A stretch of 64,000 nucleotides of DNA from assembly GCA_038087875.1 (NCBI GenBank), contig CM075991.1, forward strand, positions 7,256,001-7,320,000. Reading direction: 5' to 3'. Below the pieces are notes generated by a model. The model searched no databases. It saw only the letters and a program-made list of their open reading frames with translations, and was not told the origin of the DNA. The number at the start of each line of letters is the position of its first letter. Position 1 is the stretch's first letter. This DNA comes from Malacoraja senta. Lineage: Eukaryota. The translations under genes were made by a program, and so were the position numbers. Positions 1-64,000 of this stretch are shown here, piece after piece.

Positions 1-329
1 GATACGCTACAGGCTCAATCAAAGATTTTAGAGATAGATTTGAAATATGAAATGGAATGGTGCAGTGGTAAACAAAGACGCAGGTTTATGGCACTCTTAG
101 TGACTTTAGAACATATCAAAGTGCTTCAGGGGCAGAACATATCAAGGGTCTATTGTTGAGCCCACTCGAGCATTCAGTTCAATCAAGGCTGATCAGTACG
201 TTAACTTGCCGTTATGCCAGACACATTGACACTTACTAAATAAGGAGCGAGTTATCACAATCGTGAAAGTTCCAGAGTTGTTTCCATTATCAACAGTCTT
301 TTGAGGTAGTCAAAGAGACTTTAATATTA

Positions 330-530
330 TGGCGGCAGAGTGGCACACATGCTGGAGACCCAGGTTCGACCCTGGCCTCGGGTACCGTCTGCATGGAGTT
401 TGCACGTTCTCGCTGTGACTGCATTGGCTTCTTACTGGTGCTCTGATTTTCACTCATATCTCAAAAGCGTGAGGGTGTGTAGGTTAGTTGGCCTCTGCAA
501 ATTGCCCCCAGTGTGTAGGGAGTGGATGAG
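330..530 (+). mobile_element. tRNA-derived V-SINE (HE1-like), partial
   Basis: B-box-like GGTTCGACCC followed by the V-domain-like GTCTGCATGGAGTTTGCACGTTCTC; many paralogous copies in the window. Confidence 0.75.
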
Positions 531-621
531 AATATTCTCAAACTAAATATTTATTAGCCAACTGAGTACTGCCCGTTAACGAACAATTATGATGTCATTT
601 AATTTTGAGGTAAGAGAGTTA

Positions 622-930
622 AGGCCCTGTCCCACTTTCCCGAGTTACTCACGAATTCTCCCGAGTTTTCCCCTTGATTCAAAGTTGGAGAATGTCCGTA
701 GCGAGTCCGTAGCGAGTCCGTAGGAGTCCGTAGATATTTCGTAGCGGCTCGTAATGCCAGCCGTAGGTACTCGGGGCATCAGGTAAGACGGGACGTTTTT
801 TCAGCATGTTGAAAAATGTCCACGAGTAAAAAAAATAGCCCCGAGTACCCACGGCTGGCATCTCCGAGTTTGAATCAAGGGGAAAACCCGGGAGAATTCG
901 TGAGTAACTCGGGAAAGTGGGACAGGGCCT
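622..930. mobile_element. PIF/Harbinger-type MITE
   Basis: Long TIR AGGCCCTGTCCCACTTTCCCGAGTTACTCACGAATTCTCCCG... mirrored at the right end; TTA at 619-621 and 931-933; no ORF. Confidence 0.9.
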
Positions 931-1672
931 TTACTGGTCATCGGAAACGTTAGGGCAGATGGTGTAGAGACAGGGAGAAGTGAGGTTTTGGAAGTAAAAT
1001 GTTTGGTGATAAATTTCTATTTATATCTCACCCTTGATTGAGAGTTTAATGCTAATTGTATCCTCTCCCTGGCCCTGACTTTGAGTATTTAGCAGTATAG
1101 TGAGAATAAGATTGGTGAGCTGACACCTGATTGTTCTGTTGTATATAACTCTGTGGAAATTAACTGCCTTTCAGTGGATGTAATATCTGTTAGTTCGAAA
1201 AGCTTTTGTTAAAATCATTGGTGCATAAATTGGGTGGGAACAGATTAATGAATGTTTTAATTTGACGATCCCTCGTGTGTTGACGAAGCTGCTACATATT
1301 TCCGCTACCAAAAGATTTTGATAAATTGCATCCAGTAACTTTTTATGTTGCTTGAAGTGATGAAAGCTGCGGCAAGTAATTTATAGACTTATAATGTTAC
1401 AGCGTTACATGAGCTGATATTAAATATTTCACTCTGTCACCTGGAATTAAATATGTAGAAATGTTACAGACTGAAACAATGAACAAAATGATTCTGGCAG
1501 TTGAAAAATGACACTCTTCACAAGATGTTCTTTCTAAAATAAATCTTCATGAGAGGATCAAAATTTGAGGTCAGCCCTGAGTAATCTGCCAAGTTTCAAT
1601 GAATGGCAAGACTAACTATTTTCACAAAAATGCTTGAAACTTAATTACTTTTCTCCCCAGAGTAAAGCGTAG

Positions 1673-1980
1673 CATCAATGGCAAGGAAGGCGTATGGTAT
1701 ACGCCTTCATCGATCAAGGCATTGAATATAGTAGTCAGGAACTCATGTTGCGGCTTCATACAACTTTGGTTTGGTTGCACATGCTGTTCTGGTGGCCCCA
1801 TTAAAGGAAGGATCTGAAAGCATTGGAGAAGGCGCAGAAGAGGTTTACCAGAATGTGGCCTGGATTAGAGGGTTTTAGCTATGAAGAGAGGTTGGACAAA
1901 CTTGGACTGTTTTCTCTGGAGTGTCGGTGAACTGAGGGGAGACTAGATAGAAGTATATCAAATTATGAGAGGCCGAGATA
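1673..1980 (+). mobile_element. CR1 LINE ORF2 3' fragment (part 1; continues 5060-5257 and 6103-6250)
   Basis: Degenerate ..LEKAQKRFTRM.PGL..FSYEERLDKLGLFSLE.. reading, homologous to the CR1 at 39384-39950; resumes collinearly at 5060. Confidence 0.8.
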
Positions 1981-2339
1981 AACCCCTGTCTCACGGTGCG
2001 AGCTGACCCACGAGGTACCCCGAGTTTAAAACAAATTTACGTACAATTAACGTAGCGGGAACGTCAGAACTCGTGGACGCAACTTAGCGACTCGTGGCGC
2101 TAACGGCAGGTACCCGTGAAACTTGTTAACTCTTGAAAAAGGTCAAACATGTTTAAACTTTTCCACGAGTAAAATGTACTCTTGTGGTTAAAAATTGAAA
2201 CATTTAAACTCGTTGTAAGAACGTAGTGGCCCGTGCGTTTACCTTAGTGACTCGTGAGTCTACCGTGGGAACTCTTTAACTCAGCGGGCAGGCAGCATCT
2301 CTGGAGAGAAGGAATGGGTGATGGGATGACATTTCCAAA

Positions 2340-3240
2340 TTGTGGGGGGTTGGAGCAGGGAGGAGGGGGGGGGGGGGTGGAGGAGAGAGGGTGGAGAGTG
2401 GAGGGAGAGGAGGGGGAGACAGATGGGGGTGTCTTCATTCACTAGCGGTGGGTGCCGGTCACTGAAACAGGCAGGTGAGATTTCACATCCACCTTGTGTG
2501 TGTGTGTCTCTCTCTCTCCCTCCCTCCCACTCACACAGGCTGAGAGACTGCCTCTGTGAGTACGTCTCTTTCTCCCCCTCTCCCACACACAGTAAGACCG
2601 AGGTAAGTCCATCTGTGTAAGTCCATCTGTGTCTCCCACATACACAGTAAAACTCTGCTTTGTGTGTATATACGTCTCCCCCCATTTCTCTCTCCCCCCC
2701 CACCTCTCTCTTTCTCCCCCCCCCCACCTCTCTCTTTCTCCCCCCACACACAATAAGATGTATTCTGCTTAGTCTCTCTTCCCTCCCACACACACAGATA
2801 GACCGAGGTCCAGTGCGCTCTTTCTCTCTCCCCCACAGTCACGCCGAAGTACACCACACTGCCTCTGTATCTCTCTCTCTCTCTCTGTCTCTCTCCCCCT
2901 CCTTCATACACCGTCAGAGGTCCACACTGTCTCTGTGTCTCTCTCTCCCCTACACACACACACACAGACTGAGGTACACACTGCCCGTTGTGTGTGTGTG
3001 TCTGCCTCTGTCTGTCTCTCCCACACACACAGTTAAAGGTACTCCACGCTGCCTGTGTGTGTGTGTGTGTCTCTCTCTCTCTCTCTGTCCCACCCCCCAC
3101 ACCCACACACACACCCCCCACACCCACTCAGTCACAGGAACTCCACACTGTGTGTGTGTGTGTGTGTGTGTGTGTGCCTCTGTCTCTCCCTATCATAGTC
3201 AGCGAGGTACTCCCCCCGCAGTCTCTCCGCGGCCTCTCCC
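2340..3240. repeat. Compound (CT)n/(CA)n/(GT)n low-complexity array
   Basis: Alternating microsatellite blocks with recurrent GAGGT(A/C)C and CACACAG motifs; source of several spurious ORFs. Confidence 0.85.
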
Positions 3241-4726
3241 CGGGCAGGGTGCATCTGCCTCCCTCAGCTCTGATATGGTAAATAATGATAAGATTACCGC
3301 TGAAATGTTGTTAAAGGCAGCAAGTTTCACTGCACAAGTAAAGGGTCAGCTGTCCTCGCCAGAACTAATAAACAGTTATTTTGCAAGTTTAAGGGATTTA
3401 ATAGTTAGTATCAGAACACAGTATTTTACTATATGTCTCAAAATGAGAAAAAAAATCTTATAGGATATATTATTTTACAAAGACCAGGTCTCCCACCATT
3501 GACTCCCTTTACACTCCACGCTGCCTCAAAACCTATATAATCAAAGACTTGTCCCATTTCTTCTTCTCCTTGCTCCCGTCCGGCGGGCAGTACAGAAGTT
3601 TGAAAGCGCCAGCCTCGGGAACAGCTTCTTCCCCTCTATTATCAGGTTTCTTTAAGGTCTTTCTATAACCGAAGGTAATGTCCGATTCACCTCTGCCTCA
3701 TTACGGCCATTTGGACTCTCTGTGCAACTGGTGCGGTGCAATGCTGAGAACTGTATTCTGCACTCTGTATACTGCACTTCGATTCCTACTTGAGTTTGAC
3801 CATTATAATTAAGTATAATATTATTTGATCTCATAGAGTCAGTCATACACCACGGAAACAGCTTATTTGGTCCAATTTCTCCATGCCGAACATGGTGCCC
3901 CACATTCCAGCGTATGACCCATATCCTTCCAAACAGATTTAAAAACACAACAGTGCCTTCAGTGGATTTGTTTCTAAATTTAAAAAAAAATTATTCATAA
4001 AAAGATGTACAGGATACGCAATACACCAATGCCATGTGTAATTTCAAAAATAATCTTTCTCCTGAATAAAATATGTATGAAACGAAAACCGTGCAAAATC
4101 TTTTCATAGATTCTCAGTGGTTAATGCCTTCGGTATTTTTCTAAAATAAACTTTACTCAGAATAAGAAATGTGCACAAAACAAAAACAGTGCAATGCATT
4201 ATCAGTGTCTATACATTCAATAGTGTCAGGACTGTTTCCATCTATATTTAAACAAAAGTCTCTTGTTGCTATGTGCCCCTTGGGGTGATATCCCTACCCT
4301 TGTCTGACGGGTGTCCCCATTTCAATATCCGGCAGCAGAAGGGCCATAGACTGTGGTCCAAATGAACTGCACGTAAATTCAATGCAGATACAAATATTCT
4401 GCGTCTGTGTCTGCCATTTCCGTCTTTATGGCTTTCATGTCACGATTGCCAGTTCAATGAGTAATTCGGCTTAATTCAGATTTTATATGCGGAGGCGAAT
4501 AGTTTAATTATAAAGTGTAAATTCTATTAAATATGTTACAGGGAAAAACGTCCAGCAATGAAAAGACAGCCCTGTATTTAAATAGCGCCCATCACAAACT
4601 CAGGAGGTTCCAACGTCTATTACAGTAAAGGAAGTACAGGGAACGTACTTGGATAAACATAATGTTGAGCATGAATATTGTTTTGTTTAAAAATGGTGGT
4701 AACAAGGCTTGTAATTATGCAAAGGC

Positions 4727-4817
4727 AGACAAAAAATGCTGGAGAAACTCAGCGGGTGAGGCAGCACCTACGGAGAGAAGAGATATGCGACGTTTCGGGT
4801 CGAAACCCTTCTTCAGT
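4727..4817 (-). mobile_element. Penelope-like pLTR fragment with intact hammerhead core (4789-4816)
   Basis: Minus strand reads CTGAAGA A GGGT TTCG ACCC GAAA CGTC. Confidence 0.75.
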
Positions 4818-5257
4818 CACTGTCGCTTATTAAAACAGACCTTCATTCACGTTTGGCTCAAGAGTAACTCGGGAGAGGAACTTGATAACTCGGGAGACGA
4901 ACTTGGAACATCGCAGAAATGACAGTTAACGGCAAACTTGAGTCATACCCGTGGGAACTCGGTTAAACTCTTGATCATACACTTGGAATCTCGTGCACAA
5001 CCACGAGTCTTTCGCTCGGGGTACCTCGTGGGTCAGCTCGCACAGTGTGACAGGGCTCATAGGGTGGATTTTCAGAACCTTTGTTCCAAGGGTGGAAATG
5101 TTGATGACAAGAGGGCACAGTACTAAGGTGAGTGGGTGAAAGTTTAAAAGAGATGTGCAGGGCAGGTTTTTTTTTTACACAGACCATGGTACGTGCCTGG
5201 AACCTGCTGCCAGGAGTGGCAGTGGATGCTGATGCAATAGTAGCGTTTAAGATGCTT

Positions 5258-6102
5258 CCGGAAGTGGCGGCGCTGTCGTACAGCAGCGACTCGCCTGCAG
5301 TCCGTCTGTTTTTACTTTTTATGTTGTTTTCTTTTGTCCTGTTTTAGTTAAATTTTAGTTTATTGGGTTGTGTATGTGTGGGGTGGGGGGGTGAAACATG
5401 ACTTTTGTCTCTTCCTTCGGGGGAATGCGACTTTTTCTTGTCGTATCCCCCTTCTCTGCCTCCGTCTGCGCTGAGGCCTAATGGCGGAGCTGCCGGCCTC
5501 CAACTCCAACCGACCGACCGACCGACCTCGAAGCTCCGGAGGCAGAGCCAGGACTTACCAGCGCGAGGCTGGCCTGCTTCGGGGCTGCGGTGGCATTCCG
5601 GCGGTGGCGACCAAAGACACTGGTGGCGACCTGAATCCGGAGGCTCGGCCGCGGGCCCAGTGGACGACATCTTCGGGAGCGCGCAGGTCACAGGTTGGTG
5701 ACCTGTTTTTCTGGGGCTCCCGCAACTACAGATGCGTCCGCTGGACTGGAGGGCGGCAGCTTCGGCAGCTTCGACCACCCCGGGCCGCGGAGTTTGAGCC
5801 GGCCCGTCGCGGAGCACGGATTCAGCCGCGGGATTGCCTTACTTACCATCACCCGGTGGGGTCACAACATCAGAAGCCTGGATCACCTCAGCGCAGAGGG
5901 AGAACAAGGAGGGAAGAGACAGAGACTTTAAGACTTTTGCCTCCATCACAGTGAGGAGGTGCCTGGTGAACTCACTGTGGTGGATGTTAATTTGTGTTTA
6001 TTGTGTGTTTTGTTATTTATTATTATATGTATGACTGCAGGCAACGAAATTTCGTTCAGACCGAAAGGTCTGAATGACAAATAAAGGAATCTCTAATCTC
6101 TC
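5258..6102 (+). mobile_element. GC-rich non-coding retroelement (LINE-derived non-autonomous)
   Basis: Splits a CR1 (..TTTAAGATGCTT | TAGATAGGC..); ends in hairpin TTCAGACC-GAAA-GGTCTGAA (6055-6074), AATAAA and a short repeat tail. Confidence 0.65.
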
Positions 6103-6564
6103 TAGATAGGCGCATCACTATGCAGGGAATGGAGGAATATGGACCACGTACAGGCAGAAGAGATCGGGTTAGATTGGCATTATGTTTGGTGTGGACATTG
6201 TTGGGCAAAGGCCAGTTTTTGAGCTGCACTATCTTGTGTCCAATGTTCTATGTTCCATTAACAGTGGTGTTGGGATTGATTAGAACGTTCTTCTGTCAGG
6301 CATGATGTGTTTAGTTTAGTTTAGTTTAGAGATACAGCGCAGAAACAGGCTCTTTGGCCCACCAACGATCCTCACACATTAACACTACCCTATGCACACA
6401 CTTGGGACAATTTTTACACATACACCAAGCCAATTAACCTACATACCTGCCCGTCTTTGGAGTGTGGAAGGAAACCGAAGATCTCAGAGAAACGTACAAA
6501 CTCCGTACAGGCAGCACCCGTAGGCGGGATCAAAGCCGGGTCTCCGGCACTGCAAGCGCTGTAA

Positions 6565-7257
6565 AGGGCCTGTCCCACTTACATGTCCTTGGCACGCAAA
6601 TTACGCGACCCCGTGGTCGCGTTGAGGCACACGGGCATCGTATGGCGAGCCGGGCCGGTCCCACTTAGAAGCGCGGGTGGGGTATGTTGTGCGCGACATC
6701 GCGCGGGGCTCCGAAATTTTTGTAGTGAACAAAATCTTCGCGCGCCACCGGCCTGTCGCGTAACTGACGGTCAAAGTGGGACAGGTCCAAGACCCCGGCG
6801 CGACGCAACGTCTCACCTTCAACAGCAGCAGAAGCAGGCAAACGATCGCCGAGCTCGGCCTGGGGCTCACGGCCGTTGCTGTCCGGATCCGCCCCCACTT
6901 CTACTCCCAGAGCGGGGCCAAGAAAATTGAAGATAGACACAAAATGCAGGAGTAACTCAGCGGGACCGGCAGCATCTCTGGAGAGAAGCAATGGGTGACG
7001 TTTCGGGTCAAAGACCCTTCTTTTCAGACTGAAGAAGAGTCTCGACATGAAACGTCACCCATTGCTTCTCTCCAGAGATGCCGCTGGTCCCGCTGAGTTA
7101 CTCCAGCTTTGTGTCCATCTTCAAATGACATCACGCGCTCCAGATGGCTTTGCGTACGCATGGAATCGCGCCCGATCTTCGCTGGACCGTCGAGGCTCAA
7201 CGCGACCACAAGGTCGCGTAATTTGCATGCCAAGGACACGTAAGTGGGACAGGCCCT
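6565..7257. mobile_element. PIF/Harbinger-type MITE
   Basis: TIR AGGGCCTGTCCCACTTAC.. / ..GTAAGTGGGACAGGCCCT; perfect TAA TSD at 6562-6564 and 7258-7260. Confidence 0.92.
6926..7124. mobile_element. Inverted pair of Penelope-like pLTR/hammerhead repeats
   Basis: ~95-bp arm and its reverse complement centred on ..TTCAGACTGAAGA.. Confidence 0.75.
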
Positions 7258-7779
7258 TAAGGCAGCAACTCTAGTGTTACGCCACCGTGCCGCCCTGTTC
7301 TCAATAATATGGACAGCATTGCCTGGTATACTAATCCTTGAATGTGAACTAATTCCAGACATGTCTCAATGGAGTGTTTCTTTATATTTGATAATAACCC
7401 TTCTTTGCTTAAGAATGCTGCTGCAGTCTCTTTCCCCAACACAATTTCTTCACTCGATGCATTATTCTCTGAAGTTGACTGCGTTATCAAGCCATGCGTT
7501 ACCTGACAGCAAACATGTTTTGAGTTAAGGTCTCGTTTCAGTTTAAATGAGCACCATCAGGCCGGGTGCTTCTCAATATTTTATTCATTGCAAACAGAAA
7601 TAAGATTAATATTGGAATAGACAACAAACTACTTACACCCTTGAGATTATCATGGTGAATCCTTTGAATTTCTATTGAACTATTGACATGCACCGTGTAG
7701 CAATACTTGGAGCACACACATGTGGTGTTACGTGGTGTTCAGCAGAGCGCCTGTTCATTTCTGTGATGCAGCAATGTTT

Positions 7780-8058
7780 CGTTTAGTTTAGAGATATAGC
7801 AGGGAAACAGGCCCACCGAGCCCACATCGACCAGCGATCCGCGCGCATTGACACTATTCTAGGGACAATATACATTTAGACCAAGCCAATTAACCTACAA
7901 ACTCGTACATCTTTGGAGTGTAGGGGGAAACCGAAGATCTCGGACAAAACCCACGCTGTTACGGGGAGACTGTACAAACTCCGTACAGACAGCACCTGTA
8001 GTCGAGATTGAACCTGGGTCTCTGGCGCTGTAAGACAGCGACTCTAACGCTGTGCCAA
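7780..8058 (-). mobile_element. V-SINE (HE1-like)
   Basis: Same consensus as 6310-7295. Confidence 0.8.
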
Positions 8059-8149
8059 AGCAAGCATTTTAATGCACATCTCTGCCCTTGAGAACGTGAT
8101 AGAGAATCCTCCTCTCGAACAACTGTGTTCCATTTGGTAAATGTAAACG

Positions 8150-8445
8150 TTGGACTTTAGAGGTACAGCGTGGAAACAGGCCCTTCGGCCCACCAACTCA
8201 GGCACCGACCAGCAATTACCCCGTACACTAGCACTATCTTACACACCAGGGGACAGTTTACAATTTTACATAAGCCAATTAACCTAAGAACCCGTACGTC
8301 TTTGTAGTGTGGGAGGAAACTGGAGCACCCTTAAAAAAACTCACAGGGAGATCATGCGAACTCCACACAGACAGCACCTGAAGTCAGGAACGAACCTGGG
8401 TCTCTGACGCTGTGAGGCAGCAGCTCTAAGCCACCGTGTCATCCC
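8150..8445 (-). mobile_element. V-SINE (HE1-like)
   Basis: Same consensus; (GACTTTA)-type tail. Confidence 0.78.
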
Positions 8446-8752
8446 CATACATTTTCAGCAAATGCAGACAATTCTGTGGAGTGTATGCCAGATACTCTTT
8501 AAAATCTACAAAGGAGATTGACTGTTCAGTGAAGTTGGGGGGGGGGGGGGGAAGAATCTCTTTATATAAAAACCTATTTAAGCGTGAAAGGCCTGACCAT
8601 GAAAATCATTAGATTCTATCTTAGAGAATAATCTCCCTAATATGAATATTCTGAATGAGAGAAAGAAATATATTTATTTTGTGGCAATATTTAAGTTGAG
8701 CAATCAACTTTAGTTTTATTTCAATGTCTCTGCTTCATCAGAGATTTGAACT

Positions 8753-10242
8753 ATGTAACTAAGATATACACATCATTATTTAAAGCAAACTTTCCCCCAC
8801 TACTGAATAAACTACATAAGAATATTCAATACTGGAAAACACTCCCTATTTCAATGATTGGCAAAATTAATGCCATAAAAATGATTTTTTTACCGCAAAT
8901 ATTATACCTTTTTCAGACAATTCCGATATATTTGTCAAAAGACTTTTTTTTTAAATTGGACTCTATTGTTAATGATTTTATCTGGGATTATAAGAACCAT
9001 AGGATAAACAAAAGACATTTGTGTAAATCAAAAATAAATGGAGGTTTGGTTTTACCCAACTTTCTGTTTTATTTTTGGGCAGTTAATATTAAAAATATGA
9101 ATTTCTGGTTGGAAGAAATAGAACAACAACCAGATTGGTTAAAAATGGAAAAGGAAGACTGTTTGCCTTTTGATATCGGGTCGATATTATTTGCTACTTC
9201 TCAATTAAACAAAAAAATTTATAGGGAAAACCCTATAATATTTAGTACCATACGAATTTGGAAACAATTAAAAAAGACATTAAAATTAGACAATTTATCA
9301 CTATTTCTCCCGATTGTGAATAACCCTTTGTTTAAACCCTCATGGTTGGACAGGGGTTTTACACAATGGAAGAATTATGGAATTAAAAATATGGGACAAC
9401 TTTATAAGGAAGGCACTTTTCTGACATTTCAGGAGTTGCAACAGACTTACGGACTTCGAGGAAATGATTATTTCAGATATCTTCAACTCAGAGATTATGT
9501 AAAATCGAATACTCAAAACTTTCGAATTAGAAATTCAGAAATTCTTGACGAATGTTGGAATAAACATCCTAATACAGAAAAATTAATATCTTATATATAT
9601 AATATCTTATTAGACAGTGACATTCCATCGACGGACTTACACAGACAAACATGGGAAATAGAATTAAATGAAATAATAACGAAAGATACTTGGGAAGAAA
9701 GTTTACAACAGATACATCAATGTTCATTAAATGTCAGACATTCTTTAATACAATTTAAAGTAATACATAGATTACATTATTCAAAAACAAAATTACATAA
9801 AATCTTTCAACATATCTCACCTATATGTGATAAATGCCAACATTTAGAAGCTACCTTATCTCATATGTTTGCAAACTGTACAAAAATTAAAAAATTCTGG
9901 GTAAATATTTTTAGTATAATATCTAAAGTGACCAGCACACAAGTGGACCCGGATTCAAAATTTATAATACTCGGAACATCAGAATTAAATCAAACATTTA
10001 CAACAACACAAAGAAACTTTATTGATTATAGTATAATAACAGGAAAAAAATTAATTCTAAAATTTTGGAAAGGCCCTACGGCCCCCACAATCAAAATGTG
10101 GATTATAGAAATGACGGAGACCTTAAACGTGGAAAGAATCAGATTTTCCCTGTTGGATAAACAGGAAGTATTCGTTGGAACATGGTCTCCCTTTATTGAT
10201 TATTTAAAGGGTCAGAATGGTTCAGCACGGGAACCTGACTAA
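8753..10242 (+). pseudogene. C-terminal ~496 codons of L1 ORF2 (post-RT region and CCHC zinc knuckle); no start, no EN or catalytic RT core
   Basis: W..LPISMIGKINAIKM..LP.ILYLFQ.IP, GGL.LPNF, CDKCQHLEATLSHMFANC (C-x2-C-x8-H-x4-C); no internal stops. Confidence 0.9.
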
Positions 10243-10630
10243 TGCTCGGGCTAAAAAATGGATGAAATGCTATATTCTGAAATGTACGAATATATCTCGA
10301 ATGAAGTTTTTTATTCTAATAAATTTTTCCAATCTTCTTTAACTATCTTTCTCTTTTGTTTTGTTTTTTTGTTTTGTGTTTCTTGTTTTTTGTTAAAATT
10401 TTTTAAATATATATATATTTTTTTCTCTTTTTCTTCTCTTTCTTTTCTTTCTTTACTTCATCTATCTTTTTAGTTCTATCTAGTTTAAAATAAAAAAAAA
10501 TAAAAAGGTAAAAGGTATTGGAGACAATGTAATAATAATTGATAATATTATCAATTTAAAAATATAAGACTGTAATGATGTTAATAGGTTATGTACTTAT
10601 CTCCAATAAAAATATTTTCAAAAAAAAAAA
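8753..10630 (+). mobile_element. 5'-truncated L1-clade LINE insertion
   Basis: 11-bp TSD AGATTTGAACT (8742-8752; 10631-10641), AATAAA at 10605-10610, poly(A) 10620-10630, T-rich 3'UTR. Confidence 0.92.
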
Positions 10631-11083
10631 AGATTTGAACTGGCTCTGGATATCTTTCCCTTAAAAATATAATCATCTGCTTTCAACAGCACCTGGCCAT
10701 TCTGTGCAAGTGGATGGTGGCTTTAATTTTGCAGCCTTTTCCTGAAACATTCCGATCTACCGACAGCTTCCAGAACTTTCCGTTTGGGTGCTTGGGCATT
10801 CCAGGCACGTATTGTTATCAGTTAATTAGTCTGGGTCATCTTGATCGTTAACCTGGATATTCTGAGCACGTTGATTTTTCTTCACTCTCTAGTCTGCCAC
10901 CTGGACATAATGAGCCTGGACGGTTTCTGGAATTTTCCATCGGACCATTGGGGCCATTCTGAGCACGTGCAGTAAGAGTGTTCTCTCAGCAAACAACATG
11001 GTTGCCAAGGATCAAACAGAAGTCCTGCAACACTGAAGGACTTTGAACAAAGAACTGGAGGCTGAGTTGGGTGGGAGATTGCA

Positions 11084-11283
11084 NNNNNNNNNNNNNNNNN
11101 NNNNNNNNNNNNNNNNNNNNNNNNNNNNNNNNNNNNNNNNNNNNNNNNNNNNNNNNNNNNNNNNNNNNNNNNNNNNNNNNNNNNNNNNNNNNNNNNNNNN
11201 NNNNNNNNNNNNNNNNNNNNNNNNNNNNNNNNNNNNNNNNNNNNNNNNNNNNNNNNNNNNNNNNNNNNNNNNNNNNNNNNNNN
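11084..11283. other. Assembly gap (200 N)
   Basis: Run of N. Confidence 1.
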
Positions 11284-11710
11284 GCACAACAGAATATTGT
11301 AGTGTCATATATACAGATCAGATCAGTGTGTCCCATATACCATAGAATATATATATACACACATCAGTAAACAGATAAAGTGCAATAGGTTGTTTTAGTT
11401 CATAGTTTGTTTGAAGTTGTGTTTAATAGTCTGATGGCTGTGGGGAAGAATCTGTTCCTGAATCTGGATGTTGCAGATTTCAGGCTCCTGTACCTTCTAC
11501 CCGATGGCAGCGGAGAGATGAGTGTGTGGCCAGGATGGTGTGGGTCCTTGATGATGCTGGCAGGTCGGAACCGATGATGGACTGGGCAGTGGTTACGTCT
11601 TTTTGCAGCCTTTTCTGCTCCTGGACGCTCAGGTTGACGTACCAAGCCACGATGCAACCAGTCAGCATGCTCTCTACTGTGCACCTGTAGAAGTTCGAGA
11701 GAGTCCTCCT
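11284..11710 (-). mobile_element. Rex1/Babar-type LINE 3' fragment
   Basis: [10 protein letters not shown].., [35 protein letters not shown]; homologous to 48424-49704. Confidence 0.85.
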
Positions 11711-12225
11711 GTAGAAGTACAGAGAAGATTTACGAGGATGTTGCCAGGACTAGTTCTGAGCTATAGGGAGAGGTTGAGTAGACTGGGACTCTATTCCTTG
11801 GAGCGCAGGAAGATGAAGGATGATCTTATAGAGGTGTATAAAATCATGAGAGATATAGATCGGGTAGATGCACAGAGTCCCTTGCCCAGAATAGGTGAAT
11901 TGAGAACCAAGAACATAGGTTTAGAGTGAAGGGGAAAAGATTTAATAGGAATCTGATGGGTAGCTTTTTCACACAAAGGGTGGTGGGTGTATGAAACAAG
12001 CTGCCAGAGGAGATAGTTGAGACTGGGACTATCTCAACGTTTAAGAAACAGTTAGATAGGTACATGGATAACACTGGTTTTGAGGTATATGGACCAAATG
12101 CAGGTCTAGTATAGCTGGGACATGATGTCTGGTTTTGGCAAGTTGGGCTGGGACATGATGTCTGGTTTTGGCAAGTTGGGCTGAAGGGCCTGTTTCCACA
12201 CTGTATCACTCTTTGACGCTATGAC
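11711..12225 (+). mobile_element. CR1 LINE 3' fragment with 33-bp tandem duplication (12114-12179)
   Basis: EVQRRFTRMLPGL..SYRERLSRLGLYSLERR..DLIEVYKIMR; unit GCTGGGACATGATGTCTGGTTTTGGCAAGTTGG x2. Confidence 0.85.
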
Positions 12226-12929
12226 TCCACAGAGCACTCTTTTTGTTGGTGCATGAGCTTTCAGTCCCTGTCTGTGTACTGGTAGAAGCAGCATCGAAGG
12301 ATGGCCAGACTAGCTGACATGAGGATGAGAAGATGGAGTGATATAGACAACATCCATATTTAATTATAACAGTGAAAACATTAAAAAAATCAACCTGAAA
12401 TCTAGGGCTAAATAAATAATTTGTACCATTTGGCAATTTCAAAGTATTAACACCCCACATGGGTACAGGGGACATGGTCATGCTCAAATAAGGTTTTACT
12501 GTAATCAAAAGTCCTATCTTATTTCCACGGTACTTTCTTGAGATTGATACATTGCATCGGCAGTTTAAGCACAGTTTGCATTTGATTCGATTCAGTACAG
12601 TGGAGTAGTAGAACTAATTTCTCTTCAAGTTGCCAATAGTAAGTAGTTATTTTGAATTACTGATATTTTCAGCATATCTTAATAGCCCATGCAGAGTTCA
12701 AAATTAAAATTTTAGGCCTTGAGGACAATTAATTGTAACAATAAAGCTAGCAGCAAATCTAATTTTAAATTTCCAAATTGTCCAAACTATTTATATATCC
12801 CTAGATTTACAGCTTGATTTTTTTTCACATACTTTCACTGTTATAATTTAATATGGATATTATCTCTGCTGTGCAGAGAGATTGGGCACTAAACTCATCC
12901 CACCTGTGACACGCAAGGTTAAAAACTCT

Positions 12930-13235
12930 GAAGATAGACACAAAATGCTGGAGTAACTCAGCAGGACCGGCAGCAGCTCTGGTTAGAAGGAACGCGGGAC
13001 ATTTCAGGTCGAGACCCTTCTTCAGACTGAGAGTCAGGGGAGAAGGAGACACAGAGATATGGAAGGGAAAGGTGTGAAAACGAGACATCAAAGGGGTGAA
13101 ATATAAGGAAAATGTAGAATGGATCATTGTTGGCCTGGGGAAGCTGACAATGAAGCATACAAGATAAAATGTATCAGTGGGCAGTCAGTGGTCGGAGAAC
13201 TAGAATGGGGAAAGGATGGAGAGAGAGGGAAAGCT
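12930..13235 (-). mobile_element. Longer Penelope-like 3' fragment including hammerhead-like core
   Basis: Same repeat plus ~210 bp upstream pyrimidine-rich sequence, resembling 32528-32897. Confidence 0.7.
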
Positions 13236-14586
13236 TTTGTTTAAACTCTGAAATCAATATGTAAAGTAGTTCTGCTACAACCCAAATTTGCACAGCTCTG
13301 AACCTTTCCTACCCATATACCTACCCATTACTGTACCTGTCTTAACCTTTCTTTATATGTTTTTTCCATAACGTGAGGTTTGTTAAGATTGTAGTTATTG
13401 CGTTGTAGCAGAACCACCTGTATTGAAAAATACAAGAGACTTGATCACAGTTTTGCAGGTATTCTCTTTCAAATATCTATAGACTTCCCATAATAGACAC
13501 AAAATGCTGGAGTAATGCAGGCAGCAGCTCTGGATAGAAGGAATGGGTGATGTTTCGGGTTGAGACCCTTCAGACTGGCAGCATCTGCGGTTCCTTCCTA
13601 TTTTTTTTTTCCATTTTCCATCTCTACCGACACTGAGGTCACCATTTAACCTAAATGGTTCATCTTTGGATGTGGGTGGAACTGAGTGCATGGTGGAAGC
13701 ACCAGTCACACAGAGAGAAGAGAGAGAGAGAGAGGTGTAGATTGCACACACTTCACTAGAGGTTGGGATTGAATCTGGATCCCGAAGATGTGAGACAGCA
13801 GCACTAACTGCTTCACTGCTGTTGTTCAACCCAGCACTGGATTGTCAGGAAACGACTCTAAAATGTCTTCACATTCCAAATTTCCATTCTTTTATTAATC
13901 AAGCGCATCGGTTTAGTATGATCATAATTGTTCACAAAAACTGCATATTTTTCTGGTCAAATACAGAAAAGATCTGTGATCTTCACTAATCCTCGAATTT
14001 TGATCATCCCCAAATTTAATCTCCATTGCCCATTGTGAAACGAACATTGTCTCGTGCCCTGAGAAACAGCGTTTGTGCTGCCCAGTCATGAAAAAGACCA
14101 CACATGAATACAATCAAGCGGTCCACAAGGCAAAGATAAGGGATAAAGGGAACAACATTTAGTGCAAAAGATATAACGTTGAAGTCCAATAAAGTCCGAT
14201 TTAAAAAAAAAGCTCAGAGGTCTCCAATGAGGTAGATAGGGGGTCAGAACTGCACTCGTGCTGACGAGAGGGCTGCTCAGTTGCCTGATTACAGCAGGGA
14301 GAAACTGTCCTGAATCAGAATTCTTTGTTCTATATGTGCAGGCAGAGGCGAGTAATAATTTGCACCGACATTGTGGGCTGAAGGGTCTGCTCCGGTGCAG
14401 TGTTGGTCTAAGTTCCAGCTCGAACCTATTCTATCTCTCTCTTTCCTCCTCATATATTCTACTTAAAAACTATCTCTTTGACCAGCCTTCAACCATCAGA
14501 TGGATACAAAAAGCTGGAGTTACTCAGGGGTCAGACAGCATCTCTGGAGAAAAGGGATAGTTGACGTTTCGGGACGAGACCTTTCC

Positions 14587-14693
14587 ATGGGAAGGAGACC
14601 TCATTATTGTTTCTATGGGAAGGAGACCTCCTTATTATTTCTATGGGAAGGAGACCTCATTATTATTTCTATGGGAAGGAGACCTCATTATTA
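14587..14693. repeat. 28-bp minisatellite x3.8
   Basis: ATGGGAAGGAGACCTCATTATTATTTCT repeated. Confidence 0.92.
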
Positions 14694-15055
14694 AGGGTTT
14701 GGACACGCTAGAGGCAGGAAACATGTTCCCGATGTTGGGGGAGTCCAGAACCAGGGCCCACAGTTTAAGAATGAGGGGTAAGCCATTAGAACGGAGCAGG
14801 AACACGTTTTCTCACAGAGAGTTGTGAGTCTGTGGAATTCTCTGCTCAGAGGGCGGTGGGAGGCCATTTCTCTGGATACTTTCAAGAGAGAGCTAGATAG
14901 GGCTCTTAGAGAGTGGAGTCAGTGGATATGGGAGAAGGCAGGAACGGGGTACTGATTGTGGATGATCAGCCATGATCACAATGAATGGCAATGCTGGCTC
15001 GAAGGGCCGAATGGCCTACTCCTGCACCTATTGTCTATTGTCTATTGTCTATTGT
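14690..15055 (+). mobile_element. CR1 LINE 3' end
   Basis: IIKGLDTLEAGNMFPMLGESRTR.HSL; (CTATTGT)n tail. Confidence 0.85.
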
Positions 15056-15705
15056 CACCCAGGATGACCTCTCCTCCCGTCTCCACCAGTCCCCTCCTCT
15101 TACGACCACGTTTTTAACCCAAGCGTTCAAACATCAGCCCTGTTTCCTCCTTGTGTGACTCAAATTTATAATTTTGTTTGAAATGCAAAGAGCCTTGGCC
15201 TTTTCTTTGTTAAAGGTGCCACTTAAAGCTTGACAAAAACTCAAGTACTCCTCAGCACCTCTTGCAACTTACCTCTCCATCTATCTCCCTGCATGCTCGA
15301 GTGGACTTGCAGGGACTTAGTGCAAATATTGGAGCCCCCTGGGGCATTAGCAGCTACTCAAGAGGAGAGGTTTACCATTTGTACGCAGCCGTTTAATAAC
15401 CTGGAGTTCAATCTCTGATTCTTTCACGTCAAAATCAATCTATGAGTGGAGCTTTTAATACCTTCCCTGAGAAAGTTTCACGATTGGAAACATTAAATTT
15501 GACCTTCAAGAAGGATTTACAATTCTCTGACTTCATCTGTCCGTGTATAAAATGTTTTGTGACGAGCACTATATCACTCTTTAGTTAAATTTTTTTTTAA
15601 CTTGTTTCTAATCCGGATGCTCTAAACTTTGCACCATCACGATCCTGAGAATCACCATTGACCAGAAACCCAACTGGACTGGCTCATAATCCAAGCCCCA
15701 TAAGG

Positions 15706-15980
15706 GAGGCAGAGTGGCAGACTGTCTGCCTTACAGCACCCGAGACCGGTTTCGATCCCGACTCTGGGTGATGTCTGTATGGAGTTTGTACATTGTCCCT
15801 GTGACCGCGTGGGTTTTCTCCGCGATCTCCGTTTTCCCCACACTCCAAAGACGCAACAGGTTTGTAGATTAATTGGCTTGGTATAATTGTAAATTGTCCC
15901 CAGTGTGTAAGACAGTGTGTGGGATTGCTGGTCTGCGCAGACTCAGTGGCAGAAGGGTTCCGTGTCGTATCTTCAACTAA
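15706..15980 (+). mobile_element. V-SINE (HE1-like)
   Basis: GTTTCGATCC B-box-like, GGAGTTTGTAC V-domain-like. Confidence 0.75.
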
Positions 15981-17359
15981 AAAAAGTCCTGACCTGAAAT
16001 ATCGTTTGTCCATGTTCTCCAGAGATGCTGCCCTGACCTGCTGAGTTACTCCAGCACTATGCGTCGTGTTCTGCCCCATAAATACTGTGGCTTCTCCAGT
16101 CTAAAGAGGGGTCTCGACCCGAAACATCGCCCATTCCTTCTCCCCAGAGACACTGCCTCACCCGCTGAGTTACTCCAGCTTGTGTGTCTACTTCTCATAT
16201 CATTCTCCACCCTGGCTACAGAGGTAGTAGAGTATTGGGGTCGTGGAACAGTTGTGATTTTTTTTTTTTTTTTTAAGACGACGGAAGGAACTGAGTAATT
16301 ATAAGCAATTAAGTGGTCGACAAGTTATTGGAATAAATTTGAGGTGAGTATAAATCACTTTGAAACTCAAATTATCAAGGATTTGTCAGTGTGGGAGGAT
16401 TGTGCATAGCTATTGAATTTTTTTGGGGTAATTAGGCAATGTGTTTGATGTAATTTCCATGGATTTTTAGCAAGGTTTTATCCATGTCCATGTGGCACTC
16501 TGGTCAAAATATTAAGGCCATGAAATCCAAGGGGGATTATTAAATTTGATCCAAATTGACTCAAGCAAAGCATATAGTTGATCACAGTTTTTTTGTGAAT
16601 GGAAGATGGTTTTCAACGGGGCTGAGAATTCAGGCTTTTCTTTTTTTTTTCATTATGTATTAAATGAACTTAGTAGCTCAATTTAAATGTCAGGAAAATG
16701 GTAAATATTTTTTTTTTAGATGATATAAAGGTTGGTTGTGTAGCTGAGTGTGAAGCAATGCTTTACACTGCAGGGGAATATCCATGAACTGGTTGGTTGC
16801 GAAAATAATTAGAAACTGGATTTGGTGCAACGGCACAACATGGTACAAAGAGAATGGGAGGAGCAGTGTGGTGGATCCAAGGGACTCTGAAATGTCCTTA
16901 CGTGAAGCTGAGCAGGTAAATAAGTTGGATGAAAAGGCATTTGGAATGCTTTTCTTTTGTCACGAATTCAAATAGAAGAGTGGGATAATGATGCTGTCAC
17001 AACACTATGTAGGCCACAGATTGACTACTGTGTACACTACTGAGTGCTACATGATAGGATGTTTCAGATTGTGCTGGGGATTCATGAGGGTGTTGCCAAA
17101 ACTGGAAAATATGACTTATGAGGAAAGATTAAAGAAACTGTTTGCATTGACCCAGATGACCCAGAGAAGGCTGAGAGGAGACTTTATTGACGCGTATAAA
17201 ATTAAATAAATAGGAAACATAATAACATTGAAAAATAGGTGCAGGAGTAGGCCATTCGGCCCTTCGAGGCAGCACCGCCATTCAATATGATCATGGCTGT
17301 TCATCTAAAATCAGTATCCCGTTCCTGCATTTTTCCCATATCCCTTGATTCCTTTAGCC

Positions 17360-17730
17360 CAGGGGTGGGGAACCTGTGGCCTTAAGGCCATATGCGGCCT
17401 TCTAGGCCATTAAGTGCGGCCTTTTGAATTAATCCATATTTTGTAGAACAAATCCTTTTATTTTTATTATATGTTTTTGTTCGTTTTTTATTATTTTAAT
17501 TTTAATCTTAAAATGAACGTATTGAAAATACCAAAGAGTAAAAGAAGATTCAACAAAATAATCCTCCCCAACTGATGGCCACAATTAAAACATTAGTAAG
17601 TCATGAGGGCTATTTTAACAAAATAATGTACATTTTGAAGTATAACGAATTGCATTATCTTGGATGCGGCCTTATTAGATTACAGCTAACTTGATGCGGC
17701 ATTCCAACATGAAAAGGTTCCCCACCCCTG
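17360..17730. mobile_element. hAT-superfamily MITE
   Basis: Perfect 16-bp TIR CAGGGGTGGGGAACCT; perfect 8-bp TSD CTTTAGCC (17352-17359; 17731-17738); inserted in a CR1 3' end (17225-17820, minus). Confidence 0.95.
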
Positions 17731-18461
17731 CTTTAGCCCTAAGAGCGAAATCTAACTCTCTCTTGAAAATATCTGGTGAATTGGTCCCCACTGCCTTCTG
17801 TGGCAGAGAATTCCAGATTTGTCTGGTGGCTGATGGCATGGGGAGAGAGGAAACGGGGGGAGAAGAGAGCGGGGAAAGATAATGGGATAAAAGATGCCCG
17901 GGATCAGACCAGACGGGTACGTCTATTAGCAGGGCCTATTGTTAAAGGGCCTATTAGCAGAGGGGTCAAAAACCATGAGTTGTTGGTTCATCATAATTGC
18001 TAGAGGGTTAGAGGGGAGAAGAGGAATGATTTTTAAACTTAAAGGGTGGTAGGAGTCTGGAACATTGACTGAAGAGAAGAGGAAACACACAGTCAAAAAA
18101 GGGCTTGGATGCATAACTGATGAGCTATGATACAAGGAGCTGTTAACAAAATGTCAGATGGTGAGATCACACAAGGTAACAATTCGTCACAACGTGTTGG
18201 ACCAAATCGTATCATCTTACTCTGAAAGCTTGAAAGTGCGCACCACCAGACTGAGAGACATCTTCTGCCCCTCTATTATCAGGCTTTTGAATGGTCCTTC
18301 CATAAGCTAGTGTATCGTTTGATGCACCTCTACCCCATTGAGGACATTGGACTTTGCCTATGGAACTGATGTGCTACAATGCTGAGAACTATATTTTGTA
18401 CTTTGCATCTTCTCTTTTGCTCTATCTGTTGTACTTGAGTTTGAACTAATTGTATCTGTGT

Positions 18462-18685
18462 AAGACAATAGACAATAGACAATAGGTGCAGGAGTAGGCC
18501 ATTCGGCCCTTCGAGCCAGCACCGCCATTCAATGTGATCATGGCTGATCATCCCCAATCAGTACCCCGTTCCTGCCTTTTCCCCATATCCCCGGACTCCG
18601 CTATCTTTAAGAGCCCTATCCAGCTCTCTCTTGAAAGCATCCAGAGAACCTGCCTCCACCGCCCTCTGAGGCAGAGAATTCCACC
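18462..18685 (-). mobile_element. CR1 LINE 3' end
   Basis: (AGACAAT)n tail plus conserved CR1 3'UTR AGGTGCAGGAGTAGGCCATTCGGCCC. Confidence 0.85.
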
Positions 18686-19049
18686 TACTACCTAAGGTAG
18701 TAGGAAGGGTCTGAAGAAGGGTTTCGACCCAAAACGTTACCCATTCCTTCTATCCAGAGATGCTGCCTGTCCTGCTGAATTACTCCAGCATTTGGTGTTT
18801 ATCTTCTGTGTAAGGTATATCTGATATGTTTAGATTGCATGGAAAACAACTTTGGTACATGTGACAATAATAGATCTAAACCTAAGCGATATATCTTGTG
18901 AGGAGTTGCCGGTGGTATCGTTCAGTGCTAACTGGGATGATGCAAATGCAAGACAAAATGTAGGTTACTAACTGCAATGGATGTGGGGTAATGACTGAGG
19001 AGATAGCATGTCAGTCGTAAATACAGTCCTGCATATTTCTTACACTTTC

Positions 19050-19625
19050 ATTTAGAGATACAGAACGGAAACAGGCCCTTTGGCCTACTGAGTCGGCGCC
19101 GACCAGCGATCCCCGCACACTTACACAATCCTAGGGACACACTAGGGACAATTTACAATTTTTACCAAACCAATTAACCTACAAAGATACACAAAAATGC
19201 TGGAGAAACTCAGCGGGTGCAGCAGCATCTATGGAGCGAAGGAAATAGGCAACGTTTCGGGCCGAAACCCTTCTTCAGACTCAAAGGAAATAGGCAACGT
19301 TTCGGGCCGAAACCCTTCTTCAGGTTTCGGCCCGAAACGTTGCCTATTTCCTTCGCTCCATAGATGCTGCTGCACCCGCTGAGTTTCTCCAGCATTTTTG
19401 TGTACCTTCGATTTTCCAGCATCTGCAGTTCCTTCTTTAACAATTAACCTGCAAACCTGTACATCTTTGGAGTGTGGGAGGAAACCAGAGATTCCGGAGA
19501 AAACTCACTCAGGTCACGGAGAGAACGTACAAACTCCGTACAGCTAGCACCCGTAGTCAAGATCAAACCTGGGTCTCTGGTGCTGTAAAAGGCAGCAACT
19601 CTGCTGCTGTGCCACCGTGCCTCCC
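19050..19625 (-). mobile_element. V-SINE interrupted by Penelope-like insert
   Basis: SINE halves flank 19186-19440. Confidence 0.8.
19186..19440. mobile_element. Penelope-like mini-element: two tandem hammerhead cores plus inverted arm
   Basis: Cores on minus strand at 19251-19278 and 19296-19323; ~15-bp TSD CAATTAACCT(A/G)CAAA (19171-19185; 19441-19455). Confidence 0.8.
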
Positions 19626-21709
19626 TAGTCATTATATACTTGACTGGTTGGAATTCACTGAATGTGCACTGATCACATTTGATATAATATTCATGATTTT
19701 ACATATTCAGTCTTTCATTCTACTGGCATGATGTGATTACATTAGAGAGGTTGCAGAGGAGAGTTACTAAGATTATAAAGTTGTAGCCATGAGTTAAGAT
19801 TGGATGTGCTGGAGTTATGTTCTTTGGAACTAAGGAAGCTGAGTAAAGTCTAAATTGGAATATTTAAATCATGAATGGTCTGGGTGGAGTAAATAGGAAA
19901 GGTTTTTTGACCCTTACGAAACAGGTCAAAATCAGAGGCATTTGTTTAGTATTTAATGGAACTATTGTCATGAAGGTGAGAAGTTATTGTTTACCCAGAC
20001 GGGGTGACAGGGATCTGAACCTCCCTGCCTAAAAGGGTAGTTGAGATAGAGAAACCAATGTTACTTTTACTGAAGAAACGCCTGAAGAAGGATTCCATCC
20101 CGAAACATCACCTATTCCTTTTCTCCTGAGATGCTGCCTTACCCGCTGAGTTGCTCCAGCATTTTGCGTCTCTCCCATGTCGCATTTGTGAACTTGAGGA
20201 CTGTAACACTAAATGTAACACCGAGTGGTGGAGGTCGTTCTTTGGTTTGGCAGTTCTTCCTTGACCAGCATAGACACGTTAGACTGAATGGCCTCCTTAT
20301 ATACATTTTCTACGATTCTATGATCCTTTATTTGCAAGGGGAAGGTCCTGTAAAGTATTGGCCTACAATTAAAATTGTCCTTTTAAATTAAAGGGTAAAC
20401 CACTTGTACTTAATTGCTCATTTGTAGTGGTGTGGTTTAGACATTGTATTGTACTTTGCTTGTTGCTGGTGTTAATATTACATCCTGATTTTTTGCTGGA
20501 TCCATGCAGTGCTCACTGAAGCATTCAAGCAATAAAGCAGCATGTTAACCTCTGGGAGAAGTTAGACTTCTCGTGACAGCATCAGAAGTATTAACTATTA
20601 ATGTAACGGGCAACGCTGGCTTGGCATAACACAAAGGCTGGTAATAAACACGCCAGCACTACCTACCTCTCTACCACCACGCACTCCCTGCCACCCTTCC
20701 AAAGGGCAGCTTCAGTACGATGGTGGCTCTGGGCCACTATTAGGAATTGCTCAAAGAAATTTCATGGTCGATGCAAAATCGTGGATATCATGCTTGGCAG
20801 GTCAGGGTTAATCATTGGGAAAAAGTGATGAGATGCCAGTGGCTCGCTGCTTGCGAATTCCGAGTCCTGTTAGCAAGCACGATTTCTTGCTGGATTTATC
20901 CTTGCCCCAGATGAAATAGTGATATTATAATGAGTGGGTATGAAGAATGGCTCGGAATAAAACATAAAGTCACTTGTGTTTCTGCATTAGTATGTATTAG
21001 TGTACAACTTGCATTCCTTAAAATGATATGTTTACAGGCAGCAAAGGCACAGATTCACAGCTCTGCTTTTGCAACAGTCCAATAGTCTGAAGACAGGCTT
21101 GAATTATTTATTATTTAATTCCTAGGGAAAACCACTTGGATTCTTATCTTATTCTGTGCGGTGGAAATAATATTAGAAATTATATTGCTTGTTATGAAAC
21201 CATCTGTTTTTCAATTAGCATTTTTGGAAGGTAATTTGATTCTTAGAAAGCTACCTATTTCCACACGAGACCCAGATAGTAATTTGTAACTCAGAATTAA
21301 AACAAGGATTTAATTGACACGTTTTGCCCTTTTATTTATATAAATGGTTGATAATGAGCACTTTTCAAATCTCCTTTGAAGTCTTAATATGATAAGTGCA
21401 TTGTCTGATTTGGTTTTAAACTGTGCAGGGCATCGACTGATTCTACATTTAACTGTTTGAACCATTGCTCTAGAATTGTCCCTGTGCACCAACGTATAAT
21501 CTAGTATAATCAAGACACCTACAGGAGTGAAGAGGTTTCAAATAAAATCGCCCACCATGGGTGCTGTGGTTGACGGCTACCAATGCTGTTGATATTAGCA
21601 AAGGCAGTGGAACAGAGCTAGAATTGACCCACCCAGGTGAACTGATGGAGGAATGATGATGTTCTAGGAGAAAAACTTGTTTTTAATCCCACTGGCTGGT
21701 CCCCATTTT

Positions 21710-22052
21710 AGAGTCATAAAGTAATGCAGTGTGGCAACAGGCCCTTCGGTCCAACTTGCCCCGACAGATCAACATGTCCCATCTACACTAGTCCCACCTG
21801 CCTGCCTTTGGTCCGTATCCCTCTAAACCTGTCCTAATTGCTCCTGTCTAATTGCTCTTAAACGCTACGATAATCCCTGCCTCAACTATCTCCTCTGGCA
21901 GCTCGTTCCATACACCCACCACACTTTATATGAAAAAGTTATCCCTCAGATTCCAATAATATCTTTCCCCTTCACCTTAAACCTATGCCCTATGGTTCTC
22001 GATTCCCCTACTATGGGCAAGACACTCTGTGCGTTTACCCGATCTATTCCTC
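21710..22052 (-). mobile_element. CR1 LINE 3' end
   Basis: Reverse complement of the same subfamily as 11711-12225. Confidence 0.8.
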
Positions 22053-22200
22053 GCTTGGATTTCGGAAAGTAAAGTGTTATGCACAAAATATTAGACTGTC
22101 GTAATGATTGGTGGATGGAATTCATACTTGTTTTGTGTTACGGAATCTACGTATTTCCACCAAAGTATGTGCATCTTTTTCAATTCTGAGTGTCTATTTA

Positions 22201-22437
22201 AGGGCCTGTCCCACTTTCACGACCTAATTCACGACCTCTGCCGAGTTTGCCCTTGACTCATATTCGCAGCATGGTCGTCACAAGGTCGTAGGAGGTCGTA
22301 GGTAGTTCGTAGCAGGCCGTGATGCTAGTCGCAGGTACTCGTGGCATCAAGTAGGTCGGGCGTTTTTTCTAGCCTGATGAAAAATGTCCACGAGTAAAAA
22401 AGGCCGTGAATTAGGTCGTGAAAGTGGGACAGGCCCT
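22201..22437. mobile_element. PIF/Harbinger-type MITE
   Basis: TIR AGGGCCTGTCCCACTTTCACGACCTAATTCACG; flanks TTA/ATA. Confidence 0.88.
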
Positions 22438-23063
22438 ATACTTTTTAGTCCCTATTGCTGTGTTGGCTGCTGAAAGGAGAGGTGCTGAAAAAAATCTAGA
22501 TCCCCAATGAGTATTTTTTCACTTCAGTTTTATGCCACAGTATAATAAAGTAGGTCTGAACGCAGAAGACTCCTTGGCCAATTTGGCTCATTTTATCCTT
22601 GTGAACATTAATTCAATCCCCTTGCTGCAGAGTTTGTTTGTTTCTCAGGGATTTTAGATGCTCGGCTTCATTCATCATTCCAGCTGCTCGTCGCTACTTT
22701 AAGACATCATATCTAATTTAGTTTTGGAACCTTGAATTAGGTCGTCAACAGGGATATTATATAAAATGGCAGATTCAGGGTAAGAGCATAGGTTTCGGGG
22801 TCTGCCTTCCCACTGCAGTAGCCTTGGGTCAATGCAAAACAATCTCACCTTCCAATCCAAAGAAATTGGATCTTGAATCTTACAACCTACTTCTGATAGA
22901 TCTGAACAAAACTGCTAAACTTTTGTCAACAGAAACAAGTGGTGAACTTGCACTTATTTCTGCAGTTTACAACCCAGCATGGAAATTTATCCCTCTGAGC
23001 ATGGAAATCAATATTGATTTCTCTAACTTCGTAACCCTTGCATCCCTCCCCCACCCTAGTCAT

Positions 23064-23930
23064 TGTATCAAGAATGATCCTCGGAATGAATAGGTTAACA
23101 TGTGATAAGCGTTTGTCGGCACTGGGCCTATATTTACTTGAGTTTAGAAACATAGAAACATAGAAAATAGGTGCAGGAGTAGGCCATTCGGCCCTTCAAG
23201 CCTGCACTGCCATTCAATATGATCATGGCTGATCATCCAACTCAGTATCCTGTACCTGCTTTCTCTCCATACCCCCTGATCCCTTTAGCCACAAGGGCCA
23301 CATCTAACTCCCTCTTAAATATAGCCAATGAACTGGCCTCAACTACCTTCTGTGGCAGAGAATTCCAGAGATTCACCACTCTCTGTGTGAAAAATGTTTT
23401 CCTCATCTCGGTCCTAAAAGATTTCCCCCTTATCCTTAAACTGTGACCCCTTGTTCTGGACTTCCCCAAAATCGGGAACAATCTTCCTACATCTAGCCTG
23501 TCCAACCCCTTAAGAATTTTGTACGTTAAGAAGAATGAGGGGTGACCTCATTGAATCATACAGAATATTGGAAGGCTTGGATAGAGTGGATGTGGAGATG
23601 ATGTTTCCACTAGTGGCAGAATCTAGGACTAGAGGTCATAGCCTCATAATTAAAGGACGTTCTTTTAGGAAGGAGATGGGGAGGGATTTCTTTCGTCAGA
23701 GGGTGGTGAATCTGTGGAATTCTTTGCCACAGAAGGCTGTGGAGGCCAAGTCAGTGGGTATATTTAAAGCAGAGATAGATAGATTCTTGATTAGTACAGG
23801 TGTCAAAGGTTATGGGGAGAAGGCAAGAGAATGTGGTTAGGAGGGAGAGATAGATCAGCCATGATTCAATGGCGGAGTAGATTTGATGGGCCGAATGGTC
23901 TAATTCTGCTCCTATCGCTTATGACCTTAT
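23064..23930 (+). mobile_element. CR1 3' fragment interrupted by a younger antisense CR1 (23145-23527)
   Basis: ..GAGTTTAGAA | AGAAGAATGAGGGGTGACC continuity; ORFs 23535-23840(+) and 23242-23505(-) are both CR1 ORF2 C-termini. Confidence 0.85.
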
Positions 23931-24637
23931 GATCTTCAACCACACCACCAGCACCACAGACGCGTCGGTCCCTTTACTAGACTGCCATCTCTTCCTCCCA
24001 ACCTCTATGCCCAAGGAAACTGCTGCCGTGCTAGGGCATCTTCGCGTAATGCCAGCAAGGTGCCCCACCTCAGAAGAGGAGGACTGGGCAGCAAAGCTGT
24101 GATGCAATGCATCCAATGATGAAACAACTGATTGTGATACAGTGTTTCAGTGATAAGGTAGTCATAGCCCCACTGTATTAAAATCACACTAGCCCATTTT
24201 TCATTGTGCATTGGGATTTATATTTGCTTTCTTGTGTATCCATTCTGTCTTGTTCACCAGCTTCAATTTGTTAGCTCTTAAATTATATTAGAAGTATGAT
24301 AAAAAATAAATAAGCTAAATAATATTACACATGCACTTAATTCTGGTTGATTAACTGGACAGATATTTAATTGTCCACATCTGGTACCCTGAATAAATGG
24401 ATGGATGAGAAACCTGCCACATCAGTGTCCAAGCTGAGAGGAGCACTGAACACAAACCTTGATCAGATGTACTCAGTTCACTTGGACTGATAAATAGAAT
24501 TGGTGACACGTTTAAGGACATTAAGGTTAAAACAAAATCCCAATCCAGGATTGTTCAGTGCATCCATTGAGGTGGTATTTTATGTCCAGCACATATTCTG
24601 TGTTTTGGATGCTTATAACAGAGTAAATAGCGATTAG

Positions 24638-24845
24638 ACACAAAAAGTTGGAGTAACTCAGCGGGTCAGGCAGCATCTCTGGAGAAAATAAATAGGTGAT
24701 GTTTCTAGTCGAGACCCTTCTTCTCCTTTTGTCCCGAAATGTTACCTATTCCTTTTCTCCAGAGATGCTGCCTGTCCCGCTGAGTTACTCCAGCATTTTG
24801 TGTCTATCTTCGGTTTAAACCAGCATCTGCAGTTCCTTCCTACAC
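24638..24845. mobile_element. Penelope-like inverted-pair mini-element
   Basis: Inverted arms; perfect 13-bp TSD AAATAGCGATTAG (24625-24637; 24846-24858). Confidence 0.82.
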
Positions 24846-25591
24846 AAATAGCGATTAGTTCCCACAGACACTGCTGTTCTTGTTTCCTTCATTGCACCCC
24901 TCCTTGTCCTCAGTTGCCTACTATGTTCTGTATGCCTGTATACCTACTATGTTCTGTTGTGCTCAAGCAAAGCAAGAATTTCATTGTCCTACCAGGGACA
25001 CATGACAATAAACTCACTTGACTTGACTTGACTTGACTCTGTTTACCAAGTTCCAAGCACAACTTGAGTTTGGTCTCTGCTCTCCCGATTTCGGTATCTC
25101 ATCCAGAAGAGGAATAAGCCACCGGGCTGCTTAGTGTTGTCCATCCCACGATGAGATTAGATCTGATCTTCATCTAAACTCTGCCTTGGCTCCGTCATCT
25201 TATACCACGATCAAAACATCAGAGATTAATAGCTTCAGCTAATGTGCATCAGCCTTTGTGGGAGAGATATCCATGCTTTTACCATCAATAACATAATTGA
25301 AACTTCCTCCAAAAGTTCTGATATGGAGATCGTACTTCTTTGTTCTAGACGCTTGCCCTAAAGGAACCAGTTTCTATCACCACTTTATCAAATCCTTTCA
25401 AAATCTTGACAGCTTCAATTAAACATAATGGCTTCTGTGGAATATGAAGCTAATTATGTAATCTTGCTTCATATCTGAACCTTGAAGCACTGGTAACGTT
25501 CACCAGAATGTCTACTTTATTCTTGCTAAAGAAAAAAAAGCTCTATTCGAATGGTGTGTCCAGAAGTGTACACAATATTGTTGATGTGCTT

Positions 25592-26166
25592 TTTTTTTAA
25601 TTAAATTTTTTTTTAAATTTTTTTATTAGAAGTAAGTACAATTGTATACAATCATATTTTCATAATACATTTTATGTACAGCTTCTTATTTTTTTATTAT
25701 AATAAAGAAGGAAAAGAAAAAGAAATTAGATAATAAAGTATAGAAAAATGTGAGATATATAGTGTGTGGAAAAGAAAAATAGAAAGTGAAAGAAGAAAGT
25801 TAAAGAATAGAAAATAGGAAAAAGAGAATAAAAGAAAAAAAAGGAAGAAAAAGAAAAAAGAACTAAGGAGATCTTATTTATGATCTTGACCATCCCTCGC
25901 CCAGTCACGAGTTAGCTTTTACAATTGTGTTGCACCATATGATTCCAAAAAGACGACAAATGGAGACCAACTCGTTATGAATTGGTCAAATTTATCTATT
26001 AAGAGGAATCGCATTTCCTCAAGATGTGCGGTGTCCAACATGCAATCCACATTTTGAGCGTTGGTATTGGTGTATTTTTCCAAAATTTAAGTATTAATTT
26101 TTTTGCTATTATTAAACCATAATTAAGAAATATTCTTTGAGATGGATTCAATTTATTCCCATCTAT
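25592..26166 (-). mobile_element. L1-clade 3' stub
   Basis: 14-bp TSD TTGTTGATGTGCTT (25578-25591; 26167-26180); poly(T); minus strand encodes ..NYGLIIAKKLILKFWK..PTLKMWI..WSPF, homologous to the ORF at 8753-10242. Confidence 0.9.
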
Positions 26167-26685
26167 TTGTTGATGTGCTTAATCAGCATTCTGATGACGA
26201 CATGGATGGACATGGATTAGACTCCTTCAATGTGTGACTCAGCCACCATCTCAGTAACTGCATGCTTACAGCACAGACAGGAGCCCTTCAATCCATTATA
26301 TCTAAACCCACAATAGTCAATGCTACCTTTATATCTTCAAACATTAACTTTTTCCAGTTGAAATATGCAAGAGGTTTGTGCCTCGAACTCTCTCTTTGTT
26401 ATCAGGTCCATTTTTCACAGCTTTGTTTATTACATAAATAAGTCTTTCCTTCATTATCACAGTGACTAGGTCAATTGTGGCACCATTGACATGGATTCTT
26501 CCGCGTTCACCCTCTCAGGGCTCAGCATTTTAAGACATCCAGGCAAATTCTTCATATAGCCAATGTGTGGGATGCAGTTGACACTGTTGAAGGAACTGCC
26601 AACTTCCTAAGAAATACACATGAAAAGGAGAAATATTAAGAATATTATTTACATTGAGGAACTGAGCAACTAAGTTGCTCGCAAG

Positions 26686-26898
26686 GACACAAAGTGCTGG
26701 AGTAACTCAGCAGGTCATGCAGCATCTCTGTAGAGCCGGGATAGGTGACATTTTAGGTGGGAACTTTCTTTAGACTGATTGCAGGTTCCTGACCCAAAAT
26801 ATCACTTATCCATGTTCTCCGGAGATGCTGCCTGACCCGCTGAGTTACTCCACCACTTTGTGTCTTTTTCTAAACCAGCATGTGCAGTGTCTTGTTTC
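26686..26898. mobile_element. Older Penelope-like inverted pair
   Basis: Degenerate inverted arms of the same repeat. Confidence 0.65.
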
Positions 26899-26901
26899 TA
26901 A

Positions 26902-27484
26902 AGGCTCTGTCTTACGTGTTTGCGGTCATCGGCGGTGAAGCACGGCTTCGCCTGTAGAGTGGACCGCACGGCAACGGCGAGAGCGCCGAGCCTATCCAGG
27001 GGAGCGCCGCACGGATGCTGCGCGGGGGCCGAGTGATTCTAATACGGCTGGTCCCACATGCTTGCGGTAAGTAAAAAAAAGGGCGGGCCCACTGCGATGA
27101 TGTCGGCCCGCCGCACGTGACTCACTAGCGGCGGCTGTGGCGGCGGCCGTCCTGATCGCGGCGCTGTAGCGGTGGCTGTGCCTGCGGCCGTGCCGCACAC
27201 GTGCCTCACTGGTGGAGGCTGTGGCAGTGGAAGTTTGACGCACGGCGCTCGAGCCACACTGGCGGCGGCCCGTGCGGGCGGCCGTGCCGCACTCGTGCAT
27301 GACTGGTGGAGGTTGTGTGGTAAGAATATAGTTTTCAACAGTGTAGGTTTTATTTTAGCACCGTGCGGTGTTGGGAACACCGCCGCACCACCCCGGAATT
27401 GTGCATTCTCACGAGTGCGCGGTCTATGGTGGCAGATTCTTCCCGTTTCGTCGCCAATGACCGCAGACTCGTGAGACAGGCCTT
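26902..27484. mobile_element. GC-rich PIF/Harbinger-type MITE
   Basis: Imperfect TIR AGGCTCTGTCTTACGTGTTTGCGGTCATCGGCG / CGCCAATGACCGCAGACTCGTGAGACAGGCCTT; TAA at 26899-26901 and 27485-27487. Confidence 0.82.
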
Positions 27485-28344
27485 TAACTAAGCTGATGGA
27501 GCTAGTTTGTTGCACTTTTTCTTAGTTTAATTGATAGACAAGTAATAGAGAAGAGTGAAACAGCAAAATAAAAATCAGAGTTCGCTGTGTAACACTCTTC
27601 CTGCAAATAGAGATACAAACTCAATAATGCAGCACTATTTGTTTAGACGGACATATTTCTGGGGCACTCTTCAACTCCTGTCAACCCTGTTGTAAATAAA
27701 CGTGACATATTCCTAGGAGATTGACTGTTGACACATTCCGTTGGATATGTTGGGAAAATGGAATCTCCTCGAAATGTATATTTGCTTCGATGTACTTGGC
27801 AATCATTTTAATTTTGGGATGGGGAGAATTTAGGCAAAAGTGTGAGCTGATAGAGAGGAAGTGCAGAACATTAGCGGCTGGAACATGAGTGAATAGAACA
27901 AACAATTGTGAAATTGACTGGAAGGATTGAGAAGGGAACGTAAATTGTGCTCAGGAAGAGAAATAATGAGAAAGACAAGACGAAGTTGGAAAGAAAAAGA
28001 TAAAAACAAAGTTATATAAATATTGTATATTTAAAAAACGTCAACAATAATTAAAATATGATCAAATCAGATTATATACGAAACATCAATTTCAATGCTA
28101 GGGATTTGTCTGCCAGTAATTGGCACTTCATATTGATAAATGTAATGAATTTATTTTCCGTGGATGCTGTGTTTGTATCTGTTGGGCCCATATAGTAAAG
28201 TCTTGGCCTTGAATATATTTTGGTGATGAGTCACTCATTGAGACATTGAGACAAACTCACGGCAGAGTGGTAGTATGCTTTGAACACTTACAATTAATCT
28301 TGGGATCCATCCTCACCAAAAGCATTGTTAGCGCTGAGCACTAA

Positions 28345-28896
28345 AGGGGCTGTCCCACTTGGGCGACCTAATTGGCGAGTTTAGAAGTGTTTGAAAAAAT
28401 GACATGTTGAAGATCTCCTCTGACTATGTGGAAGACCTCCTTCAACTATGTTGAAGACCAGCTTCGACTAGCTACGACTGACTTCGGGAAAATTGGACAC
28501 CGAATAGTGGAGAGTGAAGACGACCTCCTTCGATCTCCTTCGACCTCCCTTCGACTATGATGAAGACTATCTACGACTACCTTCGACTACCCTCGATTAC
28601 CTACGACTAACATGCCGACCTACTATGACCTACTACGACCTATTACGACTAAACCTACGAGTAAATAAAGTATCGCTTTTTTCCATGGTGACCTTTTTTT
28701 ACACGTGGGCATTTTTTAACATATTGAAAAATACGCCGCGACCTAGCTGAGGCCTCGAGTACACGGAGACCACTCTCGAGCATGAAGGAGAGTTACGAAG
28801 ACCTCCTACGACCTCGTGTCGACCATGCTGCGAGTATGAGACGAGGACAAACTCGCCAGAACTCGCGGATTAGGTCGCCCAAGTGGGACAGCCCCT
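28345..28896 (+). mobile_element. PIF/Harbinger-type MITE with internal CGAC(T/C) subrepeats
   Basis: TIR AGGGGCTGTCCCACTTGGGCGACCTAAT; TAA flanks. Confidence 0.9.
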
Positions 28897-30722
28897 ATAA
28901 GTCTTGGTGCTATTTTAAAAGCAAATTCTGGGCTATCATATGCTACCTAAAAATGTTGCCTTTCTTTTCTATTGGTAATACAGTTCTGGAAAACAGACTG
29001 CTTTCAAGTCATCAATTACAAAAGAAGCTTTAAACTATTGTAAACTACATGCACGACATTGATGATGCAGATTTGCAAGCAAATGCCATGCTGAAGACTA
29101 TAGATTGTAACAATGCAACACTAAAATCTCTATGGTCTGTCAGAGCAACTCAGCAAGGCTCAATGAACAGCGGAGGGAAATAGGAAATCGCAAGAGCAAG
29201 AAATTGGCAGATTGGGTTGACCTCTGTTGCTTTACGCTAACCCTAAATCACACAACGGGGATTTGGAATTTGATATCAGGGAGTTTTAGTTCTCCTGGTA
29301 CTATCTTTATTATCTATAAAAAGTTGAGCTGAACTTAGCTACATGTAATGTTCATTGATTGTGACAAGTTTCAGTTCTCCCAGTCTTTCTCTCAGTCTTT
29401 TGTTTTTCTATTGTACAACTTAAGGTTACAGGAAAAAACAACCTTGTCAAATCTTATCATTGATTTGCTTTTACTTTGAAGATCCATAGTGGTTTGGTGT
29501 TTGGAAGTGTACAACTAAAATAGCCAATGAATTGTGCATGTCAGTATACTGACTTTCTTAAAGTTTCCTCAAAATAGAGCAGTATCTCACAGTAACCGAC
29601 GGAGAAAGGTTGGCAGAGTTTTTCGGGAGTGAATGTCGGCCATAATCTGCCATCAAAAAGCTTAATGGCACTTACTGCTATCGATGTACACTATCTGCTG
29701 TACAATCAGTTGTTCGTAAGTTCATAAATCACAGGAGTAGAATTATACCATTCGGCCCATCGAGTCTACTCCACCATTCAATCGTGGCTGATCTATCTTT
29801 CTCCCTTCAACCCCATTTCCCAACCTTCTCCCCGTAACCTTTTGCATCTGTACTGGTCAAGAACCTGTCAATCTCTGTTTTGTAGATACCAGGTGAAGCT
29901 GGAAAAATTAAGCTCCTTAAAGTTTGGTTTAAAAAAAAACTAGATTCTTGGGATAAATAAGAAACAATGTGTGTGTGGCATTTTAACACCATAAAATGTA
30001 CATTGAAATATATTGTCGAAGATGGTAAATAGCTAATTATAACACCATGAGAAATAGAAGCATGAATAGACCATTCAGCCTCTTGCATTCACTCTGCTGC
30101 TGTATAAGATCATGGATTATCTTTCATCTGAGCTTTCCTAGCCCATATCCCTTCCTATCCAAAATAAAAGCACATTAATCTATCTTGAAAGTACCCACAA
30201 CATAATCTCCTTGGGCAGAGAGTTACATCTCTGGCCTGAATAACCAACCATTTATTTTGAGATTGTAACTCCTGGTTTTGGATACTCCAACCATGGGAAA
30301 TACCATCCCCGCATCTACCACCCCTATAGGAATTTTGCATTAGATCACATCTTGCTCTTCTCAAATCTAGAGTTCACCTCATCTATTTAATCTCGCCTAA
30401 TAGAATAATCACCCCATCTCACGACTTAATCTGGTGAAAGTTTTGTGAACGTCTATGATATCATTCCTTACATTGGAAGACCCAACCAGTAGACACTATT
30501 CTCTCTGCAGTCTGATAAAGGCTCTAATTGCTTTTGTGAAGCCCGTGGCAATATGTGCATTATCACAGCAGTTAGCATTAAGTATTCTACAGTTTACGAA
30601 CTCAGAATGGATGTCTATTTCTTCCTCATAGAAATGAAGAAATGAATGGTGCTGTGAAAGTTTTCTTTAAGATTTTGCACTTTTGCAGTATTTTTGACTG
30701 TGAATGAATGACTCAAATATGT

Positions 30723-31268
30723 AAGTGCCTGTCCCACTTGGGCGACCTAATCCGCGAGTTCTGGTGAGTTTGCCCTTGACTCATACTCGCAGCATCTTCA
30801 TAACTAAGAGGTCTTCGTAACTCTCCTTCATGCTCGAGAGTGGTCTCTGCGTACTCGAGGCCTCAGCTAGGTCGCGGCATTTTTTTCAATATGTTAAAAA
30901 ATGCCCGTGAGTAAAAAAAGGTCGCTATGGAAAAAATCAATACTTTTTTTACTCATAGGTTTAGTCGTAGTAGGTCGTAGTAGGTCGGCACGTTAGTCGT
31001 CGGTAATCGAGGGTAGTCGAAGGTAGTCGTAGATAGTCTTCATCATAGTCGAAGGGAGGTCGAAGGAGATCGAAGGAGGTCATCTTCACTCTCCACTATT
31101 CAGTGTCCAATTTTCCCGAAGTTAGTTGTAGCTAGTCGAAGATAGTCTTCAACATAGTCGAAGGAAGTCGAAGGAGGTCTTCTACATAGTCGAAGGAGGT
31201 CTTCAACATGTCATTTTTTCAAACTCTTCTAAACTCGCCAATTAGGTTGCCCAAGTGGGACAGCCCCT
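30723..31268 (-). mobile_element. Same MITE family as 28345-28896, opposite orientation
   Basis: Near reverse complement along its length; TTA at 31269-31271. Confidence 0.88.
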
Positions 31269-32527
31269 TTAGTATTTTGTTATATTGGTTGAGGATCAAT
31301 AGTGTCCATGCTCTCGATTATTCTTTGAAACAACTTCATGAGATTTATTAAGGTCACCTGAATGGATGGATGGGTCTTAGGCTCAATTTTTAATCTGACA
31401 GTTGAACATTCCATTTGCACTATTAACTGTAGCCCAGTTTTATGCTTATTATTTCTAGATCGGAGCCAAGTTTTTTGAATTGGTTGTTGAATTAAAACAT
31501 CAGACTCGGATGAGGGTTGTCCACTGAGGCACAGCTGACACTAGTGGGCTTTACTTCGGATAGAGAATGAATAACCACCAAGGAAGGAAGAATGGGGCAG
31601 CAGATTAATTCCCCCACAGTCATATGGCACAGCAAACTTGAACGCCCATGAACGAAGAAGATGGCAAAAAATGGTGAACACTGTTCGGTCCATTATGGAT
31701 ACTGACCTTCCCACCATCAACAGTCGCTGTCTCAAAAAGGCAGCCTACCATCTACCTCATTGGAGACCCTTGGACTATCTTTAATTGGACTTTACCAGAC
31801 ACTAAAAGTTATTCCCTTTATCCTGTCTCCATACACTGTATATGGCTTGGTTGTAATCATGTGTAATCTTTCTGCTGACAGGCACACGTGACAATAAATA
31901 AAACTAACCAGTGGACATTCTTAACTGTTGACTCTTGACTATGAAGGTTTTCTTTTAAATACAACTGTCCTCACATAGTAATGATACCCACCCCTTGATT
32001 GTTCCCTCACTTTCCCCGTCAGCCCATTCCCTCCCACGTTTGTTGCAACATCTGACGGCCACATCTCTCCAAGTCGCCTCCTTTCCTCTTTTCTCTTCCG
32101 CAACTATCCAGTAGCGACTGTGGCCAGTGCTGCCACCAGTCAGCCACCTGGGAGTGTTGCAGTTATTTGCAGCCTGTTGCCCCCATTCAACCGAGGTGAA
32201 CTCCAATACTGAACACACCATGCACTTAGCTAATCTTTGTTCCCTGCAACCCATGCTTATAGAAAAATAAAATGACATAGGACTTGAACACGTTCCTTGC
32301 ACTCAATAAATTATTTTGAGATCCTTGTGCTTTTCACCTTGATTACTTCGCTTAGGTTTAACCTAGTGAAGCCGATTGCCTGCCAGTTATGGAGTCATCA
32401 TTTACTTTCATTCCATATTTTTATACTATGCCCTACAATGTGCTGATTTTTTTTTTGGAAAGCATCTTGCATGACAGTCATTTTTGGGCACAACAAGGTA
32501 CCATAGGCAACATAACTGATGGGAAGT

Positions 32528-32897
32528 GCAGGAAGGAACTGCAGATGCGGGTTTAAACCGAAGATAGACACAAAATGCTGGAGTAACTCTGCGGGACAGG
32601 CAGCATCTGTGGAGAGAAGGAATGGGTAATATTTCGGGTCGAGACCCGTCTTTGGAGTAGTTAGGGGAAAGGGAAATGAGAGATATCGACGATGATTTAG
32701 AGAGATAAAGAACAATAAATTAAAATTATGCAAAAAGGTGACGATGATAAAGGAAACAGGCCATTGTTAGCTGCTTGTTGGGTGAAAATGAGAAGCTGGT
32801 GCGACTAGTGGTAGAGGGGGAGGGATAGAGAGAGGGAATGCCGGGGTTACTTCAAGTTAGAGAAATCAATATGCATACTACTGGGCTGTTAGCTGCA
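32528..32897 (-). mobile_element. Penelope-like element 3' end: ORF C-terminus plus pLTR
   Basis: Minus strand ..QPSSMHIDFSNLK* resembling the PLE GIY-YIG C-terminal (P.G.N) end, followed by the hammerhead-type repeat; similar ORF end at 22961-23060(+). Confidence 0.7.
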
Positions 32898-34120
32898 GGT
32901 TTTTGTTCTTTCTTACAGCTTTTGAAATAGTTCTTTACAAACATTGCTGCTCTGAAATCTGTGTAACAATCAGACAAAGTTGTAGTTATCATCAAAACTG
33001 AAGGATGACACTTGAAAGCGGTTGCAATCACACAGCACCATTCTAAGTGCACTAAAGTCTGGGAGAAAATGTCAGAATAAATCTCACTAATGGGTTTAAT
33101 TTGTTCTGAATATTTTGTTTGAGAAACAAATCAAAACCAAGTCACTTGTAGTTTTGTGGATCACCCTTGCCCTTGTTTATCACTGATTCATGTAACTGAT
33201 ACCTCACATGTTTAACCCATTTGTACACCCCAAAAAGGGATCATGACAGAAGCCTCCTCGTGGCGATCCCTGGAAGCGACGACGCGATGCACTCTGTGAC
33301 GCGTAGGGCGACAATTCTGTCAACATGTTGGACGACGTCAGAAGCCAACAGCGAGCTACATCATCTGACACATGAACGAACGAACACCCCAAATGCCTCA
33401 AATAAACATCAAACATAATGTAACACTTTTTGACACACATTGCCATACGTAACCAAACGGATGATCAAGAAGGAAGCTTCTAAAGACTGCCTCAAAGAGA
33501 ATTAGGTGGGGAATCCCAAACTTAGAACCGAGTCAAAGGAAGGCATCTATAGTGGGGAATATTCAATATGCCAGTATTGAAGGAACAGGAAGATGTTGGA
33601 GGAGGGTAAAGCTTGAGAGAAGTAACATCATGAAGAAGTTTGAAAATAAGGTTAACTTCAAAGCTGAAGCAATGCTGGACTGGAATCAGTGTTGGTCAAA
33701 AATGTGATCATTGAATGGTGGTGGAGGCAGATATGATAGTGGTGTTTGAGAGGCTTTTAGACAGGCACATAGCTAGGCAAAGAGGTTAATTTAATTTGGC
33801 ATCATGTTTGGCACAGGCCAAACAGCCTGTTCTTGTTCTGCACTGTTCTATGCTCTATGTGTGGTGGCATTCAATCTCCATGCTTTTGATCAAAGCGTGG
33901 CTGGTCAACAAACAGTAATTCAATGATGTGGAATAGTTACGTTTTTAATGTAACTTGTTGCTCATACCCCCCATCCCCCCCCCCCCCCACCACAAAATCT
34001 TTAAAACCAGGTTCTCTCAGAATTATATGATTGTCAAGTTAATGTATATTTCATGAGAACAACGCATAACAAACAAGCTTGCAACAATTCTCTTTGCATT
34101 GTGTATGATTATATAGGTAA

Positions 34121-34708
34121 CTAGACTATGTGGGACCCGTTGGGTCCCAGCTTCACACGGGAGGGCTGGTCCCCCAACGCAATATTCCACCTCTCCACCA
34201 ATTCCAATATTGCTGGCCGGTGGGGGGTGCTTTCTGGAGAGCTAGTATGTGTGTTGTGGGCCAAAGGGAGTGGTTTCCATATCACATAAAACCATATAAA
34301 TCCACATAAAACCATATAAAACCACATAAAGCACATAAAGGGCACTCACAGTTCAGTAGACACTCAGTGTTGTGTAGATTCCCAGCTCAGACTGAGAGTC
34401 GTGGCCTCTCCCTCGCCATCTTGCAGCGACTGAGCTACGTCCAGACTTCCGGGTTTATAGTCCCTCCCCCCGGAAGGGGCGTGGTCTTCATCGCGGTGAT
34501 TGATAGGAGAGAGAATCTCAAGATTTGTTAAACACTAATAACTCTTTTATTTTTCACCGATGGGAAAAATCCTCGGGACCTGATCATTGGTGGAGGACTC
34601 TGAGTAAGATGGTCAAAAAATCACAGCCATATATGGTAGCGTTTTTTTCTTAAATCAAACAACAGCGCAAACAGGAAGTGGTCAAGATGAGACTTTTAAT
34701 TATATAGA
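34121..34708 (-). mobile_element. Non-autonomous Helitron
   Basis: Minus strand starts TC (A|TCTATATAATT), ends CTAG|T, subterminal hairpin TGGGACCC-GTT-GGGTCCCA (34131-34149), no TSD. Confidence 0.85.
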
Positions 34709-35651
34709 TGTATTTACTTTGTACTTGACATAACTATAGTTTTAACAAAATGCAGAAAACTTTAACTACTGGACAGGTGGAGCTGTGAATTTTGCACATT
34801 CTGTTTGTTATAAACTATACACCAATTTGTTCATGGCTGAAATGAGTAACTATTACTTGGAGGCAAAGCACAAGATAGTCATCATTTATCAAGTGAATTG
34901 CAAGCAGGCGAAAAATCCAAATGCTGCAATGAAAGACTTGCCTTGTGTGGAATAGCGCAATTAGTTATCATCCCAATTAAGCCCAAGGTCACCACGTCTC
35001 ACACCCTCGCTTCCCCTAATGTTGATCAGGACGTGTGAAATGTACACAAAATGTAATGAAGAGAGATCAACATCAATGACATAATGATGAAGCCAACTTT
35101 TCTCTTTACAAATTCATTCTATGTCATGGTTTTCTCACATACAGATACAATGCAACTCAATTTGTGCAGGAACATCACCAGAAGATGACAATGCAACATT
35201 GTGAAGAACGTCACCCTTTCATTACATCGGTTTAAGTCCAGGAGGTAAGGAAATGGCTGGCTCCAACAAATAGTCCTCTGGTTAAGCTGATGGCTGTGAT
35301 GTAGATAGTCTTGCAGCGACTGTGGTCTCTGGCTGTGATCTTAGGTCATCTTGCAGAGACTTCAACATGTTGCTATGTTCACCCAGATGGTTCACAAATG
35401 TGACTGGCCATGTGCAAACAGTGTTGGCCCTGATAACTATCTTCCTCAAGTGACATCTTAGACAAATTAACATTGAAGTGAAGATGAGCTCTGGTTTCAT
35501 GTGATTCCTTCTGGTTCAATTGCAATCTGATATTGTCTGTCTGAACATAATTAACTCCACCAGTGTCTCTTCTGTGGCAGCATGTGGTGTATTACAACAG
35601 TGAAAGAAGAAGCACACAACTTTTGTCTCAATGTAACCTCCTGTCATCTTT

Positions 35652-36089
35652 CATAGAAATATAGAAACATAGAAAATAGGTGCAGGAGTAGGCCATTCGG
35701 CCCTTCGAGCCTGCACCTCCATTCAATATGATCATGGCTGATCATCCAACTCAGTATCCTGTACCTGCCTTCTCTCCATACCCCCTGATCCCTTTAGCCA
35801 CAAGGGCCACATCTAACTCCCTCTTAAATATAGCCAATGAACTGACCTCAACTACTTTCTGTGGCAGAGAATTCCACAGATTCACCACTCTCTGTGTGAA
35901 AAAAAATATTCTCATCTCGGTCCTAAAAGATTTCCCCCTTATCCTTAAACTGTGACCCCTTGTTCTGGACTTCCCCAACATCGGGAACAATCTTCCTGCA
36001 TCTAGCCTGTCCAACCCCTTAAGAATTTTGTATGTTTCTATAAGGTCCCCCCTCAATCTTCTAAATTCTAGCGAGTACAAGCCGAGTCT
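35652..36089 (-). mobile_element. Young CR1 3' end
   Basis: (CATAGAAA)n tail; RLGLYSLEFRRLRGDLIETYKILKG..GYGEKAGTGY*. Confidence 0.9.
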
Positions 36090-36534
36090 CACAGTCAGGG
36101 CTGTTCTTTCTGCCAGGTCATTTGGAGCTGTGTGATTAAGACGCATGTGCACACACTAGGCTTTATTTATGGAGCCTATTTAAGGTTATTGGACTAGCAA
36201 CAATAGTTCTGAATCATTGACCCAGAGACATGAGTTCAAATCCCATGGCAGCATGGAATTTACATTCAAGTAATTTAATAAATCGGGAATTTTTTTCTTC
36301 AATGAAATGAATCTATGTAATGATGACCGTGATAATTCTCAGATTGTCATTGAAATCTGTCTAATACCCAACAGGGAGAGACATCTGCCATGCTTACCTG
36401 GTTCAGACCCACATATGTGATTGATTCTTAACTATTAGTAAAGCCTAGCCCACTTGGCAAGTCTCACAGAGAAAGTGAGCAATCTGAAGTTGTTGAATAC
36501 GCTATGAGCTTGAAGGGCAGCAAATTGTATCGGT

Positions 36535-36860
36535 AATAATAATAATAATAATGGATGGGATTTATATAGCGCCTTTCTAATACTCAAGGCGCTTTACATC
36601 GCATTATTCATTCACTCCTCAGTCACACTCGGTGGTGGTGAGCTACTTCTGTAGCCACAGCAGCTGCTAATCTGCGCCTACGGCCCCTCCGACCACCACC
36701 AATCACTCACACACATTCACACACATTCACACGCAGGCAAAGGTGGGTGAAGTGTCTTCGACAGTATGCACTCCAAGCGGGATTCGAACCGGCTACCTTC
36801 CGAACCGGCTACCTTCCGGTTGCCAGCCGAACACTTAGCCCATTGCGCCATCTGTCGTCC
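36535..36860 (-). mobile_element. tRNA-derived SINE with L2-type tail (distinct family)
   Basis: Minus strand A-box TGGCGCAATGG, B-box GGTTCGAATCC; tail TGTAAAGCGCCTTGAG..AGGCGCTATATAAAT then (ATT)n; internal 16-bp duplication 36785-36816. Confidence 0.85.
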
Positions 36861-37329
36861 ACGGTAGAATGTTAGCTGATGTCCTTCATACTCACATTCC
36901 TCTTTGCTCCTTGATATATCAGTCCTCCATATTTGTATAGTGTAGTAAGGAACTACAGATGCTGGTTTAAACCGAAGATAGACACAAAAAGCTGGAGTAT
37001 CTCAGCAGGTCAGGCAGCATCTCAGAAGTAAAGGAATAGGTGACGTTTCTGGTCGAGACCCTTCCTCAGATTTCATATTTTCTCCATTGTTCAGCCATCT
37101 GACTCAAGTCAGCACCAAGAACTCCAGAATGTCACTGAGGTACTGACTTGGTCTATCAAAGTTTTGGACTTGGGGGTGGGCTTTCGTCCTGATCAGTTAG
37201 TTTATCTAATTCGTCAAATGTCTTATCTCCTGCTTTGTCTGGTGTTAACTAGATTTTAAAAATCAACTTTTATGTCTTCCCACAAGTTGGCAGCAAAATA
37301 TCAGAGTGTAAAATAGAATATTTTATAGG

Positions 37330-37880
37330 AGAGAGATAAATCGACTGGTGCAAGAACACCAAGCTTGTTCTCAATGTCAGTAAAACCAAGCAACCTCTTG
37401 TTGAATTTAGAAGCGGAAGAGCCATAAATCTGTCTTCATCGATGCAATGGAGAGAGTCAAAAGCTTTAAATTCCTGGGCGTGCATTTCTCTGTAGATCTG
37501 TCCTGAAGATCTACTTCTGAAGATGATAATCATAAAGAGAGCCCAACAATGCCTCTACTTCCATAGAGTATGTCGACAAATATTGTCTTGAACTTCTACA
37601 AGTGTTTAGTTTGGCAACTTGAATGCTCTAACTTGAACCAAGAACGAAGAAGGTTGCAAAAACTGCCCAATCCATCATGGGTATTGACCCCCACCATCAT
37701 AGGGATCTATAGGAGTCTGCCTCAGAATGGCAGCCAGCATCATCAGGGACCAACACCACCCTAGTCCTGCTCTTATTTCACTCCTGCCATCGAGTAGAAG
37801 GTATAGGGACTTGAAAACTGTAATATCCAGGTTCGTAAGCAGCAGCTTCGCAATAACCATCAGGCTATTAAACTCTAAGC
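37330..37880 (+). mobile_element. Degenerate Rex1/Babar-type LINE fragment
   Basis: [31 protein letters not shown] remnants with frameshifts. Confidence 0.75.
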
Positions 37881-39285
37881 TAAGCTTCGAACTGCATGGA
37901 TTTGTGGTATAGTTTTTGTATTTGCATTTATTTTATAGTTGCAGTGCAGAAATGGGACAATGAGTATACCTCTGATTGTGCTTCACATGGATCACCACCT
38001 CGTTTCATGCCGCTGCTTTAATGCATCTCACTAGTCCTTTCTCCATAAATTCAGGAATGGATTAAGGAGCTATTTTCGTCCACCATGAGCAATTTATTTA
38101 TTTATTTATTTTTTATTGCACACTGGAATGGACACTGGTTGAGGAACGTTTTTTTGTTTCCTCTGGGTATGCGAATACTCAGGAAATGACAATAAAGATA
38201 TACAATACAATACAATACAATACTACTTTCTGCAATTTTATGATTCTTCCAAAACCATTTATTTTTGCCTTGATCGATCTTCCATGTGATCATGAGTTCT
38301 ACCGTCCCACCACCCCCTGAGACTTATTAGTGTCTTGAGAAATAAATTTATTCATAGAACATTCATAACCTTGGCCTCCTATTTGACCTCGGTATCTGTG
38401 AAGAGAGAAACAGAATTGATCCGTCATCCAAATTGATACGTGTTCCAATATAAGATCATCAAGCCAAAACTATCATCGTTTCTCCCACTGGAGATGCTGT
38501 CTGACCAGCTGAGTATTTCCAGAATTTTGCTTTTTATCTTGGATTTGCAGCAACAGCTGTATTTGGTTTTTGGAGCAGAATGCAAATTAATATTGCAATG
38601 TGTGAATGGGGAGTCCAAGTGCAGAGATGATTTATTCATAGTCATGGAGTGAGAATGATGAGAAAGTGGATAAGTATTTAAAAATTGTGAGCAGTCGGTC
38701 CGTGCAAATGGAAACTATCTGTCTTCACTGCTTTACGAATCGGTATTGCAAAAGCAGCAAAACCAACATGGGGAGATTAGGGGGTTCCATTTTATCACCA
38801 GCAAGACTTGCTGACTCTCTGTCCACCCCATAATAGCCTAGTAAAAAAAGGAAAGCTGCTACATTTGAAAGAAAAAGTGTTGAAATACATTGGAAGAGGA
38901 GGAAATGAAACGAAGATGATAGCTCGCGGTGCACTGGTTGGATCAATGAATCAAAACATGTCTTGTACACTACAGAATTCAGTGTTTCCAAGGAGCCAAG
39001 TGCAAGTCATTGTGTGTCTCTTTCAGAATCCGTTGCCAAGTGTCATTGCTAGATGACTCAGAGTACTGCTCTCATCTATAGCTGAAGCACATAATTCAGG
39101 ATCAGTTCACGTTTTTCTGAATTAAAGATGACTTTTCTTGGGCATTGACAGTCTGTCACCGTGCTGTCGTTAGGGGGACAAATGCCTTGTTCCCATGCAA
39201 CCGTGGACTTGAATTATCACGATTACAAATTCAACCGTTTAAAAAAAAAAAGTCAAATCTGGCATCAGGCAGTGTTTATTGAGAA

Positions 39286-39940
39286 ATAGATACATAGATA
39301 CATAGAAAATAGGTGCAGGAGTAGGCCATTCGGCCCTTCGAGCCTGCACCGCCATTCAATATGATCATGGCTGATCATCCAACTCAGTATCCCGTGCCTG
39401 CCTTCTCTCCATACCCCCTGACCCCCTTAGCCACAAGGGCCACATCTAACTCCCTCTTAAATATAGCCAATGAACTGGCCTCAACTACCCTCTGTGGCAG
39501 AGAGTTCCAGAGATTCACCACTCTCTGTGTGAAAAAGTTTTTCCTCATCTCGGTCTTAAAGGATTTCCCCCTTATCCTTAAGCTGTGACCCCTTGTCGTG
39601 GACTTCCCCAACATCGGGAACAATCTTCCTGCATCTAGCCTGTCCAACCCCATAAGAATTTTGTACGTTTCTATAAGATCCCCTCTCAATCTCCTAAATT
39701 CTAGCGAGTATAAGCCAAGTCTATCCAGTCTTTCTTCATATGAAAGTCCTGACATCCCAGGAATCAGTCTGGTGAACCTTCTCTGCACTCCCTCTATGGC
39801 TATAATGTCCTTCCTCAGATTTGGAGACCAAAACTGTACGCAATACTCCAGGTGTGGTCTCACCAAGACCCTGTACAAGTGCAGTAGAACCTCCCTGCTC
39901 CTATACTCAAATCCTTTTGCTATGAAAGCTAACATACCAA
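39286..39940 (-). mobile_element. Young CR1 3' fragment, open ORF2 C-terminus (39384-39940)
   Basis: LYRVLVRPHLEYCVQFWSP..IEGVQRRFTRLIPG..TRGH..FFTQRVVNLWNSLP. Confidence 0.92.
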
Positions 39941-40599
39941 ATGCAGCCATTTCTCATTTTGTCTGTCTTTTTTTCCTTTAAAACCAAAAAGACACCTTCC
40001 AGCCATTTTTTCTTAAGGCCAAGTACATGCCTGGGGCAAAGATGCAACAGATTACTGAAATGATAGATCAGTCTGTGAGGGTAGACAAAAGTGCTGGAGA
40101 AACTCAGCGGGTGCAGCAGCATCTATGGAGCGAAGGAAATAGGCAACTTTTCGGGCCAAAACCCTTCTTCAGTCCAGTCTGTGAGATTGGATTAATGCTG
40201 AGTCCAAGGGAATATTGCTTGGAAAGGAAGGTTGTGTTGTACCTCACTCCGCTGTTCCTTGTCAACCATTAGATATAAAGCACTTTTAGTCACAATATTC
40301 CCAAGATTGTGAGACAAAGAAGCATGTGAGGTGAGCAGGGTCCATTGTAACTGGTGTAGGAAACATCCTCTGATTGCCATCATCTATGATGAGGTTGAAG
40401 AGTGTTCATCTGGCAAACACCCAGATGAAATTGGAGGCACTAAAACGTATGTGTCAGACTCATAAAATGCACCAGACACTGTTAAGCACCATAAAACATG
40501 TCAGTACCATTGGAACACAAACGTGTCACATTCATGTTCTCTGTCGCGTTCATGCGGTATCTGAGGGTATGTCTTAAAGAAGTCACCTGTCAGATTCGT

Positions 40600-41139
40600 C
40601 AAGGAGGTTTGTCAAGGAGGACTCTCTCTAACTTCTACAGGTGCACAGTAGAGAGCATGCTGACCGGTTGCATCGTGGCTTGGTTTGGCAACTTGAGTGC
40701 CCTGGAGAGGAAAAGACTACAAAAAGTAGTAAACACTGCCCAGTCCATCATCGGCTCTGACCTCCCTTCCATCGAGGGGATCTACCACAGTCGCTGCCTC
40801 ATAAAGGCTGGCAGCATCATCAAGGACCCACACCATCCTGGCCACACACTCATCTCCCTACTACCTTCAGGTAGAAGGTACAGGAGCCTGAAGACTGCAA
40901 CGACCAGGTTCAGGAACAGCTACTTCCCCACAGCCATCAGGCTATTAAACCTGGCTCGGACATAACACTGAACTTTACTAGCCAATACTGTTATTTGCAC
41001 TTTATCAGTATATTGACCATTGTGTATATATTTATAGAATGCCTTGTAGTAAATGCCTACTATGTTCTGTTGTGCTCAAGCAAAGCAAGAATTTCATTGT
41101 CCTACCAGGGACACATGACAATAAACTCACTTGACTTGA
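40600..41139 (+). mobile_element. Rex1/Babar-type LINE 3' fragment
   Basis: [25 protein letters not shown]; (ACTTG)n tail; near-identical to reverse complement of 48424-48970. Confidence 0.9.
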
Positions 41140-42084
41140 GATTCTGAAGTTCTCTTACTTCTCAAGTTCTTAGTCTTAAAGACAACCCAATTCAGTGAGT
41201 TTCCAACCATTTTTTTTTAATGGGTAAGTAGAATTCTCAGAACTTGGAGAAATGTAACCTGCTCCAATGACATATTTGAACTTCAGAATATTCCTCGCTG
41301 TGGGGATGGAGTTAGATTTGGCTTGTTTTCATGAAATGATCGCTGCTGCCCTCATCAACCAGTCACAGTTGAAATCATGAATGAGATAACTGTAGGGCAG
41401 CTATATTGGGCTCTACCTCTCCAACATCTTGCACGCTGCTTATTATTTGCACTGAAAACAATCATTAATCAGACATTTGTCAATCTCGCAGGCTGCCAAT
41501 CATGCCCAGAAACACCTGCATTTGTAAAAGCAAAAAAAAACCTTGACTAGGGAGAGCAATTAGTCTAAATTTGTAGCCATTAGCTCACCCACACGGGAAA
41601 TCTCCAGACCTGTTTTGCAATTGAGGGCTGAGGGTGAGCTGTGGCAGGCAAACCTTGCACCATTCTGAATAGTCTAATTGGTTTCCATTCAATAGTCACT
41701 TTTTTACGTTTCCATTAATTACTGTACTAGAGGCTGGCAACAGAATCAAAGGTATCACCTTTGGCTGCAAACTTCCATTTGAGAATCCAGCCCTGACAAT
41801 TATTCGTGAATGGGTGATATGACCTTTGTCATTAACCTGGAGTATTGTGTGCACTTATGGTCACCTTATCTTTATCTGCCGCAAAGATTCACCAGACTGA
41901 CTCCTAGATATGAGAAACAATTGTGTTGATCAGGCCTGTGTTCACAGGCGTTTAAAAGATTGAGAGGGGATCTCTATGCAATGTGCAAAAGTCTGACAGA
42001 ATTAGACAGACTGGATGTGGACAGGATATTTCCCCAAGCTGTAAGTTCCAGAATTGGGGATCACACTCATGATAACATCTGACA

Positions 42085-42272
42085 GGTGCTGGTTTATACC
42101 GAAGATAGACACAAAATGCTGGTATAACTCAGGCAGGCAGCATCTCTGGATAAAAGGAACAGGTGATCTTACAGACCTAAAGAAGGGTCTCGACCTGAAA
42201 CGTCACCTATTCCTATCCTCCTGAGATGCCGCCTTACCCGCTGAGTTACTCCAGCACTTTGTGCCTATCTTT
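42085..42272. mobile_element. Penelope-like inverted pair
   Basis: Inverted arms of the hammerhead-type repeat. Confidence 0.7.
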
Positions 42273-42449
42273 GAATGAAAAGCTTGCTTGCAGCAGCATC
42301 ATCGACACATAGACTGAGACAGCACACTGATCATAATTATATACATTTCATTGAAAAGGAATAGATTGCAAAAATACAATGGAAATGAGTCCATAGTAAT
42401 GCAGGAGGTGATCCACAGTGTTTCATTGCTGAGGTAGCTTTATGCACAC

Positions 42450-42628
42450 ACACGACCTTTCAGCGACTGACACGACCTTTCAGCGACTGTCTTCCACCTT
42501 CATCGCCTGGAAAACCTCGAGCTGGATCGACTGTCAGCGATGAAACCGTGAGCTGGATCGAAAACACACACACACGCACATGCACACACACACGCACACG
42601 CACACGCACACGCACGAGCACGCGCACG

Positions 42629-42662
<34 letters not shown>

Positions 42663-43097
42663 AGAGGGGGAGAGAGGGGGAGGAGAAGGTGGGAGAAGGA
42701 GTGGAGACACTTTTAAGAAGTCAGACAACGTTTAATAAAGTTTACTGGGCATTTTACATTACCAGTCGGTTTTCCTTGGTCCTGAAAACTCCAATGAGCC
42801 AATTAAAATGCCCGGTCAGCGAAGGAGATTGCCTACGGCTGCCCTCGACTGCCTGTAACTAAATAGCAACCTCACTCAACTGCACTACGAGTTGCAAAGA
42901 ACCATGCCAACCATTTTTTACATGCTGAAAAACTTTCCTCGACCAAACTGAGGCTGCGAGTATACAGGAACTTCCCTCGAGCATGAAGGAGAGTTCAAGT
43001 GACCTCATAGGACCACGTGTCGACCATGCTGCGAGTTTGAGTTGAGGGCAAACTCTTTTAAACTCACAGATTAAGTCGCCGCTGTGGGACAGCCCCT
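42450..43097. mobile_element. Partial Harbinger-type MITE with internal (CA)n
   Basis: Right TIR ..GTGGGACAGCCCCT plus TTA; subterminal similarity to 28770-28896; left TIR not seen. Confidence 0.7.
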
Positions 43098-44934
43098 TTA
43101 GGGTTGTGCGGTTTGATTCAAGAACTTGATGAAGTTTCTTTTCCTGAATCGGGTGCTTGGGACAACAAGGTGTATGAAGAGAGACTTGGAAGAAGATCTT
43201 GATAGAGGAGCAGCCATAGTTATATTAAATGCTGAAGCAGACTCAAAGGGTTTAACGGCCTGCTCTGCACTTAGTTGGTATGTTTCTGAAGGAGGATCAT
43301 GACCCAAAACATCATCTGTCGATTCTCTCCCCTGATATTGGCTAACCCACTGAATTCCCCCAGCATTTGTGTTTTGATCAAGATTCCAGCATCTCCAGTT
43401 TCTTGTGTCATCATTGCATGTTTCTGTAATAGATTATCACATTTGAGTTTCTCGTGATGTGGCTAATGAAAATTCAGCCATTTCACCAATGAGTTTCTCC
43501 AAAAACTGTGAAGATATATTTGGAGATTGTGCTCAGAACACTCAAAGCTCAGAAACTCCATACATCAAGAGTTAAACCTGCACCGGGTATTATCCATTAT
43601 TCATAATCTTAGAGCCGACCTTAAATTAATTCTTTACAAACCAAGATATAATCCTGTTGATCTAACAAATAACATAACACTGTCACATCCTGTTACTGGA
43701 CCTCTGGTGATGAATGGTTTCAGCAACATCAGAAGAATGCATAATCACTTCATGAGATGATTACATGTAAAGAGACATGTTCCTTTGTAGATATCTGAGG
43801 ACTGGATAAAATGGGCACAACAATTCAATCAATAAATTGTTATTTGACATCTGTAAAATGTTCAAAAAATTGAAGAATCAAGGCATATTTGTGTTGGATT
43901 GCAATGGCGTTTGACCAGGCTAAACGTTATATCTTCCAAAATAATTTTTAGTGAGTTTAAAGTCCATTTATCACACCAATCTAAATGAGAAGAATTTTGG
44001 GAAAATTGATCTTCCTAATGGACCAGGAAGGACTTTTTTTTTATCAATTATCTGAAAGTTTATTGAAGGTAAGTAAAATTGGAGGGTTCAGTGAAAATTA
44101 ACAAACCATCTGCAACATAGCCTGAGGGTGAATAAATGCAGAACTTGTTTTAAGATCAAAAGCCCCCAATTTCACAAGCAATGTTTCTATTTTTGAGGAG
44201 AGATATAGGAGCTAATTTCATTTTATTGTTTCTAACTTGTAGATAATCACAATAAAATAAGTAAATTCACACAGTCATCTTCAGCATGAATATTTCTCTT
44301 CCCCATATATCATTCCCTCCTCTTCCCCATATATATTATTCCCTCCTCTTCCCCATATATCATTCCAAGTTATCTACACACTCAGAGTTCCCACCATACC
44401 ATGCCTTCTCTTATCCCTTGAGATGTCAGTCTGACATGCCTCTGACAGAGCCTTTGATCATCTGCCTTAAAATGTTAGAAGTACAAGAGGCTGCAGATGT
44501 GAGATTCTTTCACATAAAAAAGTTCTGGACAGTCAACGTCTCGTGTCGGGACCCTTCTTCCGAAGCAATATCTGTCCATTCCATGCCCTGCTGCCTGACC
44601 CACTTTGTGTGCTTTTACCCTAATATCTTATTTTGCAGTTTGAGAATGCTTAAAGATTGGAGCTCCCAACAATGCACAATACTTGGACAGGTGCATGGAT
44701 AGGAAAGACTTACAGAGATATGGGCCAAACACAGCCAGGTGGAACTAGTGCTGAAGGGGCAACTTGGTCGACATGGCAGGTCGGGCCGAAGGTCCTCTTT
44801 CCATGTTGTATAACTCAATGACTAAAACGTTAGTCTGGCTTGATTTCAGTGTGTCAAATATTGTCTTTTTGTACTACATTTTTTTTAGTGTGATGCATTG
44901 GTTCTTGTGAAGTGCTTTGGGATATTGTTAATGA

Positions 44935-45785
44935 GGGGCCGCATTGATGGCAGCTAGGGGCGCCGCATTGGTGACAGCCTCTGCCTACAGTCTGTCTGTT
45001 TTTCTGTCTTTTTTTATTTTTAGTCAGTTTTAAAAGTTTGTGTTGGAGATTTCTTTAGCTTTTCTATGTGGGGGAGGGGGGTAGGGTAAGGGGGAAACCG
45101 TTTCGCAGTCACTTCCTGTCCTCGCCCCCCTCCTTGTGGCCTACCACCTGGATTGGAGTGGCCTTTCCTGCCGGGGACCCGGACCAGAGCTTCAGCAGCG
45201 GCGGCGCAGCGCTGGATACATTGCGGAGCGGGCGATTGCTTACCTGGATCGCCATTGAAGCTCCGGAGTGCTGGGCCTGCTGCTTCAACTTTGGAGCTGT
45301 GGTTCGTAGAGCTTCCAGCGCGGGCGGCGCTGACTTCAACATCGCGGAGTCCTGGGGCCCTTTGCCGAGGGCCGCCAGCGTTGAATCTCCGCCCAGCTCG
45401 GCCTGTGGACTTTGGGAGCCGTGGACTCCGGTCGGAGGTGGCCGATTCGGATGTCCAAGCCACTGAGGATGTCCTCCAGTCCCGAATGTCAGACTTCCAT
45501 CACCCCGGCGAGCGGGCCTGAACATCGGGCCGCCCGTAGCGGTGACAGCGGGGGGGGGGGGGGGGGTTCGGATGCCCCCTGACCACGGCAAGACAACAGA
45601 AGAGGATGACTGAATTTTGGTGCCTTCCCTCACAGTGGAGAACTTTGATCCCGCTGTGTGGGGATGTCTGTGTTAAAGACTATCGTGTTCTGTGCTCTTT
45701 ATTATTTGTATGGCTGTATGGTGACCACACATTTCACTGTACCAATTAGTACATGTGACAATTAAATGTATCTTGTATCTTGTAT
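44935..45785 (+). mobile_element. GC-rich non-coding retroelement (architecture like 5258-6102)
   Basis: GC head, T-rich tract, G-tract, GC core, 3' TGTAC..GTACA hairpin, TGACAATTAAA and (TGTATCT)n tail. Confidence 0.62.
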
Positions 45786-47311
45786 TAATGGCAGTATTTA
45801 AAGGGGAGGATTTTGTTCAGTCACACAGGCCCGTTGGACCATCAGCTACCACTTACTCCAATCCTACATTACCTTCACTCTTTCTCTTATTCCCACATAA
45901 TACCCCAGATTCTACACATTAGGGCCAATTAACCTTCATAACCAGCCTGGCTTTGGGTTGCAGGAGGAAACTTGGGCACCTGGAGAAAACAACGAGAACA
46001 TGCAAACTCCACACAGACAGCACCTGAGGCCAGGAATGACCCAGGTTTATGGCATTGGGAGGCAGCGACAGTACATAGTATTGGACTGGCCAATAATCAC
46101 ATGTGGCAGCTTGCCTCTGAAAGCACAGCTCAGACCATTAGTACAAGCCAGATAGCCTCAGATTAAAGGTTTACATGCCCAATTGATAGTGTGGTTATAT
46201 AAGAAGTTGGGGTGCATTACTTGGAAAGATACAAAGCTGAAGCAACAGGTTAAATTACCGACTTGCTTAATTCTGTGTCAGGCAGTTCCAATGACAATGA
46301 CAGCAAAAAGTGGCAATGACAGCAAAAAGAATGAAGCGAGGAGACAGTTTGACAGCCATTCTGAATTTAAATAATATTAAAAATTCTTTAGTTAAAAATT
46401 CTGCTGTTGTTCCATAAAAAAGAAGGAGAATAATCAGACCTGCAACATTTTATTCATTAGATGGCCTTTACCGTCTTTCAGGCAATCAGTAGAAAGCATT
46501 ATAAAATAAAATTCCTTGCCCTGTATTGAGCACATTCAGGCAGTTTGTCATTTTAACTAGGCATATCATTTTAATTAAAGTTATCTTTTTCACATCAGGA
46601 GGCATTATTCCATTACAATAAGATCGTATCGAGAGTTGAAGCATGATCAGCCTTCTATTGTATGAAGACTAACAGACAAATGTTCAAAAGGTATTGGGTA
46701 TAAAGGCAGCAATAATTACAGTCTCACAAAATCACTTCTACAGTTTTTTAGGGCTTCAACCTTTATATTATTTGCAAAAATAGAGGTTTAAGACAAGCAT
46801 ATATATAATGCCTATTTAGTGATTCTTTTCACCAAGAAACATCAGTGATTTCCAGAGCAGAATTCTGCACCTGGCCATGATCTAGTAAGAGACATAAGTT
46901 TTTCCTTCAAAGATTTTTATAAGGCAAGTGTTTTGAAAATGGCTTTCATCATCAGTGATACAGAGCTTATTCCACGACCCACTGTATTTACACCCGGGAA
47001 TGATTGTGGCAGTAATTTAGAAGTAAATTTGCTTCACTCAAACCCTTGGATAGTGAATTGATCCTTTGGAATGCAAAATAGTTGGCTGCATAATCTGTGG
47101 TTTAGAGAAGGAGTAAATGCCCAGGGTTTAGACATCTGAATGGCCACAAAATGATGCTCACTCATCCTCACTCATCACTACTCCATCATCCTGTGCCTGC
47201 TACATGGGATTTTATTTTATGAATCATGATTTTGCATACCGGGTTGTACCTCGGTACTTGTGACAATAAAGTATCATTGAATCCTGCACATAGAAGCAGA
47301 TGAAGAGCAGA

Positions 47312-47524
47312 CGATAGACACAAAATGCATGAGTGACTCAGCGGGACAGGCAGCATCCCCGGAGAGAAGGAATTGGTGACGTTTCGGGTCAAGACCCTTC
47401 TTCAGACTTGGCCCAAAACGTCACCCATTCCTTCTCTCCAGAGATGCTGCCTGTCCCGCTGAGTTACTCCAGCATTTTGTGTCTATCTTCGATTTAAACC
47501 AGCATCTGCAGTTCTTTCCTACAC
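47312..47524. mobile_element. Penelope-like inverted pair; hammerhead core 47378-47405 (minus)
   Basis: CTGAAGA A GGGT CTTG ACCC GAAA CGTC on minus strand; imperfect TSD GAAGA(G/A)CAGA. Confidence 0.78.
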
Positions 47525-47734
47525 GAAGAACAGATTATGCCTGGATGCCATGTGGATGGATAAACCAGTCACCATTCATTGACAAGAATAGTACGTAAAG
47601 GCAACTATTCCCAGAGGGTAGCACAAGGGTGTGGGGGGGGGGGGGGGGGTGAGGGGTGTGGGGGCTCCATTTGAAAAGTTAACCATTTTAGGTGAAGAGA
47701 TTTGAGGAAAAAAATTAATTTGTTCAGACGGATA

Positions 47735-48015
47735 CCACATAGAAACAGGCCATTCGGCCCACCATGTCCGCGCCAACCATCAATCAACCTTTCAGTGTGA
47801 TCCCACTCCCTACACACTGGGGGTAATTTACAGAGGCCAGTCAACCAACAAACCGACACGCCAGCGGGAATGTGGACGGAATCTGGAGCGACCGGAGGAA
47901 ACCCACGTGGCCACAGGGACAACGTGCAAACTCCGTACAGACAGCACCCATAGTCAGGATTGAACCCGGGTCTCTGGCGCTGTAAGGCTTCAACTCTACT
48001 GCTGCGGCACTGTGC
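47735..48015 (-). mobile_element. V-SINE (HE1-like)
   Basis: Same consensus as other copies. Confidence 0.75.
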
Positions 48016-48423
48016 TGCTGTATTGTAGATACTAAGATTTGGGAGGCATGATTATTACTTGCCAATTCTGAGCCTGTGACTGAATGATGTCCAGATCAGG
48101 TTGCCCACGCATGGACAAACCTTTTCTTATCATGAAGAGTTGAAAATTGAATTGATTGTGCAAATCACCAGTAGCCATCTTCACATCTGACTTAACAAAG
48201 ATCATTGATGAAGCAGCTAAAGATGGTTGACTAATTACCCCTGAGGAATCTCTGCAGTGTTGTCCTGGGGCTGAGATAATTAATCTCTGACAACTGGCAA
48301 GCATTGGGCAAGGCATAATTCCAAACAGCCCAGTGATATTCTCTTGAGCACTTTAATTCCGTTTTACCAGTGCACCTTGATGCCACATTGAGTCAAATGC
48401 AGCCTCTGTGGTGAACACAACTG

Positions 48424-49704
48424 TTCAAGTCAAGTTAAGTCAAGTGAATTTATTGTCATGTGTCCCTGGTAGGACAATGAAATTCTTGCTTTGCTTGAGC
48501 ACAACAGAACATAGTAGGCATTTACTACAAGGCATTCTATAAATATATACACAATGGTCAATATACTGATAAAGTGCAAATAACAGTATTGGCTAGTAAA
48601 GTTCAGTGTTATGTCTGAGCCAGGTTTAATAGCCTGATGGCTGTGGGGAAGTAGCTGTTCCTGAACCTGGTCGTTGCAGTCTTCAGGCTCCTGTACCTTC
48701 TACCTGAAGGTAGTAGGGAAGATGAGTGTGTGGCTAGGATGGTGTGGGTCCTTGATGATGCTGCCAGCCTTTTTGAGGCAGCGACTGTGGTAGATCCCCT
48801 CGATGGAAGGGAGGTCAGAGCCGATGATGGACTGGGCAGTGTTTACTACTTTTTGTAGTCTTTTCCTCTCCAGGGCACTCAAGTTGCCGAACCAAGCCAC
48901 GATGCAACCGGTCAGCATGCTCTCTACTGTGCACCTGTAGAAGTTAGAGAGAGTCCTCCTTGACAAACCGACTCTCCGTAATCTTCTCAGGAAGTAATGG
49001 CGCTGATGTGCTTTCTTAATAATGGCATCATTGTTCTCGGACCAGGAAAGATCTTCAGAGATGTGCACGCCCAGGAATTTGAAGCTCTTGACCCTTTCAA
49101 CCATCGACCCGTTGATATAAATGGGACTGTGGGTCCCCATCCTACTCCTTCCAAAGTCCACAATCAGTTCCTTGGTTTTGCTGGTGTTGAGGGCCAGGTT
49201 GTTGTGCTGGCACCATATGGACAGTTGCTCGATCTCTTTTCTATACTCTGACTCATCACCATCAGTGATACGTCCCACAACAGTGGTGTCATCAGCGAAC
49301 TTGATGATGGAGTTCGCACTATGTCCGGCTATGCAGTCATGAGTATAGAGTGAGTACAGCAGGGGACTGAGCACGCAGCCTTGAGGTGCTCCCGTGCTAA
49401 TTGTTATCGAGTCTGACACATTTCCACCAATACGAACAGACTGTGGTCTGAGAGTGAGGAAGTCGAGGATCCAATTGCAGAGGGATGCGCAGAGACCCAG
49501 TTCTGCGAGTTTGGTAACCAGCTTGGAGGGGATGATTGTGTTAAATGCCGAGCTGTAATTGATGAATAACAGCCTGACATATGAGTTTTTGTTGTCCAAG
49601 TGGTCCAGAGCGGAGTGGAGGGCCAGCGAGATCGCATCCACCGTTGATCTGTTGTGGCGGTAAGCGAACTGCAGTGGGTCCAGGTTTTTGTCGAGGTAGG
49701 AGTT
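48424..49704 (-). mobile_element. 5'-truncated Rex1/Babar-type LINE with RT domain (ORF 48700-49641)
   Basis: RT motifs LFI(N)[40 protein letters not shown]; frameshift near 48720; (ACTTG)n tail. Confidence 0.92.
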
Positions 49705-50109
49705 CCCATCTCACTTCTGGAATTCAGCTCTTTGGATTATTTTCAGGGCCAAGGCAGCGATGGGATATGGATCTCAGAGTGATCTGAATGAAACCTAATT
49801 TAGTTTAGTTTAGAGATGCAGCACGGAAACAGTTCCACCATGTTTCTTGCATTTATGTCTGCAAGAACATCCCGTAGACATGTTGCTTTTCCATCATCTG
49901 CTTCTGCATTTGTCTCTTGCCGCCACTCTTCCATTTCTTATGCTAATCTGCTGATTACCTGCACTGACCATCCTTTTTTTTTGCGCGCCATCATTTCCCC
50001 CGAACATTCCTCTTGCTTCTCCGAGAATTCACCAAGTCCCATTACTGTGCGGTGTCAAAGCGGAACTTTTTATTCGCCATTGCCCCGAGGACCGCACTGC
50101 CTCTGGGTT

Positions 50110-50360
50110 TTAGCATGGAAACAGGCCCTTTGGTCCAACTTGCCCACACTGACCAACATGCACTATCGACACATCCCATCTGCCTGCTTTTAGCCCACAT
50201 CCATCTAAATCTACCCCATCCATGCACCTGTCCAAATGTTACTTAAATGCTGTGATAGTACCTGCCTCAACTACCTCCTCCGGCAGCTTGTTCCATACAC
50301 CCACTACCCTCTGTGTAAAGAAGTAACTCCTCAGGTTCCCCCCCACACCTTAAACAGCCC
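50110..50360 (-). mobile_element. CR1 3' end
   Basis: Same subfamily as 21710-22052. Confidence 0.75.
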
Positions 50361-50603
50361 CCCCCACCCCTTAAACCTCTTCAACACCTTCTGCCAACAT
50401 CTGCAGGGTTGTCCGTTCAGCAGGCATATTCCCAAATTCCTGTCATCTCTCCCAATCTGCACCGCTTTGAAAGCCCCCAGTCCCTTTCTTGTTTACCCAT
50501 CCTGCATCCTATATCATTTTGTTCTTCTATCCCTCACATTAACTTACGTCCAGTAATTTGACTTAACAAGTTCCTTGGGACTTCTTGTCCCCAAACCATT
50601 CCA

Positions 50604-51228
50604 TAAGATTCAAGATTGAAGATTCAAGAGAGTTTATTGTCATGTGTCCCAGATGGAACAATGAAATTCTTGCTTTGCTTCAGCACAACAGAATATTGTT
50701 GGCATAAATAAATACAGAACAGATCAGTGTGTCTATATACCATTGAATATATATATATATATACACACACAAATAAGCAGATGAAGTGCAATAGGCTATT
50801 AAAGTTCAGATTTTTGTTTGAGTTGAGTTTAATAGTCTGATGGCTGTGGGGAAGTAGCTGTTCCTGAACCTGGATGTTGCAGATTTCAGGCTCCTGTACC
50901 TTCTACCTGAAGGCAGCAGGGAGATGAGTGTGTGGCCAGGATGGTGTGGGTCCTTGATGATGCTGCCAGCCTTTTTGAGGCAGCGACTGTGGTAGATCCC
51001 CTCGATGGTTGGGAGGTCAGAGCCGATGATGGACTGGGCAGTGTTTACTACTTTTCGCAGTCTTTTCCGCTCCTGGGCGCGCAAGTTGCCGAACCAAGCC
51101 ACGACGCAACCGTTCAGCATGCTCTCTACTGTGCACTTGTAGAAGTTCGAGAGAGTCCTCCATGACATACCGATTCTCCGTAATCTTCTCAGGAAGTAGA
51201 GGCTCTGATGTGCTTTCTTTATAATTGC
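50604..51228 (-). mobile_element. Rex1/Babar-type LINE 3' fragment
   Basis: ORF 50806-51168 homologous to 40600-40965; different 3'UTR shared with 11284-11400. Confidence 0.88.
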
Positions 51229-51674
51229 GGGTGTCCTATTCCACCTGTTAACTTTAAGTACATAACTTTATAATTGTTTAATATGTTTACAATTCAAGTA
51301 ATTAATTTTTGCCTGTGACATGCAAGGTTTCTTTTGTCGCCCAACTAGAGTGCAGTTGTGAACTGCGTGTCTGCATTCTGTTCTCCCAGCGGACCACAGC
51401 TGCACAGAGTGATGGAGAGTGACTGGGCGCAGGCAGCTGAGCCGTGGCTGCAGTATTGTTCAGCATCTGTCAGAGCAAGTGAAAGTTGAAATACTTGCAT
51501 TACTGTGACAGCTTCATCAGAATGAACAGATGTGACTGCTGACACTTCTGACAAGTTCAAATCCCCACCAGAATACTCAAGGGGAGAAGGGCCAGGAAAC
51601 AACAAGTGACAGGGTTGGGGAGTGACCTCTGACGTGCCACAAACTGCTTCAAGAATCTTCTGGTGTCAGCCGAG

Positions 51675-51930
51675 ACTCATGCCTCCAAGTTAGAAGGTTG
51701 CGGGTTGCAAGTTCAACGTAGTTAGAGCTCACTGTGCCGTCAGAGGTACCTTTTTAAAATGGTTTGTTAAAACAAGGATCTTCCTGCTCTTTCAACTTTA
51801 GTTTTAATTTTAGTTTTAGTTTTTTCCCCCGCTGGTTGGCAATGATCCCACAAAGCTATTTTAAGGAATGGCTACATTTATCTGTCAACCAAGTTGACAA
51901 CAAATATAAACTGTTCATTATCACATAGCT
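51675..51930 (+). mobile_element. Ancient DeuSINE (SacSINE1-like) relic
   Basis: Degenerate GTCAGAGGT.C.TTT...GTTAAA.C.AGG and GATCCCA...CTATT motifs recalled from the Deu domain; similar relics near 31290-31540, 54330-54540, 59750-59830. Confidence 0.45.
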
Positions 51931-52661
51931 GTTGGAGTCATAGTCATAGTGTGATACAGTGTGGACTTGCCCTCGTTGGCCAACAAGTCCCAGCTACACT
52001 AGTCCCACCTGCCTGCGTTTGGTCCATATCCCTCCAAACCTGTCCTATCCATGCACCTCTCTAACTGCATCTTAAATGTTGGGATAGTCCCTGCCTCAAC
52101 TACCTCCTCTGGCAGCTTGTTCCCTACACCCACCACCCTGTTTGTGGAAGCTTGTGGTGCATATTTTGTGTATTGCTGTGGAGATTATGATTCAGAAAGA
52201 CTTAACTGTGAAGGGCTTTGGCAGGTTAAATTGTGAATGGTGGCTTGTTGCATTTGGGTTTCATCCTTTTTTTAAGCAGTTTGTGACTGGAGGAGATGAT
52301 TTATTTAATTGTTGTCATTGGCAAATGAGTCAAAAGACCACAGATCCCAGTGCAGCTTGGCACCAAGAGTGAACAGTGCTGGTGAATGTATGCCTTCAGG
52401 AACTAATACTGGTGTAAGGTAATGAGAAACACTGTAATTAAAATGTAAGCTGGATTTGCACAGAAGCTGACAACCTTTAGGAAAATGCATACTCACTTCC
52501 TCATCGAATTGCTTGGAGATCAAAGTGCAGAAACGTACCAGCTGCACAATTGGTGAATCAAGTTCACAAGAACTGGTGACTCTTAATCTGAAGAAGATTG
52601 ATGGATGCAGAGTAGAATCCATTCAACATCATTTTTCACCTGATCAATATTGATGGACGAC

Positions 52662-53165
52662 TATATAATTTTCTGTGTGCGGACGTGGCGCCGACGGACG
52701 AGAAGCCGAAGCAAAGAAGTGGAAGCCAAATAACCAAATGGAAACAAAGCCGAAACGCCATCTAACCGAAAGGGTGGGACGCCTTAATGCAAACTAACCG
52801 AAAGGGCGGGACGCCTAAAAGCTAACTAACCGAAAGGCTGCGACGCCTAAAAGCAAACACACCGAATGGCCCCTCAGCCGAAACGCCACCTACCCGAAAG
52901 GCGTCGTCGCCTACAAGCCAACGGACTGAATGCCACTCAACAGAAAAGTCAAATAACGGACATGATGTTGCCGGGAGGCGGGACTTGTCAACGATTGGTC
53001 CAGACCCCCGCGTCCATCACATCACTGTGGAGGGATGAACATTGTCCCACACCTCCGCTCCACCCGACCCGCAGCCCGCGGAGGGTGGCCGTGGGAGAGT
53101 GGGGGCTGTCCCGAGGGATGCGCACCTTCGGCCTCTTACAACTTGGTGCTTGGGTTCAGATTTCC
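52662..53165. repeat. CpG-rich unclassified element with (A/G)CCGAA subrepeats
   Basis: Imperfect ~30-bp units AACCGAAAGG....GACGCC(T)AA at 52760-52910. Confidence 0.55.
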
Positions 53166-53194
53166 CAGTCACCTATGGTTTGTGTGGAAAATGA

Positions 53195-53740
53195 CCCCCA
53201 CGCTCCCGTCTCCCCCTTCTCTCTCCCCTATTCTCTCTCTCTCCCCTATCTTTCTCCCTTCTCTCTCTCCCTTCTCTCTCTCCCCACTTCTCTCTCTCCC
53301 CCTCCCCTCTCTCTCCCCCTCTCCCTCCCTTCTCTCTCTCCTCCCTCTCTCCCTCCTCTCGCTCTCCCTCTCTCTCTCTTCTCTCTCTCCCCTTCTCTCT
53401 TTCTCTCCCCTCTTCTCTCTCTCCCCCTCCCTCTCCCCCCTCTCTCTCTCCCTTCTCTCTCCCCTTCTCTCTTTCTCTCCCCTCTTCTCTCTCTCCCCCT
53501 CCCTCTCCCCCTCTCTCTCTCCCTTCTCTCTCTCCCCTTCTCTCTTTCTCTTCCTTCTCTCTCTCCCCTGTCCCTCTCTCCTCCCCTCTCTCCCATCCCT
53601 CTCTTCCCCTTCTCTCTCCCCTCCTCTCTCTCCCCCTCTCTCTCCCTTCTCTCTCTCCCCTTCTCTCTTTCTCCCCCTTTTCTCTCTGCCCCCCCTCTCT
53701 CTCTCTCCCTTCTCTCTATCCCTTTCTCTCTCTCCCCCCC
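53195..53740. repeat. ~540-bp polypyrimidine/polypurine (CT-rich) tract
   Basis: Almost exclusively C/T on the plus strand. Confidence 0.95.
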
Positions 53741-53789
53741 ACTTATGCAGAGCGGCTATGGAAGTTGAGAAAACTGGCACTGATAGCAA

Positions 53790-53992
53790 AGATAGACACA
53801 AAATGCTGGAGTGACTCAATGGGACAGGCAGCATCTCTGGAGAGAAGGAATGGGTGGCGTTTCGGGTCGAGACTCTTCAGACTCAGTCTTCAGATCTGAA
53901 GAATGGTCTCGATACGAAACGTCACCCATTCCTTCTCTCCAGAGATCCTGCCTGTTCCGCTGAGTTACTCCAGCTTTTTGTGTCCATCTTCG
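53790..53992. mobile_element. Penelope-like inverted pair
   Basis: Inverted arms around TCTTCAGA TCTGAAGA. Confidence 0.75.
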
Positions 53993-56113
53993 GATAAAAC
54001 AGTTGACAGATTCTGGTGTTTTGTGCGTGGGAGCTTGCTGTGTGCGTTCCGAGGGAGAGTGGGGGCTGTCCCGAGGGATGCGCATGGGAAAGGGAATCTC
54101 AGGACATTTCAAGCTACCTGACCGTGATTTTTTCTGCCATTAGAAGGAATAGGCCATCTGCATCCATGATTTTGCAACATAGTATAAAATAATTTTTTGC
54201 AACCTAAGAAAGTCGCAGCATTATACTGTTGACATATTTTTGTAGCCTTTTCAGGCAGGATATGCAGAAGCCATATTTGACACAGTGCAACCCCATCAAT
54301 GTCAGCGTGATCATGGTGAGATAGCCTCCTTGACTAAGCTTGGTTGAGATACACGGGAATCTGTCCTCACCACAGAATCAAAATAAGGAAATTAGTTTCA
54401 TATCTCATCTGGACCTCCAAACATGCAACGTTACCTCAGCCTATCTTTGGGATGATCAGCCGACAGTAGTTGTCAGGTTTCTCATGGGAATTGGAACTTA
54501 AGGACTGCCAACTCAGAGGGTAGAGTGCAGCCTAATGTGTCAAGACCCATAACATGATATGCCTTGGTGCCATTCACTGTGTCTACTTCACAGGTTTTGG
54601 ATGAGCACAAACTCTTTGTTCACAAAATTCAAGATGATTCAAGCCATTTCTGTCCTCATTTGAATTCCCTCCATTCACTTCCGTGACCAATGCGGTTAGC
54701 AGTTAGCAGTGGAAAATCAACAATATGACTTTAACGGGTTAGCAGTGGAAAATCAGCAATATGATCCTTTTGAAAATGTCAAATTTGCTTCATTTGTCAA
54801 CAGATTGCTGCTCTGGTAACCACAGCAACAGCTCTGAGTCCTTCGCCCTTCCTTGAGGACTCAACATGGTGCCTTTCAATACTAAAGTGCAGCTGGCTCC
54901 AAGGGTATAATTACTCGATGGCAAGAGATGTCACTGGATGCCCACAATTTTCCAAACTCCCCCACCCCAACTTTGGAGGAATGTACCAGTCAACAGAGTA
55001 GTTGACAAAGCACAGCATGCACATTGATGGGTGAGGGTGGTTCTAAAGTGAAAACTATTGAGTTAAACAGTATGAAGGAAGCATCTTAAATGCTATCCTG
55101 CCAAGCAACAGAAATAAAAGTTGTTAATGGCAGCATATTCCTCTTACTTTGGCATTAAAGGTACCGTGGAAGTTACTCATGAAAGAAGCATTGCTCTGAT
55201 TCCTTTTGTATTGCCATGCATGTGAGTGCTGTGTTCAAAATGTTCAAATTGGCTTCCAATGGGCAGTTCAGTCCTCTGTATAATGGACAACAAATGATTC
55301 AAGTCCAGATCTATAGCCCAGCAAAGTAAAACCTCTGAGGATTTGACTGCAATGTTTCTCAACACTTTAAAACGATTGTTAATCTAGATGGTGGGTTGTG
55401 GCAGACTCGATTTCCTCCCAAAGTCTTTACTTTTGTTTTTGGGGTGGATGGATTGTTATTGATTCAACACAGATGGTACTCAAAAGAGTATAAAACAATA
55501 AAATCCATTTTAGAGGAAGAACTATCTTTTCTCTCTTAAATTATTTTCTTAAAATCTTCCTCACCGATGATCAGCTCAATCTAGGGTCATCCTTTCCAGC
55601 TCAGGGTCAGATTTTGATGACACTCTTGTTGAGAACCATGGGCCTGTTTATGTCATGAATACCAGAGCCAGGACCACTGGTATATATAAATATATATTTA
55701 TATTGCAGATATAAATATAATATAAATGCGACTAGCTAGCTCTAGTAATCCAGCCAAGGGCTGTAGCCCTTCTGTGGATTTAGAGTCACATTGAGGCCAC
55801 ATGAGCGTGGACAGCATTGATCATTCCCTGGGGGATGCTAGGAACCAGGTGAGCTTCTAATACCGTTTTTTTGATTTTTTTTTTCATGGACACCGTTAGT
55901 AATGCAAACACTGTATACATCCATCAGCTTTGGAAACAAAGAACTGCAGATGGTGGTTTATACCGAAGATAGACACAAAGTGCTAGAGTAATTCAACGGG
56001 TCAGCCGGCAGCAAAATGTCAAGTGACGTTTCGGGTCGGGCCTGAAGAAGGAACCTGACCCGAAACGCCACCTGCCCTTTTTCTCCAAAGCTGTTGCCTG
56101 ACCCACTGAGTAA

Positions 56114-56865
56114 TGGGCCTGTCCCATTTAGGCTATTTTTAGGCGACTCCCGGCGACTGTCGTAGTCGTAGAAGGTCGCCGAAAAACCACGACTGGATCC
56201 CCCTTTGAGATAAAATTTGAAATAGAATCATTATTTTAAGAACAACAAAAAACCTAAGTCAGCACCGGCCATAACCTACGTCACCTGGCGACAACCTACG
56301 TCACCTGGCGACAACCTACGTTAACCTGGCGACAACCTACGTCACCTGGCGACAACCTACGTCACCTGGCGACAACCTACGTTAACCTGGCGACAACCTA
56401 CGTTAACCTGGCGATAACCTACATCACCTGGCGATAACCTACATCACCTGGCGACAACCTACGTTAACCTGGCGATAACCTACATCACCTGGCGATAACC
56501 TACATCACCTGGCGACAACCTACGTCACCTGGCAACAACCTACGTTAACCTGGCGACAACCTACGTCACCTGGCGACAACCTACGTTAACCAGGCGACAA
56601 CCTATGTTAACCTGGCGATAACCTACGTCAACCTGGCGATAACCTACGTCACCTGGCGACAACCTACATCACCTGGCGACAACCTACGTCACCTGGCGAC
56701 AACCTACATCACCTGGCGACAACCTACGTCACCTGGCGACAACCTACATCACCTGGCGACAACCTATGTCACCTGGCGACAACCTACGTTAACCTGGCGA
56801 CAACCTACGTTAACCTGGCAACAACCTACGTTAACCTGGCGACAACTACGACAGCACCTACGTCA
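56114..56865. mobile_element. Truncated Harbinger-type MITE carrying expanded minisatellite
   Basis: TAA then TGGGCCTGTCCCA left TIR; no right TIR seen. Confidence 0.65.
56272..56846. repeat. 20/21-bp minisatellite, ~28 units
   Basis: ACCTGGCGACAACCTACGTC and ACCTGGCGACAACCTACGTTA variants, head to tail, no spacers. Confidence 0.95.
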
Positions 56866-57217
56866 GGCATCTGGATTTTTAGTGCAGCGAATTAATCAGT
56901 ATATATTCTAAGTGCAATTGAATAATTTGGTTTGTTACTTCAAGCAGGTGTCGAGAAAATGTGGCGTTTCTGATGGCCTCATAATGTTAATGTGAGACCC
57001 TCGTGACCTGCTAGGAGATTGAGTTTGAGTTTATTTTATTGTCACATGTACCGAGGCACTGTGAAAAGCTTTTGTTGCGTCCTAACCAGTCAGCAGAAAG
57101 ACGGTACATGATTACAATTTAGCCATTCACAGTGTACACATACGCGATTACGGGAATAGCGTGAATAACGTTTAGTGCAAGATAAAACACCCCCCAGCAT
57201 TATTATTTCACAACTAA

Positions 57218-57493
57218 TGGTGGCGGCACAATGGAGCTGCAGTAGAGTTGCTGTCTTACAGCGCTTGCAGCACCAGAGACCCGGGTTCAATCCCGACCAC
57301 AGAGTTTGCATGTTCTCCCCGTGATCGCGTGGGTTTTCTCCGAGATCTTCAGTTTCCTCCCACACTCCAAAGATGTACAGATTTGTCGGAAAATGTATAT
57401 GCTTGGTATATGTGAAAATTGTCCCTAGTGTGTGTAGGATAGTGTTAACGTGTGGGCCTGTTTCCGTGCTGTATCTCTAAACTAAACTAAACT
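57218..57493 (+). mobile_element. V-SINE (HE1-like)
   Basis: GGGTTCAATCC B-box; (AAACT)n tail. Confidence 0.8.
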
Positions 57494-58524
57494 TGCACTA
57501 TTCATCAGGCAACAGCACCTCGATTTGCAGAATCTTTATTCCCACTCTGATCTCTTTCCTCTGCTTGTCAATTCTGTCAACTACACTTGCTCTGACCAAA
57601 TCTGCTCATTTGCCTTCAGAACACATGGTGCTAACAGGTTTTGAATTTGTGCAATGGAGTGAAATATCTGATCGACTTCTAATTGTGCATCTTCCTTAGT
57701 TTTTTTTTTGCATCATCAAAATCTGTGGCTTTGAATTTGAGTTGTGTATGTTCTCAGGAGAGAAAGACTGCAGATGTTGGAATCTGATGCAAAAAGCAGA
57801 TTGTTGGAACAACACAGCTGCTGGAGTAGCATCTAATGGCGTGGGGGGGGGGGGGGGCGGTGGAGGGGATAAAATGATTGACTTTTCGAATCCAATCCGC
57901 AATGCAAAAAAATTAATCCTCGCGTGTTTTTATTGACAATGCACAAGTGTCAATAAGGTGTAGGTTAGGGAGGGGGGGGGGGGGACAAAATTGAGACTAA
58001 TTCTTGAGTAGAAAGGTCAATAGTTAAAGACATTGATTTGAGAAAATTAGTAAAGGGAATAAATGGAAACTCAGGAAGAAATAATCGAAAATTGGAGTGG
58101 AATTTACTGCCTGAAAGTGCAGTAATGGCAGAAACCTTTATCTCATTTAACAAATAGTTCATGAACATTTGACGTGGTGTAACTTAGAGAAAGCTACAGA
58201 ACCAGTGAGTAGAATTTGTCTCAGTTGTTTATTTTGGACATGATGGACCAGCCTTCTTCTCTTTAAGAAAGGTCGATGGTTTTATGGACAGGCATAGTTA
58301 CCAGCAGTGTCTATCTGCTCAGTATGGTGTTATGTCATCACACAAAGATTCTGCCATTTACCTAACCATGCTAATGTGGTAACATATCATATCTTGACCC
58401 AAAACGTCACGTATTCCTTCTCTCCAGAGATGCTGCTTAATCCGCTGAGTTACTCCAGCATTTTGTGTCAAACTTCGGTTTAAACCAGCATCTGCAGTTC
58501 CTTCCTAAACATATTAGAATGTGT

Positions 58525-58962
58525 ATTTAGAGATACAATATGGAACAGGACGTTTGGCCCACCAAGTCCACTCCGAACATCGATCATCCGTTCACACTAC
58601 CTCTATGTTTAAGAAGGAACTGCAGATGCTGGAAAATGTCTGAAGAAGGGCTTCGACCAGAAACGTTGCCTATTTCCTTCGCTCCATAGATGCTGCCTGA
58701 TCCGCTGAGTTTCTCCAGCATTTTTGTCATACTACTTCTGTGTTGTTCCACTTTCTGATCCACTCCCTTCACGCGAGGGGCCAATTAACTTACAAACCTA
58801 CAAATCTTTGAGATATGAGAGGAAACCGGAGCACCCAGAGGAAACTCGTGTGGTCACAGGGAGAACGTGCAAACTCCACACAGATAGCAGCCGAGGTCAG
58901 GATCAGATCCGGGTCGCTGGTGCTGTGAGGCAGCAGCTCTAACAGCTGCCCCACTGTGCCGC
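58525..58962 (-). mobile_element. V-SINE with Penelope-like insert (58605-58728)
   Basis: SINE halves flank an insert containing CTGAAGAAGGGCTTCGACCAGAAACGTT. Confidence 0.7.
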
Positions 58963-59832
58963 ATTATGTATTGACATTGAGTAACACTTCCCTCCTCATC
59001 ATCCCCAACTTTAACACAGCCAAAATAAATGGGTTGCCAAACGATCTTCCATGAAGGTAGCCCTTAATAATTATATGGCGTTAGAGAAGTAAAGTTTCCC
59101 ATTCTGCATGAGTTCTGACTTTGCCCTGGTGACTAGGTGTCGAAAGTAAACTAACAATTTTATAACCCAGTCACATGAATTAAATTGAATCAGGTCTGAT
59201 TATTTCATGCAAGGATTATTTGCAGTCGTCCTTGGAGTTAAACACAGAAAGCCATGGGGTTATGTCGCATTAAGTCTACATTAGCACATTTCCCAGTAGT
59301 CACAGTTTTTTAATTAACAAATGCTGACTTAGTGCCGAGATTTAATTCTTACAAAAGTCCTGAGCACTCATTCCGAAAACATGCCCTGATTGCAGACATT
59401 ATTAAGCTACGTGATTACCCAGTGCCTTGTTTCTCACTTGCTCTTTCTCCCTCTACCTCGCTCGTCCTACATGCTTACAGGCAGGCTTTAAGTGCTGGTG
59501 TTCTGGATGTCAAAGCCAGGTTGCTGCCTAATGCATCGCTGAAAAAAAAATAAGATCACGTAATGGTCCCTTACTAAGTCTTTTAGAAACGCTGTAGAGC
59601 TTTCAGAAATATATATTCCTGTGACATGGAGAGCCTATTGTGTTTGGTGGAGCAAGGGTTGGGTAAGTTCTGACTTTTGCCCCAGCAAGACACATAAACC
59701 CAGCTTTATTTATTGTTATATTTGAGGCAGCAGCATTATTCAAAGCAGCACGTATGTCCTGAACTTCCACTTGAACTGGACAAAGGGACCTCAGATTAAC
59801 ATTTCATCTGACTCTGACAATGCAGCACTCTT

Positions 59833-60264
59833 TCATAGAAACATAGAAAATAGGTGCAGGAGTAGGCCATTCGGCCCTTCGAGCCTGCACTGCCATTCAA
59901 TATGATCATGGCTGATCATCCAACTCAGTATCCTGTACCTGCCTTCTCTCCGTACCCCCTGATCCCTTAAGCCACAAGGGTCACATCTAACTCCCTCTTA
60001 AATATAGCCAATGAACTGGCCTCAACTACCTTCTGTGGCAGAGAATTCCACAGATTCACCACTCTCTGTGTAAAAAAATGATTTTCTCATCTCGGTCCTA
60101 AAAGACTTCCCACTTATCCTTAAACTGTGACCCCTTGTTCTGGACTTCCCCAACATTGGGAATAATCTTCCTGCATCTAGCCTGTCCAACCCCTTAAGAA
60201 TTTTGTAAGTTTCTATAAGATCCCCCCTCAATCTTCTAAATTCTAGCGAGTACAAGCCGAGTCT
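59833..60264 (-). mobile_element. Young CR1 3' end
   Basis: Near-identical to 35652-36089. Confidence 0.9.
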
Positions 60265-60566
60265 TTAGACTTTAGAGATACGGCATGGAAACAGGCTCTT
60301 CAGCCCATCAAGTCCGTGCCGACCAGCGATCACCTTGTACACTAGCACTACCCTACAAAACATAGGGATCATTTTACAGAAGCCAATTAACCTGCAGACC
60401 TGCACGTCTTTGGAATGTGGGAGGAAATCGGAGCACCCGGAGAAAACCCGCGCGGTCACAGGCAGAACGTACAAACTCCGTACAGGCCGCACCTGAGGCC
60501 AGGATTAAATCTGGTTGTCTGGTGCTGTAAGGCAGCAACTCTACCGCTGCACCACTGTGCCGCCCC
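60265..60566 (-). mobile_element. V-SINE (HE1-like)
   Basis: Full-length-looking copy abutting the CR1. Confidence 0.8.
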
Positions 60567-61076
60567 ACAGTAATCTTACGCAGTACATAAATCCATCGGG
60601 TTAGACAAGCTCAGCGGGTCAGACAACAGCGGACCCGCTGTTGAAGAAGGGTCCCAACTCGAAACATTGTCCGTTCATTCCCTCCGCAAATACTGCCTGA
60701 CCTGCTGCGTTCTTTCAGCACGTTGTGTTTTGCTCACAATTTCAGCATGTGCACTTTCTTGTGTCTGCGTTGAACGTTTGCATTTTTGCGAAGATTGCGT
60801 TGTCATTATGGTAGAATGAGTTTCAGAAGCATGCCTGAGAAACCAGGCTTGAGGTTGGAGATTTATCTACAAAACACACACTTCTGTCCAGTCTGCATTC
60901 TACTCTCTCAGTCCATACCCTCTTGAGACCGGATCATCATTCACAGTGTTCTGACTCAAATGAAATCAACTCAACACCAATTTTGAAGTCAGTATTTTAT
61001 GGTTTACTCTTATTGTATCTTATTCAGAAAGTGGGCTTTACACCCTTATGTCCAATCCGGCTTTAATACCCGAGCT

Positions 61077-61295
61077 GTGTAGGAAGGAACTGCAGATGCT
61101 GGTTTAAACCGAAGATAGACACAAAATGCTAGAATAACTCAGCGGGACAGGCAGCATCTCTGGAGAGAAGGAATGGGTGAAGTTTCAGGTCGAGACCCTT
61201 TTTCAGTCTGAAGAAGGGTCTCGACCCGAAACGTCACTCATTCCTTCTCTCCAGAGATTCTGACTGTCCCGCTGAGTTACTCCAGCTTTTTGTGT
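61077..61295. mobile_element. Penelope-like inverted pair
   Basis: Inverted arms around TTCAG TCTGAAGA. Confidence 0.8.
61205..61238 (+). ncRNA. Putative minimal type I hammerhead ribozyme (best copy)
   Basis: AGT-CTGAAGA-A-GGGT(CTCG)ACCC-GAAA-CGTC-ACT: full core, 4-bp helix II, palindromic ACGT helix III, 3-bp helix I; activity untested. Confidence 0.65.
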
Positions 61296-61442
61296 TAATA
61301 CCTGAGCAATTGATCTCAGATTGATAGCTGCTGTATTTCTCGTTACGGGAGTGACATAGTGTGGATGTTGAACCTGACAATTGGCAGTGAGATGCTGCAA
61401 GTATGTCCCACAACCATCTGTTAAATCTATTGAAGAAAGATT

Positions 61443-61781
61443 CTGTCTGAAGAAGTGTCTCGACCCGAAACGTCACCTATTCCTTTTCTCCAGAGATGCT
61501 GTCTGACCTACTGAGTTACTACAGCTTTTTGTGTCTAGCTTCTGAGGAAAGATTAAGGCAGGTTTATCTTTACTGGAATTTGGATGAGTGAGAAGTAATC
61601 TCCATCAAGAATAATGTTTAAGAAGGAACTGCAGATGCTGGAAAATCGAAGGTACACAAAAATGCTGGAGAAACTCAGCGGGTGAGGCAGCATCTATGGA
61701 GCGAAGGAAATAGGCAATGTTTCCGGTCGAGACCCTTTTGCAGAATCAAGAAGGAGCTCACCCACTGAGTTTCTCCAACAT
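61443..61781. mobile_element. Two further Penelope-like inserts (61443-61542, 61615-61781)
   Basis: Near-perfect TSDs TGA(A/G)GAAAGATT and TCCATCAAG(A/G)ATAA. Confidence 0.7.
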
Positions 61782-62261
61782 TCCATCAAGGATAAGGTCA
61801 TGAAAGGTATGAATGGGGAGGATACTGAGAGGCTCTTTACTCTGGCTTGGGAACCATGTATCATGGAGCAAAGTCTCTCAGGTTCTGGTCTGCATTTAGT
61901 TGTGAAAAGAGAAGAAATTTCATTTCTTGCAGAAATATATCTTTGAAATTCTTTATCTCAGAGGACTGTGGATGCTCAGTTGATACGTATGTCCAAGGTT
62001 AAGGCAGAGGAATTGTACACCAGAGGAATTGGAGGATATGGGAATTACATGGTTAAGAAGTTGTGGTTTGGCCAAGAACTTGAATTACAGATCAGGCTCA
62101 AAGGACTGTGTGGATGGCTTTTTAATGATTAAGATAATGCAGTGCTACTAACAAACCGCTTTCATTAAAAAGGGGAATTATCACCTATTGGAGCCCTCTT
62201 AGTCTTGGCCATTAGTATGACTTTGAATAGTATCAAGGTAAAGAGAACACAGATAGGGTAG

Positions 62262-62416
62262 GAAGGAACTGCAGATCCTGGTTTAAACCGGATAGAGTTT
62301 GGAGTAACTCAGCAGGACAGGCAGCATCTCTGATAGAACGAATGGGTGACGTTTTGGGACGAGACCCTTCTTCAGACTGATGTTTCGGGTTGAGACCCTT
62401 CTTCAGACAGGCTTCT
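62262..62416 (-). mobile_element. Penelope-like insert with two tandem degenerate cores, at the start of a CR1 3' end (to ~62745)
   Basis: 13-bp TSD ACAGATAGGGTAG (62249-62261; 62417-62429). Confidence 0.75.
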
Positions 62417-63734
62417 ACAGATAGGGTAGACGGTCAGAATTTTTTTACCCAGGATGGAAAAATCAAATACGAGAGGACACAGCTTGAAGGTGAGAGGGGC
62501 AAAGTTTGAAGGAGATCTGTGGGGCAAGTTTTTTACACCGAGGATGGTGGCCTGAGACACACTGCCGGGGGTGATGTTGGAGGTCGATAGGATAGTGGCA
62601 TCTAAGAAATGTTTGGATAGGCTTATGGATAGGCATAGAATTGGGGGATATGGATTATGTGCAGGCAGATTAGAGGTGGTTTTAGCATTATGTTTGGCAC
62701 AGACATTGTGGGCCGAAGGTTCTGCTCTTGTGCTGTACTATTGTAACCAAGTTCCATTCTAAAGTGCCACGGAACATCTCCCCTTGCATTGGTTCGTCCT
62801 GCATCCAGTTGTGGAGGTGTGCTGCCAAACCTGTAATGGCAAAACAGACCCCGTAAATAGGCAGAATGAGTTGGAAAGAAAACTGTACATCTTCAAACCT
62901 TTGTGGGCATTGAATAAATTGAATCGCTTTGTGTAAAATATAGCCGAAACAGTGAATGAAGCTGAGAAAATCTCCTTACTTGCTCCGATGTAACTTGATT
63001 AGTATCCGGCGTGAGGTGCATTGTACCACACACAGACAACGGTGGTTGAAATATGTTGAAATATGTGCTCCTGGATAACTTACCCCTGAAAGGATGACAA
63101 TGATAATTTATGAGCAGCAGGCCTTGGGAGTTAACTTCATGCCATTCATTGCTGCTGGCTGCTGCTGCTGCACCATCTGAATATGAGCAGCAAATCTTGT
63201 CAACTTCCAGAACTGCTCAGCAAATGTCAAATTGTCATTCCATTAATCAGTCAAGCAGGTTGCCTCATGATTTGATGTGCATTTTATTCGCCTTCAATCT
63301 CTGTTGCCGTTTTTCTTTGTGGACTGATTTGTGCTTTTTTTGCACAACTGACTTCCTTATCACTGTTTTGTGTTCTTGTGAATGTCCAGCTTTGTGACAC
63401 TGGAGTGTTAATCATCTTGTCAGGCCTTTGGACTCTGTCTGAGGAAGAATCGCACCGTGGGGAAATTATGGGGCTCGGTTTTGTCTTGGTTGCCTGGAAA
63501 CAGCATCCATACAGGTGAGAGGGGAAGCTTCCTTGAGCTAGTCCTTTCAATTCATGCACTTCTAATTCTCTGTCTGTGATAGTATGGGAAGCTGAATAAA
63601 TACTCCAGGGTATTGCTGAAACAATAAGCACCCATTAACAATGCAAAAAAGATTAGAGATTGGTGCTTAAGGGTACAAGATGACACCAGAATTGCAGCAA
63701 ATCTTGTGTACTGCCTCAGTGTAATCTACTTGGT

Positions 63735-63990
63735 TAGTTAGTTAGTTACTTTAATTTATTGTCATGTGTATCGAGGTACGGTGAAAAGCTTTTGTTGCAT
63801 GCTAACTAGCCAGCGGAAAGACAATACATGATTACAATCGAGCCATTCACAGTGTATAGATACACGATAAGGGAATAACACTTAGTGCAAGGTGAAGCCA
63901 GTAAAGTCCGATCAAGGATAGTCCGATGAGATGGATAGTAGTTCATGACTGCTCTCTGGTTGCAGTAGGATGGTTCAGTTGCCTGATCAC
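63735..63990 (-). mobile_element. LINE 3'UTR fragment (Rex/L2-like tail)
   Basis: TTTATTGTCA.G/ATGTA.CGAGG.AC.GTGAAAAGC shared with 57020-57190 and 14040-14310. Confidence 0.6.
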
Positions 63991-64000
63991 ATTCTTGTAC

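Follow-up and report, generated by a model that had tools for sequence, protein, structure and literature searches.

Minimal hammerhead ribozymes in the terminal repeats of Penelope-like elements are a motif class already known since 2014, when Cervera and De la Pena described them in metazoan pseudo-LTRs (PMC4209133). The repeat analysed here shares with them CUGANGA, the unpaired base before G10.1-C11.1 and GAAA. Also alike are the palindromic 15.2-16.2 without loop 3, the sense strand, the position at both ends of the frame, and an occurrence mostly as dispersed single copies of truncated elements and as opposite-strand pairs. Helix II spans 4 bp in this repeat and helix I spans 2 bp, compared with 7-8 and 4-5 in Schistosoma, and the 61,500 exact cores of this genome compare with ~4,000 in coelacanth and ~9,000 in Xenopus, which were counted with other descriptors (PMC4209133). 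The one supplement file of that paper that was searched names no shark, skate or chimaera. Elements of the Neptune clade (Craig et al. 2021, PMC8557442) have a single frame with RT, a CX2-5CxxC linker and, at the C terminus, GIY-YIG, as do the parents found here, and also share pseudo-LTRs, partial tandems, an inverted truncated copy and a 30-40-bp tail on one end; the frame here, of 1238 aa, exceeds theirs in length and contains a proline-rich insert. In the available text of Frangieh et al. 2024 (PMC11167929), Poseidon of Anolis carolinensis likewise has a pseudo-LTR hammerhead and two fixed ends one tail apart, and in vitro it shows two adjacent start sites and a 'tail', with uncleaved RNA as template. 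Poseidon is of another clade and its frame starts inside the hammerhead, the start sites lying within the frame, whereas the ATG of the Malacoraja senta element lies ~35 nt beyond the tail. Neither a 5′ pile-up nor a one-tail rule for pairs is described for Poseidon in that text. Lastly, animal non-LTR retrozymes are, in the available parts of PMC7229834 and bioRxiv 10.64898/2026.07.22.740005, tandem hammerhead repeats from pseudo-LTRs. One array elsewhere in the genome (L224) fits this description, whereas the copies studied here are solo or inverted and carry the minimal, not the canonical, motif. The same part of the bioRxiv survey includes one chondrichthyan. A literature search, with most subscription journals outside its reach, found no chondrichthyan Penelope-like hammerhead family, no account of 5′ ends piling up before the core and none of paired priming in Penelope-like elements, and 'Penelope' had 0 occurrences in two shark/ray genome papers. 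The rebuilding of pseudo-LTRs and the purpose of the hammerhead are called open in the available texts of PMC2377424 and PMC8557442.

The window, i.e. the whole 64-kb stretch of DNA that was analysed, was searched for the core pattern CTGANGANGGGTNNNNRCCCGAAACGTY. Only five cores are intact, at 4789-4816(-), 19251-19278(-), 19296-19323(-), 47378-47405(-) and 61208-61235(+); these are exactly the positions named by an earlier, sequence-only reading. At ≤3 mismatches the pattern was found 22 times, and in none of 100 shuffled controls. BLAST with nine natural long copies recovered 40 pieces that merged to 29 loci, in agreement with the ~25-30 loci estimated earlier. Positions within copies are counted from 0 at the C of CTGA in the core. 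Among 30 core-spanning pieces, 4 are intact, 8 retain the letters of the core but have an altered stem and 18 are broken; not counted in the 4 is the fifth intact core, a second copy within the locus 19182-19447. The features are listed below, pairs without a strand.

2278..2426, minus, old, weak copy (68%), clearly repeat only over ~2278-2322
4720..4816, minus, solo stub from 0 to +95 with the intact core 4789-4816
6929..7133, head-to-head pair, both arms beginning at ~-4
12935..13220, minus, longer copy of a different subfamily, 3′ UTR of ≥200 nt, untailed
13493..13577, minus, solo stub with broken core
14488..14585, minus, solo stub starting within the core
15979..16194, plus, two tandem stubs
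18709..18809, plus, solo stub from -2 to +98, G12 lost
19182..19447, head-to-head pair of young B type, plus arm tailed; target-site duplication of 15 bp with 1 mismatch
19251-19278 and 19296-19323, minus, two intact cores 45 nt apart in the minus arm of that pair
20082..20174, plus, solo stub
24635..24846, head-to-head pair, arms untailed (+90) and tailed (+130), perfect 13-bp target-site duplication
26683..26898, older head-to-head pair, ends at +91 and +126
32521..32897, minus, longest copy, with GIY-YIG frame end, 3′ UTR, broken core and tail
36940..37070, minus, solo tailed stub from -1 to +129
38459..38571, plus, old solo stub (69%)
40080..40172, minus, B-type solo stub from 0 to +91, perfect 11-bp target-site duplication
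42083..42280, head-to-head pair
43285..43400, plus, old solo stub (72%)
44535..44562, minus, isolated core with 3 mismatches, outside the 40 BLAST pieces
47310..47524, head-to-head pair, ends at +95 and +129, intact core 47378-47405(-)
53789..54000, head-to-head pair, arms starting at -3 and -1
55938..56111, old head-to-head pair
57761..57835, minus, old fragment without core
58392..58512, plus, solo tailed stub starting at +11
58604..58757, B-type stub (58638-58757, plus) adjoining a 34-nt inverted tail piece
60642..60760, plus, old solo stub (69%)
61076..61295, near-perfect fold-back pair, joint TTCAG-T-CTGAA, one arm tailed (+130), the other untailed (+87); core 61208-61235(+) intact, target-site duplication of 13 bp with 1 mismatch
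61445..61550, plus, solo stub from -2 to +103
61614..61744, minus, solo tailed stub
62249..62416, minus, tailed stub with a duplicated core (62379-62406) before it

Judged by their sequence continuity, these repeats are pieces from the ends (pseudo-LTRs) of Neptune-type Penelope-like elements and not a stand-alone mini-element. The longest copy ends its frame in MHIDFSNLK* (minus strand, 32876-32847), the Penelope-like ORF end noticed earlier, and ~200 nt of UTR and then the broken core follow 3′ of it. At L023 an RT, the zinc linker CNRRRCNTC and IYC...LLYIGET are joined to the same UTR and core; the damaged L023 frames gave no Pfam match. Open frames of 1224-1302 aa with a core at both ends occur at L056, L058, L059 and L060, the linker between RT and nuclease reading CNRKRCNTC or CNRRRCNTC (CX2-5CxxC). 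The L059 frame matches RVT_1 (E=6.6e-6) and GIY-YIG (E=0.0015), both below the Pfam curated cut-offs, and 1015 homologues carry RT annotation. A single RT-GIY-YIG frame, pseudo-LTRs with partial tandems (24/30 full-length copies run on into an upstream partial unit) and an inverted truncated copy with a tail are all as in endonuclease-bearing Penelope-like elements. The sequence-only reading had required parents with RT and GIY-YIG, and its Penelope-like origin is thus supported; the putative placement in the Neptune clade follows the linker motif, which Nematis also has (PMC8557442). Copies of the youngest family number in the dozens, nearly identical and free of stops: of 96 scored matches, with the query excluded, 93 are stop-free, and 26/40 show 100% identity across the 5′ region. 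Four young stubs (L196, L199, L201 and L219) match the autonomous element's end at 100% identity, and every abundant core type has long parents; a separate 'mini-element' family is not supported. The value of this genome lies in scale and youth, as near-identical stop-free copies record how the elements insert.

The features of a minimal type I core are present (CUGANGA...GAAA...UH, G10.1-C11.1 and the palindromic 15.2-16.2), and the proposed hammerhead topology is supported. On the evidence of covariation in distant relatives the motif is very probably a true minimal type I hammerhead, for 20 minimal-hammerhead matches lie beside related frames in metagenome loci, against 0 in 20 shuffles, and their pairs differ in helices I, II and III. 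Within the Malacoraja senta subfamilies helix II changes are one-sided only; the switch from U-A to U.G that had been reported as keeping the stem paired does exist, but is such a one-sided change, between subfamilies. The loop CTTG would most simply be CpG decay of CTCG. Helix I has 2 bp here compared with 3-5 bp in most relatives, as judged by eye. In all seven predicted folds helix II pairing is <0.03, helix I pairing is near zero, and a hairpin between UTR and core is predicted. None of the 15 Rfam covariance-model matches at E≤5, nor of the 6 in a scan at E≤10, belongs to a hammerhead family; the microRNA-precursor matches of the E≤5 scan are the fold-back pairs. The catalytic G12 is changed in 23/100, 7/36 and 26/55 copies, the decay rate of any CpG, and no purifying selection on the core was found in dispersed copies. 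Changes are slightly rarer at core A residues (20/572) than at A in the flanks (71/1182; p=0.03), which counts against the account favoured below. The self-cutting motif is mostly decayed and probably weak. The copies had been taken as possible cryptic self-cleaving motifs; the evidence does not support that wording, as G12 has no excess conservation, the active fold is not predicted and 5′ ends do not gather at the cleavage site. Minimal hammerheads can cleave as dimers (Lunse et al., according to the available part of the review PMC6765202). Back-to-back pairs carry their cores on opposite strands, and therefore no dimer is possible from one transcript.

In a genome sample the 3′ ends are bimodal, at ~+93 and ~+130. 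Target-site duplications of 10-21 bp surround solo stubs and whole pairs alike, and no microsatellite targeting was seen in those examined. Among 347 loci there are 72 head-to-head pairs and 0 simple tail-to-tail arrangements. The pairs divide into 47 tailed/untailed, 9 untailed/untailed, 2 tailed/tailed and 14 unclassified (p=6e-6 vs independence), and of the young pairs 13/15 are tailed/untailed. Joints centred on TTCAG-(T/A)-CTGAA recur.

The 5′ ends pile up just before the core. In the genome sample 112/474 pieces start at -5..-1, a census that was aligned to nine reference subfamilies, with the young family aligned to its nearest relative, and whose histogram may be inflated by subfamilies with a UTR outside the nine. 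Counts from the young family are free of that: among 30 young copies taken in genome order, the stop lies at -5..-1 in 11 and between -6 and -45 in none; 2,290 break exactly between -4 and -3; and only 3,549 of 6,589 exact cores of this family retain the parent's 12 upstream bases. In the genome sample, piece starts number 30 at -4 and 26 at -3, compared with 3, 2 and 4 at +27, +28 and +29. A second cluster of 5′ ends lies at -312..-334. Loose contig ends fall at -6..-3 in 4/4 runs of related organisms, which we guess to be RNA and whose contigs, at 85% likeness, come without molecule starts, strand or level information. This sharp stop, 1-5 nt ahead of the core, is likely the RNA 5′ end. An extra G before the first A, as a cap might leave, is seen in 38/100 vs 27% expected (p=0.014) and in 7/84 of a random sample; being weak in the one and absent in the other, it was rejected as support.

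The account that we favour, and hold to be rather probable, is that the repeats are 5′-truncated ends of Neptune-type elements, inserted by target-primed reverse transcription from two sites and often run off at the RNA 5′ end. Insertion likely begins at one of two sites ~93 and ~129 nt 3′ of the core, and in about half the young copies reverse transcription likely reaches the RNA 5′ end, 1-5 nt short of the core, and runs off. The first RNA base would be the A in TCAGT, which would serve an internal promoter as its initiator-like motif; for Penelope the available text of PMC2377424 places an internal promoter within the pseudo-LTR, and TCAGT is not conserved in distant relatives, which counts against the initiator-like reading. 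With a start inside the repeat the same ~130-nt stretch would stand at both RNA ends, and priming in the upstream stretch would yield a short stub. A head-to-head pair would result from a single event: each cut end of the target would be extended from a different start site, after which short matches would allow the two newly made strands to be joined. The hammerhead would be kept by the transposing lineage and be a passenger in dispersed copies, its cleavage needing help from a dimer or the element protein.

Several other explanations bear on the same ends. The 5′ pile-up could reflect a stall at the UTR-core hairpin, or a snap-back of the new strand at the palindrome TCAG-T-CTGA, which would then copy itself and so make the inverted arm. 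The recurrent joints, the predicted hairpin and the second end cluster are in its favour, as are the correlated 5′ ends of the two arms (rho 0.59, p=0.02, n=15), a within-pair arm difference of 31/2604, slightly below that of different pairs (1.7%), and the self-priming proposed in the available text of PMC3846280. However, L202, L204 and L222, solo stubs that have clean duplications and lack an inversion, stop at the same place, and a second-pass stop occurs in just 1/25 (Fisher p ~0.007, with the caveat that long copies may be a selected, more processive subset); we consider it unlikely. Alternatively, the short copies may be a self-propagating, non-autonomous SINE-like family, its stubs each retaining an internal promoter and the two start sites, being transcribed themselves and recopied by the element protein, which is compatible with our favoured account. 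Sharp ends on both sides, own target-site duplications, great abundance, the internal promoter already mentioned and pseudo-LTRs acting in trans (available text of PMC3846280) all agree with this, but the young stubs identical to the autonomous end and the long parents of abundant core types make it unlikely.

A hammerhead look-alike that never cleaves, kept as a promoter or protein-binding sequence, would explain the 2-bp helix I, the near-absent helix II pairing, the one-sided changes and the lack of an Rfam hammerhead match. It is improbable given the varied helices of the metagenome matches, and the anole motif required protein for cleavage (PMC11167929, available text). The boundary also looks like a 3′ splice site, with a pyrimidine tract and CAG before TCTGA: all nine reference subfamilies are pyrimidine-rich there, most end in YAG-T, and the Drosophila virilis Penelope intron ends at hammerhead helix I (PMC4209133). 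Stubs from spliced RNA are nonetheless very improbable, as they share no upstream exon and adjoin host flank directly, many keep the AG, the 2,290 young copies break between -4 and -3, and none of the joints listed (15 of 99) is a GT..AG skip to the site. Least credible of all is a retrozyme-like short unit defined by hammerhead cleavage. The wealth of intact cores and the retrozyme-like array elsewhere in the genome would suit it, but there is no 5′ pile at +27..+29, stubs retain the whole core, and the main in vitro substrate was uncleaved RNA in the available text of PMC11167929.

Returning to target-primed insertion, only 1/25 full-length copies stop a second time at the upstream core. The simple model predicts more, so that for long copies a different template, or else a jump, is required. 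Elsewhere in the genome L224 holds a head-to-tail array of 13 x 384 nt, with a hammerhead per unit, inside one 11-bp duplication; no window locus has such an array. The rare second stop and this array would both fit a circular template. Tentatively, there could be two templates, a capped linear RNA giving run-off stubs, and hammerhead-cut, ligated circles giving seamless partial tandems that lack a second stop and, from a 384-nt deletion derivative, the 13-unit array in a single insertion. Were this so, it would be genomic evidence for hammerhead-driven rolling-circle reverse transcription in an active vertebrate element, and the hammerhead would also regenerate the pseudo-LTR. Concrete testable predictions follow from the halt ahead of the core, the rule of one tail per pair, the rarity of a second stop and the array bounded by a duplication.

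The window had been described as saturated, which is true of it but not special, as the whole genome is likewise dense. Piece density is 0.63/kb in the window and 0.47/kb in the sample (474 in 998.8 kb); cores at ≤3 mismatches number 22 (0.34/kb) and 175 (0.18/kb) respectively, and the five exact cores compare with 2.0 expected (p=0.054). At only 1.3-2.5x the genome average, the window was rejected as a hot spot. The prediction of a very large number of motifs in the genome is borne out by the 61,500 intact cores, and by extrapolation ~0.9 million pieces make up at least 5% of genome DNA.

Numbering from the C of CTGA (hammerhead C3) as position 0, helix II of the core pairs +8..+11 with +16..+19, G12 falls at +20 and the predicted hammerhead cut lies between +27 and +28. 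The window contains 5 exact and 22 near matches to this core, with none in 100 shuffles. Using nine natural long copies as BLAST references we recovered 40 repeat pieces forming 29 loci, in line with the ~25-30 loci counted by the sequence-only reading; 18 are solo, 1 is a tandem and 10 are head-to-head (one doubtful), with none tail-to-tail. The longer copy that had been said to carry a PLE-like ORF end, at 32521-32897 (-), does so: after the frame end come ~200 nt of UTR, then a disrupted core and a tail. A genome sample of 100 segments of 10 kb, placed at fixed round-number coordinates on contigs C1-C22 (998.8 kb without N; length weighting inexact, small contigs omitted), contained 474 pieces at 347 loci and 5.4% of its DNA was covered, which extrapolates to ~0.9 million repeat pieces in the 1.94-Gb assembly. 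Exact matches to the intact-core pattern number 61,500 genome-wide (reversed control 0), and two single 31-mers match 13,276 and 11,606 times. Relative to the genome average the window stands at 1.3x by pieces, 2x by cores allowing ≤3 mismatches and 2.5x by exact cores (p=0.054). The window repeats are a real feature, of a class that is already known.

The 3′ end of the repeat is fixed across copies, whose upstream reach varies. Walking upstream from the repeat led to the end of a GIY-YIG nuclease, and in the copy L023 the UTR of the repeats is continuous with a reverse transcriptase (RT), the nuclease and, between them, a CNRRRCNTC linker, confirming the Penelope-like assignment made from the window. 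A protein search identified a sister family much younger than that of L023. As a lower bound, 93 of the 96 matches scored in addition to the query are stop-free, with open frames of 451-1302 aa. In its example, L059, a frame of 1238 aa opens with ATG, has a core on either side and lies in a unit of 3,996 nt; Pfam matched RVT_1 and GIY-YIG in this frame, both below the curated cut-offs. Across 265 nt of the 5′ region 26/40 scored copies are 100% identical, and the young family has therefore moved very recently. By the linker-motif definition given in PMC8557442, it would be placed with Neptune (or Nematis). The closest named homologues come, at 60-69% identity, from Rhincodon, Hypanus, Chiloscyllium, Stegostoma and Mobula, making a cartilaginous fish the likely host. 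Within the window, the loci of the young core type (19182-19447, 40080-40172 and 58638-58757) are immediate relatives of the young lineage, and most other loci belong to older subfamilies and match their references at 68-95%. To speak of a separate 'mini-element', as was done from the window, overstates what these copies are; the interest of the feature lies in the young intact family and in testable hints about template use.

The L059 frame (L059:2530-6243) has a long proline/serine/threonine-rich insert at ~residues 150-500, in which a peptide is repeated three times; its length varies among copies through indels, and the homologues are 700-950 aa. Three database proteins named as host genes (P0123, P0127 and P0219; a kinase, a chitinase-domain protein and XIAP) align with the element along the greater part of the query, indicating gene models that absorbed element copies.

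Copies end 3′ at about +93 (untailed) or +129 (tailed), a difference of a 36-nt tail, and these two ends match two adjacent initiation sites described for the anole element in PMC11167929. The 5′ ends peak at -5..-1 (112/474 pieces), with no peak at the hammerhead cut site among the 474 sampled pieces. Of the 6,589 exact cores belonging to the youngest family, 3,040 are without the parent's 12 upstream bases. When 30 young copies were taken in genome order, 11 stopped at -5..-1 and the other 19 extended 46 to >1,500 nt upstream, leaving the interval from -6 to -45 free of stops; a further 40 young loci, picked for the upstream 12 bases, have scattered end points. Target-site duplications of 10-21 bp surround the solo short copies, or stubs, L202, L204 and L222 and the whole head-to-head pairs L197/198, L205/206 and L240-L243, whilst four window loci have a duplication score above the level reached by 1.5% of random intervals. 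At stubs L199 and L222 a few core bases are copied twice at the 5′ junction, and such doubled bases are expected from template jumping as the enzyme meets the template end. An upstream word common to the copies, TCAGT, resembles the initiator consensus. An internal promoter with an initiator and a downstream element is described for the Penelope pseudo-LTR in PMC2377424, and an initiator-like TCACT for rotifer pseudo-LTRs in PMC3846280. Loose contig ends fall at the same boundary in four runs of related organisms, and may be just the genomic stubs of those organisms.

If capped RNA from -3 were the sole template, full-length copies should stop there too. Among 30 copies reaching the frame start, 5 end downstream of the upstream core and 25 reach that core; one of the latter stops, at -5, and 24 continue into an upstream partial unit. 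Compared with 11/30 first-pass stops this gives p of about 0.007, computed as 1/24 and with some copies being units of shared arrays and hence not independent. With 24/25 copies lacking a second stop, long copies therefore require a multimeric or circular template, or else a precise switch onto the downstream repeat. At L224:1218-6230 (G000:C1:28.902-28.907 Mb) we found 13.1 copies of a 384-nt unit that vary at a single base; in each unit UTR, core, tail and the initial 135 nt are joined back onto the frame end. This array begins at +72, finishes at +92, has a single 11-bp duplication around the whole and is inserted in a LINE remnant. A short insert later expanded by unequal crossing-over is a possible origin; judged from its sequence, the array appears retrozyme-like and hints at the outcome expected from copying a small circle, circles having been proposed for these elements in PMC4209133. 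Further internal-deletion derivatives, with frame start joined to frame end, are present at L229 and L252. At L225 (G000:C1:3.87-4.04 Mb), 19 of the first 100 young-core matches have one common foreign upstream sequence at 2-5-kb spacing; this is probably one stub multiplied as part of a bigger tandem array. A second 5′-end cluster, at -312 to -334 from the core in L059 and inside the nuclease-coding region, holds 5 of the 24 second-pass copies and several first-pass copies, and may reflect a further RNA start site or stalling at a hairpin.

Head-to-head pairs tend to combine the two 3′ ends. Of 72 simple pairs, 47 are tailed/untailed, 9 both untailed, 2 both tailed and 14 unclassified, an excess of one-tailed pairs (p=6e-6) given solo copies of which 125 are untailed, 99 tailed and 29 unclassified. 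Young-family pairs are one-tailed in 13/15 cases, with 1 ambiguous and 1 complex tandem. One duplication around both arms indicates one insertion event. The main rival account of that event, in which a single new strand folds back to make the inverted arm, is favoured by palindromic junctions in pairs and by the correlated arm lengths of a pair. Most simply, the two target ends would both be extended, each from a different start site; the protein of the anole element is described in PMC11167929 as cutting and extending both strands, and as a predicted dimer. A minor 5′-end peak at +10 (within +9 to +17; 19/474 pieces, mostly the tailed arm of pairs) is seen in the window at 19323, 24733, 47407 and 58392, and from +9 to +17 there is an alternative palindrome made up of helix II together with GAAAC.

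The core letters fit the minimal type I hammerhead as set out in PMC4209133, and no hammerhead model matched in Rfam scans of the repeat. In 80 metagenome loci with related frames (33-63% identity) we obtained 20 hammerhead-descriptor matches, with 0 in 20 shuffles. Their helix II sequences differ widely with pairing kept, and the palindrome of helix III takes several forms (ACGT, ATAT, AGCT). Helix I, no part of the descriptor, has by eye at least 3 pairs in 11/14 distinct types. The hammerhead structure is therefore conserved in the clade, and the earlier hammerhead call holds. Copies in this genome have a helix I limited to two pairs (a U-A or U.G followed by G-C), helix II differences among subfamilies are one-sided, and predicted helix II pairing is <0.03 in 7/7 folds, with competing hairpins winning. 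This poor predicted fold agrees with the weak or protein-dependent cleavage reported elsewhere: activity low even as dimers for minimal hammerheads (PMC4209133), cleavage of the anole element only with its protein present (PMC11167929) and 1/9 frog dimers cleaved (10.64898/2026.07.22.740005). G12 sits in a CpG and is altered in 23/100, 7/36 and 26/55 copies picked regardless of core. CpG change rates are 0.256 in the core vs 0.199 in the flank, T is alike in both, and A changes slightly less in the core (0.035 vs 0.060, p=0.03). By these rates the dispersed copies are evidently not being kept as ribozymes, and the phrase 'cryptic self-cleaving motifs' claimed too much for them, since core CpG including G12 decays as in the flank and folding is predicted to be poor. 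In head-to-head pairs the cores lie on opposite strands, therefore giving hairpin RNA and not dimers; pairing in cis could occur only for same-strand duplicates such as 19251/19296.

Other features of the window are as follows.
33237-33322 (+), HDV-like ribozyme candidate, by eye and with the Rfam CPEB3 model
8695-10242 (+), 515-aa stop-free frame, from the sequence
48700-49710 (-), 40495-40965 (+), 50806-51267 (-) and 11400-11729 (-), fragments of another LINE
34105-34712, common two-part dispersed repeat, about 8 sampled loci at 76-96%
11084-11283, assembly gap of 200 bases

By eye, the HDV-like candidate has P1 (GGGATC/GATCCC), P2 (GACAGAA/TTCTGTC), P3 (GCC-TCCTCGT-GGC), a P4 stem and GCGACAA; it scores 26 bits against CPEB3, below the gathering value of 35 (E=5.7e-5 on 301 nt). 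No frame was found downstream of it, a second copy (L134:1260-1406) is 91% alike over 147 nt, and it is likely the 5′ end of another retroelement. The 515-aa frame had no Pfam match and looks like the C-terminal region of a LINE protein of L1/Tx1 type. The longest fragment of the other LINE matches RVT_1 in Pfam at E=3e-24.
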